From contig NC_011979.1 in the NCBI RefSeq assembly GCF_000022265.1, positions 270,001 to 302,000 on the forward strand: a stretch of DNA of 32,000 nucleotides, given 5' to 3'. Source of the DNA: Geotalea daltonii FRC-32 (lineage in GTDB: Bacteria > Desulfobacterota > Desulfuromonadia > Geobacterales > Geobacteraceae). The notes below the pieces were generated by a model. It saw only the letters and a program-made list of their open reading frames with translations. It had not been told where the DNA came from and searched no databases. The translations under genes and the position numbers were made by a program. Every line of letters begins with the position of its first letter. The stretch's first letter is position 1. Below, piece after piece: positions 1 to 32,000 of the stretch.

Positions 1-524
1 AGAACGTAATAGCCGTCACGGATGTCCTCCACCAGGGCCTTGTACTTGCTCTCCGATTCCGACAGTTCCCGTGTCCTTTTGGCTACTTCCTTTTCCAGCA
101 CGACGGTCTGCTGCCGCATATACTCTTCATGGAGCCCCTGGAAAAAATCGCTGAATTTTCCCACCGTCTGGGAAATACAACTCCCCAACCGGGCGATGGC
201 CTCGTCCCGCTCGTCATCCCGGGCATTCCTGATGATAAAGGGCGTCACCACCTGCTGATAGAGCATGAAAGCCTTTTGCACGTCGGACAGTTTGTATCCC
301 TGGGCAAGCCTCCTGCGCGCGATAAAGGTGATGAAGGCATCGAGCTCGTCCCAGCCCCCTCCGTCGAGAACCAGGCTATACGCAGCAGTCGCCTGACTGA
401 CCAACGGCCGGAGATTCGCCTCCGCTTCGCGATGATAGGGCGCTGACCGGTCGGAAAGCATCCTGCCGACCCACACATCGACGATCTCCCCGTGGTATTT
501 CCCCAGTGTTTTGAAAACGTCCAT
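1..524 (-). CDS. Sensor/regulator protein, N-terminal part only (open to window edge): helical sensor domain (RsbRD_N-like), coiled-coil linker, beginning of a PAS domain
   Basis: Absent from the ORF track because it has no stop inside the window. The reverse complement from the ATG (complement of 522-524) reads MDVFKTLGKYHGEIVDVWVGRML...VLEKEVAKRTRELSESESKYKALVEDIRDGYYV, open for about 174 codons. GGGAGG Shine-Dalgarno at complement of 529-534. The listed + ORFs 22..258 and 129..446 overlap it and look spurious. Confidence 0.6.
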   Translation of the reverse strand, partial: MDVFKTLGKYHGEIVDVWVGRMLSDRSAPYHREAEANLRPLVSQATAAYSLVLDGGGWDELDAFITFIARRRLAQGYKLSDVQKAFMLYQQVVTPFIIRNARDDERDEAIARLGSCISQTVGKFSDFFQGLHEEYMRQQTVVLEKEVAKRTRELSESESKYKALVEDIRDGYYV

Positions 525-624
525 TACGCCTCCCTGCTGTGGAACTCTTCTGCGACAATGGCGTGCATTGACTGTGGTGAAAATAATTTTCCCTGTCCCC
601 TGGTGCAATCTCTTCTCATGAAGT

Positions 625-641
625 CAATAACAGTGTTATTG
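625..641. promoter_or_regulatory. Inverted repeat CAATAAC-AGT-GTTATTG, candidate upstream activator/operator site
   Basis: Perfect 7-bp arms with a 3-nt spacer, about 90 nt upstream of the sigma-54-like promoter. The core ACAGTGT recurs in inverted form (ACACTGT) at about 713-719. Confidence 0.3.
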
Positions 642-727
642 AAAAAAATCATCACGCTCCCACTGTACCATTGAAAAATTCTTTCCACAACCATTTAAGA
701 AAACCGCAAACAAACACTGTTTTTGTG

Positions 728-743
728 TGGCATGATGCTTGCT
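728..743 (+). promoter_or_regulatory. Sigma-54 (RpoN) type -24/-12 promoter
   Basis: TGGCATGATGCTTGCT matches TGGCAC-N5-TTGCW, with GG and GC at the canonical 12-nt register. It lies about 85 nt upstream of the SD-preceded start of the ligase gene, and inside the N-terminal extension of ORF 723..2480, which argues against the 723 start. Confidence 0.6.
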
Positions 744-827
744 GAATGGCACATATACCGCAAAAAACGGATGAATGACGATCCGGTAACGGTTTTAATA
801 GACAATACTGAAAGGAGGATTAATGGC

Positions 828-2480
828 ATGATAAAAAATGGTTTTACTGAATGGCCGGAGGATTTCGCGCAAGCGTACCGGGATGCCGGTTACTGGCGAG
901 ACCAGACAATCGGCGAGGTGCTTGCAGAACGCTTCGCACGTTTCGCGGACAGAACCGCACTTATCGCTGAAGACGGGGCACACTATACCTATGCCGATCT
1001 GGACCGGCTTTCCACCCGCCTTGCCCTGCATTTCAAAAACCTGGGACTCCAACCATACGATCGGGTCATCCACCAGATCCCCAACGGCCCGGTAAGCGTC
1101 CTGACTTTTCTCGGGCTGCTCAAGGCGGGCGCCGTACCGGTGATGACACTGCCCCCCCACCGGGAAGCGGAGATCGGCCACTTTGCCCGGCTTTCCGGGG
1201 CGCGTGGCTACGCCATAGCCAGCCAGGTGCGTGAGTTCGACTTCCAGGCCCTGGCCGGCACGGTGCAGGAACAGAATCCGTCCCTGGAATTTGTACTGGT
1301 AACCGGCGGCATGCCCGGTCCCGGCTATCAGTCCATCGATGCCATGCTGCTCGACCCCATCGAGGAACGGGCAGGCAGTACCAGCCTGCCGCGACCCGAT
1401 CCGGATTTTCCTGCCGTGCTGCTCCTGTCCGGTGGGACCACCGGCATTCCAAAGCTCATACCGAGAACCCACAACGACTATGCGTACAACTTTCTTCGCT
1501 GCGCCGAAGTATGCGGGCTTGACGGGGAGACCTCCGTACTCGTCGCCGTGCCGCAGGCACACAATTTTGCCCTTGCCTGCCCGGGGCTGTTGGGCACCCT
1601 TGCCACCGGCGGCTGCGAACTGCTGTCGGCAAACACCGCTACCGAACAGCTCATGAAGCTGATAGAGACGCACCGGTTGACCCATTTCATTGCCGTGCCG
1701 ACGATGATTCTCGGCCTCCTCGACCATCCCGAGCGTGGCAAGTACGACCTCTCCTCCCTGCGGATGATCCTCACCGGCGGCTCGAAACTCAACCCGGAAG
1801 TGGCCCTGCGTCTGCGTCCGGAACTGGGATGTGACGTCCTGCAGGTCCTGGGCATGGCAGAAGGACCTCTCTATTGGACACGTCTGGAAGACCCGGACGA
1901 CGTGCGGCTGCATACCCAGGGCCGCCCCCAGTCCCCCGGCGACGAATTCCGTATCGTTGACCCGGAGAGCGGCAAAGAGGTGGCGCCGGGAGAAGTGGGA
2001 GAGCTCTGGTGCCGAGGACCCCACACGATCCGTGGCTATTATCGCGCCGACGAGCACAATACGCGGGCCTTCAGCTCCGACGGATTCTACAAGTCGGGAG
2101 ACCTGGTGCGGCTGCACGAAAGCGGCAACATCGTTGTCGAGGGACGGAACAAGGACTGCATCAACCGGGGAGGGGAAAAGATCAGCGCCGAAGAGATCGA
2201 AAACCATCTCATCGCCCATGGGTCGGTGCTCAATTGTGCGGTCGTCGCCATGCCGGATGCCATTTTCGGTGAAAAATGCTGTGCCTTTGTCGTCCCCGCT
2301 CCGGGCGCTTCCCTGACCCTGGAGGGTCTGTGCGACTTTCTCATCAAGGAAAGAAAGATCGCCCGGTTCAAGCTTCCGGAGCGGTTGGAAACCTTGGACG
2401 CCCTTCCCCTGACAAACGTGGGCAAGATCAATAAAAAAGCCCTGCGTGAGATCATCGTGCAACTTCAGCAGGCTGCGTGA
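828..2480 (+). CDS. Aryl-acid adenylating enzyme / aryl-CoA ligase, EntE/DhbE (2,3-dihydroxybenzoate/salicylate-AMP ligase) family
   Basis: Start chosen at the ATG at 828 (MIKNGFTEWPEDFAQAYRDAGYW), 8 nt after AAAGGAGGA (811-819). End-to-end resemblance to E. coli EntE as I remember it: WPEEFA..YR..GYW N-terminus, SGGTTGIPKLIPRTHNDY, QVLGMAEG, TIRGYY, INRGGEKISAEEIE, LPLTNVGKINKK. Confidence 0.9.
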   Translation: MIKNGFTEWPEDFAQAYRDAGYWRDQTIGEVLAERFARFADRTALIAEDGAHYTYADLDRLSTRLALHFKNLGLQPYDRVIHQIPNGPVSVLTFLGLLKAGAVPVMTLPPHREAEIGHFARLSGARGYAIASQVREFDFQALAGTVQEQNPSLEFVLVTGGMPGPGYQSIDAMLLDPIEERAGSTSLPRPDPDFPAVLLLSGGTTGIPKLIPRTHNDYAYNFLRCAEVCGLDGETSVLVAVPQAHNFALACPGLLGTLATGGCELLSANTATEQLMKLIETHRLTHFIAVPTMILGLLDHPERGKYDLSSLRMILTGGSKLNPEVALRLRPELGCDVLQVLGMAEGPLYWTRLEDPDDVRLHTQGRPQSPGDEFRIVDPESGKEVAPGEVGELWCRGPHTIRGYYRADEHNTRAFSSDGFYKSGDLVRLHESGNIVVEGRNKDCINRGGEKISAEEIENHLIAHGSVLNCAVVAMPDAIFGEKCCAFVVPAPGASLTLEGLCDFLIKERKIARFKLPERLETLDALPLTNVGKINKKALREIIVQLQQAA

Positions 2481-2632
2481 TCATCTGCTGGCATGCCCGC
2501 AAAGAGGGCATGGCCGGACGTTGCAGCATTTTTTGTACATAGATCGCTTTCCGGCGATTCGGACCACCTTCAGACCATGGGGCGGTCGGCACATGAAAAA
2601 ACCGATGCCGCCCGGAATTTGAGAGGATTAAC

Positions 2633-4009
2633 ATGACAACAAACGCGCAGACAAAACCCTCCGTAAGCTTTACCCAATGGTGCGACAGCTTGTCGTTCAA
2701 CAGGTTTCACGCCATGGTCATGGCACTCGCCGCCCTGATCCTGGTCTTCGACGGTTACGACGCCCAGATCATCGCCTATGTCATGCCGCAACTGGTCAAG
2801 GAATGGCACCTGACCCCGGTGGAGGCTGGTTCCATGGCCTCCTACGGTTTCATCGGTCTCATGATCGGCGCGGCCGGCTTCGGCACCTTCGCCGACAGGC
2901 TTGGCCGCAAGAAGGGAGTGATGATCGCCTTGGTCGTATTCTCCGTCTTCAGCGGGGCGGCTTACTGGGCGCCCAATTTCAAGGTGTTCTGTCTCCTTCG
3001 TTTTCTCGCCGGCATCGGCATGGGGGGCGCGATGCCCCTGACCATTACGCTGGTGACGGAATTCGCCCCTGCCAAGGCACGGGCCAAGGCGGTAAGCGCC
3101 ATGTTTGCCGGATTTACCCTGGGATGGGGCGTTGCGGCACTGGTGGCCATGGTCGGCATACCTGCCTTGGGATGGCGGATGGTGCTTCTTTTCGGTTTTC
3201 TGCCGGTGCTTATTCTTCCCCTTCTGCAGAAGGCCCTGCCGGAGTCGGTGCGCTTCCTGGCATCGAAAGGGCGTCACGAGGAGGCGATACTTGAAATACA
3301 GCGGATGGAAAAAGCCGCAGGACTGCCACCGGCTGCGTGGACCAAGGAGTCGTTTCAAACCGGACCGGTGGAGCCAGGCAGCAGCCTGACCCAGCTTTTC
3401 TCTCCCGGATTTTCATTCATGACACCGCTCATCTGGGCAACTTACTTCCTGAACCTCCTGGTGGTCTACGGGCTGGCTACCTGGCTCCCATCGCTTCTCG
3501 TCAAGGCAGGGTTTTCCCTGGTCAAGAGTTACAGTTTCGGCATGGTCCAGGCAATAGGCGCTTCCCTCGGCGGCTTTCTTCTCGGCTGGATGATGGACCG
3601 ATTCGGCCGGAAGAGCGCTCTGATCTTTGCCTACATGGCCGGAGGGGTTGTCGTAGCCCTGTTCGGCACAGTATCGAGCAATACGGCCTTGTATATCATC
3701 GGCGCAGCAACGGGTGTCTTCGTCATCGGAGCGCAAATAGCCCAACATGTGGTGACCGGCGAACTCTATCCGACCAGCATCCGTTCCACCGGGGTTGGCT
3801 ATGCCCTCACCGCGGGCCGTCTCGGTTCGATTGCAGGCCCCTTGCTGGGCGGAGCGCTCCAGATGGCCGGCGTTACCTTCAGCCAATACTTCCTGATCTT
3901 CGCGGTTCCCAGCTTCCTGTGCGCCGGACTGGTCTATTTGTATCGGGTCAATGTGAAAGACGAAGGACTTGAAACAGTCCATGAAAGACTGGTATCCGTT
4001 GAGGAGTAG
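2633..4009 (+). CDS. MFS transporter, aromatic acid:H+ symporter (AAHS; PcaK/BenK-like) family
   Basis: 458 aa and highly hydrophobic, with about 12 predicted TM stretches. DGYD motif in TM1, GRKKG loop 2-3 motif, GAGAGGA SD 7 nt upstream. Confidence 0.85.
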   Translation: MTTNAQTKPSVSFTQWCDSLSFNRFHAMVMALAALILVFDGYDAQIIAYVMPQLVKEWHLTPVEAGSMASYGFIGLMIGAAGFGTFADRLGRKKGVMIALVVFSVFSGAAYWAPNFKVFCLLRFLAGIGMGGAMPLTITLVTEFAPAKARAKAVSAMFAGFTLGWGVAALVAMVGIPALGWRMVLLFGFLPVLILPLLQKALPESVRFLASKGRHEEAILEIQRMEKAAGLPPAAWTKESFQTGPVEPGSSLTQLFSPGFSFMTPLIWATYFLNLLVVYGLATWLPSLLVKAGFSLVKSYSFGMVQAIGASLGGFLLGWMMDRFGRKSALIFAYMAGGVVVALFGTVSSNTALYIIGAATGVFVIGAQIAQHVVTGELYPTSIRSTGVGYALTAGRLGSIAGPLLGGALQMAGVTFSQYFLIFAVPSFLCAGLVYLYRVNVKDEGLETVHERLVSVEE

Positions 4010-4151
4010 GTAATCGCTTCATTGCCACCTGTCCTCGGCTGTGCCGGGGGCAGGTGCACCTGTCGCGGAAACAGCGGCGGCCCCGCCTGGGCTGCTATAG
4101 TGGCCTGTAATTCTTGCCCTCCTGCTGTTGTGTTCCACAAAAACAGTGGCG

Positions 4152-4166
4152 TTTCATGTGACGAAA
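4152..4166. promoter_or_regulatory. Operator-like 15-bp near-palindrome TTTCAT-GTG-ACGAAA
   Basis: Matches the pattern TTYCRY-N3-RYGRAA that is also present at 5246, 19619 and 19793. It lies in the 210-bp spacer upstream of the first iclR gene. Confidence 0.3.
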
Positions 4167-4219
4167 TGCTATTACAAGGGGAAACGCCGGGTGACTGGCA
4201 GGAAGGTCGACAGGTGCCG

Positions 4220-5023
4220 ATGACCGAAAACAACTCCCCCACCAAGATCAAGGAAGACGAAAAATACAACATTCGCGCCATCGAGCGCGCCCTTTCAGTG
4301 CTGGAAGCCTTTTCCATCGAGCGCCGCAAGCTCTCCCTCGATGAACTCACCAAGCTGATCGGGCTTTCCAAACCCACCGTCTTTCGCATCCTTTCTACAT
4401 TGCAGAGCAGGAAATTTATTTATCTGGACAAAGGCGACGGGCGCTATCGGCTGGGCTCTGTTTTTCTCACCCTCGCCTCTGCGGTCCACGGTTCATCCGG
4501 TCTCGGCGCCATTGCCCGCCCGCATCTGACCACATTGCGCAATTCCACACAGGCGACGGTCCTTCTTGGCGCCCTCCTGGAGGATCACCTTGTCTATCTG
4601 GACAAGACCGAGGGACGCGGGCCGGTCCGCCTGGCCAACGACATCGGCTGGCGGCGCGATCCTGCCCATTACGGCATGCTGGGCATGACGCTCATGGCCT
4701 TCCTTGATCCCGCCGAGGCCGAACGTCTGCTGGATGAGTTTCCCCTTGCTCCGTATACCGAAAAATCCCTGAATGATCGGCTGCTCTTCCTTAAACGCCT
4801 TGATGACATACGGCGGCTCGGTTATGCCCTGGAGTTCGAGGAGGCGATAGATGGCGTCTGGGGCGTCGCCGCTCCGGTTTTGAATGCGGCAGGAGAGATC
4901 ATCGCTGCCGTCGGGGCTGCCCTGTCCATGTCTGCCTGCAGCGACGAACGCATTGCCGATACCATTAACAGCGTCACCGCCTGTGCCGGGGCTATTTCTT
5001 CGGATCTTGGCCACAGGCGATAA
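4220..5023 (+). CDS. IclR-family transcriptional regulator
   Basis: Start taken at MTENNSPTKIKEDEKYNIRAIERALSVLEAF. The upstream 66 codons of ORF 4022..5023 are Cys/Gly/Pro-rich and non-protein-like. N-terminal wHTH (LSLDELTKLIGLSKPTVFRILSTL) plus an IclR effector domain. An alternative start at 4166 is possible. Confidence 0.85.
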   Translation: MTENNSPTKIKEDEKYNIRAIERALSVLEAFSIERRKLSLDELTKLIGLSKPTVFRILSTLQSRKFIYLDKGDGRYRLGSVFLTLASAVHGSSGLGAIARPHLTTLRNSTQATVLLGALLEDHLVYLDKTEGRGPVRLANDIGWRRDPAHYGMLGMTLMAFLDPAEAERLLDEFPLAPYTEKSLNDRLLFLKRLDDIRRLGYALEFEEAIDGVWGVAAPVLNAAGEIIAAVGAALSMSACSDERIADTINSVTACAGAISSDLGHRR

Positions 5024-5195
5024 GGCCTCCCCTCACAGCGGTGTCCCGGCAGAGACTGCCTCACCCCTTCCCCTTATTTCTCACTTGTATCCCAGTTGCA
5101 AAAAGTATTGAACAGCTCTTGCCCTTTGTTGTGCACGTGGATTTGCCCCCCTGTTCTTCCCCTCCACCAAAAATATTCAATAGAACATTATTTTA

Positions 5196-5223
5196 TTGAC
5201 AACTTCGTGGCAGCGTGGATAAT
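5196..5223 (+). promoter_or_regulatory. Sigma-70-like promoter candidate (TTGACA-16 nt-GATAAT)
   Basis: TTGACA at 5196-5201 and GATAAT at 5218-5223, in an AT-rich 410-bp spacer upstream of the first bamB-like gene. A second perfect TATAAT sits at 5241-5246. Confidence 0.4.
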
Positions 5224-5245
5224 AATATCAAAAAATAAAATATAA

Positions 5246-5260
5246 TTTCACACAGTGAAA
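5246..5260. promoter_or_regulatory. Perfect palindrome TTTCAC-ACA-GTGAAA, operator candidate
   Basis: 6-bp perfect inverted arms with a 3-nt spacer, immediately downstream of the -10 candidates. Same half-site family as 4152, 19619 and 19793. Confidence 0.4.
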
Positions 5261-5436
5261 TAATGTGGTGCGGCAGTACCGGGAAGATGATGGTAACGAT
5301 ATTGGAGAAAAAGAAATCGCTGTTTTACCGCAGGAAGTACTGACGCAAGAACAGTTTTTTTGCCGAAATAATCGTATTGAAGTACCGGGTTGCATATTTA
5401 GATGGAGAAACTGGAAACCCGGGAAGGGGTAAGCTA

Positions 5437-7419
5437 ATGAAGTACGCAGAGACAGGCTTTGCATTGGAAGTCGATCTGACTAGAGGAAATATCGAAAAAG
5501 TCCCCACCGACCCGAAGATGACCGGGCTCCATTTGGGTGGGGACGGTGTTGCCGCTGCCATTCTTTGGGAACGGGTGCCACCTGAGGTTGCCCCACAATC
5601 ACCCGCCAACCTGCTCATTTTCAGCGCCGGTCTTCTGGCAGGCACACCGATCCCCGGCGCCAATCGTACCTGTGTCAGCAGCATCAGCCTTCAATCGAAC
5701 CTCCTCGTAAATGCGAACTTTGAAGGGTTTTTCGCGCCGGAGCTGAAACATGCGGGCTATGACAGGGTCGTCATCCGCGGCAAGTCGACCAGCTTAGTTT
5801 ATTTGTGGATTCACGACGACAAGGTGGAGATCTGTGATGCCAGCCATCTCCAGGGGAAGAGCGCCATGGAGACCACAGCCATTCTCCGCAAAGAGTTGAA
5901 GGACCCCAACGTCCAGGTGGCCACCATTGGCGTGGCCGGGGAAAACAAGGTCTCCCAGGCGAGCATTGAACATGCCAACAGCAGTGCTTCCCAAGGGCTT
6001 GGCGTGATAATGGGGGATAAGGGCCTGAAGGCCATAGCGGTCCGCGGCACAAAGGATCTGGGCATTGCCCGGCCGGATGAGCTTTTCGCACGTTGCAACG
6101 CGCTCTATGGGGAGATCTACGATAACCCGTCCTGTGGCGATCTCCTGTTGAGCGAGCACGATAATGCCTGGCATGTGGCCAACCTCCCCTGGACCGCAGC
6201 AGGCGAACGGGTCAAGGGGTTCTGGACGCCGGAGCTTGGACAGGAATGGGGAGTGCGTGTCGAACGGGAAGAGATCGGCTACCAGTGGGAAAACTATAGT
6301 CAGGAAATGGAAGAGGTACGAGAGACGGTTGTCGAGGAAAGCAAGCTAGTGCGCGGCACCGGCTGCTACAACTGCCCCAAGAATTGCCATAAGGTCCTGT
6401 CCCTGCCGGGCGAGCGCCAGTATTTTCTCAAGTCCTACAGCAGGCATGTTTACGCCATGGCTGCCTATGGAGACCTGAAGCTCAACTACGACGTTCTTTA
6501 CGCCATGCAGGATTTTGGTCTGGATGAAAACGCCATGGTACAACTGTTCGCCTTCGTCCAGGACCTGCATCAAGCCGGCATTTTCACAGACAGTGATTTG
6601 CCCGATTTTCCGGCCGATCCTATTGGCCGATACCTCTACATACTGGAAAAGGTAGCAAACCGTCAGGGTATCGGAGCTATTCTTGCCGAGGGTCTTTGCC
6701 AAGCAGCAGGCCAGATTGGCAAGGGTGCGGAAGCATATGTCCGGGGAGTGAAAAAGACAGCACAGCTCCCCCTTAGGTGGAAAACTGCCAATTACGCATC
6801 TTTCCTCATGTATGCCGCCGGGGACAAGATGGATATCAGCCAGGTTGAAGGCTCCTTCCCTCAATTGCCGATACCCGACAGGAAAGAGAGGGAGGCGTTT
6901 GTCAAGGTCTGGGATGCAGCTCCCCAAAGGTTCAAGGAGTGGTTCCTGGATTGGGAGCCGGAGCAGCAGTTTTCTATTGAGGCCGCGGCAGAGATTGTTG
7001 GCTGGAATGAGGCCATGCATTATGCGGATGACATCCTGGGGATCTGTCCCCTGCTGTCGTCCTTCAGGGGCCAGTTTGGCGGCAAGCCTCCCTATCACCT
7101 GAACAACCTGCCGCAGCTCGTTTCGCTGGCGACCGGCATCGAGTTGGATGTGGCCGGCCTGCTGGAAATATCCCGCCGAAACCGGCAGCTGATCAGGGCC
7201 TTAAATGCCGGAAGAGGTCAGAGACGGGCCGATGACGAATTCCCTGCAGAACTCTGGGAGAACAGGGATACCGCAATGGAGCAGCAACACCTTGACGCGT
7301 ATTACTCATTCATGGGATGGACTGCCGAAGGGATCCCGACCCGAGAGACATTGACCGGTGCGGGACTGGACCACGTAAGCAAGGTTTTGATGGCACGAGG
7401 GCTCCTGACGGGAGAATAG
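5437..7419 (+). CDS. BamB-like tungsten/pterin aldehyde:ferredoxin-oxidoreductase-family protein, divergent paralog 1 (Ser at the position where paralog 2 has Cys)
   Basis: Start at MKYAETGF (GGAAGGGG SD upstream), which matches the MRYAETGF start of paralog 2. CYNCPKNC (CxxCxxxC) cluster motif and a later conserved Cys (DDILGICPLLSSF). FLKSYSRH aligns with FLKCFNKL of paralog 2. About 25 extra residues precede the Cys motif. Confidence 0.88.
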   Translation: MKYAETGFALEVDLTRGNIEKVPTDPKMTGLHLGGDGVAAAILWERVPPEVAPQSPANLLIFSAGLLAGTPIPGANRTCVSSISLQSNLLVNANFEGFFAPELKHAGYDRVVIRGKSTSLVYLWIHDDKVEICDASHLQGKSAMETTAILRKELKDPNVQVATIGVAGENKVSQASIEHANSSASQGLGVIMGDKGLKAIAVRGTKDLGIARPDELFARCNALYGEIYDNPSCGDLLLSEHDNAWHVANLPWTAAGERVKGFWTPELGQEWGVRVEREEIGYQWENYSQEMEEVRETVVEESKLVRGTGCYNCPKNCHKVLSLPGERQYFLKSYSRHVYAMAAYGDLKLNYDVLYAMQDFGLDENAMVQLFAFVQDLHQAGIFTDSDLPDFPADPIGRYLYILEKVANRQGIGAILAEGLCQAAGQIGKGAEAYVRGVKKTAQLPLRWKTANYASFLMYAAGDKMDISQVEGSFPQLPIPDRKEREAFVKVWDAAPQRFKEWFLDWEPEQQFSIEAAAEIVGWNEAMHYADDILGICPLLSSFRGQFGGKPPYHLNNLPQLVSLATGIELDVAGLLEISRRNRQLIRALNAGRGQRRADDEFPAELWENRDTAMEQQHLDAYYSFMGWTAEGIPTRETLTGAGLDHVSKVLMARGLLTGE

Positions 7420-7470
7420 GGGCAGACCCATGTGTTTGCCCAACCCATGGCGCACACGCGGGTGCGCCCC
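7419..7470. repeat. REP-like double hairpin in the bamB'-bamB spacer
   Basis: GGGCAGAC-ccatgt-GTTTGCCC (7420-7441) and GGCGCAC-acgcgg-GTGCGCC (7449-7468). This resembles the GC-rich extragenic palindromes common in deltaproteobacterial-type genomes. Confidence 0.4.
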
Positions 7471-7537
7471 TACACGACAAAAGGACATTCTGAACGCGGC
7501 GTCGAGTGCAGACATCAACAAACGGAAGAGGTAGACA

Positions 7538-9451
7538 ATGAGGTACGCAGAGACTGGGTTTAATTTAGAGGTTGATCTGTCACAGGGAACCGTGAAGAGG
7601 GTGCCGACCGACCGGAAATTGTCCGAGCTCCACCTGGGGGGACAGGGAACGGCCGCAAGGATACTATGGGATCGCGTTCCGCCGGAAACCGATCCTCTTT
7701 CCCCCGAAAATATACTCATCTTCAGCACGGGGCTCCTCCATGGCACCCCGGTGCCCGGTGCCAACCGCACCTCCGTCAGCACCTTTTCCCCCCTGACCGG
7801 GCTTTATGTCAATTCGCTGATGGGGGGGTGGTTCGGGCCGGAACTGAAATTTGCCGGCTATGACAAAATCATCATCAGCGGCGAATCACCCAGTCTGGTC
7901 TATCTCTACATCAACAACGACACGGTCGAGATCCGAGATGCAGGCCATCTTCAGGGCAAGGGTTGCCAGGAGGTCGCAACCCTGCTGCAGAAAGAACTGA
8001 AGGAGCCGAAGCTACAGGTCGCAGCCATCGGGCTGGCAGGTGAAAACAAAGTGTTTCAGGCCACCATCGAACATGCCAACTCCAGCGCATCCCGTCACGG
8101 GGTGGGCGCGGTCATGGGGGCCAAACGGCTGAAGGCGATTGCGGTACGCGGGACAAAGGATGTGTATGTTTCCGGTGCGGCAGAGCTCTGGGAATTGTGT
8201 CGCGGCAAGTATCAGGAAATTTATGATAACAAGAACTGCGGCGACCCCATGGCCCATGACCACAATGAAAGTTTCCATGTGGACAACTTTGCCTGGGGCA
8301 ATGCACGCACCCGGAGAAAAGACTATTGGAACAAAGAGCGCGAGGAACAGTGGGTGGGGCTCTGGAAAGAGGTCCGCACCCGTGATTCCGGCTGCTACAA
8401 CTGTCCGAAGGATTGCCACTACACCATCTCCTATCCGGGGCGCCATACCTATTTTCTCAAGTGCTTCAACAAGCTTACCTACAGCATGGCAGCCTTCGAG
8501 GAGATCGACTTCAATTACAACATCCTGGGGCTGACCAGCGCCTATGGCATGGATGGGTTTTCAACGCCTCAGGTGCTTGCCTTTGCCATTGAGCTCTACG
8601 AGGCGGGCATACTGACCGAGAAGGATCTTCCTGATTTCCCTGCCGACGGTGCGGGAAGGTTCTTCTATCTCCTGGACAAAGTCGTGCATCGTGAAGGGAT
8701 CGGCGACGTGCTGGCCAATGGCGTCTATCAGGCCGCCCGTATAATAGGCAAAGGTGCCGAGGCATACGACCACAACACTACGAAAAAGGTTGAGCAGGTG
8801 CCGCTCAAGCTGGGTGTGGTCAATTACCCTTTCTTCCTCATGTACTGCACCGGCGAAAAGATGAACATCACCCAGATCGAAGGCTCCTTTCCCCAGGCCC
8901 CCATTGCCAATCCGGAAAAGCGCAGGAAATTTGTCGAGAATTGGTCCGCCGCGCCGGAGCGGTTCAAGAAATGGCTGCTGGAGTGGGAGCCAAAGCAGCA
9001 CATGCCCATTGAGGCCTCGGTTAATGTCTGTGACTGGAACGAGGCGATGCACTACGTGGACGATGCCATCGGCACCTGTGCGTGGCTGTCGTCCTTCCGC
9101 GGGCAGTTCGGCGGGTCCCCTCCATATCATCTGTTCAACCTCCCCCAGATCATCGGGCTGGCGGCCGGTATCGAGCTCGATTCCGACGGGCTCCTGGAAA
9201 TATCCAGAAGGAATCGCAACCTGGTGCGGGCACTCAACATCAGAAGAGGACTGAGGCGGAATGTGGAGAAGCCGCCGGAGGACCATTGGAAGATACGGGA
9301 CCCCGAGATGGAACAGAAGCACCTGGACGCCTATTACGAGTTCAAGGGGTGGACCAGTGACGGTATCCCCACCAGGGAGACGCTGGACCGATTGCAGCTT
9401 CAGTATGTGAGCGAAGACTTCATCGCTCGGGGAATCCTGCCGGCCGCCTGA
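7538..9451 (+). CDS. bamB: BamB-type subunit of class II benzoyl-CoA reductase (W-pterin, [4Fe-4S]), paralog 2
   Basis: 637 aa, GGAAGAGG SD. Closely tracks G. metallireducens BamB as I recall it: MRYAETGF..EVDL, GANRT, IEHANSSAS, NFAWGNARTRRKDYW, CYNCPKDC, FLKCFNKLTYSMAA, LMYCTGEKMNITQIEGSFPQAP, DDAIGTCAWLSSF, GWTSDGIPTRETL. Confidence 0.9.
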   Translation: MRYAETGFNLEVDLSQGTVKRVPTDRKLSELHLGGQGTAARILWDRVPPETDPLSPENILIFSTGLLHGTPVPGANRTSVSTFSPLTGLYVNSLMGGWFGPELKFAGYDKIIISGESPSLVYLYINNDTVEIRDAGHLQGKGCQEVATLLQKELKEPKLQVAAIGLAGENKVFQATIEHANSSASRHGVGAVMGAKRLKAIAVRGTKDVYVSGAAELWELCRGKYQEIYDNKNCGDPMAHDHNESFHVDNFAWGNARTRRKDYWNKEREEQWVGLWKEVRTRDSGCYNCPKDCHYTISYPGRHTYFLKCFNKLTYSMAAFEEIDFNYNILGLTSAYGMDGFSTPQVLAFAIELYEAGILTEKDLPDFPADGAGRFFYLLDKVVHREGIGDVLANGVYQAARIIGKGAEAYDHNTTKKVEQVPLKLGVVNYPFFLMYCTGEKMNITQIEGSFPQAPIANPEKRRKFVENWSAAPERFKKWLLEWEPKQHMPIEASVNVCDWNEAMHYVDDAIGTCAWLSSFRGQFGGSPPYHLFNLPQIIGLAAGIELDSDGLLEISRRNRNLVRALNIRRGLRRNVEKPPEDHWKIRDPEMEQKHLDAYYEFKGWTSDGIPTRETLDRLQLQYVSEDFIARGILPAA

Positions 9452-9507
9452 GGGGCAGGGAGATCCCGGCAGTAAAATGTAGAACTACAGTCAAGAGGAT
9501 AGCAGCC

Positions 9508-10044
9508 ATGAGCGATCAGCCAAAGAAGAAGATGGTCAAGGAAGTAAAGGTGGATCTTGATAAATGCATCGGGTGCCGTGCCTGCGAGGTGGCATGCTCC
9601 GGGTTTCATGCCAGCCCCAAATACAGCAGCTTCAACCCGGCCCGGTCCCGCATCCGGGTGGTCCAGGATCTGGTCAATGATGTCTATGTGCCGCTACGGG
9701 CCGCTGAATATACGCCGGCCGAGTGCACGGGCAGACAGACCTTCAAGATCCATGGCAAGCAATACAGCGAGTGCAACTTCTGCCCGGCTTCCTGCCCTTC
9801 GCGGGACCTGTTCAAGGAGCCCGATTCCGGCCTCCCCCTGAAATGCGACATGTGTGAGGAGGAAGAAACGCCCCTGTGTGTCCAGGTTTGCCGACCCGGC
9901 GCCTTGACCTATGAAGTGCGTGAAGAGGAACGGGCTGAGGAAGAACCTGCATTGGGTGAGGTGGAGGTAGGACTGAAATCCCTGCTCCACAAGCATGGAG
10001 CCCAAAAGGTGCTGGATACCATCGCCCGCCTGCAGAATGACTGA
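9508..10044 (+). CDS. bamC: BamC-type poly-[4Fe-4S] ferredoxin subunit
   Basis: 178 aa, CIGCRACEVAC plus further Cys clusters (CNFCPASCP, CDMCEEEETPLCVQVCRPG), AAGAGGA SD. Sits directly after bamB, as in known bam clusters. Confidence 0.85.
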   Translation: MSDQPKKKMVKEVKVDLDKCIGCRACEVACSGFHASPKYSSFNPARSRIRVVQDLVNDVYVPLRAAEYTPAECTGRQTFKIHGKQYSECNFCPASCPSRDLFKEPDSGLPLKCDMCEEEETPLCVQVCRPGALTYEVREEERAEEEPALGEVEVGLKSLLHKHGAQKVLDTIARLQND

Positions 10045-11216
10045 TGCACAAAAAGGAACTGAAAGTGGAAACTGTTGCTCCATTTAAAGAGATCATCGAT
10101 GTCATCAAGGAAGAAGGCGGAGATCCCTTCAAGTTCTGTTACCAGTGCGGCAAGTGCGATTCCGTCTGCCCATGGAATCGAGTTCGCACCTTCAGTATGC
10201 GCAAACTGGTCCGTCAGGCCAGTCTGGGACTGACGGAGATCGAAAGCGAAGACATCTGGCGCTGCAGTACCTGCGGCAGGTGTCCCCAGAACTGCCCGAG
10301 GGGTGTGAAACAGATCGAATCGGGGGTAGCTTTACGCAGGATCGCCACCCAGAACGAGGTGTTTCCTGCCGCCGTGGAGCCGCTGCGCACGGTGAGCGTG
10401 GGGCTGATGGGAGAAGGAAACCCTTTCAATGACGAGCGGAAGAACAGGGGGGACTGGGCGCAGGGATTGTCGGTCAAACCCTTTACCAAGGAGATGGAGG
10501 TCCTTTATTTCTCCTGTTGCTACCTGAGCTATGCCCCCAGGTTGAAAAAGGTGGCTGCTGCCACGGCGAACGTCCTCAACAAGGCCGGGGTGAAATTCGG
10601 CATTCTCGGCGAAAGAGAGAACTGCTGCGGGGAAAGCATCCGCAAGACCGGCAACGAGGAGCTTTTCACCAAGCTGGCCAAGGAGAACATCCAGAACTTC
10701 ATCGATAACGGCGTCAAAAAGATCCTCGTTTCCTCCCCCCACAGCTACCATACCTTCAAAAACGAGTATCCCGAATTCATGGTTAACTTCGAAGTCGTCT
10801 ACGTCACCGATTACCTGAACCAGTTGATCAAGGACGGCAGGCTGAAACTCAGCAAGGAATGCCCAAAGAAGGTCACCTATCACGATCCCTGTTACCTTGG
10901 GCGCCACAACGGCATCTATGACCAGCCGCGGGAGATCCTGAAGCGGATAGCCGGGTTGGAGCTGGTGGAGATGGCCGATTCACGGGAAAACAGCCTCTGC
11001 TGCGGCGGGGGAGGCGGCAGAATATGGGTGGAAACGCCGAAAGAAGAGCGTTTTTCAGACCTGCGCGTGGGACAGGCGGTCAGTGTGGGGGCCGAGGTGC
11101 TCGCCACCTCCTGCCCCTATTGCATTACCAATTTTGAGGACAGCAGGCTCTCCCTCGATGAGGGGGTGGTCCTGGAAATCAAGGATATCACGGAGATTCT
11201 CGAGGAGCTGATGTAG
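10044..11216 (+). CDS. bamD: BamD-type HdrD-like subunit (2x[4Fe-4S] plus two CCG domains)
   Basis: CYQCGKCDSVCP and CSTCGRCPQNCP ferredoxin motifs, with CCGES and CCGGGGG (CCG-domain) motifs. The start ATG overlaps the bamC stop (TGATG), suggesting translational coupling. Confidence 0.9.
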   Translation: MHKKELKVETVAPFKEIIDVIKEEGGDPFKFCYQCGKCDSVCPWNRVRTFSMRKLVRQASLGLTEIESEDIWRCSTCGRCPQNCPRGVKQIESGVALRRIATQNEVFPAAVEPLRTVSVGLMGEGNPFNDERKNRGDWAQGLSVKPFTKEMEVLYFSCCYLSYAPRLKKVAAATANVLNKAGVKFGILGERENCCGESIRKTGNEELFTKLAKENIQNFIDNGVKKILVSSPHSYHTFKNEYPEFMVNFEVVYVTDYLNQLIKDGRLKLSKECPKKVTYHDPCYLGRHNGIYDQPREILKRIAGLELVEMADSRENSLCCGGGGGRIWVETPKEERFSDLRVGQAVSVGAEVLATSCPYCITNFEDSRLSLDEGVVLEIKDITEILEELM

Positions 11217-11240
11217 AAAAATTCATGGAGGCTGACTTTT

Positions 11241-11317
11241 CCCCCTCACCCTCTCCCACTAGGAGGAAAGGGGATTTGAGCCCCTCTTTCTTCGATGGGA
11301 GTGGCCGGGGGAGGGTG
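11241..11317. repeat. Compound imperfect palindrome (REP-like) just after bamD
   Basis: Outer arms CACCCTCTCCCACT / GGGAGTGG..GGGGGAGGGTG and inner arms GAAAGGGG / CCCCTCTTTC, a C-run/G-run hairpin architecture. Confidence 0.45.
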
Positions 11318-11371
11318 TACGGTGTGGCTTCTAAACCCAAATAGCAAATTAAGGTTCTTCAGACATTTTCA

Positions 11372-11551
11372 GGGAAAGCAGTCGTGGCATCGGGAGAGAG
11401 TGACGAGCTACAGCGGCGAGCGGACACCCGCCGCATGTGGAACGGAGGCAGCCTATCAAATTTCAGCATCGTGTGCCCTCATGAGGACGGCACCGCAAGG
11501 TCCGCAGCTGTGGCGACAGAGCGAACGGACGATGTCGCGACTGCCTTTTTT
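11372..11551 (+). ncRNA. Candidate structured RNA / structured 5' leader of bamE (unknown family)
   Basis: A 15-bp closing helix pairs 11378-11392 with 11530-11544 and includes 2 G-U pairs that pair only on the + strand. Nested inside are an 8-bp helix (11407-11414 / 11507-11514), a GC hairpin (11416-11434, ACAC loop), a 5-bp helix (11436-11440 / 11502-11506) and a hairpin (11473-11493). A T6 tract at 11546-11551 follows the closing helix. No convincing ORF or SD. Confidence 0.25.
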
Positions 11552-11604
11552 CACAGAATTACCGGATGAACCAAACTAAAGGGATGCTTACGGTGGGAAA
11601 TGAC

Positions 11605-14600
11605 ATGGCACAAAAAAAATTCATAGACGTTCTCGTGGTCGGCGGCGGTATCAGCGGTATCCAGGCTGCACTCGATCTTGCCAATAGCGGCTTCAAGGTC
11701 TATCTGGTCGATAAGGCGCCGGCCATCGGCGGCAAGATGTCGCAGCTGGACAAGACCTTCCCCTCCAACGACTGCTCCATGTGCATCGAATCTCCCAAGT
11801 TCAACGAATGCAGCAGGCATCCCAACATCGAGATCCTGACCTATACGGCGGTGGAGAGCGTCAAGGGAAAGGCGGGGAACTTCAAGGTCACCCTGGTGAA
11901 GAAGCCGCGCTACGTTGTGGAGGAGAAGTGCACGGGGTGCAACCTCTGCGTGGAATACTGCCCGGCCAAGGTCCCTGACAGGTACAACCAGAATATTTCC
12001 GACAACAAGGCCATCCATATCCATTTTTCCCAGGCACTGCCGCTGATTCCGTATGTGGACCCGGAGGCATGTCTTTATCTTAAAGACGGCTCGTGCACCA
12101 TTTGCGTGGGGGTTTGCAAACCAAACGCCATCGACCTCCATCAGGAAGAAGAGCTGATGGAAGTGAACGCAGGGGCCATCGTCCTCGCTCCCGGCTTCGA
12201 GACCTTTGACCCCAAGCTCAGGAGCGACTACGGTTACGGTGTCTTCGAGAATGTGGTGACCAGCCTGGACTACGAGCGGATTCTCAGTTCCACCGGTCCC
12301 TACGAGGGGACGATCAGCCGTCCCTCGGACAAGAAACATCCCCACAAAATCGCCTGGATCCAGTGTGTCGGCTCTCGCCAGGTGAATCCAGAGGGGGGGA
12401 ACAGCTACTGCTCGGCGGTCTGCTGTGCCTATACCCAGAAGCAGGTGATTCTCACCAAAGATCATGACCCCGGCATGGAAGCCACCATCTTCCACAACGA
12501 CATCCGCGCCTTCGGCAAGGAATTCGAGCGTTTCTACCAGCGGGCCGAAAAGCTCTCCGACGTGCGCTTCATCAGAAGCTACGTCTCCATCGGCAGGGAG
12601 AACCCGGAAACCAGGAACGTCAGCATCCGCTATTCCACCTTCGACCAGGGGGTGAAGGAAGAAGAATTCGATATGGTGGTCCTCTCGGTTGGCCTCAACC
12701 CGCCGGCCGACGTCCAGACCATGGCCACCACCTTCGGTATCGAGCTCAACGAGTACGGCTTCTGCAAAACCAGGCCCGGCAACGCCATTGAAACCACCCG
12801 TCCCGGCATTTATGTGAGCGGCGCCTTTACCGGCCCGGCCGATATTCCAGAATCGGTGGTGACTGCCGGCGGCGCCAATGCCCTGTGCAGCGAACTCCTC
12901 TCCTATCGGCGCGGCGACCTTTCCCGGGAGCGGGTATATCCACCGGAGAAAGATGTAGCTAAAGAAGAGATCAGGATCGGCGTGGTCGTCTGCCTGTGCG
13001 GCGCCAACATCGGCCGGGTGGTGGATACCCCCGCCGTGGTCGAATATGCCGCCGGTCTCCCCAACGTGGTCTACGCCGAGCGCAACATGTTTGCCTGTTC
13101 CACGGAAAACGCCCAGCTCATAGCGGATGCCATCGTCGAGCACAACCTGAACCGCGTGGTGCTGGCAGCCTGCACCCCCCGGACCCACGAACCGCTCTTT
13201 CGGGATACCTGCCGGGAAGCGGGGTTGAACCAGTACTATTTCGAATTCGCCAACATCCGGGAGCACTGCTCCTGGGTCCACTCCAAGGACAAGGAAGGCG
13301 CCACCGAAAAGGCCAAGGACATCGTCCGCATGGCCGTGGCCAGGGCAGCCCACCTGGAGCCGCTGCAGGAGTTCCAGCTGCCGGTGAACAAGACTGCCCT
13401 GGTGGTTGGGGGTGGCATTGCCGGCATGACCAGCGCCCTGAGCATGGCCAACATCGGTTTCCAGGTGCATCTGGTTGAGAAGGAATCCGACTTGGGGGGA
13501 ATGGCCCGCCGGCTCCACTACACTTTGGACGGGCTTGAGGTTCAGCCCCTTTTGGACGACCTGGTCCGCAAGGTATACCGCCACCCGCTGATTCACATCT
13601 CCCTTGACGCCACCATCACTGACGTATCCGGCTATGTGGGAAACTTTGTCACCACTGTCATCTCCGAAGGACGTCGCCGGGAGATCGCCCATGGCGCCGC
13701 CATCCTCGCCACCGGCGCCGATGAATACAAGCCCACGGAATACCTCTACGGGCAGAACGACCAGGTTCTTACGTCCCTTGAACTGGAGGAGCGGATCGCC
13801 AAGGGGGACGAACAGACCCTGGGTGCCCAGACCCTGGTCATGATCCAGTGTGTCGGCTGCCGGGAAGAATGGAAGAACTACTGCAGCCGTGTCTGCTGCA
13901 GCCAGTCCATCAAGAACGCCCTGAAGCTCAAGGAACTCAACCCGGAGATGGAGATCTACGTCATCTACCGGGACATGAGGACCTACGGATTCAGGGAAGA
14001 CTACTACCGGGAAGCCGCCAACAAAGACGTGAAATTCATCCGCTATGAGCCCGCCGGCAAACCCCTGGTTGAAGCAGCCACGGAGGGGGGGCGCCCCATC
14101 ATTCGGGTAACCGTACCGGACCCGGTTCTCGGCCAGAAGCTGGCCATAGATGCCAATCTGCTGGTCCTTGCCGCTGCCGTTGTCCCGTCGGCCGCGAGCC
14201 AGGAGATGGCCAAGCTGTTCAAGGTGGCCATGAACACGGACGGCTTCTTTCAGGAGGCCCATGTCAAGCTGCGGCCGGTCGATTTCGGCGCCGACGGCAT
14301 CTTCCTCTGCGGCCTTGCCCACTATCCGAAACATATCACGGAGACCATCAGCCAGGCATACGGTGCTGCCGGCCGCACGGTCAACCTGCTCACCCGCGAC
14401 TCGGTCACCGCCTCCGGTGCGGTCTGCGATGTGACCAGGAGCAACTGCGTGGCGTGCGCGGCCTGCATTACCGCCTGTAAATATGATGCCATAGAACTGG
14501 TCGACACACCTTTTGGCAAGGAGGCCACGGTGAATCCGGCCCTGTGCAAGGGAGACGGCTTGTGCAACACCAAGTGCCCGACCGGTGCCATCTACCTGAA

Positions 14601-14661
14601 GCACTACACGAACCAGGAGATTTGGTCCCAGATCGATGCGGCGACGCCGGGGTGGGAGTGA
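11605..14661 (+). CDS. bamE: BamE-type subunit: two fused HdrA-like FAD/FeS modules plus ferredoxin domains
   Basis: Two dinucleotide-binding motifs (VVGGGISGIQAALDLA, VVGGGIAGMTSALSMA). HdrA-like Cys motifs (SYCSAVCCAY, NYCSRVCCSQ). 4Fe-4S motifs (CTGCNLCVEYCP, CVACAACITAC, CKGDGLCNTKCP). Start chosen at MAQKKFIDVLVVGGG; upstream in-frame ATGs at 11566 and 11584 lack a well-spaced SD. No in-frame TGA. Confidence 0.9.
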   Translation: MAQKKFIDVLVVGGGISGIQAALDLANSGFKVYLVDKAPAIGGKMSQLDKTFPSNDCSMCIESPKFNECSRHPNIEILTYTAVESVKGKAGNFKVTLVKKPRYVVEEKCTGCNLCVEYCPAKVPDRYNQNISDNKAIHIHFSQALPLIPYVDPEACLYLKDGSCTICVGVCKPNAIDLHQEEELMEVNAGAIVLAPGFETFDPKLRSDYGYGVFENVVTSLDYERILSSTGPYEGTISRPSDKKHPHKIAWIQCVGSRQVNPEGGNSYCSAVCCAYTQKQVILTKDHDPGMEATIFHNDIRAFGKEFERFYQRAEKLSDVRFIRSYVSIGRENPETRNVSIRYSTFDQGVKEEEFDMVVLSVGLNPPADVQTMATTFGIELNEYGFCKTRPGNAIETTRPGIYVSGAFTGPADIPESVVTAGGANALCSELLSYRRGDLSRERVYPPEKDVAKEEIRIGVVVCLCGANIGRVVDTPAVVEYAAGLPNVVYAERNMFACSTENAQLIADAIVEHNLNRVVLAACTPRTHEPLFRDTCREAGLNQYYFEFANIREHCSWVHSKDKEGATEKAKDIVRMAVARAAHLEPLQEFQLPVNKTALVVGGGIAGMTSALSMANIGFQVHLVEKESDLGGMARRLHYTLDGLEVQPLLDDLVRKVYRHPLIHISLDATITDVSGYVGNFVTTVISEGRRREIAHGAAILATGADEYKPTEYLYGQNDQVLTSLELEERIAKGDEQTLGAQTLVMIQCVGCREEWKNYCSRVCCSQSIKNALKLKELNPEMEIYVIYRDMRTYGFREDYYREAANKDVKFIRYEPAGKPLVEAATEGGRPIIRVTVPDPVLGQKLAIDANLLVLAAAVVPSAASQEMAKLFKVAMNTDGFFQEAHVKLRPVDFGADGIFLCGLAHYPKHITETISQAYGAAGRTVNLLTRDSVTASGAVCDVTRSNCVACAACITACKYDAIELVDTPFGKEATVNPALCKGDGLCNTKCPTGAIYLKHYTNQEIWSQIDAATPGWE

Positions 14662-14685
14662 GAACAAATAACCAAGATGTAAAGT

Positions 14686-14765
14686 CCCCCTTTGAGAAAG
14701 GGGGATTTAGGGGGATTTGATTCATATTGCCCAAATCCCCCCAACCCCCCTTTTATAAAGGGGGG
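14686..14765. repeat. Cluster of three C-run/G-run hairpins (REP-like) between bamE and bamF
   Basis: CCCCCTTT-gag-AAAGGGGG (14686-14704). GGGGGATTT-14 nt-AAATCCCCC (14710-14741). CCCCCCTTT-tat-AAAGGGGGG (14745-14765). Tandem GGGGGATTTA / GGGGGATTTG. The core GGGGGATT(T)GA recurs at 27741 and, inverted, at 31044. Confidence 0.55.
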
Positions 14766-14792
14766 AGCTATTGTTTAGAAAGGAGAACGAGC

Positions 14793-15560
14793 ATGACAGC
14801 AGCCCTTGAATTTAAACCGCGGGTCGTCGGTTTTTTGTGCACGTGGTGAGCGTACGGCGCTGCCGACCTGGCTGGAGTTTCCAGACTGCAATATACAACT
14901 GAAACAAAGATCATCCGCGTGATGTGCTCGGGCAGGGTCGACCTGGACTTTGTGCTGCGCGCCTTTTCCCGGGGTGCCGACGGGGTATTCATTGGTGGCT
15001 GCTGGCTTGGCGAGTGCCATTATGTCACCGAAGGCAATTACGATGCCCTGAGCATGATGCACCTGGCCAAGAGAGTCCTCGAAGAGGTAGGAATCAATCC
15101 CGACCGGCTGCGTCTCGAATGGGTTTCCGCCTCAGAGGGGATGCGCTACGCCGAGGTGATGAACGACTTCGGTCGCAGACTGAAGGAACTGGGGCCGATC
15201 GGTTCCAGCGAGGGCATAGAAAAAGAGGCCCTGAAGCTGAAATTTGCCGCAGTGAAGAAGATACTCCCCTTCCTCAAGCTGGTTGAACGGGAGCGGTTGC
15301 GGGTACGGTTTAAGACGGAAGAAGAATATACGAAATTCTTCAGTAGCCCGGAGGTGGATGCCCTGATCCGTGGGGTGATCGCCGAAAATCTGGCCATCAG
15401 CCAGATTCTCACGCTCCTGGGGAGAAAACCGCTGACGACCAGGCAAATTGCCGAGGTGTTGAGGCTGGAGCCGGCGGAGGTGGCAAGATGCCTCAATGTT
15501 TCATCGCAACAGGGCTTGATCCGCTACAACGAAACCGAGAAACGCTATGCCGTCGCCTGA
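14793..15560 (+). CDS. bamF: BamF-type MvhD/FlpD-like subunit, selenocysteine-containing (TGA at 14847-14849 read as Sec)
   Basis: The ATG at 14793 (AGGAGAA SD at about 14781-14787) is in frame with ORF 14919..15560. Read-through gives MTAALEFKPRVVGFLCTW-U-AYGAADLAGVSRLQYTTETKIIRVMCSGRVD, which matches the MvhD signature CxWCxYxGADxAG with Sec at the second Cys. Sec in BamF is reported for G. metallireducens (from memory). Confidence 0.8.
14855..14886 (+). promoter_or_regulatory. Candidate SECIS hairpin(s) downstream of the bamF UGA
   Basis: CGGC-gcu-GCCG (14855-14865) starts 6 nt after the UGA. GGCUGGA-guu-UCCAGAC (14870-14886) has one G/A mismatch and a GUU apical loop. I cannot tell which one, if either, is functional. 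Confidence 0.3.
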
Positions 15561-15602
15561 TCCGACCGGTGACGGGGCTAAATGAGAAAAGAGGGCACGA
15601 CT

Positions 15603-16055
15603 ATGGACAGGGACAGGATTGACCAGATTATCGACACCCATGGCTGCAAAGCCAGTTCGCTCATTCAGATATTGATTGCCATCCAGAGTGAAAACCACTG
15701 GCTCCCCAAGGAAGTTCTGGAACGGGTCAGCGAGCGACTGAACGTACCCATGAATCAGATCCAGCATATCACCACCTTTTACAAGTCGTTCAGCCTGGTC
15801 CCCAAGGGGCGTCACGAGGTCCATGTCTGCATGGGAACCGCTTGCCATGTCCGTGGTGCCCAGGGTGTTCTCGATACCGTTGAAGATGTGACCGGTATCA
15901 AGCCGGGAGAGACCGACGTCGATCTCAAGTTCAGCCTGGAAACCGTCAACTGCATCGGCTGCTGTGCCCTCGGACCGGTAATGGTGGTGGATGGCGATTA
16001 CCACGGTAACCTGGCCGCAACCCAGGTGGAAGACGTGTTGAAAACCTACGAGTAA
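15603..16055 (+). CDS. bamG: BamG-type NuoE/HoxE-like [2Fe-2S] subunit
   Basis: CMGTACHVRGA...CIGCCALGP thioredoxin-like 2Fe-2S motif. Start at MDRDRIDQ is preceded by AAGAGGG; an in-frame ATG at 15582 is an alternative. Confidence 0.85.
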   Translation: MDRDRIDQIIDTHGCKASSLIQILIAIQSENHWLPKEVLERVSERLNVPMNQIQHITTFYKSFSLVPKGRHEVHVCMGTACHVRGAQGVLDTVEDVTGIKPGETDVDLKFSLETVNCIGCCALGPVMVVDGDYHGNLAATQVEDVLKTYE

Positions 16056-16064
16056 GGGAAGGCC

Positions 16065-17978
16065 ATGGCAAAGATAAATTCGACTGTCGAGTTCGAAGCA
16101 TTGAGGAAGGAAATCCTGTCGTCCAGGGATCCGAACCGCCCCTGCATTGCCGTATGCACCGGCTCCGGTTGCCTTGCCCTCGGCGCCGCCAAACTGGTGG
16201 CCGCCTTGAAAAGCGAAATCAAGGAGCAGGGGCTGGAACAGAGGATCGAAGTAAGGGAAACCGGTTGTCCCGGCTTCTGCGAGCGGGGTCCCCTGATCGT
16301 CATCTACCCGGAGGAGACCTGCTATCTCAAGGTGCAGCCGACTGACGCCAAAGAGGTCATCGCCAGCGTCATGGAGAAGAAGATCATCGACCGGCTGCTC
16401 TATGTGGATCAGGTGACCGGTGAGCGGGTCGTCCATGAGATGGATATCCCCTTTTACAAGAATCAGTTGCGGCTTTTGATCGGCAACAACATCAAGCTCG
16501 ACCCGACCAGCATCGACGACTACATCGCCATCGGCGGTTACACTGCCTTGGAAAAAGCTGTCTGCCAGATGAAGCCGGAGCAGGTGGTGGGGCTGGTGAA
16601 GGAATCGGGGCTTCGGGGGCGCGGTGGTGGCGGCTTTCCCTCGGGGAACAAGTGGGAATTCACCCGCAATGCACCTGATCCGGTGAAATACGTGGTTGTC
16701 AACGCCGACGAGGGTGACCCCGGGGCATTCATGGACCGGGCGCTGTTGGAGGGGAGCCCCCATGCGGTCCTGGAAGGGCTCATTATCGGCGCCTATGCCA
16801 TCGGCGCCCATGAAGGTTTTCTCTACGTGCGTCAGGAATACCCCCTGGCCGTGCACAATATCACCCTCGCCATCCAGAAGGCTGAGGAATATGGCTTCCT
16901 GGGGAAAAATATCCTGGGATCGGGCTTCGATTTCACGGTGGAGGTGGCCCAAGGGGCAGGCGCCTTTGTCTGCGGCGAAGAAACAGCCTTGATCCGCTCC
17001 CTGGAGGGGAAGACGGGGGAGCCGAAACCGAGACCCCCTTTTCCTGCCGTGAGGGGGCTGTGGAACAAACCGACCAACATCAACAACGTGGAGACCTGGG
17101 CCAATATTCCTCTTATTATCAACAAGGGCCCGGCCGCCTTCGCTTCCGTAGGCACCGGGGGGAGCAAAGGCACCAAAATATTCTCCCTGGTGGGCAAGGT
17201 CAAGAACACCGGGCTGGTTGAAGTGCCCATGGGGATAACCCTGCGGGACATCGTCTACAAGATCGGCGGCGGCATTCCCGGAGAGAAGAAGTTCAAGGCG
17301 GTGCAGACCGGTGGCCCGGCGGGGGGGTGCATGCCCGAATCGCTCCTGGACATGGAGGTCGATTTCGACCAGCTCACCAAGGCCGGCTCCATGATGGGGT
17401 CCGGCGGCATGATCGTCCTCGATGAAGAGACCTGCATGGTGGATTTCGCCAGGTTTTTCCTCTCCTTTCTGGCAGAAGAGTCATGCGGCAAATGTGTCCC
17501 CTGCCGCGAAGGCATTCAACAGATGCTTGCCATCCTGAATGACCTGACCCATGGGAAAGGGAAAAAGGGTGACCTGGAGCTTCTGGAGCAGCTTACCGAG
17601 GTTTCCAGCGCCTCGTTGTGTGCCCTGGGCAAGGGTGCACCGAACCCGGTGCTGAGCACCCTGAAACATTTCCGGGATGAATATCAGGCCCACATGGAGG
17701 GGAAATGCCCTGCCTTCACCTGCAAGAGCCTCTTCTCCTACTATATTGAGCCGGAGAAGTGCCAGGCATGCACGAGCTGCGGCAAAAAATGCCCGGCAGG
17801 GGCGATTGAAGGGGGAAAGAACCAGATCCACATGGTCGACCAGGCAAAATGCACCAAGTGCGGGGCCTGCCTGCAGGCCTGCCCCCCCCGCTTCGCAGCG
17901 GTGACGCGGATACTGGGCGAGGTAGTCCCACCCCCATTGCCGGAAGAGGCGAGAACAATAGTCAGGGGGAGCAAATAG
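16065..17978 (+). CDS. bamH: BamH-type NuoF/HoxF-like FMN/NAD(P)H subunit with N-terminal 2Fe-2S domain and C-terminal 2x[4Fe-4S] domain
   Basis: GRGGGGFPSGNKW (NuoF nucleotide/FMN motif), ESCGKCVPCREG (N3-type cluster), C-terminal CQACTSCGKKCP and CTKCGACLQACP. AAGGGAAGG SD. Confidence 0.9.
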   Translation: MAKINSTVEFEALRKEILSSRDPNRPCIAVCTGSGCLALGAAKLVAALKSEIKEQGLEQRIEVRETGCPGFCERGPLIVIYPEETCYLKVQPTDAKEVIASVMEKKIIDRLLYVDQVTGERVVHEMDIPFYKNQLRLLIGNNIKLDPTSIDDYIAIGGYTALEKAVCQMKPEQVVGLVKESGLRGRGGGGFPSGNKWEFTRNAPDPVKYVVVNADEGDPGAFMDRALLEGSPHAVLEGLIIGAYAIGAHEGFLYVRQEYPLAVHNITLAIQKAEEYGFLGKNILGSGFDFTVEVAQGAGAFVCGEETALIRSLEGKTGEPKPRPPFPAVRGLWNKPTNINNVETWANIPLIINKGPAAFASVGTGGSKGTKIFSLVGKVKNTGLVEVPMGITLRDIVYKIGGGIPGEKKFKAVQTGGPAGGCMPESLLDMEVDFDQLTKAGSMMGSGGMIVLDEETCMVDFARFFLSFLAEESCGKCVPCREGIQQMLAILNDLTHGKGKKGDLELLEQLTEVSSASLCALGKGAPNPVLSTLKHFRDEYQAHMEGKCPAFTCKSLFSYYIEPEKCQACTSCGKKCPAGAIEGGKNQIHMVDQAKCTKCGACLQACPPRFAAVTRILGEVVPPPLPEEARTIVRGSK

Positions 17979-17980
17979 CC

Positions 17981-18595
17981 ATGAGCGAACTGGTCTTACA
18001 AATAGATGGCAGAGAGGTTACGGTAAAGGAAGGTGCGACCATTCTCGAAGCAGCCGAGAGCGTGGGAATAGCCATTCCCACCCTTTGTCACCACCACAAG
18101 CTGGAACCCTATGGGGGGTGCCGGGTCTGCTCAGTGGAGGTGGAAGCCAACGGCAGGACGATGGTCGTTGCCGCCTGCACCTATCCGGCCGAAAAAAATG
18201 TCGTCGTGCGCACCCGGAGCGAAAAGCTTTCCAGGATTCGCCAGGCGCTGGTGGAGATGATGCTGGCCCATGCACCCGATTCGGAAAAACTGGTGGCGTT
18301 GGCTGAGGAGTATGGCGCAGACCGGGATCGGTTCAAAAGAAACCAGTCCTTCTGCATTCATTGCGGCCTTTGTGTACGCTACTGCACCGAGGTGAAGAAG
18401 AAAAATGCCCTGGGGTTCATCGACCGGGGCGCCAAAAAGAGGATCTGCTTCATTCCGAAAATAGCGGCCGCCGAATGCTGGAAGTGCAGGGAATGTTTTC
18501 CCCTCTGCCCCACCTCTGCGCTCCAGGCTGCCTTCGTTCTCACTGAAGGGATGACCGCGGCTGTACCGACTGAAGCGGCCGAATCCGGACGGTAA
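17981..18595 (+). CDS. bamI: BamI-type NuoG N-terminal-like FeS subunit
   Basis: Start at MSELVLQIDGREVTVKEGATILEAA, 2 nt after the bamH stop, with a GGGGGA SD. The 44-codon upstream extension of ORF 17849 overlaps bamH. 2Fe-2S ferredoxin fold (CHHHKLEPYGGCRVC) and CIHCGLCVRYC. Confidence 0.85.
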   Translation: MSELVLQIDGREVTVKEGATILEAAESVGIAIPTLCHHHKLEPYGGCRVCSVEVEANGRTMVVAACTYPAEKNVVVRTRSEKLSRIRQALVEMMLAHAPDSEKLVALAEEYGADRDRFKRNQSFCIHCGLCVRYCTEVKKKNALGFIDRGAKKRICFIPKIAAAECWKCRECFPLCPTSALQAAFVLTEGMTAAVPTEAAESGR

Positions 18596-18630
18596 GCAAT
18601 TCCAAGTTTTGTAGCGCTGATCACAAAAAA

Positions 18631-18672
18631 ACAGGCCTTGAAGGTGAGATTTCATCACCTATCAAGGCCTGT
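18631..18672. terminator. Bidirectional intrinsic terminator between convergent bamI and iclR
   Basis: ACAGGCCTTGA-AGGTGA-gattt-TCACCT-a-TCAAGGCCTGT long hairpin. A7 precedes it (18624-18630), which gives a U-tract for the minus-strand transcript. Confidence 0.7.
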
Positions 18673-18710
18673 TGCATTTACGGTAGTACAGGCGAGGACT
18701 GGCCGGAAGT

Positions 18711-19508
18711 TCAGTTACGGGCAAAGGAGAGGGCGGTCCGCACGTTGCCAACGAGATTAATGAGCCGCGGACCGATGTCGCTTTCGATCAGCTGCCGCGA
18801 CAGCTGAAAGGAGGCGCCGCTGCAGCTGAATCCCATGATGGTGCCGTCCTCGAGAACCAGGGGGACGGCAACGGCGTGCACTTCGGTGCGCCAGTTGCCG
18901 AGGCTGGTGCAGTAGCCGAACTGCCGGTACTCTGCCATTGCCTGGTCGAACCCTGCCTTTACCGTTGGCCAGTTCTGCTCGTCGCTGACCTTGATCTCTT
19001 CCAGCAGCTCGTTCCGCTCATCCTCGGGCATGACGCAGAGGTAGGCCCTCCCCATGGAGGTGGTGGCGATGGGAATCTGCGAACCCACATCCAGCTGCAC
19101 CGTGAGAGTCGAAGTATTGCGATAGGTATCGATGTAGATCAAGTTCAGATGGTCGCGGATGCCCAGGTTGACCGACGCTTGGGTGTGCTCGGCCAGGGCC
19201 TGCATCAGGGGGCGGGAAATGCGGCGAATATCCATCTGCCCCAGTTTTGCGTAGCCGAGGGCAATGACCGCGTTCCCCAGTGAGTATTTGTTGGCGGATT
19301 TGCAGTAATTGAGATAGCCCAGCTCCGAGAGGGTGTAGGTCAGCCGGGAAACGGTCGATTTGGGGAGCTTCGTTCTCTTGGCAATGTCCTGGTTTCCCAG
19401 ATAACGGTCGCTGGGATTAAAGCAGCTGAGCACTTCAAGCCCCCGTGCCAGCGCCTCCACAAACTTGCGCGCTTCCGCCGGGTCTCTGGTTTTCCGGTCC
19501 ATGGTCAT
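18711..19508 (-). CDS. IclR-family transcriptional regulator (PcaR/PobR-like)
   Basis: Start taken at MTMDRKTRDP, preceded by AAGGGAGA; an in-frame ATG at 19571 is an alternative. wHTH (LGNQDIAKRTKLPKSTVSRLTYTL) plus an IclR effector domain. Confidence 0.85.
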   Translation of the reverse strand: MTMDRKTRDPAEARKFVEALARGLEVLSCFNPSDRYLGNQDIAKRTKLPKSTVSRLTYTLSELGYLNYCKSANKYSLGNAVIALGYAKLGQMDIRRISRPLMQALAEHTQASVNLGIRDHLNLIYIDTYRNTSTLTVQLDVGSQIPIATTSMGRAYLCVMPEDERNELLEEIKVSDEQNWPTVKAGFDQAMAEYRQFGYCTSLGNWRTEVHAVAVPLVLEDGTIMGFSCSGASFQLSRQLIESDIGPRLINLVGNVRTALSFARN

Positions 19509-19618
19509 GCCGATTGTCTCCCTTGCTTGCAGATTTTGTGGTGCCGAAGCATCTGGTTCATAGAGTTGCATAATGGGGGGATGGTGTCAACAGCAATCAA
19601 TGTAAAATGGTAGAAGAA

Positions 19619-19633
19619 TTCCGCACAACGAAA
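19619..19633. promoter_or_regulatory. Operator-like site TTCCGC-ACA-ACGAAA
   Basis: Member of the TTYCRY-N3-RYGRAA family, about 110 nt upstream of the minus-strand iclR start. Confidence 0.3.
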
Positions 19634-19792
19634 TTGCTGTTAGTGGTGAAACTGTCTCAGCGGATGGCCCCAATGGCCGAGTGACTGCCCAATTTCAGGG
19701 AATATTCAAGGCATCTGGTAAGGAAAAAGCCGACAAAAAAATTTTACTTGCAATTTATATTTTTTGGAATATCATAAATTTCAGAACAATTG

Positions 19793-19822
19793 TTCCGCAT
19801 AGTGGAATTCGAATTTGCGGAA
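19793..19822. promoter_or_regulatory. Operator-like composite palindrome TTCCGCATAGTGGAATTCGAATTTGCGGAA
   Basis: TTCCGC-ATA-GTGGAA (19793-19807) overlaps a larger inverted repeat TTCCGCA...TGCGGAA centred on GAATTC. It lies in the 600-bp AT-rich divergent spacer. Confidence 0.35.
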
Positions 19823-19969
19823 AAACCCCGCACTTTTGGAAAATGCAGGGGCATGGGCAGAAAAACATTTAATAAAACATAAGTTTGTACAAGGCAAGTA
19901 GCTGAAGGCAGCAGTTCATTTTCATTTACGTTAGATACTACGCCATATTAGCTCGATTTCTTAATAGCG

Positions 19970-20005
19970 CTTGACAAAAAATAAGCATTGCGGTACTTCT
20001 TTACC
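19970..20005 (+). promoter_or_regulatory. Conserved 36-nt promoter-like module, copy 1 (upstream of acyl-CoA dehydrogenase)
   Basis: CTTGACAAAAAATAAGCATTGCGGTACTTCTTTACC has 28/36 ungapped identity with 29695-29730. TTGAC lies 141 nt before the ATG here, versus 139 nt for copy 2. Confidence 0.45.
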
Positions 20006-20111
20006 AAAAGAACAAACTGAGACTGTGTTTTAAAATAGCCACAAGGCCAGGCAAGATGGGCAGGTGGTGCAGGTTCTAAACCGGTAACTAACCATAGGCA
20101 AGGAGATTACC

Positions 20112-21269
20112 ATGAGATTCGGACTTACTGACGAGCAGAAGATGATGCAGGACATGGCGCGGGATTTTGCCCAGAAGGAAATCTTGCCCACACTCAAGGA
20201 AGACGAGGCGAACCACACCTTTCGCCCGGAGCTGGTGAAGAAGATGGCCGATCTCGGCTTCTTCGGCTGTGCGCTCCCCGAGGAATACGGCGGTAACGGC
20301 TGCGGGTTCCTGGAGTCGGTCATCATCGCCGAACAGCTTGCCACGATTAGCGGGTCATCTCGCCTGCCTCTCAACATGCAGAACATCGGTCCATCCATCA
20401 CCGTTAACCAGTTCGGCACCAAGGAGCAGAAAGAGCGCTTCATTCCTAAATGGGTCAGTGGTGAATATTTCGGCTTTTTCGCCATCACCGAGCCCAATTC
20501 CGGCTCCGACGTCATCAGCATGGGAACCACTGCCATCGATCGTGGCGATCATTGGGAACTGAACGGCCAGAAGATGTGGATTTCCAACGCCCATCTGGGT
20601 GACTACGGCCTGGTCTATGCCATGACCGACAAGAGCGCCAAGTACAAGGGAATGACCTGCTTCATCGTCAACCTGAAAGGGAATGAGGGGATCATCACCG
20701 CCCCCATCGAAACCAAGCTGGGGCTCCACTGCGCCCCCACCGGCGAGATATCCTTCAGCCAGGCGAAGATTCCCAAGGACTCGGTCCTGGGTGAAGTGGG
20801 CCAAGGTTTTCAGATCTGCATGTACCAGTTGAACAACACCCGCATCAGCTGCGCCGCCGGAGCGCTGGGCATCGGTGGCGGCGCCATCGAGGCTGCCATC
20901 GGTTACGCCAATGAGCGGACCCAGTTCGGTAAGAAGATCGGCTCCTATCAGATGATTCAGGCCTCCATCGCCGAAATGGTGGCGGAGCACGAGGCGGCCA
21001 AGCTCCTCGTCTACCAGGCGGCCTGGCTCAAAGACCAGGGACTGCCCAACCAGTACCAGACCTCCATGGCTAAGCTTTTTGCCTCCGAGGCGGCGGTGCA
21101 TGCGGCAACCGAGACCATGAAAATCTTCGGCAGCTACGGCTTCTCCACCGAGTACCCGGCAGAGCGCTGGCTGCGTGATTCCATGTCGCTCCGGACGGTG
21201 GAAGGGACGAGCAACATCCAGAAGACGATTATCGCCGGCATGGCCCTCGGGGATACGGTCAATCGCTAG
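20112..21269 (+). CDS. Acyl-CoA dehydrogenase (FAD). Substrate unclear: candidate non-decarboxylating glutaryl-CoA or alicyclic acyl-CoA dehydrogenase
   Basis: 385 aa, ACAD signatures FAITEPNSGSD and catalytic-base region VEGTSNIQKTIIAG, AAGGAGA SD. The substrate assignment rests only on the GcdA-like neighbour. Confidence 0.9.
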   Translation: MRFGLTDEQKMMQDMARDFAQKEILPTLKEDEANHTFRPELVKKMADLGFFGCALPEEYGGNGCGFLESVIIAEQLATISGSSRLPLNMQNIGPSITVNQFGTKEQKERFIPKWVSGEYFGFFAITEPNSGSDVISMGTTAIDRGDHWELNGQKMWISNAHLGDYGLVYAMTDKSAKYKGMTCFIVNLKGNEGIITAPIETKLGLHCAPTGEISFSQAKIPKDSVLGEVGQGFQICMYQLNNTRISCAAGALGIGGGAIEAAIGYANERTQFGKKIGSYQMIQASIAEMVAEHEAAKLLVYQAAWLKDQGLPNQYQTSMAKLFASEAAVHAATETMKIFGSYGFSTEYPAERWLRDSMSLRTVEGTSNIQKTIIAGMALGDTVNR

Positions 21270-21280
21270 TAAGACAGGCA

Positions 21281-21313
21281 GAAGGCTGAAGGTGATTCAT
21301 ATCCTCAGCCTTC
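21281..21313 (+). other. Intercistronic hairpin (possible attenuator or mRNA stabiliser)
   Basis: GAAGGCTGAAGG-tgattcatat-CCTCAGCCTTC, followed by an AT-rich stretch without a clean T-run. Confidence 0.3.
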
Positions 21314-21356
21314 AGAACAGATATTTATTACCTGATTCATTGAAAGGGGTTTTGTT

Positions 21357-23114
21357 ATGTCACGCAAGCAAACGCCGCTTCGTCCCTACTTCGAGAAAAT
21401 GCCGGAGATTGGCAAGGCGCTCACTGAGGCAGAAATAAAGCGCGCTCAGGAAAACATCGATCTGGTTCGGGAGCAGGAGAAAATTCTCGCCCAGGAGGCG
21501 GAGCGGGTGAAAAACGCGGGAATCCCCGCCAAGAAGGTCCACGAGCGTGGTGGGATGACCATCTACGACCGCCTGGAATACCTGGTGGATCCCGGCACCT
21601 GGTCTCCATTGCACTCCCTTTACAATCCCCGTGACAACGAAGAGGGATGTACCGGGGTGGTAAACGGCATCGGCAAGATCGAGGGGAAGTGGGCGGTCAT
21701 TATCGGTTTTGACAACAAGGTTATGGCCGGCGCCTGGATTGCCGGGCAGTCGGAGAATATCCTCATGGTCACTGACATGGCCAAGCGGCTCAACGTGCCG
21801 CTGGTCTGGCTGACCAACTGCAGCGGCGTCAAGCTCATGGAGCAGGAGACGGTCTACGCTGGCCGTCGTTCCAGCGGGGCACCGTTCTACCGCCATGCGG
21901 ACCTGAACCATCTGGGAATTCCCATCCTGAACGCCATCTACGGCACCAATCCGGCCGGAGGCGGCTACCAGGGGATCAGCCCCACCATCCTGCTGGCCCA
22001 TGAGGGAGCCAACATCGCTGTCGGCGGCGCCGGCATCGTCGGGGGGATGAATCCCAAGGGGTATATCGACGCCGAAGCGGCACGGGCGTTGATCGACGGA
22101 ACCAAGAGCTTCAAGGCCAAGGATCCGGGGCGGGTTGAGACCCACTTCGACCATACCGGCTATTTCCGTGAGGTTCACGACAGTGAAACGGGGGTGTTGG
22201 ACGGCATCAAGGATTATATGCGCATGATGCCCGCTTACGATCCGGCCATGTTCCGCGTTGCCCAGCCTGCTCCGCCGAAGTTTCCGGTGGAGGATCTGAA
22301 CATGATCCTCCCGGCGAACCAGAAGCGCCCTTACGACGCTATTCAGATTCTGTCCCGGCTCACCGATAACAGCGAGTTCATGGAATATCGCCCCGATTAC
22401 GGGCGTGAAGTCTTTACCGGCATTGCCAAGATCGACGGCTACCCGGTCGCCTTCATCGGCAACCGCCAAGGGGTTTTCCCCGGTTATCCGGAATATGCCA
22501 ACGGCGCCTATCCGGCCGTGGGGGGCAAGCACTACCGCCAGGGGCTCATCAAGCAGGGAGAATTCGTCACCCTCTGCGGCCGTGATAACCTGCCCATCGT
22601 CTGGCTGCAGGACACCACAGGTATCGACGTGGGCGATCTGGCCGAAGAGGCGGAGCTGCTGGCCCTTGGCCAGTCCCTGGTCTACTCCATCGAGCAGACC
22701 GAGCTTTCCATGATGTGCATCGTCCTGCGGAAGGGTACGGCGGCGGCTCACTACATCATGTGCGGCCCCCAGGCCAACAACAACAATGCCTTCACCCTTG
22801 GTACGCCTCTCACCGAGATCTACGTCATGCACGGCGAGACCGCTGCCGCTGCTTCCTACGCCCGGCGGCTGGTCAAGGAAGATGAGGCGGGCAACGACCT
22901 GACCCCGACCCTGGACAAGATGAACCAGATGATCCAGGATTACGTGGACAAGTCACGGCCGGCATATTGCGCCAAGACAGGCTTCGTTGACGAGATCGTC
23001 TCGCTGCCCGACCTGCGCAAATACATACAGGCCTTTACCGGGGCCAACTACCAGAACCCACGATCGATAACGCCGGTGCATCAAATGCTTTTGCCGCGCA
23101 TCATCAAGGGATAA
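21357..23114 (+). CDS. gcdA: Glutaconyl-CoA decarboxylase alpha-type carboxyltransferase (GcdA-like)
   Basis: 585 aa, collinear with Acidaminococcus fermentans GcdA as I recall it (587 aa): PYFEKMPEIGKAL, IYGTNPAGGGY, GGAGIVGGMNPKG, LPIVWLQDTTGIDVG, LRKGTAAAHY, YQNPRSITPVHQMLLPRIIKG. Confidence 0.88.
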   Translation: MSRKQTPLRPYFEKMPEIGKALTEAEIKRAQENIDLVREQEKILAQEAERVKNAGIPAKKVHERGGMTIYDRLEYLVDPGTWSPLHSLYNPRDNEEGCTGVVNGIGKIEGKWAVIIGFDNKVMAGAWIAGQSENILMVTDMAKRLNVPLVWLTNCSGVKLMEQETVYAGRRSSGAPFYRHADLNHLGIPILNAIYGTNPAGGGYQGISPTILLAHEGANIAVGGAGIVGGMNPKGYIDAEAARALIDGTKSFKAKDPGRVETHFDHTGYFREVHDSETGVLDGIKDYMRMMPAYDPAMFRVAQPAPPKFPVEDLNMILPANQKRPYDAIQILSRLTDNSEFMEYRPDYGREVFTGIAKIDGYPVAFIGNRQGVFPGYPEYANGAYPAVGGKHYRQGLIKQGEFVTLCGRDNLPIVWLQDTTGIDVGDLAEEAELLALGQSLVYSIEQTELSMMCIVLRKGTAAAHYIMCGPQANNNNAFTLGTPLTEIYVMHGETAAAASYARRLVKEDEAGNDLTPTLDKMNQMIQDYVDKSRPAYCAKTGFVDEIVSLPDLRKYIQAFTGANYQNPRSITPVHQMLLPRIIKG

Positions 23115-23127
23115 TTCATGCACCAGG

Positions 23128-23158
23128 AAAGCCCCGGACGACACTGCCGGGGCTTTTT
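23128..23158 (+). terminator. Rho-independent terminator/attenuator after gcdA-like gene
   Basis: AAAGCCCCGG-acgacactg-CCGGGGCTTTTT, a GC stem followed by a T5 run, 14 nt after the stop. Confidence 0.7.
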
Positions 23159-23228
23159 GCCCATCGCCTGCTGAACGGTCATTTTTGAGTTGTTATTACT
23201 TTTAAACATATTGTGAAAGGAGCTGCAC

Positions 23229-25304
23229 ATGAGTAAAGGAAAGAACCCACTCGGTATTACCGAAGTCGTCCTCAGGGACGCCCATCAGTCCCTCTTCGCC
23301 ACTCGTCTGCGTCTGGACGACATGCTTCCCATCTGTGAAAAACTGGATAAGGTGGGCTACTGGTCCATCGAGATGTGGGGGGGAGCCACCTTTGACTCCT
23401 GCATCCGTTTTCTCGGCGAGGACCCCTGGGAGCGCCTCCGCAAACTGAAGCAGGCCATGCCGAATACTCCGCAGCAGATGTTGTTCCGTGGCCAGAACAT
23501 CCTTGGTTATCGCCATTATGCCGATGACGTGGTGGAGAAGTTCGTGGAGCGGGCGGCCTTCAACGGTATCGACGTTTTTCGCGTCTTCGATGCCATGAAT
23601 GACCCCCGCAACCTGGATACGGCCATCAAGGCGGTCATCAAGCAGGGTAAACATGCCCAGGGGACCATGTCCTATACGGTCAGCCCGGTGGATACCATCC
23701 CCAAATGGGTAGATCTGGCCAAGCGCATCGAAGACATGGGCTCCCATTCACTCTGCATCAAGGACATGGCCGGTCTGCTCTCCCCCTATACCGCCTATGA
23801 GCTGGTGAAGAAGCTGAAGAAATCGATCAACATCCCGATCCACATGCAGTGCCACGCCACCACCGGCATGTCCACCGCCACCTATGTCAAGGCCATTGAA
23901 GCCGGCGTTGAAAATGTCGATACCTCCATTTCTTCCATGAGCATGACCTACGGCCACTCCGCTACCGAGGCTCTGGTGGCCATCATGTCCGAGACGGACC
24001 AAGCGACCGGCCTCGACATGTCGCTTCTGCAGGAGATTGCCGACTACTTCACCGTGGTGCGGAAGAAATATGCAAAATTCGAAGGGTCCCTCAAGGGTAT
24101 CGATGCCAGGATCATCATGGCACAGGTGCCGGGGGGCATGTTGACCAATATGGAGAGTCAGCTCAAAGACCAGAATGCCGGCCACAAGATGGATCAGGTG
24201 CTGGCCGAGATCCCCAAGGTACGCGAGGATCTGGGCATGATCCCGCTGGTCACCCCCACTTCGCAGATCGTCGGCACCCAGGCGGTCATCAACGTCCTGA
24301 CCGGCGAGCGCTACAAATCCATGACCAAGGAGACCGCTGCAGTTCTCAAGGGTGAGTACGGCGCCACCTCCGCACCGGTCAATAAGGAGCTGCAAGCGAA
24401 GGTCCTGGCCGGGGCCGAGCCGATCACCTGCCGTCCGGCAGACCTGCTTGACCACGAGATGGACAAGCTTACCGCCGAGCTGCGTGAACTGGCGAAGGGC
24501 AAAAACCTCAAGTTCGGGGATCATGAGGTGGAGGATGTCCTCACCTATGCCCTTTTTCAGCAGGTGGGGCTCAAGTTCCTGGAGCATCGTGATAACCCAG
24601 ACATGTTTGAGCCGGTTCCCACCGGGGAAGAGGCCGCTCCGGCAGCCAAGGCCGCAGCTCCTGCGGTTGCAGGTGGAGAAACTTTCACCGTCACCGGCGG
24701 CGGTCAGACCTTTGTCGTGCAGGTTGCCAAGGCCACCGGCGCCGCAGCAGCCGCCGCGGCAGCTGCCGCCAATGCCGCAGCAGGGGCCGCAGCCGCAGCC
24801 CCGGCCGCTTCAGCCGGCGGATTCGATATCGTCTCTCCCCTGGCGGGCAATGTCTGGAAGATCGAGGTCGACCCCGGCCAGGAGGTCAAGGAAGGGGATC
24901 TGCTGCTGATCCTTGAGGCAATGAAGATGGAGAACGAGATTTTTGCCGACCGGGACGGCATCGTCGGCACGATCCACATCCAGGAGGGCAATGCCGTGGA
25001 TATCGGCCAGCCCCTGGTGACCCTGATCAGCGACGCTGCCGCACTGGTTGCAACCGCTGCAGCTCCGGCCGCTGCAGGCGCGGCAGCACCCAAAAACGGC
25101 GTCACCGCTCCCCTTGCTGGCAATGTCTGGAAAATCGAGGTCAAACCGGGGCAGAAGGTGCAGGAAGGGGATCTCCTCCTCATTCTCGAAGCTATGAAGA
25201 TGGAGAATGAAATATTTGCCGACAAGGACGGCATCGTCGGTCAGCTCCTCATTCAGGAAGGGCATGCCGTTGACATAGGACAGGTCCTGCTGACTCTGGA
25301 CTAA
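23229..25304 (+). CDS. OadA/PycB/transcarboxylase-5S-type pyruvate carboxyltransferase fused to two tandem biotinyl carrier domains
   Basis: N-terminal TIM-barrel CT domain ([28 protein letters not shown]). Ala-rich linkers. Two copies of [31 protein letters not shown], with biotinyl-Lys codons at 24924-24926 and 25197-25199. Confidence 0.9.
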
Positions 25305-25346
25305 GCTTTTGACCGATCTTCATTCGTTTCACAAATCCAAACTGAA

Positions 25347-25377
25347 TCACCCCCTGATCCGTCGGGTCAGGGGGTGA
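25347..25377. other. GC-rich hairpin after the 5S-BCCP gene
   Basis: TCACCCCCTGA-tccgtcggg-TCAGGGGGTGA, an 11-bp stem with no T-run. Confidence 0.35.
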
Positions 25378-25432
25378 GAAGCCCGACATTGACTCCATAA
25401 ATATGCAGCAGTAAGGGCTGAGGAAGATAACG

Positions 25433-27700
25433 ATGAGCAAAAAATCCGCAGCACTTGAATACCACTCGACCGGCCGCAAAGGGAAGATCGAAGTCATTGC
25501 CACCAAACCTTGCCAGACCGCACAGGACCTGTCTCTTGCCTATTCACCCGGAGTGGCTGAGCCCTGTCTGGCCATTGAGCAGACGCCTGAAGATGCATAT
25601 CAGTACACGGCCAAAGGTAACCTGGTTGCGGTCGTCTCCAACGGTACCGCGGTCCTGGGCCTGGGCAACATCGGGGCTCTTGCCGGAAAACCGGTCATGG
25701 AAGGGAAAGGGGTGCTCTTCAAGCGCTTTGCGGACGTGGACGTCTTCGACATCGAGCTGAACAGCGAAAATCCGGATGAGATCATCCGCGCCGTGCAACT
25801 GCTCGAACCGACCTTTGGCGGGATCAACCTGGAGGACATCAAGGCTCCCGAATGCTTTTACATCGAGGAAGAACTGAAGAAGACCATGAATATCCCGGTC
25901 TTCCATGATGATCAGCACGGTACGGCGATCATCTCCGCAGCCGGTCTCATCAATGCCCTGGAACTGGTTGGGAAAAAGATAGAGGATATTCGCCTCGTGG
26001 TCAATGGAGCCGGTGCCGCAGCTATTGCCTGTGCAAACCTGGTAGTCTCCCTTGGGGTCAAGCGGGAAAACATAATCATGTGCGACACCAAGGGGGTCAT
26101 CTACAAAGGCCGCACCGAAGGGATGAACAAATACAAGGAGCATTTCGCCGTCGATACGCCGCTGCGCACCCTTGAAGAGGCCGCCGTTAATTGTGATGTC
26201 ATGTTCGGACTTTCCTCCAAGGGAGCCTTTACCCCCGAGATGGTGCGCACCATGGCGGTCAATCCCATCATCTTCGCCATGGCTAATCCCGATCCGGAGA
26301 TCACCCCCGAGGAGGCCCGTAAGGTGCGCGGTGATGTACTGATCGCCACTGGCCGCTCCGACTACCCAAACCAGGTCAACAATGTGCTCGGCTTTCCCTT
26401 CATCTTCCGCGGGGCACTGGACGTGCGGGCTACGACCATCAATGAAGAGATGAAAAAAGCTGCCGTCTTCGCCCTGGCGGAGCTGGCCCGCGAGGAGTGC
26501 CCCGATTCGGTCTGCCGTGCCTACGGCAACGTCAAGTTCAGCTTCGGCCGGGACTATATCATTCCCAAACCCTTCGATCCGCGGGCGCTGATGCGTGTTG
26601 CACCGGCCATTGCCAAGGCGGCCATGGATTCAGGGGTGGCCCGGCAGCCGATCCCGGATATGGACAAGTACGTGGAGGCGCTGGAATCCCTGCAGGGAAA
26701 AGCAAAAGAAACCTTGCGCATGATCATCAACAAGGCGAAGTGCGATCCCAAGAGCATCGTCTTCCCAGAGGGCGAGAACGAGAAAATCCTCCGTGCCGCA
26801 CAGGTGCTGGTGGAACAGGGGATTGCACGGCCGATTCTTCTGGGGAGTGAAAAGAAAATCCGTGCGACCCTGCAGGAGCTGGGGATTGACCTGAACGGCG
26901 GGGTGACGATCATCGACCCGGCCAACTCCGACAAGGCCAATGGCTATGCGGACGAATTTTACCGCTTGCGGCAGCGCAAGGGGCTCACCCTCTCCGAATC
27001 CCAGCGCCTCATGTCCCGCAAGTCCCGTACCCATTTCGGGTGCATGATGGTGCGTCAGGGTGATGCCGACACGCTCCTGGCGGGTATTGACGCCAACTAC
27101 GCTGAGACCATCCGCCCCGCCTTGCAGGTGATCGGCAAGCAGGAGGGGCTCTCCAGTGTCCATGGCCTCTACATCATGGTCTTCAAAAAAGGACTCTACT
27201 TCCTGGCCGACACCACCGTCTGCATCGACCCAAATGCCCAGGAACTGGCGGAAACGGCCATTCTGACTGCTGAAATGGCACGCATGCTTGAGGTTGAGCC
27301 GAGTGTCGCCATGCTTTCCATGTCCAACTTCGGTTCCGTGCGCCATCCCCAGGCAGACAAGGTGAGACTGGCGGTTGAACTGGTCAAGGAAAAGGAGCCC
27401 GGGCTGATCATTGACGGTGAGATGCAGGCGGATACGGCGGTGGTTACGGAAATTCTGCAGTCGAGCTTTCCCTTCTCCACCCTGAAGAAAGCGGCGAATA
27501 TCCTCATCTTTCCCGACCTGACTTCAGGAAACATCGCCTATAAGCTGCTCAATAAACTGGGAGAGGCAGAAGCCATCGGCCCGATCCTGATGGGGATGAA
27601 CAAGCCGGTCCATATCCTGCAGCGTGGTGATGACGTCATGGATATCGTCAATATGGCTGCCATCGCAGTAGTGGATGCCCAGAACAATGGCAGACCATAG
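25433..27700 (+). CDS. maeB: NADP-dependent malic enzyme, MaeB type (malic enzyme domain plus C-terminal phosphotransacetylase-like domain)
   Basis: 755 aa. [34 protein letters not shown], then a PTA-like C-terminal half ([15 protein letters not shown]...). Confidence 0.93.
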
Positions 27701-27726
27701 ATCCCCTGCTCACCAAGGTTCGCTTT

Positions 27727-27750
27727 CCCCCTACTTATAGGGGGGATTGA
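27727..27750. repeat. C-run/G-run hairpin repeat copy
   Basis: CCCCCTA-ctta-TAGGGGG followed by GGGGGGATTGA, sharing its core with 14710-14720 and with inverted 31044-31055. Confidence 0.45.
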
Positions 27751-27769
27751 TGAAGAGGAGCGTGAAGCC

Positions 27770-28615
27770 ATGCATTCGACAGCCGCATATTTCGATACCG
27801 TAGAAGCCCATTACGGACATAACGACCTTGAAACCACAATCTTGAACGCACTGGTTGCAGCCGGAAAAGATCCCGATCGTCTCAAGGCTGAAGACCTGGC
27901 CCCGATCGATCAGTTTCATGTTCGTGGTTTGAAGGCGACCTCTCAGCTTGCAATGGATATCAAGCTTGACAGGGATATGCAGGTGCTGGATCTGGGGAGT
28001 GGCCTTGGTGGGGCTTCCCGTTATCTTGCAAAGGAGTTTGGCTGCAGTGTCGTGGGCCTGGATTTGAATGCCCAGTATTGTCAGGTTGCCACCACTCTCA
28101 CCCGGCGTCTCGGGCTTGACTCGCGGGTAACATTCATCCAGGGAAACGCCCTTGAGATTCCTTTTCCAGACGGGTCGTTCGACCTTGTCTGGACCCAGCA
28201 CATGACCATGAACATCCCGGACAAATCCAGCTTTTATCGGGAAGTTTATCGTGTGCTTAAGCCGGGGGGGCGACTCGCCATGTATGATATTCTTGCCGGT
28301 CCGGGGGGAGAGGTGCTGTTTCCGGTTCCTTGGGCGAGGGATACCGCCACCAGTTTTCTGGTTGCTTCCCAGGTACTGGTGGACACGATAACCGAGACAG
28401 GGTTCGATATACATATCTGGCGAGACGTGACGGAAGCGGCCCGTCTATGGACCCGGGCAACGCAGGAAAGACTCTACCTCAATCCCGGCTTGTTGGGTCT
28501 GCAACTCTTGCTGGGCACGGACTTTCGCAAAATGGTGCACAATCAGTTTCTTAACCTGCAACAGGAGCGTATTGCCCTGGTTGAAGCTGTCGTCCGCCGC
28601 CCGCTGCTGGCATAA
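27770..28615 (+). CDS. Class I SAM-dependent methyltransferase (unknown substrate)
   Basis: 281 aa, motif I VLDLGSGLGGASRYLA, post-I VVGLDLN, LKPGGRLAMYD. AAGAGGAG SD. Confidence 0.8.
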   Translation: MHSTAAYFDTVEAHYGHNDLETTILNALVAAGKDPDRLKAEDLAPIDQFHVRGLKATSQLAMDIKLDRDMQVLDLGSGLGGASRYLAKEFGCSVVGLDLNAQYCQVATTLTRRLGLDSRVTFIQGNALEIPFPDGSFDLVWTQHMTMNIPDKSSFYREVYRVLKPGGRLAMYDILAGPGGEVLFPVPWARDTATSFLVASQVLVDTITETGFDIHIWRDVTEAARLWTRATQERLYLNPGLLGLQLLLGTDFRKMVHNQFLNLQQERIALVEAVVRRPLLA

Positions 28616-28643
28616 TCATGGGGGTGTGCTATGATGTCAGGCA

Positions 28644-28800
28644 GCCAATGCAGACTCAGGGGGGAGTATGAATAAATCAGCAGCGAAAATGGTCCTGCTG
28701 CCCACGCTGAACGATCTGCCTGGTGAAATTGCCCAAGCAGACTCAGGGGGAAGTATGCAGACAACAGCCGAAAAAATGGTCTTGCCGACGCTGAAGGATT
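28644..28800 (+). repeat. 87-bp tandem direct duplication spanning SD, ATG and first codons of the hydratase gene
   Basis: GCAGACTCAGGGGGGAGTATGAATAAATCAGCAGCGAAAATGGTCCTGCTGCCCACGCTGAACGAT (from 28650) versus GCAGACTCAGGGGGAAGTATGCAGACAACAGCCGAAAAAATGGTCTTGCCGACGCTGAAGGAT (from 28737). About 80% identity with one 3-nt indel. Confidence 0.7.
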
Positions 28801-29588
28801 CATCCATTGCTGTGGAGAAGCGGATCGCCGTATTGACGTTGCAGCGCCATGACGTGCGCAATGCACTGACCGGCACGGCCCTGATCGACGATATCGTGCA
28901 GACGGTGAACTGGGTGAATAATGAACCAGAGGTCTCGGTCCTGGTTATCACTGGGGAAGGGACGGCGTTTTCTTCAGGCGGTAACGTCAAGGAGATGCAG
29001 TCGCAAAGCGGGAGCTTTGCCGGATCGCCCATGGAGATTCAGGACCACTACCGGCGTGGAATACAGCAGATTCCACTCGCCCTGCATAAGGCGGAGGTGG
29101 CGGTTATTGCCGCCGTCAATGGCCCGGCCATCGGTGCCGGGTTCGACCTGGCCTGCATGTGTGACATCCGCATCGCTTCAACAAAGGCCCAGGTGGGAGA
29201 GGCCTTCATCAATCTCGGTATCACTCCGGGAGATGGTGGCGCATGGTTCATGCAGCGGCTGATTGGCTATCAGCGGGCTGCCGAGCTGACTTTTACCGGA
29301 AGAATCGTCAAGGCCGACGAGGCGCTGCAACTTGGGATATTCCTCGAAGTGGTGGAGCCGGAGGAACTGATGCCGCGAGCAATGGAACTGGCCGGGCAGA
29401 TTGCCGCCAAGCCACCCCTTACGCTGCGGTTGACCAAACGGATGATGAAACTGGCCCAGCGCAGCGAGCTACCGGATTTTCTCGATTTATGCGCCTGCTT
29501 CCAGACAATGGCCCATCACACGGAGGATCATCTGGAAGCGGTCAACGCTTTCCTGGAAAAGAGACCACCTTCCTACAGGGGGCGATAA
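28755..29588 (+). CDS. Enoyl-CoA hydratase/isomerase (crotonase) family protein
   Basis: Crotonase motifs ITGEGTAFSSGGNVKEM and AAVNGPAIGAGFDLACMCDIRIAS. Start at 28755 (second repeat copy) gives 277 aa, typical for the family. 28668 (first copy, in frame) would add 29 aa. Confidence 0.85.
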   Translation: MQTTAEKMVLPTLKDSSIAVEKRIAVLTLQRHDVRNALTGTALIDDIVQTVNWVNNEPEVSVLVITGEGTAFSSGGNVKEMQSQSGSFAGSPMEIQDHYRRGIQQIPLALHKAEVAVIAAVNGPAIGAGFDLACMCDIRIASTKAQVGEAFINLGITPGDGGAWFMQRLIGYQRAAELTFTGRIVKADEALQLGIFLEVVEPEELMPRAMELAGQIAAKPPLTLRLTKRMMKLAQRSELPDFLDLCACFQTMAHHTEDHLEAVNAFLEKRPPSYRGR

Positions 29589-29694
29589 TGAGCCGATTTG
29601 CGGGAGAAACAAGGGCGGACAGTATCTCGGACCCGACGGCGATATTCTCTGGTGCAGAATTTTTTAGAATAGTGTTATACAAAGCAGATTTTTT

Positions 29695-29730
29695 CTTGAC
29701 CGAAAATTAGTATTGTGGTACCTATTTACT
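29695..29730 (+). promoter_or_regulatory. Conserved 36-nt promoter-like module, copy 2 (upstream of thiolase)
   Basis: CTTGACCGAAAATTAGTATTGTGGTACCTATTTACT has 28/36 identity with 19970-20005 at the same distance from the start codon. Confidence 0.45.
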
Positions 29731-29834
29731 TAATAGTTTGTATACTAAATTTAAGAACAACGTTACAAAAGGCATGGATATTTTAGTGGGGACTCTGGAC
29801 CGGGAACCTCACCTACATAGCTGAGGAGGCTGAT

Positions 29835-31010
29835 ATGAGTGAAGTTTTTATCGTTGAGTCATTGCGTACGCCGCTGGGATCGTTTGGTGGTGCGCTTGCC
29901 GACGTGGATGCGCCGCGTCTGGCTGCTGCAGTCATCAAGGAGCTGCTGGAGAGAGCGGCTCTCAGTCCCGAAGCTGTGGATGAGGTGATTATCGGTCAGG
30001 TGCTTTCCGGGGGAAGCGGTCAGGCTCCCGCCAGGCAGGCTCTGCGTTATGGCGGCCTCCCCGACTCGGTACCGGCAATGACCATCAACAAGGTGTGCGG
30101 CAGCGGCCTGAAAGCGATTATGCTCGGGGCCGATGCAATACGTCTGGGAGACGCCCACGTTGTGCTGGCCGGCGGCATGGAGAACATGTCCCAGGCACCC
30201 TATGCCCTGCCCAAGGCGAGGAATGGTTTCCGTATGGGGAACGGTGAAGTGGTTGACCTGATGGTCAATGACGGCCTGTTGGATCCATACAGCGGCAACC
30301 ATATGGGGGTCATTGCCGAGGCCAATGCTGCCAAAAACGGCCTGAGCCGTGCCGAGCAGGATGAATTTGCCGTCGCTTCCTATAAAAAAGCTCAAGCAGC
30401 GGTTAAAGATGGCGTGTTCAAAGATGAGATAGTGCCAGTGGTGAAAAAGGGGCGCCAGGGGGAGGTGGTGATTGCCGAGGATGAAGAGCCGCTCAAGGGT
30501 GATATCGGCAAGCTGCCCGGGCTGCGTGCCGCATTTGCCAAAGAGGGAACCATCACCGCTGGTAACGCATCCACCATCAACGACGGCGCCGGGATAGCCC
30601 TGCTGGCATCCGGCGAAGCGGTTAAGAAATACAACCTGAAGCCGAAGGCCCGTTTGCTAGCCTATGCCACCAACAGTATTCATCCCGACCTCTTTACCGA
30701 GGCGCCGGTGGGAGCCATTGAAAAAGCATTGGTCAAGGCAGGGCTCAAGGTGGGTGACATCGATCTCTTCGAGCTCAATGAGGCCTTTGCCACCGTGCCG
30801 CTTTTGGCTATCAAGAAGCTGGGCATCGATCCTGCCCGGGTCAACGTCAACGGTGGAGCGGTCGCCATCGGCCACCCCCTCGGAGCGAGCGGCGCACGCC
30901 TGGCAGCTACCCTTATAAGGGAACTGCACAAGAGGAATGCCCGTTATGGCCTTGCCACCCTTTGCATTGGCGGAGGAGAAGCGGTCGCAGCGATTTTTGA
31001 GCGGGTATAG
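29835..31010 (+). CDS. Acetyl-CoA C-acetyltransferase (biosynthetic/degradative thiolase II type)
   Basis: 391 aa. [11 protein letters not shown] (active-site Cys), [38 protein letters not shown]. Confidence 0.95.
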
Positions 31011-31043
31011 CCCCAGCGCCCGGTTGTGGACAATTGACCCCCT

Positions 31044-31072
31044 CTCAATCCCCCCTGTTTTTTATAGGGGGG
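31044..31072. repeat. C-run/G-run hairpin repeat copy (inverted orientation)
   Basis: TCAATCCCCCC is the reverse complement of GGGGGGATTGA at 27740-27750. CCCCCCT-gttttttat-AGGGGGG hairpin. Confidence 0.45.
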
Positions 31073-31130
31073 AAGCGAGCTACGGCGAGCAGGGGGGTGA
31101 CCATTCTGACTATTGCAGAGGGAGACGAAC

Positions 31131-31976
31131 ATGATCAAGAAAGTAGGCGTTTTGGGTGCGGGGCAGATGGGGAGCGGTATCGCCCATGTCCTTGCGGTAC
31201 AGGAGATAGAGGTAGTCCTTTTCGATATCGCAGAGGATCAACTTGCCAAGGCAGTTGCCGGCATCGAGAAGAACCTGGAACGCCAGGCAAAAAAAGGGGA
31301 AGTGGACAGCGCTTCCATCCCGGCCATTCTCAAACGGATCCATACCACCAAGGTCATGGGAGACCTGTCCGACTGCGACATGGCCATTGAAGCGGTGACC
31401 GAGCGGGAAACCCTCAAGCTGGATATCTTCCGCCAGCTGGACGGCATTGTCAAAAAGGGGGCGATCCTTGCTTCCAACACCTCCTCCATTCCCATTACCC
31501 GTATCGCTGCCGTTACCGGCCGTCCCGACAAAGTGATCGGCATGCATTTCATGAACCCGGTACCGGTGATGAAACTGGTGGAGGTGATCCGCGGCCTGGC
31601 CACCAGCGACGAGACTTTCGATGCTACCGCCGCCCTGGTAGCCAAACTGGGTAAAGAAATGGCGGTTTCAGCCGATTACCCCGGGTTCATCGTCAACCGC
31701 ATCCTCATTCCCATGATCAACGAGGCAGCCTTTGCCCTTTTCGAGGGAGTCGCCACCGTCGAAGATATCGACAAGGCCATGAAGCTCGGCACCAATCAGC
31801 CCATGGGCCCCCTGACCCTGGCCGATTTCATCGGCCTCGACACCTGTCTGGCCATCATGAATGTGCTCTATGAAGGTTTTAAGGATACGAAATATCGCCC
31901 CTGTCCACTGCTGGTGAAAATGGTTGAAGCCGGCTACCTGGGCAAGAAGGCGGGGCGCGGCTTTTACACATATTGA
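31131..31976 (+). CDS. hbd: 3-hydroxybutyryl-CoA dehydrogenase (NAD-dependent 3-hydroxyacyl-CoA dehydrogenase)
   Basis: Start at MIKKVGVLGAGQMGSGIAHV (Rossmann GxGxxG), preceded by GAGGGAGA. HFMNPVPVMKLVE, GFIVNRIL, and a C-terminal PCPLL..GKKAGRGFY, typical of Hbd. Confidence 0.93.
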   Translation: MIKKVGVLGAGQMGSGIAHVLAVQEIEVVLFDIAEDQLAKAVAGIEKNLERQAKKGEVDSASIPAILKRIHTTKVMGDLSDCDMAIEAVTERETLKLDIFRQLDGIVKKGAILASNTSSIPITRIAAVTGRPDKVIGMHFMNPVPVMKLVEVIRGLATSDETFDATAALVAKLGKEMAVSADYPGFIVNRILIPMINEAAFALFEGVATVEDIDKAMKLGTNQPMGPLTLADFIGLDTCLAIMNVLYEGFKDTKYRPCPLLVKMVEAGYLGKKAGRGFYTY

Positions 31977-32000
31977 TAGAATCGCATGGGCGAAAATCGC

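Follow-up and report, generated by a model that had tools for sequence, protein, structure and literature searches.

Geotalea (Geobacter) daltonii FRC-32 carries genes for an EntE-type aryl-acid ligase and an aromatic-acid transporter next to a second set of class II benzoyl-CoA reductase-like (bam) genes. This raises the question of whether the locus encodes uptake, CoA activation, and ring reduction of a substituted benzoate as one pathway, as the initial annotation proposed, or whether the two sets of genes are independent neighbors. The window analyzed here (the whole stretch of 32,000 nucleotides) contains Geob_0224 to Geob_0235 and the genes of the lower benzoyl-CoA pathway, and protein look-up returned exact matches for ACM18596, ACM18597, ACM18600, ACM18601, and ACM18609. 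The genes listed by the initial annotation were all recovered on the plus strand, with unchanged coordinates apart from revised starts for iclR, bamF, and bamI (given below). The best explanation, to which we assign a probability of roughly 0.45, is that the locus consists of two neighboring modules, each with its own regulation: module A (positions 1 to 4009, together with the upstream kinase/sigma-54 regulator genes) and module B (positions 4220 to 18595).

The same island harbors, just upstream, the benzoate importer gene benK (Geob_0193), the ligase gene bamY (Geob_0200), and the canonical bamA/bamB1-I genes (Geob_0211 to Geob_0219). Since the canonical benzoate transporter, ligase, and bam cluster are encoded elsewhere, the locus is not the single housekeeping bam locus of the organism. 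The second bam cluster has already been published; the ligase and the transporter form a second uptake and activation pair that adjoins it and is additional to BenK/BamY. Module A comprises the following features.

1 to 524, minus strand: sensor histidine kinase of the RsbRD_N-PAS-HisKA type, N-terminal 174 codons (89% identity to the N terminus of the G. toluenoxydans kinase)
578 to 592, 639 to 654, and 671 to 687, plus strand: three TGAAA-N(5-6)-TTYCC-like boxes (sequence reading)
728 to 743, plus strand: sigma-54 (-24/-12) promoter-like site TGGCATgatgcTTGCT (pattern match)
828 to 2480, plus strand: EntE/DhbE-clade aryl-acid adenylating enzyme, Geob_0224, ACM18596 (family profiles, solved relatives, and pocket motifs)
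2633 to 4009, plus strand: major facilitator superfamily (MFS) transporter of the aromatic-acid:H+ symporter type, Geob_0225 (TIGR00895)

Geob_0224, named "2,3-dihydroxybenzoate--coenzyme A ligase, putative" in GenBank, starts at an ATG (position 828) preceded by a GGAGG ribosome-binding site and contains AMP-binding and AMP-binding_C domains. Its best NCBIfam model was TIGR02275 (DHB_AMP_lig; 551 bits, below the curated cutoff of 723.55), versus 175 bits for the benzoate-CoA ligase model (cutoff, 375). The closest solved structures, McbA/"salicylate-AMP ligase" (5WM2; 568 bits), CahJ, DhbE, and PchD, agree with this result, confirming that the enzyme is of the EntE/DhbE type and not of the benzoate-CoA ligase type. 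It was collinear over its full length with enzymes activating salicylate (PchD, MbtA, and YbtE) or 2,3-dihydroxybenzoate (DhbE, EntE, and BasE), with E values of 1e-117 to 1e-145, and retained the adenylation core motifs and the Asn residue that binds the ortho-hydroxyl group. In the pocket motifs (HNFALACPG and GMAEGPLYWTR), residues Tyr236, Ser240, and Val337 of DhbE are replaced by Phe, Cys, and Leu, a pattern that fits the salicylate enzymes (Phe/Cys/Ile in PchD) and is also found in Streptomyces ligases adjoining salicylyl-CoA-hydroxylase-like genes. The proposal of a substituted benzoate as the substrate is supported by this salicylate-type pocket, except that 2,3-dihydroxybenzoate is disfavored by the same residues. 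This pocket code is not fully diagnostic, since McbA, which has the same motif, uses beta-carboline acids, and the motif of CahJ, which activates salicylate, is 2,3-dihydroxybenzoate-like. Geob_0224 would be an aryl-CoA ligase and probably acts on an ortho-substituted aryl acid other than benzoate; we tentatively favor salicylate as that substrate, anthranilate being a possible alternative. No report of growth of G. daltonii on salicylate was found in the literature searched. Transporter Geob_0225 matched TIGR00895 best (343 bits, short of the 418.55 cutoff), with scores of 251 bits for MhpT and 229 bits for PcaK.

The kinase gene is divergent from the ligase gene, its sigma-54 response regulator partner being located beyond the window start, and an 89%-identical kinase occupies the equivalent position in G. 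toluenoxydans. Such a kinase-regulator pair adjoins the ligase ortholog in 10 of 12 ortholog loci; Geob_0224 belongs to a clade of enzymes from anaerobes nearly always encoded divergently from a sigma-54 two-component system. The TGGCATgatgcTTGCT site, 100 nucleotides upstream of the ligase ATG, is the sole match in the window (0.11 expected by chance). It is conserved in loci L090, L091, L003, and L087, with a position of -99/-100, and, with different spacing, in L001, L002, L004, and L086. The boxes between positions 578 and 687, which have equivalents upstream of the ligase orthologs in L090, L091, L003, L087, and L089, are candidate sites for the sigma-54 activator.

The partners of the ligase differ between organisms. 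An MFS gene lies directly 3′ of the ligase ortholog in Desulfoprunum (68% identity to Geob_0225), in G. toluenoxydans, and in metagenome contig L091. In Burkholderiales locus L085 (ligase 66% identical to Geob_0224), the gene next to the ligase matches the N-terminal half of "bifunctional salicylyl-CoA 5-hydroxylase/oxidoreductase" (409 bits) and is followed by an OYE reductase gene; ligase homologs with the Phe/Cys/Leu pattern likewise adjoin salicylyl-CoA-5-hydroxylase-like genes in L047, L076, and L083. In sulfate reducers, an OYE flavoenzyme adjoins the ligase (L084 and L001, the latter from D. anilini). Among solved structures, it is closest to 2-naphthoyl-CoA reductase (NCR, 6QKG; 440 bits for the L084 protein, to which the D. 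anilini counterpart is 68% identical), making NCR the alternative partner for this ligase clade in those organisms. NCR is absent from the window, where BamB-a and BamB-b would fill its role, if anything does. Module B comprises the following features, preceded by a potential operator.

4151 to 4167, plus strand: degenerate operator palindrome GTTTCATGTGACGAAAT (2 mismatches to the pattern)
4220 to 5023, plus strand: IclR-family regulator, Geob_0226 (HTH_IclR and IclR_C above Pfam cutoffs)
5196 to 5223, plus strand: sigma-70 promoter-like site TTGACA-16-GATAAT (11 of 12 positions match)
5245 to 5261, plus strand: palindrome ATTTCACACAGTGAAAT with perfect 7-3-7 symmetry, shortly after the -10 box
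5437 to 7419, plus strand: BamB-a (bamB3, Geob_0227), AOR-family tungstopterin/[4Fe-4S] subunit paralog
7538 to 9451, plus strand: BamB-b (bamB4, Geob_0228), BamB paralog
9508 to 10044, plus strand: BamC, three-cluster polyferredoxin subunit (full-length match to 4Z3W chain E, 231 bits)
10044 to 11216, plus strand: BamD, HdrD-like, with CCG domains (domain search)
11566 to 14661, plus strand: BamE, double HdrA-like flavoprotein with ferredoxin domains (HdrA2 model, 938 bits)
14793 to 15560, plus strand: BamF, MvhD/FlpD-like, start at 14793 (domain search)
15582 to 16055, plus strand: BamG, NuoE/HoxE-like [2Fe-2S] protein (domain search)
16065 to 17978, plus strand: BamH, NuoF-like FMN/NAD-binding subunit with extra ferredoxin domains (domain search)
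17981 to 18595, plus strand: BamI, NuoG N-terminal-like [2Fe-2S]/[4Fe-4S] protein, start at 17981 (domain search)

Against G. metallireducens BamB (PDB 4Z3W), BamB-a scored 621 bits (49% identity) and BamB-b 797 bits (58 to 59% identity), whereas canonical orthologs from other orders (BamB2 of D. multivorans and BamB of D. anilini) are 79 to 80% identical to that protein; by this identity comparison, neither paralog is in the canonical ortholog group. BamB-b shared 79 to 95% identity with the BamB encoded second in the tandem pairs of G. argillaceus, Syntrophus gentianae, and others. The initial annotation described both paralogs as differing from canonical BamB ahead of the CxxCxxxC motif, and alignment bore this out, with an insertion of ~25 residues in BamB-a and deletions in BamB-b. 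The more important difference is located just after this motif: the tungsten ligand Cys322 is replaced by Ser333 in BamB-a (codon 6433 to 6435), and the position is Ser or Asn throughout the BamB-a clade. BamB-a also contains Asn in place of Glu257, and Glu251 falls within a deleted stretch; it retains His260, the four Fe-S cysteines, and His255, the last of which is variable within the a-type clade. BamB-b keeps Cys322 (Cys309, codon 8462 to 8464), His255, Glu257, His260, and the four Fe-S cysteines. By these alignments, BamB-b carries all residues of the characterized tungsten site, and BamB-a lacks the tungsten-ligating cysteine.

The remainder of the operon resembles the G. metallireducens BamBCDEFGHI system (BamBC structure, 4Z3W-4Z40) in the C-to-I gene order, the domain set, and the selenocysteine of BamF. 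BamD to BamI displayed the expected HdrD-, HdrA-, MvhD-, and NuoEFG-like domains, and the selenocysteine is encoded by an in-frame TGA at 14847 to 14849 (motif FLCTW-U-AYGAADLAG), also present in G. toluenoxydans BamF1. BamE shares 70% identity over 251 residues with its cluster-1 counterpart in G. toluenoxydans. Unlike in G. metallireducens, there are two tandem bamB genes per bamC, and upstream of the operon lie an iclR gene and a candidate palindromic operator.

The iclR gene most likely starts at 4220 rather than at 4022, yielding a protein of 267 residues, as in the orthologs. All six loci examined have an iclR gene ahead of their tandem bamB genes. The sigma-70 site upstream of bamB-a has TTGACA...TATAAT equivalents in L090, L091, and L092, where palindromes related to ATTTCACACAGTGAAAT are found at the equivalent place. 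ATTTCACACAGTGAAAT is a candidate IclR operator and GTTTCATGTGACGAAAT, 53 nucleotides upstream of iclR, a candidate autoregulation site, the operator pattern occurring twice in total versus 0.39 expected. Searches of the window for the sigma-54 site and the operator pattern revealed no regulatory site common to both modules.

Comparison of loci established that the second bam cluster is of a conserved "a/b type" consisting of IclR, BamB-a, BamB-b, BamC, and usually BamD to BamI. In G. argillaceus, which has both bam clusters, no ligase module separates them, cluster-1 bamI being directly followed by IclR-BamBa-BamBb; S. gentianae has IclR, a tandem BamB pair, and bamC-I, with no ligase nearby. 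Conversely, bam genes were present in only 1 of 12 scored ligase-ortholog loci, that of G. toluenoxydans, the sole further case being contig L091. In these two, the kinase-regulator/ligase-MFS/IclR-BamBa-BamBb-BamC order is kept, even though L091 has a ligase only 75% identical to Geob_0224 and lacks bamD-I after bamC.

Together, these features are compatible with the following scheme. The sensor kinase and the sigma-54 activator would turn on the promoter at 728 to 743, leading to production of the aromatic-acid:H+ symporter and of the EntE-clade ligase, which would adenylate an ortho-substituted benzoate (salicylate [2-hydroxybenzoate] or possibly anthranilate) and transfer it to CoA. An IclR-type repressor would bind the palindrome at 5245 to 5261, at the sigma-70 promoter of the second reductase-like operon, in which BamB-a and BamB-b would share one BamC, presumably in a heteromeric complex, and be powered by the electron-bifurcating BamDEFGHI module. 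The aryl-CoA produced by module A could then be reduced by module B, perhaps by reductive dehydroxylation or deamination to benzoyl-CoA. Functional coupling of ligase and reductase is no more than plausible, because each of the two, the a/b cluster and the ligase, is found without the other, and we consider it rather unlikely that module B uses the product of module A. As a single pathway, the proposed uptake, activation, and reduction gained support from the junction recurring on L091, but adjacency is the only link and is lineage specific. For G. daltonii, an iron reducer, the locus supplies candidate genes for anaerobic degradation of salicylate-like compounds.

Other readings of the ligase were considered. 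Geob_0224 might not be a CoA ligase, its top curated family being (2,3-dihydroxybenzoyl)adenylate synthase and its best PDB match McbA, so that it would load a siderophore aryl-carrier protein or form amide bonds in an ATP-dependent manner. This is highly improbable: the TIGR02275 score is below the cutoff, no carrier protein, isochorismate synthase, condensation domain, or nonribosomal peptide synthetase (NRPS) was found in the window or in the ortholog-locus gene tables read, and the neighbors are CoA-thioester enzymes and homologs of aryl-CoA reductases or hydroxylases. Unlike the PchD/DhbE group, Geob_0224 has a catabolic, sigma-54-controlled context without a carrier-protein or NRPS partner, and its clade has GPL(F/Y)WTR in place of GL(V/L/I)(N/C)YTR, the GPL(F/Y)W motif being clade specific and without a characterized counterpart. 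McbA, despite its identical HNFALACPG motif, is a secondary-metabolite enzyme joining an aryl acid to an amine, has GLLNYTR instead of GPLYWTR, and lies in an unrelated genomic context. McbA accepts many aryl acids, and Geob_0224 could by the same token be an additional CoA ligase for benzoate or for a broad range of aryl acids, with Geob_0225 as another importer of benzoate and the region redundant as a whole within the benzoate island. Geob_0200 to Geob_0235 have indeed been treated as benzoate degradation clusters in published work. This reading has little probability in view of the dedicated BenK/BamY pair, the low score with the benzoate-CoA ligase model, the conserved Asn and Phe/Cys/Leu pocket matching enzymes for ortho-hydroxy acids, and the sensor system specific to the ligase module.

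A more serious possibility, although not our preferred one, is that the modules are independent, the a/b cluster encoding a second isofunctional benzoyl-CoA reductase for other metal, selenium, or growth conditions and the ligase-transporter pair being a separate insertion whose aryl-CoA product is processed by enzymes from other loci. The a/b cluster has a wide distribution independent of the ligase, which in other anaerobes has an NCR-like partner; BamB-b keeps every catalytic residue; and the E-to-I subunits of clusters 1 and 2 are 65 to 75% identical, indicating old paralogy rather than recent specialization. The regulatory circuits are also separate (sigma-54 two-component system versus sigma-70 promoter and IclR operator), and bamB3 and bamB4, which respond to Se, Mo, and W, are transcribed during growth on benzoate (PMC13119186); the separate circuits and this transcription both argue against coupling. 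Independence does not readily account for the conservation of the junction between the ligase module and IclR-BamBa-BamBb-BamC on a contig with a 75%-identical ligase and no bamD-I, for the position of both BamBs outside the canonical group, or for the absence of Cys322 from BamB-a.

Precedents exist for the two-module reading with respect to the channeling of salicylate into CoA-thioester pathways. In Streptomyces sp. WA46, SdgA, SdgB, and SdgC act as salicylyl-AMP ligase, salicylyl-CoA synthetase, and salicylyl-CoA 5-hydroxylase, respectively. The EntE-like ligase is common to both systems, but the WA46 pathway is oxygen dependent, whereas the neighbor in G. daltonii is an anaerobic tungsten reductase and no hydroxylase is present. 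Denitrifiers studied by Bonting and Fuchs in 1996 reportedly metabolize salicylate anaerobically by a salicylate-CoA ligase and a dehydroxylating salicylyl-CoA reductase, a pathway to which, to our knowledge, no genes have been assigned. The likeness, in which activation to the CoA ester precedes a reduction that leads into the benzoyl-CoA pathway, is one of proposed logic with no sequence to compare. Unlike the denitrifiers, G. daltonii is an obligate anaerobe, and its reductase is ATP independent.

The gene series of the window was derived from the ORF listing and from Pfam and NCBIfam scans, which bore out the coordinates and gene calls of the initial annotation with small start-site corrections (IclR, 4220; BamF, 14793; BamI, 17981). 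The main features are the following.

828-2480, plus strand: the ligase (Geob_0224; ACM18596, "2,3-dihydroxybenzoate--coenzyme A ligase, putative")
2633-4009, plus strand: MFS transporter (Geob_0225; ACM18597)
4220-5023, plus strand: IclR regulator (Geob_0226)
5437-7419 and 7538-9451, plus strand: two AOR-family BamB paralogues, BamB-a and BamB-b
up to 18595, plus strand: BamC, D, E, F, G, H, and I
ACM18600 and ACM18601 (exact protein look-up): putative benzoyl-CoA reductase subunits
ACM18609 (exact protein look-up): non-decarboxylating glutaryl-CoA dehydrogenase

Beyond the bam cluster lie a second IclR gene (minus strand), a carboxyltransferase, an OadA-like biotin protein, and a malic enzyme/PTA fusion; a methyltransferase, an enoyl-CoA hydratase, and a thiolase are also encoded downstream of the bam genes. 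According to the gene names used in recent papers, the window holds Geob_0224 to Geob_0235 and beyond. The kinase gene with its sigma-54 regulator partner beyond the window start, the ligase gene, and the MFS gene (window positions 1 to 4009) are referred to as module A, and the iclR gene with the following bam operon (4220 to 18595) as module B.

Geob_0224 is a member of the ANL superfamily, with AMP-binding (PF00501, 239 bits) and AMP-binding_C (PF13193, 51 bits) domains and the core motifs SGGTTGxPK and GEKI visible in its alignments. Its best family by far was (2,3-dihydroxybenzoyl)adenylate synthase, the next family reaching 306 bits. The match to TIGR02275 was full length and below the equivalog level (551 bits; cutoff, 723.55), and PRK10946 scored 498 bits against a cutoff of 783. 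The benzoate-CoA ligase family TIGR02262 (BamY/BclA/BadA type) gave 175 bits, below its cutoff of 375.25. The contrast between 551 and 175 bits upholds the proposal that the enzyme is of the EntE/DhbE type and not of the benzoate-CoA ligase type. The best solved relatives were McbA (5WM2, deposited as "salicylate-AMP ligase," 568 bits), followed by CahJ, DhbE, and PchD.

In the alignment, the pocket motifs of the ligase are HNFALACPG and GMAEGPLYWTR, whereas the corresponding positions read HNYPLSSPG and GMAEGLVNYTR in DhbE (2,3-dihydroxybenzoate) and HNFTLCCPG and GLICYTR in the salicylate enzyme PchD. Comparison with DhbE-type specificity residues revealed Phe, Cys, and Leu at the positions of DhbE Tyr236, Ser240, and Val337, a pattern of the salicylate type and not of the dihydroxybenzoate type; the Asn that binds the ortho-hydroxyl is retained. 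The three positions reportedly contact the substrate in DhbE, as described by May et al. in 2002. The pocket pattern therefore speaks against 2,3-dihydroxybenzoate as the substrate, so that the GenBank name is probably wrong in this respect, and favors an acid with a single ortho substituent, although the code is incompletely diagnostic, since McbA has the same first motif and acts on beta-carboline acids. Within the range of substituted benzoates initially proposed as substrates, the pocket residues point to singly ortho-substituted acids and disfavor 2,3-dihydroxybenzoate. In the pocket-motif census, GPL(F/Y)W was confined to the clade of the ligase. Pfam and NCBIfam scans of the window detected no aryl carrier protein, isochorismatase, or NRPS. 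The best family of the neighboring MFS transporter was TIGR00895 (342.7 bits, below the cutoff of 418.55), and its MFS_1 and Sugar_tr Pfam domains were above threshold.

The strain possesses a separate benzoate system. An oah-bamB-bamC-I cluster was reported in FRC-32 (Butler et al. 2007), and recent papers name benK (Geob_0193), bamY (Geob_0200), bamA (Geob_0211), and bamB1 to bamI1 (Geob_0212 to Geob_0219), in addition to bamB3 (Geob_0227), bamB4 (Geob_0228), and bamF2 (Geob_0232). The locus under study is accordingly the second bam cluster of the strain (cluster 2) and not its single housekeeping bam locus, in agreement with the initial reading, and the canonical BamB orthologue is Geob_0212. 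Assignment of the ligase as BamY was considered for two reasons, namely that BamY is merely 19% identical to T. aromatica BclA (Butler 2007) and that a BamVW-like sigma-54 two-component system adjoins the ligase gene. This assignment was rejected: BamY of G. metallireducens (Gmet_2143, 523 aa) is annotated "Benzoate-CoA ligase family," and its FRC-32 orthologue, Geob_0200, lies seven genes 5' of bamA (Butler et al. supplement). The family of BamY and the position of bamY upstream of bamA indicate that the EntE-like ligase of the window is neither BamY nor its replacement. No discussion of Geob_0224 to Geob_0226 was found in the literature searched.

A database search returned many relatives of the ligase with 60 to 95% identity, the named hosts being G. 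toluenoxydans, Desulfatiglans anilini, a Desulfomonilaceae bacterium, a Desulfoprunum sp., Thermodesulfobacteriota MAGs, and a Burkholderiales MAG. A profile search of genome contigs with the ligase alignment gave at least 80 loci, mostly siderophore or other EntE homologues; the close ligase clade accounted for 3 loci among the matches listed, and 80 loci were used for the census of pocket motifs and neighbors. Neighborhoods were read for orthologues at least 59% identical, and twelve orthologue loci were scored with a tblastn panel. None of the gene tables read for the orthologue loci contained a gene for a carrier protein, an isochorismatase, or an NRPS. A divergent sensor kinase and a sigma-54 response regulator were present in 10 of the 12 scored loci, a 3-hydroxyacyl-CoA-dehydrogenase-like gene in 6 (79 to 100% identical), and a PaaY-like gene in 4. 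Positions 1 to 524 of the window (minus strand) encode the N-terminus of the kinase divergent from the ligase. The transporter gene beside the ligase varies, encoding an MFS protein (Geotalea, Desulfoprunum, and metagenome contig L091), a TRAP binding protein, or a Liv-type ABC system. The dehydrogenase-like gene, which is located just 5' of the window in G. daltonii, encodes 311 aa in locus L090 (5576-6511, minus strand) and has orthologues in L003, L086, L087, L089, and L091, with 79-90% identity among these loci; it is better conserved than the accompanying ligase and often occurs with a PaaY-like hexapeptide protein.

Several neighbors of the ligase orthologues resemble enzymes acting on CoA thioesters. 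In a sulfate reducer (locus L084), an OYE/FAD flavoenzyme (7784-9742) has 2-naphthoyl-CoA reductase (NCR) as its best solved relative (440 bits), and a 68% identical protein is encoded in D. anilini (L001, 1-1005). The same aryl-CoA may be the substrate of this NCR-like flavoenzyme, a candidate for an ATP-independent reductase. The genes for the flavoenzyme, the ligase orthologue, and a Liv-type ABC transporter form an operon-like row in the sulfate reducers. In the Burkholderiales locus (L085), the ligase gene (66% identical product) is followed by those for a monooxygenase and an OYE reductase, the monooxygenase matching the N-terminal half of "bifunctional salicylyl-CoA 5-hydroxylase/oxidoreductase" (409 bits). 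This hydroxylase family, which also includes 2-aminobenzoyl-CoA monooxygenase/reductase, points to an ortho-substituted benzoyl-CoA. Among the 80 loci listed, distant Streptomyces ligase homologues with Phe/Cys/Leu pockets also adjoin hydroxylase genes of this kind. Taken together, the reductase- and hydroxylase-like neighbors hint that the clade makes aryl-CoA thioesters whose ring is attacked afterwards, and from these neighbors we infer that Geob_0224 may act as an aryl-CoA ligase. A different EntE-like protein of D. anilini, the "2,3-dihydroxybenzoate-AMP ligase" H567DRAFT_02058, is encoded in a phenol gene cluster and is phenol induced (PMC6114531). This is another sign of EntE-type ligases in anaerobic aromatic catabolism.

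Sigma-54 promoters were defined by TGGCAC-N5-TTGCW at -24/-12 together with a nearby cognate enhancer-binding protein. The predicted promoter-like site TGGCATgatgcTTGCT (728-743) was the sole match in the window (0.11 expected). It is found at the same distance from the ligase start codon in several orthologue loci, and a sigma-54 regulator gene is adjacent in ligase-orthologue loci. Module B has other signals. A near-consensus predicted sigma-70 promoter (TTGACA-16-GATAAT, 5196-5223) lies 5' of bamB-a and is followed by the perfect palindrome ATTTCACACAGTGAAAT (5245-5261); an equivalent arrangement of promoter and palindrome was found 5' of the bamB-a gene in L090, L091, and L092, and a degenerate copy of the palindrome is located 53 nt 5' of iclR. 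The IclR protein has HTH_IclR (49.3 bits) and IclR_C (100.8 bits) domains, both above the Pfam cutoffs, and reached no equivalog model; it is predicted to repress the operon containing the two bamB genes as well as its own gene. The bamB-a palindrome was not found 5' of the ligase gene, nor the sigma-54 site 5' of bamB-a. Since each element is confined to its own module, the two modules appear to belong to separate circuits.

Both BamB paralogues contain AFOR_N and AFOR_C domains, with the [4Fe-4S] residues Cys299, 302, 306, and 534 (numbering of G. metallireducens BamB, 4Z3W) invariant. BamB3 (BamB-a) and BamB4 (BamB-b) are 49% and 58-59% identical to G. metallireducens BamB, respectively, and 55-56% identical to each other, whereas the canonical orthologues BamB2 of D. 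multivorans and BamB of D. anilini are 79-80% identical to the same reference; BamB3 and BamB4 fall outside the canonical orthologue group (~80% identity across orders). The tungsten ligand Cys322 is replaced by Ser333 in BamB-a (codon 6433-6435) and retained as Cys309 in BamB-b (8462-8464). Among the Zn/proton-relay residues examined (Glu251, His255, Glu257, and His260), BamB-b retains His255, Glu257, and His260, Glu251 falling within a deleted stretch. BamB-a of the window has His255 and His260 with Asn at position 257, and the a-type clade is constant for His260 only. Of the aligned homologue clusters of BamB3, 47 have Ser, 31 have Asn, and 53 have Cys at position 322. Cys322 has been stated to be conserved in all predicted BamBs; judging from these alignments, the a-type clade is an exception.

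The unit was compared in six loci, comprising the window, G. toluenoxydans, two metagenome contigs, G. argillaceus, and Syntrophus gentianae. It consists of IclR, an "a" BamB (656-661 aa), a "b" BamB (637-658 aa), and BamC or a BamC-like protein, and bamD-I follow it in four loci. Identity among the b proteins is 79-95%, and all of them keep Cys322, His255, Glu257, and His260. At position 322, the a proteins carry Ser in four cases, Asn in one, and Cys in one; they lack Glu257 and vary at His255. As BamBC was solved as a (BamBC)2 heterotetramer with one BamB bound per BamC, the presence of one bamC for two bamB genes makes a BamB-a/BamC/BamC/BamB-b complex an obvious possibility. In L092 (10001-21986), the unit has a Cys-type BamB-a and a BamC-like protein, with no bamD-I behind it; genes for a methyltransferase, a radical SAM protein, a short AMP-binding protein, and molybdopterin oxidoreductases lie 3' of it, and the same 276-kb contig carries a 78% identical ligase about 155 kb from the BamB unit.

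The remaining subunits of the window follow in the order polyferredoxin BamC, HdrD-like BamD, double HdrA-like BamE, MvhD-like BamF, and NuoEFG-like BamGHI. The bamF gene (14793-15560) contains an in-frame TGA (14847-14849) within the conserved motif FLCTW-U-AYGAADLAG, implying selenocysteine; because of this codon, ORF callers reduce BamF to 14919-15560. The cluster-1 BamF of G. toluenoxydans has this TGA as well. The E-I subunits of cluster 2 are 65-75% identical to those of cluster 1, indicating that the two bam clusters are old paralogues. Long non-coding spacers occur at 11217-11565 and 14680-14775, the bamD-bamE interval being 350 nt versus about 130 nt in G. toluenoxydans. Stop codons fill the reading frame of this interval, which rules out an extension of bamE by way of selenocysteine. 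Both spacers hold G/C-rich palindromic elements such as CCCCCTTTGAGAAAGGGGGATTTAGGGGGATTT, which had no Rfam match, and a similar element lies 5' of bamB-a in G. toluenoxydans.

Whether the ligase module serves the a/b-type reductase is doubtful, and we assign a probability of about 0.3 to functional coupling of modules A and B. The order kinase-regulator, ligase-MFS, and IclR-BamBa-BamBb-BamC is kept in G. toluenoxydans and on L091 (ligase, 75%, and BamB-a, 64% identical), where unrelated genes follow bamC instead of bamD-I. Ligase orthologues of other anaerobes have a different aryl-CoA reductase homologue as partner, so that activation seems to be followed by reduction as a rule. Against coupling, bamI of cluster 1 in G. 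argillaceus is directly followed by IclR-BamBa-BamBb-bamC-H, a junction which makes the ligase module look like an insertion in the Geotalea lineage. The a/b cluster of S. gentianae has no ligase gene nearby, and several of the close ligase orthologues lack bam genes within 10 kb. Transcription of bamB3 and bamB4 in benzoate-grown cells (PMC13119186) also argues against coupling.

In the proposed mechanism, the kinase would sense an aromatic acid, the sigma-54 activator would switch on the ligase and symporter genes, and the acid would be imported and then converted to its CoA thioester. Salicylyl-CoA could undergo reductive dehydroxylation to benzoyl-CoA, a reaction reportedly observed in a denitrifier by Bonting and Fuchs in 1996, or a two-electron ring reduction, which would give the conserved upstream 3-hydroxyacyl-CoA-dehydrogenase-like gene a role. 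A more specific proposal, which we regard as improbable, is that BamB-a, BamB-b, and BamC form a heteromeric tungsten enzyme in which the cysteine-less subunit alters the chemistry and which reduces an ortho-substituted aryl-CoA (e.g., salicylyl-CoA) supplied by the EntE-clade ligase. If true, the genes still lacking for salicylate breakdown by anaerobes would be identified, and the BamB enzymes would include a second functional class.

Biochemical work of the 1990s described anaerobic routes for ortho-substituted benzoates, and we know of no gene assigned to them. The literature searched yielded no gene assignments for salicylyl-CoA (2-hydroxybenzoyl-CoA) in anaerobes. The D. multivorans proteogenomics study covers 2-hydroxybenzoate-grown cells, and no specific ligase or reductase is named in the text and supplement searched. 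The locus and its relatives offer candidate genes for anaerobic salicylate or anthranilate degradation, namely a CoA ligase of the EntE clade together with an importer and a sensor of its own and, as possible reductase partners, the BamB-a/b pair or the NCR-like flavoenzyme. The genome, the duplication of the bam cluster, and the annotator's guess of a dihydroxybenzoate-CoA ligase are already known. We did not find, in the literature searched, the ligase clade as conserved, sigma-54-controlled, and catabolic with a salicylate-type pocket, its pairing with aryl-CoA reductase or hydroxylase homologues, the second bam cluster as a widespread a/b type under predicted IclR control, or the absence of the tungsten-ligating cysteine from the a subunit (BamB-a). 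A large BamB-like clade without this cysteine, always beside a cysteine-bearing partner, prompts the question of the second subunit's part in these complexes, and environmental bamB counts may merge functionally different clades.

The second IclR-family regulator (18711-19571, minus strand) best matched the PcaR/PcaU/PobR subfamily (138 bits) and is divergent from the glutaryl-CoA dehydrogenase operon; its intergenic region lacks the operator palindrome of bamB-a. An Rfam scan of the whole window gave no match. An 80% identical direct repeat (28644-28698 and 28731-28785, 87 bp apart) doubles the ribosome-binding site and start region of the enoyl-CoA hydratase gene, leaving ATG 28668 and ATG 28755 as in-frame candidates. 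The OadA-like gene (23229-25304, 691 aa) contains a tandem duplication (24762-25025 and 25035-25298, 72% nucleotide identity), which gives the oxaloacetate-decarboxylase-alpha-like protein two biotinyl carrier domains.

What the first reader, a model, noticed from the sequence alone, without database searches (positions are those of the whole stretch)
5437..9451. Tandem BamB paralogs; the first has Ser at the position of the presumed tungsten-ligating Cys and carries an about 25-residue insertion
Seen in sequence: the two AOR-family genes are clearly homologous along their whole length. Paralog 2 keeps ...CYNCPKDC-x13-FLKCFNKLTYSMAA (Cys codon TGC at 8462-8464). Paralog 1 has ...CYNCPKNC-x13-FLKSYSRHVYAMAA (Ser codon TCC at 6433-6435). 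Paralog 1 also has LMYAAGDK where paralog 2 has LMYCTGEK. Paralog 1 further carries extra residues (EREEIGYQWENYSQEMEEVRETVVEESKLV, about 6259-6350) just before the cluster motif. Established knowledge, from memory: in the G. metallireducens BamB structure the tungsten is bound by two pyranopterin dithiolenes plus one cysteine thiolate a short distance after the CxxCxxxC motif (reported as Cys322). Inference: paralog 1 may use a Ser-O metal ligand, may bind a different metal or have a different redox potential, or may be a non-catalytic partner of paralog 2. Only one bamC follows the pair.
Basis: partly seen in the sequence, partly recalled or inferred. Interest (0 to 1): 0.7.

Follow-up and report, generated by a model that had tools for sequence, protein, structure and literature searches.

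The report
Cys-less BamB paralog paired with BamB
The first of two tandem benzoyl-CoA reductase genes in Geotalea daltonii belongs to an apparently undescribed subfamily that has lost the "invariant" tungsten-binding cysteine, gained a conserved acidic beta-hairpin, and is always encoded directly in front of a normal bamB-bamC pair, so it is probably a partner subunit and not a second normal reductase.

Summary
The window is Geotalea daltonii FRC-32. Paralog 1 is Geob_0227 ("bamB3") and paralog 2 is Geob_0228 ("bamB4"). They share 55% identity. Ser333 of paralog 1 aligns without gaps to Cys322, the tungsten (W) ligand of G. metallireducens BamB. Paralog 1 has 25 extra residues before the CxxCxxxC motif. 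One bamC follows the pair.

The Ser is not a one-off. Paralog 1 belongs to a monophyletic clade, which I call B' (89 sequences). B' is defined by a hairpin with an invariant QWENYSQ-x2-EE-x2-E motif. In B' the ligand column reads S49/N34/C4/G1/F1, with at least 16 changes and both Ser codon families. In 119 canonical BamBs it is always Cys.

B' keeps all four [4Fe-4S] cysteines and the pterin motifs. It is under purifying selection (dN/dS 0.08-0.2). Constraint is relaxed in four segments, including the His260 active-site loop.

In 23 of 23 readable loci, B' sits directly upstream of a canonical bamB plus a single bamC, often overlapping it by a few bases.

A specialised Ser-O ligand is therefore unlikely. 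My best reading is a cofactor-bearing partner subunit of a B'-B-C module that no longer does canonical benzoyl-CoA reduction. This step is inferred, not shown. It is a new variant of a known kind.

The parts
5196..5223 (+). Promoter-like site TTGACA-16-GATAAT upstream of paralog 1
   Evidence: 11 of 12 matches. It is a consensus match only. The scan lists no terminator-like site in the paralog 1-paralog 2 spacer.
5437..7419 (+). Paralog 1 = B' (Geob_0227, 'bamB3'), a BamB-like AOR-family protein of 660 aa
   Evidence: 100% identical to P0001, G. daltonii. Primer mapping. AF2 model pLDDT 88.6. Foldseek TM 0.87 to 4Z3W_A.
6157..6231 (+). Relaxed segment 1 (residues 241-265): the His246 (= His260) active-site and proton-relay loop
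   Evidence: Canonical invariants F264, G267, N268 and R270 are lost. The loop aligns with the Thr243 region of PfAOR.
6250..6351 (+). Clade-defining insertion (residues ~272-305), modelled as a long two-stranded beta-hairpin with mean net charge -5.4
   Evidence: (strands 274-285 and 290-301, pLDDT 77-87). dN/dS is 0-0.24.
6283..6303 (+). Invariant QWENYSQ motif at the hairpin tip
   Evidence: 97-100% conserved in 89 clade members and absent from 119 canonical BamBs.
6364..6387 (+). CxxCxxxC [4Fe-4S] motif (Cys310, Cys313, Cys317)
   Evidence: 89 of 89 conserved.
6433..6435 (+). Ser333 codon TCC at the position of W-ligand Cys322
6532..6591 (+). Relaxed segment 2 (residues 366-385)
6727..6816 (+). 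Relaxed segment 3 (residues 431-460)
   Evidence: H425, N426, K437 and L438 are lost.
7045..7047 (+). Cys537, fourth [4Fe-4S] ligand, inside the DxxGxC pterin motif
   Evidence: 89 of 89 conserved.
7222..7296 (+). Relaxed segment 4 (residues 596-620)
   Evidence: the largest excess of entropy over canonical BamB.
7420..7537 (+). 118-nt spacer holding a GC-rich palindromic REP-like element
   Evidence: In many other genomes the two genes overlap or lie no more than 15 nt apart.
7538..9451 (+). Paralog 2 = canonical BamB (Geob_0228, 'bamB4'); Cys309 codon TGC at 8462-8464
9508..10044 (+). bamC, the single polyferredoxin gene for the pair
   Evidence: 12 Cys and ordinary length.
10044..11216 (+). 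bamD (HdrD-like)
11566..14661 (+). bamE (fused HdrA-like)
14793..15560 (+). bamF (MvhD-like) with in-frame TGA (Sec19) at 14847-14849
   Evidence: Sec19 of G. metallireducens BamF is described in the preprint read.
15582..16055 (+). bamG
16065..17978 (+). bamH
17849..18595 (+). bamI (true start probably downstream of 17849)
   Evidence: the Fer2_4 match begins at residue 49 of the ORF.
4022..5023 (+). IclR-type regulator upstream, conserved next to most B'-B-C triads

Best explanation
**What is shown**
- Paralog 1 is not a BamB that swapped a Cys ligand for a Ser ligand.
- It belongs to a distinct, monophyletic BamB-derived subfamily (B').
- B' carries a strongly conserved acidic beta-hairpin just before the [4Fe-4S] motif.
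- B' keeps the [4Fe-4S] and metallopterin-binding residues.
- B' no longer needs the W-ligating cysteine. That column drifts among Ser, Asn, Cys, Gly and Phe.
- B' is encoded only as the first gene of a B'-bamB-bamC triad.

**What is inferred**
- B' is made together with the canonical BamB and assembles with it on the shared BamC. It may take one of the two BamB places of the Bam(BC)2 module, or it may dock through its hairpin.
- B' acts as a cofactor-bearing structural, electron-relay or regulatory partner.
- B' no longer carries out the canonical hydrogen-atom-transfer reduction of benzoyl-CoA. Paralog 2 does that.
For: **A distinct clade**
- 89 hairpin-bearing sequences form one clade in a neighbour-joining tree (89 of 89).

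**The ligand column is unconstrained**
- It reads S49/N34/C4/G1/F1, against Cys in 119 of 119 canonical BamBs.
- It shows at least 16 Fitch changes.
- Ser is encoded by TCC/TCA and by AGC/AGT. Asn is AAC/AAT.

**Cofactor residues are kept**
- Cys299, Cys302, Cys306 and Cys534, and D352, D528 and G532, are 89 of 89. N76 and R77 are 96-99%.

**The protein is functional**
- dN/dS is 0.08-0.20 overall and 0-0.24 in the hairpin.
- Transcripts were measured by qRT-PCR in G. daltonii grown on benzoate (PMC13119186).

**The pairing is obligate**
- All 23 B' genes with readable downstream DNA are followed by a Cys-bearing bamB and one bamC.
- Ten pairs overlap by 4-8 nt or lie no more than 15 nt apart.
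- Other bamB genes in the same loci each have their own bamC.

**Loss of constraint is local, not global**
- It is confined to four segments (G. metallireducens numbering 255-279, 355-374, 420-450, 589-613).
- The first holds the His260 proton-relay and active-site loop.
- Canonical invariants F264, R270, N426, H425 and K437 become variable, not replaced by new conserved residues.

**The known complex offers a place for it**
- The complex has two BamB-BamC units per protomer, joined through BamC.
Against:
- One bamC for two BamB-type genes does not fit a simple 1:1:2 stoichiometry.
- His260 is still present in 81 of 89 members, and all cofactor ligands are kept. This is more than a purely structural subunit would need and would fit a redox or catalytic role.
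- The relaxed segments still have dN/dS of 0.06-0.48, so they are not neutral.
- I could not map segments 2-4 onto the benzoyl-CoA channel because no coordinates were available. Their link to substrate binding is inference.
- In G. daltonii, bamB3 and bamB4 transcripts responded differently to Se and Mo.
Confidence: 0.5

Rival explanations
1. B' is catalytically active with a Cys-free, AOR-like metal site (four dithiolene sulfurs plus oxo, hydroxo or aqua ligands). It acts on another substrate, for example a substituted aryl-CoA or a non-CoA compound, and draws electrons from the same BamC.
For: - All [4Fe-4S] and pterin-binding residues are kept.
- His260 is kept in 91% of members.
- Selection is purifying everywhere.
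- New invariant residues lie near cofactor motifs: E364 directly after GLD352, plus S142, Q174 and R327.
- Most AOR-family enzymes work without a protein ligand to W.
- Variable pocket segments could reflect lineage-specific substrates.
Against: - The former ligand column and the pocket loop are variable within the clade. They have not been re-fixed to a new consensus.
- The AOR second-shell Glu is not regained. Position 324, which aligns with PfAOR E313, is S/C/G/A.
- Several canonical basic residues are lost.
- The strict pairing with a canonical bamB is not explained by an independent enzyme.
Confidence: 0.27
2. Ser333 (Asn in relatives) is a true oxygen ligand to W or Mo that retunes the redox potential. 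This would parallel the Ser/Cys/Sec/Asp ligand variation of the DMSO reductase family.
For: - Ser and Asn make up 93% of the column, and both carry a potential O donor.
- The position is structurally that of Cys322.
- bamB3 transcripts rose with added Mo and fell with added W.
Against: - Gly, Phe and Cys also occur.
- The column has at least 16 changes and is more variable than 69% of columns.
- First-shell ligands are invariant within functional families, as Cys is in 119 of 119 canonical BamBs.
Confidence: 0.08
3. Paralog 1 is a decaying duplicate on its way to becoming a pseudogene.
For: - It evolves 2-4 times faster at non-synonymous sites than its partner.
- The G. daltonii copy keeps only 171 of 207 canonical-invariant positions.
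Against: - The reading frame is intact.
- dN/dS is 0.08-0.2.
- The clade spans Geobacter, Desulfuromonadaceae and Syntrophus.
- The hairpin is nearly invariant.
- The gene is transcribed.
Confidence: 0.03

Closest known systems
BamB of Geobacter metallireducens (PDB 4Z3W-4Z40), catalytic W subunit of class II benzoyl-CoA reductase
   Same: - Same fold (Foldseek TM 0.87; 46% identity by BLASTP).
- Same [4Fe-4S] Cys motif and pterin motifs.
- Same operon partners, bamC to bamI.
   Different: - B' lacks the Cys322 ligand.
- B' has a 25-residue acidic hairpin.
- B' has lost conservation in the His260 loop and three other segments.
- B' never occurs without a canonical BamB next to it.
Paralog 2 and the stand-alone 'FQKCYSK'-type BamBs of Desulfobacterales and other groups
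   Same: - This is the nearest lineage.
- Slowly evolving B' members are up to 76% identical to these proteins.
- The canonical par2-like group is the sister of B' in the tree.
   Different: - These proteins always have Cys at the ligand column.
- They have no hairpin.
- Each has its own bamC.
Pyrococcus furiosus AOR and other aldehyde oxidoreductases of the AOR/WOR family
   Same: There is no protein side-chain ligand to W, which is what B' would have if it still binds the cofactor.
   Different: - B' lacks the AOR second-shell Glu313 equivalent.
- B' shares only about 25% identity.
- B' sits in a Bam operon.
Gmet_1802/bamB-2-type paralogs with their own bamC-2 (G. metallireducens, G. bemidjiensis)
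   Same: They are additional BamB paralogs of unknown role that are induced on benzoate.
   Different: - They are reported as the same length as Gmet_2087 BamB and 66% identical to it.
- They are paired with their own bamC-2.
- The MMKC-type second BamBs seen in the loci here all keep Cys.
- They are not in the B' clade.
Ligand variation and cofactor erosion elsewhere: Ser/Cys/Sec/Asp ligands in the DMSO reductase family (from general knowledge); the Cys-to-Ser change that remodels cluster D4 of BamD
   Same: They are precedents for Cys replaced by Ser at metal sites in related redox complexes.
   Different: In those cases the replacing residue is fixed within the subfamily. In B' the column is not fixed.

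Membership tests
AOR/WOR family (tungsten or molybdenum bis-pyranopterin oxidoreductases) | AFOR_N plus AFOR_C domains and the AOR fold | tested here: met
   Pfam E-values 4e-62 and 1e-44. Foldseek hits to 4Z3W, 1AOR, 1B25 and others.
AOR/WOR family | Four Cys ligands of the [4Fe-4S] cluster (CxxCxxxC plus the DxxGxC Cys) | tested here: met
   Cys310, Cys313, Cys317 and Cys537 are present. They are 89 of 89 in the clade.
AOR/WOR family | Pterin and Mg-binding motifs (N76-R77, GLD352, D528xxxG532) | tested here: met
   Conserved at 96-100% in the clade at sequence level. R186 is Gln in paralog 1. Actual cofactor binding is not testable here.
BamB (catalytic subunit of class II benzoyl-CoA reductase), applied to paralog 1 | Cys322 thiolate ligand to W, stated to be conserved in all predicted BamB (PMC12096430) | tested here: not met
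   Ser333 sits at that column. The clade reads S/N/C/G/F.
BamB, applied to paralog 1 | Proton-relay and Zn-site residues Glu251, His255, Glu257 and His260 | tested here: inconclusive
   - His241 and His246 (= His255 and His260) are present.
- Glu257 is Asn.
- The Glu251 region is absent, but it is also absent in the aligned par2-type canonical BamBs.
BamB, applied to paralog 1 | Residues otherwise invariant in BamBs (207 positions at 97% or more) | tested here: not met
   Paralog 1 keeps 171 of 207. Canonical sequences keep at least 203.
BamB, applied to paralog 1 | Encoded with bamC and bamDEFGHI | tested here: met
   However, it shares one bamC with paralog 2.
BamB, applied to paralog 1 | Benzoyl-CoA or dienoyl-CoA oxidoreductase activity; W content | not testable with these tools
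   Needs purified protein.
BamB, applied to paralog 2 | Cys ligand, [4Fe-4S] Cys, His260, and own bamC and bamD-I downstream | tested here: met
   Cys309 is present. The match to 4Z3W_A is 797 bits. It carries the canonical residue at every key active-site and ligand position tabulated.
B' subfamily (proposed here) | Hairpin insertion with QWENYSQ-x2-EE-x2-E; S142, Q174 and E364; position directly upstream of bamB-bamC | tested here: met

The most novel reading that the evidence does not exclude
Some class II benzoyl-CoA reductases use a heteromeric catalytic module. A canonical Cys-ligated BamB is obligately paired with a hairpin-bearing, Cys-free BamB' that still binds a metallopterin and a [4Fe-4S] cluster. 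B' would give the module a second metal site of different coordination and potential, serving as an electron buffer, a gate or a second activity. Its invariant acidic hairpin would be the docking or gating element. This would be the first AOR-family enzyme built from two different pterin subunits.
Probability: 0.35. Interest if true: 0.7.

Novelty: new variant of a known kind. Interest (0 to 1): 0.55.

Why it matters
- Class II benzoyl-CoA reductase performs one of the lowest-potential reductions in biology. Its mechanism is built on a W centre with a Cys322 ligand and an aqua ligand.
- A recent review states that this Cys is conserved in all predicted BamBs.
- A conserved, selected and expressed BamB-like subunit that has dispensed with the Cys, and that occurs only beside a normal BamB, shows that statement is incomplete.
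- It points to an undescribed heteromeric form of the catalytic module in Geobacter, Geotalea, Desulfuromonadaceae and Syntrophus.
- It has a practical consequence. bamB is used as a functional marker gene and in expression studies ("bamB3" in G. daltonii). B' sequences should not be counted or interpreted as benzoyl-CoA reductase active sites.

Tried and rejected
1. **Another Cys at the metal.** No clade-specific conserved Cys exists. Cys at +2 (position 324) occurs in only 20% of members and not in paralog 1.
2. **Return to an AOR-type active site.** BamB Cys322 aligns with PfAOR E311, and AOR Y312/E313 align with positions 323/324. B' has S/C/G/A there, not Glu.
3. **Pseudogene.** Rejected by dN/dS and clade conservation.
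4. **Representative-library search.** Uninformative: the whole clade collapses into one 50% cluster, P0065.
5. **AF2 model of paralog 2, to compare the hairpin base.** It failed (pLDDT 49) and is not used.
6. **Model coordinates.** They are not returned by the tools. I could not measure Ser333-W distances or map the four relaxed segments onto the benzoyl-CoA channel.
7. **Triad-specific features in BamC.** Only two substitutions (G32, G131). Length and Cys count are normal.
8. **NCBIfam.** It has no BamB model.
9. **Weinert et al. 2015 (structure paper).** Not held. Literature searches found no description of a Cys-less BamB clade.
10. **Tandem duplication of the adjacent partner as the origin.** Not supported. 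B' is closer to stand-alone FQKCYSK-type BamBs than to its own partner.

Full report
**Source and layout**

The window is from Geotalea (Geobacter) daltonii FRC-32. Paralog 1 is 100% identical to P0001, annotated there as a putative benzoyl-CoA reductase W-binding subunit.

On the + strand the window reads as follows:
- a CoA ligase (723-2480)
- an MFS transporter (2633-4009)
- an IclR regulator (4022-5023)
- paralog 1 (5437-7419)
- paralog 2 (7538-9451)
- bamC (9508-10044)
- bamD, bamE, bamF, bamG, bamH and bamI (10044-18595)
- glutaryl-CoA dehydrogenase, glutaconyl-CoA decarboxylase parts and beta-oxidation genes

qRT-PCR primers published for "bamB3" (Geob_0227) map at 6124-6141 and 6304-6324. 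A primer for "bamB4" (Geob_0228) maps at 7588-7605. Paralog 1 is therefore bamB3 and paralog 2 is bamB4.

Butler et al. [quoted passage not shown] The tandem arrangement itself is not new.

**Check of the observation**

- The two proteins are 55% identical over their whole length, with one large gap.
- Both hit PDB 4Z3W_A (G. metallireducens BamB), at 621 and 797 bits.
- Counting along those alignments, Cys322 of 4Z3W falls on Ser333 of paralog 1 (codon TCC at 6433-6435) and on Cys309 of paralog 2 (TGC at 8462-8464).
- The distance from the last cluster cysteine is 16 residues in all three proteins, with no gap between. The assignment is unambiguous.
- An AF2 model of paralog 1 is confident (pLDDT 88.6, pTM 0.92). 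Its best structural match is 4Z3W_A (TM 0.87).
- The 25 extra residues are real. The model shows them as a long two-stranded beta-hairpin (strands 274-285 and 290-301, pLDDT 77-87).
- Two small corrections apply. The spacer before FLK is 12 residues, not 13. The Cys of LMYCTGEK is Ala in 95 of 119 canonical BamBs, so it is not a meaningful difference.

**The Ser is a clade property, and the column is not fixed**

Among the 120 best homologues, 83 carry the insertion with a nearly invariant QWENYSQ-x2-EE-x2-E motif. Adding genes from fetched loci gave 89 non-identical insertion-bearing sequences (B') and 119 canonical BamBs.

The Cys322 column behaves as follows:
- All 119 canonical sequences have Cys.
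- The 89 B' sequences have Ser 49, Asn 34, Cys 4, Gly 1 and Phe 1.
- B' is monophyletic in a neighbour-joining tree (89 of 89), and the canonical par2-like group (112 sequences) is its sister. The four Cys-bearing members are short-branched and nested.
- On that tree the column needs at least 16 changes and is more variable than 69% of columns.
- Ser is encoded by TCC (this window and a Syntrophus MAG), by TCA (G. toluenoxydans), and by AGC/AGT (other Geobacter). Asn is AAC/AAT, Gly is GGC and Cys is TGC.
- TGC to TCC and TGC to AGC are different mutations, so the cysteine was lost at least twice.

This is the behaviour of a site that has lost its constraint. It is not the behaviour of a new oxygen ligand.

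No other cysteine is conserved specifically in B'. A Cys two residues downstream occurs in 20% of members, but not in paralog 1.

The AOR-type second-shell glutamate has not been regained. BamB Cys322 aligns with PfAOR E311, and AOR Y312/E313 align with positions 323/324. B' has S/C/G/A at position 324.

**What B' keeps and what it loses**

Kept:
- The four [4Fe-4S] cysteines are 89 of 89.
- The pterin and Mg motifs D352, D528 and G532 are 89 of 89. N76 and R77 are 96-99%. K321 is 89 of 89.
- His260, the proposed proton donor, is present in 81 of 89 members.

Lost:
- Of 207 positions that are at least 97% invariant in canonical BamBs, B' members keep 166-195 (one partial sequence, P0079, keeps 141). 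Paralog 1 keeps 171. Canonical sequences keep at least 203.
- The canonical invariants G142, F264, R270, C322, T327 and N426 are almost entirely gone.

The loss of conservation is concentrated in four segments. In G. metallireducens numbering these are 255-279, 355-374, 420-450 and 589-613. There, B' entropy exceeds canonical entropy by 1.0-1.6 bits, while the rest of the protein differs by about 0-0.3 bits.
- The first segment is the loop carrying the Zn-site and proton-relay residues. It aligns with the Thr243 active-site region of PfAOR.
- In these segments the canonical residues are replaced by variable residues, not by a new consensus. Several canonical basic residues are lost (R270 kept in 16%, H425 in 34%, K437 in 35%, R603 in 44%).
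- That segments 2-4 line the benzoyl-CoA channel is my inference. No coordinates were available to test it.

New B'-specific invariants are the hairpin motif, S142, Q174, G307, L323, R327, A338 and E364. E364 lies directly after the GLD pterin motif, where canonical BamBs have Gly. The hairpin is strongly acidic, with a mean net charge of -5.4.

**Selection and expression**

- Pairwise Nei-Gojobori dN/dS for B' orthologues is 0.08-0.20.
- For the adjacent canonical BamB it is 0.04-0.13.
- B' dN is typically 2-4 times higher than its partner's.
- Within B', the four relaxed segments have dN/dS of 0.06-0.48. The rest has 0.08-0.18 and the hairpin 0-0.24.
- B' is therefore a functional protein with a very strongly constrained hairpin. 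It is not a decaying copy.
- Transcripts of bamB3 were quantified in benzoate-grown G. daltonii. They rose 4.5-5-fold with extra selenite or molybdate and fell with extra tungstate, whereas bamB4 did not rise (PMC13119186).
- A strong promoter-like site lies at 5196-5223, and the scan lists no terminator-like site in the spacer between the two genes.

**Genomic context**

A scan of one genome per species (185,579 species) returned 17 loci with a B' gene. They come from Geotalea, Geobacter, Desulfuromonadaceae and Syntrophus. Six more contexts came from metagenome contigs, including two Cys-bearing B' members.
- Counting the window, 23 of 23 B' genes with readable downstream DNA are followed at once by a Cys-bearing bamB and then a single bamC. 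One further contig (L005) ends about 650 nt after the B' gene, and no bamB could be called there.
- In ten cases the two genes overlap by 4-8 nt or lie no more than 15 nt apart, which suggests translational coupling.
- In G. daltonii a REP-like element occupies a 118-nt spacer.
- Several triads stand alone, without an adjacent bamDEFGHI. The conserved unit is therefore B'-B-C.
- Other bamB genes in the same loci each have their own bamC.
- The BamC of triads is ordinary.
- B' is closer to stand-alone FQKCYSK-type BamBs (up to 76% identity for slowly evolving members) than to its own partner (about 68%). It is not a recent copy of its neighbour.

**Interpretation**

Shown:
- B' is a distinct, selected and expressed BamB-derived subfamily.
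- It has an invariant acidic hairpin.
- It retains the [4Fe-4S] and pterin-binding residues.
- It has no constraint on the W-ligand column.
- It is obligately adjacent to bamB-bamC.

Inferred:
- B' is co-produced with the canonical BamB and BamC and assembles with them.
- It no longer performs the canonical reaction.
- It serves as a cofactor-bearing structural, electron-relay or regulatory subunit.

The known enzyme has two BamB-BamC units per protomer, joined through BamC, and the two BamBs do not touch each other. This offers an obvious place for a B'-C-C-B arrangement.

The main rival is that B' is an active enzyme with an AOR-like, protein-ligand-free metal site and another substrate. Retention of every cofactor ligand and of His260 keeps this rival alive. 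The unfixed pocket residues and the strict pairing argue against it.

A specialised Ser-O ligand is unlikely, and pseudogenisation is excluded.

**Novelty**

The tandem genes were known, and bamB3 has been treated as a BamB homologue. I found no description of a Cys-less, hairpin-bearing BamB clade or of its obligate pairing. The 2025 review states that the Cys is universal in BamBs.

I rate this a new variant of a known kind. It is of moderate to good interest, and it is a concrete target for proteomics, pull-downs and structure work.

Noticed in passing
window 14793-15560 (TGA at 14847-14849): bamF starts at 14793 and has an in-frame TGA at codon 19 (…GFLCTW-U-AYGAAD…). This matches Sec19 of G. 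metallireducens BamF. The mechanical ORF list shows only the part after the TGA (14919-15560).
   Followed up: partly
window 7420-7537: The 118-nt spacer between the two bamB genes holds a GC-rich palindromic REP-like element (GGGGCAGACCC…GGGTGCGCCCCTAC). In many other genomes the two genes overlap or nearly abut, so the element looks like a secondary insertion into a coupled gene pair.
   Followed up: partly
window 11217-11565 (ORF 11295-11579): The bamD-bamE spacer is unusually long (350 nt). It holds a 94-aa ORF with no Pfam hit and a low-complexity translation, so it is probably not a gene. The spacer is about 130 nt in G. argillaceus (L004).
   Followed up: partly
window 24762-25298 (within 23229-25304): The OadA-like carboxylase subunit carries two tandem biotinyl/lipoyl domains. 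They appear as a direct repeat of 264 nt at 72% identity and as two Biotin_lipoyl matches.
   Followed up: no
window 20112-25304: An acyl-CoA dehydrogenase gene is followed by carboxyltransferase and biotin-carrier genes. This looks like the non-decarboxylating glutaryl-CoA dehydrogenase plus glutaconyl-CoA decarboxylase route (the energy-conserving variant described for G. bemidjiensis and sulfate reducers), next to the B'-containing bam cluster.
   Followed up: no
L081 7001-15920; L082-L085; L007, L010: Many B'-B-C triads stand alone without bamDEFGHI. L081 continues with DUF7479, a methyltransferase, a C_GCAxxG protein, a radical SAM protein and a CoA ligase. L085 sits next to two MoeA genes. 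In L007 and L010 a bamH-like gene directly follows bamC.
   Followed up: partly
L008 8001-10499 (protein P0003, 833 aa); L001; L039: Some B' or partner genes appear fused, truncated or frameshifted in draft or long-read assemblies. These are probably assembly errors, not real fusions.
   Followed up: no
B' column 324 (paralog 1 residue 335): 20% of B' members have a Cys two residues after the former ligand position (FLKSYCK), and two members have both Cys (FMKCYCK). Whether this Cys can reach the metal is unknown.
   Followed up: partly
window 795-2462 (-) and 11551-14667 (-): Very long antisense ORFs lie opposite the CoA ligase gene and bamE. The one tested (795-2462) has no Pfam hit. Both look like shadow ORFs of GC-rich coding sequence.
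   Followed up: partly

Follow-up and report, generated by a model that had tools for sequence, protein, structure and literature searches.

A conserved gcdA-oadA gene pair in Geotalea daltonii that may encode a soluble glutaconyl-CoA:pyruvate transcarboxylase

The window, a stretch of 32 kb from the genome of the iron reducer Geotalea daltonii FRC-32, contains, as part of a gene cluster for benzoate degradation, the genes acd, gcdA, a two-carrier oadA and maeB, which are collinear and all located on the plus strand. The genes named in an earlier note on this DNA were all recovered at the positions stated there. The features of the region and the evidence for them are as follows.

5377..18595, plus strand: class II benzoyl-CoA reductase-like cluster (Pfam, NCBIfam)
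18711..19571, minus strand: IclR-family regulator, PcaR/PcaU-like (Pfam HTH_IclR and IclR_C; TIGR02431 at 137 bits, under its cut-off)
20112-21269, plus strand: acd, three acyl-CoA dehydrogenase domains (Pfam)
21357-23114, plus strand: gcdA, glutaconyl-CoA:biotin carboxyltransferase, 585 aa (PDB and NCBIfam comparison)
23126..23162, plus strand: G+C-rich hairpin (stem-loop 23126-23158), then a short T run, 3' of gcdA (folding energy, conservation)
23229-25304, plus strand: oadA with two biotin carriers, 691 aa (Pfam HMGL-like, PYC_OADA, two Biotin_lipoyl)
23229..24602, plus strand: oadA carboxyltransferase domain, residues 1 to about 458 (PDB matches, motifs)
24603..24800, plus strand: Ala/Pro-rich linkers around an association peptide of 16 residues, about 483-498 (alignment of 26 OadA proteins)
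24801..25025, plus strand: biotin carrier domain 1, EAMKM, biotinyl-Lys at about residue 570 (Biotin_lipoyl, motif position)
25026..25304, plus strand: Ala-rich linker and biotin carrier domain 2, EAMKM, biotinyl-Lys at about residue 661 (Biotin_lipoyl, motif position)
25433-27700, plus strand: maeB, NADP-malic enzyme with PTA-like C-terminal domain (Pfam malic, Malic_M, PTA_PTB; NF009501 at 868 bits)
27770..28615, plus strand: class I SAM-dependent methyltransferase with no assigned role (Pfam; NCBIfam matches all sub-threshold; synteny)
28668-29588, plus strand: enoyl-CoA hydratase (Pfam, NCBIfam)
29835-31010, plus strand: thiolase (Pfam, NCBIfam)
31113-31976, plus strand: 3-hydroxybutyryl-CoA dehydrogenase (Pfam, NCBIfam)

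The reductase-like cluster encodes two AFOR/BamB-like proteins, Fe-S, HdrD-like, HdrA-like and NuoE/F/G-like proteins, and an MvhD-like protein with Sec, the codon of which is an in-frame TGA. The IclR gene is oriented divergently to acd, and an IclR gene is likewise found upstream of acd in Geopsychrobacter (locus L004). The methyltransferase gene is a conserved neighbour of gcdA or oadA in Desulfuromonadales. The genes from 28668 to 31976 are predicted to specify beta-oxidation of crotonyl-CoA to acetyl-CoA. For the acd product, the best NCBIfam match (NF045552, 438 bits where the cut-off is 470) and the best PDB match (3mpi, 348 bits) both represent the non-decarboxylating glutaryl-CoA dehydrogenase of Desulfococcus, and the Val-Glu-Gly of the catalytic base is retained. 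Acd is therefore a probable enzyme of this type, forming glutaconyl-CoA; its gene adjoins gcdA in more than 60 loci. As in the window, maeB adjoins the two-carrier oadA in 10 other loci, while none of the 54 loci lacking that oadA has it as a neighbour. MaeB is a candidate for recycling a C4 acid to pyruvate.

As judged by sequence comparison, the 585-residue protein is a true GcdA. Its whole length matches 3gf3 (715 bits) and 1pix (709 bits), both solved structures of GcdA, but it matches no other carboxyltransferase with more than 140 bits. Assignment to the methylmalonyl-CoA 12S type was rejected, as the 12S subunit 1on3 scored 82 bits and the mmdA model TIGR01117 merely 136 bits (cut-off 999). 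On this point the earlier note, which had called the protein a full-length GcdA-type carboxyltransferase and had raised 12S as the alternative affiliation, was correct. Transfer of the glutaconyl-CoA carboxyl group to biotin is established for this family.

The carboxyltransferase domain of the 691-residue protein, which is predicted to transfer CO2 between biotin and pyruvate/oxaloacetate, scored 676 bits with Vibrio cholerae OadA (2nx9), 544 bits with PycB (5ks8) and 517 bits with the 5S subunit (1rqb). The protein exceeds the curated OadA cut-offs of TIGR01108 (935 versus 756.5) and PRK14040 (1174 versus 892), and it passes the domain-level PycB model PRK09282 at 840 bits, but misses the cut-offs of the PycB and 5S equivalog models, the latter (NF008984) with 636 bits where 827 are required. 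The curated models class it as an equivalog-level 'sodium-extruding' OadA. Its nearest outside relatives are encoded by one-carrier oadA genes followed by oadB. From these comparisons the protein is of the OadA type and not of the 5S type, so that only the first half of the earlier label 'OadA/5S-type' stands. Asp17, Lys178 (in KDMAG), His209 and the PLVTPTSQ motif are retained; both carboxyltransferases of the locus are intact. The metal ligand His207 of V. cholerae OadA is replaced by Gln, a change which is not diagnostic because it is shared with pump-type relatives.

The fusion to two biotin carriers was confirmed by two Biotin_lipoyl domains and two EAMKM biotinylation motifs set apart by Ala/Pro-rich linkers. 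Domain 2 is 75% identical to domain 1, and both cluster with the OadA carrier, apart from GcdC; domain 2 is an internal duplicate of domain 1. These domains are the sole biotin carriers in the gene cluster, and 29 of 30 OadA genes adjoining gcdA contain both motifs. Among 26 aligned OadA proteins the association peptide is nearly invariant across loci with and without pump genes, even where no gamma or delta subunit is present to be bound; its signature, TVTGGGQ(T/S)F, is specific to the clade and unlike that of classical OadA.

The hairpin between gcdA and oadA noted earlier is real, with a G+C-rich stem of 10 bp, a loop of 9 nt and a folding energy of -20.8 kcal/mol, followed by TTTTTG. It was not called by a consensus terminator scan because of its 9-nt loop, and it may be a weak terminator or an mRNA-stabilising element. 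The hairpin is conserved in five loci (L007, L009, L011, L014 and L026) and its start is visible in a sixth (L067), while in eight loci (L003, L010, L012, L013, L017, L025, L037 and L040) it is absent and the gap is 0-49 nt. The pair forms an operon in many genomes. In the lineage of the window, the separation of gcdA from oadA by the hairpin is a counter-point to joint function.

Synteny, another point raised in the earlier note, was followed in a census of 86 loci. Beyond the window, the neighbourhood of gcdA and oadA is present at 29 loci belonging to three bacterial orders, with the gene order acd-gcdA-oadA in Desulfuromonadales/Geobacterales and acd-oadA-gcdA in Georgfuchsia, Sterolibacterium and Telmatospirillum. 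All metagenomic OadA sequences with at least 84% identity whose contig reaches upstream adjoin acd-gcdA, and the next relatives (61-68% identity) are the one-carrier oadA genes followed by oadB. This pairing is far beyond chance. It weighs against the explanation that the two proteins function independently, OadA as an oxaloacetate decarboxylase for dicarboxylates or as a PycB with PycA encoded elsewhere, and GcdA with another carrier. Such independence could account for the hairpin and for the PRK09282 match, and the OadA of Geobacter bemidjiensis (Gbem_1454) has been placed in a fumarate/malate pathway (Aklujkar et al., 2010, PMC2996986). However, the gaps within the pair go down to 0-27 nt, the cluster offers GcdA no other carrier, and OadA lacking a carboxybiotin sink cannot turn over. 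The PycB assignment is disfavoured, as the equivalog cut-offs were missed and the 10-kb surroundings of the loci with the pair showed no biotin carboxylase signature, whereas the same search was positive beside PycB-type controls. We consider independent functions very improbable.

The claim that the 32 kb contain no GcdB/OadB-like or GcdD/OadG-like gene was upheld by two approaches. Searches by tblastn with two proteobacterial GcdB/C/D query sets revealed no homologue in the window, nor was an oadB gene found there, and the sole polytopic membrane protein in six-frame translation is an MFS transporter (2633-4009). The same pump-less pair is present in 20 further loci, 10 of them with full 10-kb flanks; in the 17 with the order acd-gcdA, these two genes are 15-268 nt apart. 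None of the pump-less loci contains a separate GcdC. In pump-less lineages dN/dS is 0.03-0.07 for gcdA and oadA (0.03-0.06 for gcdA), indicating strong purifying selection on both genes, the full catalytic domain of OadA included.

Yet nine loci of close relatives combine gcdD-gcdB-gcdC with the two-carrier OadA in a single operon, and in one of these GcdA and OadA are 93% and 91% identical to the proteins from the window. It follows that the fusion evolved alongside the pump, with the cassette being lost later or exchangeable, and that the fusion alone does not mark a pump-less enzyme; OadA could be a second alpha subunit. The earlier reading of an enzyme 'instead' of a pump is thus an oversimplification. 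Pump genes alone were found in about 30 loci. In 18 loci of the Desulfobulbaceae type the 10 kb around gcdA contain no partner gene, so partners of gcdA can be encoded elsewhere. A Na+ pump might accordingly operate here after all, GcdA and OadA being alternative alpha subunits which load the OadA-borne biotins. A membrane beta subunit encoded elsewhere, with a small anchor, would then drive Na+ pumping by decarboxylating the carboxybiotin, a role like the one presumably played in the relatives with gcdD-gcdB-gcdC beside the same OadA. The proximity of OadA to the pump-type proteins adjoining oadB, its passing of the curated OadA models and the conserved peptide of gamma-binding type would fit. 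This seems rather unlikely to us, since not only GcdB but also GcdC and GcdD are missing, and the presence of the cassette is scattered over the tree. Loci with both sets nest in pump-less clades with bootstrap values of 71-100% (L012 with L010 and L011, 100%; L025 with L003 and L040, 100%; L014 inside the window clade, 71%), and therefore the cassette is dispensable while the gcdA-oadA pair is constant. Among the best 120 matches, the orthologous beta subunits (at least 83% identity to the nearest one from Geobacteraceae) are named solely from Geothermobacter, Malonomonas and MAGs, and down to 68% identity none is named from isolates of Geotalea, Geomonas or Citrifermentans. The same genera do appear with the partners, Geotalea and Geomonas with GcdA loci and all three, including Citrifermentans, with named OadA. 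For the complete genome of G. bemidjiensis, no homologue of GcdB/C/D or OadB/G has been reported (PMC2996986). The comparison shows that a gcdDBC-gcdA pump operon was joined by a pump-type OadA whose carrier domain had been duplicated; afterwards the gcdDBC cassette was repeatedly lost, or is exchanged, while the gcdA-oadA pair remained.

The most economical mechanism for the pair, to which we give about even chances on the sequence data, is soluble transcarboxylation from glutaconyl-CoA to pyruvate. [quoted passage not shown] The carboxyl group would be carried by the OadA-fused biotin domains on their long Ala/Pro arms. As no membrane beta subunit is encoded in the cluster, it would be passed to pyruvate at the OadA site, yielding oxaloacetate. 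For OadA, 5S and pyruvate carboxylase, carboxyl transfer between biotin and pyruvate is an established, reversible reaction; we infer that it is coupled here to the GcdA half-reaction. The CO2 of glutaconyl-CoA is thus probably handed to pyruvate and not used for Na+ pumping. The net reaction, glutaconyl-CoA + pyruvate <-> crotonyl-CoA + oxaloacetate, would be independent of Na+ and near equilibrium, because each of the two decarboxylations is worth about -30 kJ/mol.

A soluble decarboxylase that conserves no energy is a related explanation, in which OadA serves mainly as carrier and scaffold for GcdA. Either carboxybiotin would release its CO2 at the OadA site, or pyruvate would be purely catalytic, the oxaloacetate being decarboxylated at once; MaeB is one candidate for this step, as malic enzymes are able to decarboxylate oxaloacetate. 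For iron reducers that have a full TCA cycle, the roughly 30 kJ/mol may be dispensable. A scaffold would, however, require just a bare carrier of 70 aa, as in pump loci, and not the whole catalytic domain on which selection acts; moreover, we know of no soluble carboxybiotin decarboxylase activity of OadA-type domains without a keto-acid partner. The version with catalytic pyruvate has the transcarboxylation step in common with our preferred mechanism. We assign little probability to this explanation.

Under transcarboxylation to pyruvate, one oxaloacetate would arise per benzoate, far above anabolic need, and the model therefore needs a recycling loop. Part of the oxaloacetate might enter citrate synthase and gluconeogenesis, sparing the ATP cost of pyruvate carboxylase, and the stoichiometric excess might return to pyruvate via malate dehydrogenase and the adjacent MaeB. 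Such a loop would turn NADH into NADPH, paid for by the energy of decarboxylation. Overall, the transcarboxylase interpretation of the earlier note is partly supported: the conserved pair, the location of the carriers on OadA alone and the lack of nearby pump or biotin carboxylase genes speak for it, while 'instead', the 5S label and the novelty need correction.

[quoted passage not shown] The authors wrote that cooperation of GcdA and OadA as a complex 'deserves investigation'; they had in mind two decarboxylases uncoupled from any pump and proposed no carboxyl transfer to pyruvate, and OadA was separately assigned to dicarboxylate catabolism in a model of fumarate disproportionation (PMC2996986). 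The trio is the same as in the window but the species, Geobacter (Citrifermentans) bemidjiensis, differs, and that paper contains neither a comparative census nor biochemistry. The proposal is partly anticipated there; the transcarboxylase reaction is not named, and we did not find it in the searchable literature.

Four known systems resemble the locus. GcdABCD of Acidaminococcus fermentans and Clostridium symbiosum contains the full-length homologue of GcdA, which should catalyse the same transfer from glutaconyl-CoA to biotin, and close relatives of the window gcdA are located in gcdD-B-C-A operons; the window, however, lacks GcdB, GcdC and GcdD, and its carrier is fused to a second carboxyltransferase. 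OadABG of Klebsiella and Vibrio matches the window OadA in its succession of carboxyltransferase domain, association peptide and carrier, whereas the latter has a second carrier and its own peptide signature, always adjoins acd-gcdA and has no OadB/OadG nearby. PycB of PycAB, as in Methylobacillus, likewise combines carboxyltransferase and carrier domains, but true pycA-pycB loci include a biotin carboxylase gene. The methylmalonyl-CoA:pyruvate transcarboxylase of Propionibacterium (12S/5S/1.3S, EC 2.1.3.1) follows the same logic as our proposal: a soluble, ATP- and Na+-independent enzyme in which an acyl-CoA and a pyruvate carboxyltransferase act on one biotin carrier. The N-terminal peptide of 1.3S that glues the subunits together resembles the association peptide of the window OadA. 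In the window, by contrast, the acyl-CoA half is GcdA instead of 12S, the pyruvate half is of the OadA type instead of 5S, and the carrier is fused and duplicated where that of Propionibacterium is the free 1.3S subunit.

The open reading frame (ORF) list and the domain searches place the genes under study inside a benzoyl-CoA pathway region on the plus strand of the window. All elements expected from the earlier note (acd, gcdA, oadA with two carriers, maeB and a hairpin) are present. The genes and their neighbours are as follows.

723-5023: aryl-CoA-ligase-like gene, MFS transporter and a second IclR regulator, upstream of the AFOR/BamB-like paralogues
5377-7419 and 7538-9451: two tandem AFOR/BamB-like paralogues (680 and 637 aa), upstream of the BamC-to-BamI-like genes
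Downstream of the paralogues, plus strand: BamC-to-BamI-like set (Fe-S, HdrD-like, HdrA-like, MvhD-like and NuoE/F/G-like genes)
18711-19571, divergent: IclR regulator
20112-21269, plus strand: acd, acyl-CoA dehydrogenase
21357-23114, plus strand: gcdA
23229-25304, plus strand: oadA with two biotin carriers
25433-27700, plus strand: maeB, malic enzyme
27770-28615, plus strand: class I SAM-dependent methyltransferase (sub-threshold family matches only)
Downstream of the methyltransferase gene, plus strand: enoyl-CoA hydratase, thiolase and 3-hydroxybutyryl-CoA dehydrogenase

Geotalea daltonii FRC-32 is a cultured iron reducer which oxidises benzoate, toluene and benzene. The ligase encoded in 723-5023 resembles (2,3-dihydroxybenzoyl)adenylate synthase (551 bits, under the model cut-off), and together with the MFS transporter and the IclR regulator it could serve to take up and activate an aromatic acid. 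The MvhD/BamF-like gene appears in the mechanical ORF list only as 14919-15560, with a Pfam match beginning at profile position 33. It probably starts at about 14793 and runs to 15560 through an in-frame TGA at 14847-14849 (FLCTW-U-AYGAADLAG), which looks like a selenocysteine codon. An Rfam scan of the whole window gave no match.

The 585-residue product of gcdA is similar over its full length (residues 9-584) to the characterised GcdA structures, with 715 bits to 3gf3 and 709 bits to 1pix. Other acyl-CoA carboxyltransferases score far lower: 140 bits at most for the next family and 82 for the 12S subunit. A 12S/MmdA-type enzyme is ruled out by these scores, and the earlier assignment to GcdA rather than to the methylmalonyl-CoA 12S type stands. 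A probable source of glutaconyl-CoA is encoded directly upstream, in the window as in more than 60 other loci, by an acd gene resembling non-decarboxylating glutaryl-CoA dehydrogenase. Acd reaches 438 bits against the Desulfococcus-type equivalog NF045552 (cut-off 470). Its best PDB match is 3mpi (348 bits; next acyl-CoA dehydrogenase 309 bits), and it keeps the V-E-G motif, in which Val takes the place of Tyr ahead of the catalytic Glu.

The 691-residue product of oadA combines an HMGL-like and a PYC_OADA domain with two Biotin_lipoyl domains that both carry an EAMKM motif. Its carboxyltransferase domain scores 676 bits to Vibrio cholerae OadA (2nx9), 544 to PycB and 517 to 5S. With this domain and a C-terminal biotin carrier, the protein passes the curated OadA models TIGR01108 (935 bits, cut-off 756.5) and PRK14040 (1174, cut-off 892). 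The 5S equivalog NF008984 gives 636 bits against a cut-off of 827, so that the OadA/5S-type label originally attached to the protein has to be narrowed to OadA-type. The PycB equivalog models fail as well (PRK14042, 620 versus 1182; PRK14041, 594 versus 734) and no PycA is encoded nearby; a 5S-type or PycB-type identity is ruled out by the scores and by the lack of a biotin carboxylase in the neighbourhood.

Asp17, Lys178, His209 and the PLVTPTSQ segment are conserved in OadA. Residues 205-209 (window 23841-23855) read H-M-Q-C-H, i.e. His207 of the V. cholerae HxH metal motif (His207, His209) is replaced by Gln. We considered this exchange as a mark of an inactive or altered site, but it is not diagnostic because pump-type OadA genes share it: the same change is found in 13 classical OadA genes with one carrier, which mostly adjoin oadB. 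Several loci with pump genes read H-M-H-C-H. Two EAMKM motifs occur in 29 of the 30 OadA genes adjoining gcdA. Both carriers cluster with the OadA carrier, which excludes a fused GcdC and identifies the second carrier as an internal duplication. GcdC of proteobacterial pump operons (L004, 8324-9889; L005, 11826-13714) is a bare carrier domain of 70-71 residues, whereas clostridial GcdC has an N-terminal anchor and an Ala/Pro linker; GcdD in the same two operons has only 52-58 residues.

The claim that the 32 kb contain neither a membrane beta subunit nor a small anchor gene was confirmed in two ways. Outside the OadA carriers, tblastn with two sets of proteobacterial queries found no GcdB, GcdC or GcdD in the window, and a six-frame hydropathy scan revealed the MFS transporter as the only polytopic membrane protein. 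Accordingly, the window encodes neither the PF03977 beta subunit, separate GcdC and GcdD anchor of a GcdABCD holoenzyme nor the OadB and OadG of OadABG.

A GcdA scan with one genome per species yielded 80 loci (76-97% identity), to which exact-protein look-ups added six; all were sorted into classes by tblastn. A two-carrier OadA gene beside gcdA, with no beta subunit, GcdC or GcdD, was found in the window and 20 further loci (ten with full 10-kb flanks), among them Geotalea sp. SG265, G. argillaceus, Geomonas oryzae, Georgfuchsia toluolica, Sterolibacterium, Telmatospirillum and many metagenome-assembled genomes (MAGs). Nine loci combine gcdD-gcdB-gcdC with a two-carrier OadA, including Geopsychrobacter electrodiphilus, Malonomonas and three Geobacteraceae/Desulfuromonadaceae MAGs; in one of them (L014) GcdA and OadA are 93% and 91% identical to those of the window, and maeB and the methyltransferase gene are present too. 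The pairing of gcdA with a two-carrier oadA, for which synteny had been proposed as a check, is thus kept both with and without the pump. About 30 loci have the pump genes only. The biotin carboxylase signature EMNxRxQVEH was absent within 10 kb of any locus of the pump-less kind; the same search detected it in the PycB-type controls (L103-L105).

Neither pump genes nor OadA occur within 10 kb in 18 loci, mostly from Desulfobulbaceae/Desulfocapsaceae. The acd-gcdA pairs of these families (L038, L044, L047, L049-L053, L058, L061-L063, L065 and L077) have no carrier, beta subunit or OadA within this distance, and their partners must therefore be encoded elsewhere. In these families a methylmalonyl-CoA:pyruvate transcarboxylase serves propionate metabolism, and its carrier might be shared with GcdA. 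A metagenome contig (L165, 463-3683) encodes a GcdA of Firmicute-like type (58% identity), and the gene directly after it specifies an OadA-type carboxyltransferase (51%) without fused carrier. This contig may represent an independent pairing of both carboxyltransferases in another lineage.

The pump-less loci may still belong to a Na+ pump whose beta subunit is encoded elsewhere in the genome. Such distant partners have a precedent in the Desulfobulbaceae-type loci, and the nine mixed loci demonstrate that the two-carrier protein coexists with a pump. However, the complete genome of Geobacter bemidjiensis was reported to lack any other Gcd or Oad subunit (Aklujkar et al., 2010; PMC2996986). 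Further, when the nearest Geobacteraceae beta subunit was used as query, the best 120 homologues (down to 68% identity) named Geothermobacter, Malonomonas, Desulfosporosinus and others. Geotalea, Geomonas and Citrifermentans were not named among them, even though the corresponding searches do return these three genera as GcdA loci or as named OadA proteins.

In relatives the pump cassette is situated between acd and gcdA. This spacer measures 15-268 nt in pump-less loci with acd-gcdA order, and no remnants of gcdD, gcdB or gcdC were detected in it. When Acd, GcdA and OadA were concatenated for a bootstrapped tree, pump-containing loci fell inside pump-less clades: L012 with L010 and L011, and L025 with L003 and L040 (bootstrap 100% each), and L014 inside the clade of the window (71%). 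Hence the gcdA-oadA pair is the constant part, and the cassette has repeatedly been lost or exchanged. Both genes are under strong constraint in comparisons of the window with relatives (dN/dS 0.03-0.07). In the reverse test, a search of metagenomes with OadA, all matches of at least 84% with upstream sequence on the contig were preceded by acd-gcdA. The next OadA relatives (61-68% identity) are one-carrier genes, with oadB directly downstream in eight of 13.

A terminator had been noted between gcdA and oadA as a caveat to co-transcription. The hairpin itself is real (23126-23162; -20.8 kcal/mol, followed by a short T run) and kept in the closest relatives, but its weight as proof of separate transcription is reduced: it is lineage-specific, and eight other loci have gaps of 0-49 nt without a hairpin. 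In Rhodocyclales the order is reversed, oadA preceding gcdA, and 0-27 nt separate the genes. As a rule the pair forms an operon, and the hairpin in the lineage of the window can do no more than terminate transcription partially or stabilise the mRNA.

In the window and in L007-L010, L014, L022, L026, L028, L033 and L067, maeB is the next gene after the two-carrier oadA. This makes 11 of 31 two-carrier loci, all from one Geobacteraceae clade, compared with none of 54 loci without a two-carrier oadA, and suggests a link to pyruvate/malate/oxaloacetate cycling. In most Desulfuromonadales loci (the window, L004, L023, L029, L032, L034, L039, L043 and others), including those with pump genes only, the methyltransferase gene comes after gcdA or oadA. 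As a partner of gcdA it is conserved but has no obvious role, and its dN/dS (0.10-0.18) is above that of its neighbours.

GcdA transfers CO2 from glutaconyl-CoA onto protein-bound biotin, and OadA-type domains shuttle CO2 between biotin and pyruvate/oxaloacetate. The decarboxylation of oxaloacetate is similar in energy to that of glutaconyl-CoA. [quoted passage not shown] In such pumps carboxybiotin is decarboxylated by the beta subunit, and glutaconyl-CoA decarboxylation yields about -30 kJ/mol (PMC7145394). Where both the beta subunit and a biotin carboxylase are missing, as in the window and the 20 further loci with gcdA and a two-carrier oadA, carboxybiotin made by GcdA can be discharged catalytically only at the OadA site. 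Coupling of the two half-reactions would give glutaconyl-CoA + pyruvate <-> crotonyl-CoA + oxaloacetate, with a net reaction near equilibrium since both decarboxylations are worth similar energy. This coupling is in keeping with the OadA catalytic domain being strictly conserved throughout, and with maeB occurring only beside two-carrier oadA. The same applies to the association peptide, a nearly invariant OadA segment (residues about 483-498, between Ala/Pro-rich linkers), which is retained in genomes without any gamma/delta subunit. Judged from gene content and conservation, we consider the chances about even that GcdA and OadA carry out a soluble glutaconyl-CoA:pyruvate transcarboxylation. 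Speculatively, the oxaloacetate could serve anaplerosis without ATP or, alternatively, return to pyruvate in a malate dehydrogenase/MaeB loop converting NADH to NADPH.

[quoted passage not shown] The assumption that the enzyme had not been described before therefore fails for the gene arrangement, which was already known. It holds for the transcarboxylase reaction: the searchable literature on glutaconyl-CoA transcarboxylase, Georgfuchsia and G. daltonii revealed nothing beyond that paper, neither a link between glutaconyl-CoA and transcarboxylase in this sense nor experiments on it. The mechanism, as predicted from sequence, may reasonably be seen as an extension of the 2010 description, and the evolutionary series from pump only via pump plus two-carrier OadA to the pair alone is new in detail.

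How Geobacter-type iron reducers without pump subunits handle the glutaconyl-CoA step has been a question since 2010. With confidence slightly short of even, we propose that biotin transcarboxylases come in a second natural type, a glutaconyl-CoA:pyruvate carboxyltransferase present in Geobacteraceae and some Rhodocyclales. It would have been put together from GcdA and a carrier-duplicated OadA, each the alpha subunit of a different Na+ pump, with repeated loss of the membrane module thereafter. Together with malate dehydrogenase and the adjacent MaeB, it would turn decarboxylation energy from the benzoyl-CoA pathway into ATP-free oxaloacetate or NADH-to-NADPH transhydrogenation. If true, this would be an example of soluble carboxyl-transfer enzymes evolving from membrane pumps, and models of how aromatics are degraded anaerobically in contaminated aquifers would need different carbon and energy balances. 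A module that carboxylates pyruvate without ATP would also interest metabolic engineering. As the genes come from a cultured strain whose genome is complete, experiments can address the question directly.

The enzyme would be only the second natural one to follow the transcarboxylase logic, after that of Propionibacterium (EC 2.1.3.1). It would differ from the latter in its parts: homology to the 12S and 5S subunits does not reach family level (82 bits for 12S; 636 bits against the cut-off of 827 for 5S). The system would therefore be assembled from Gcd and Oad parts, analogous to the Propionibacterium family but outside it.
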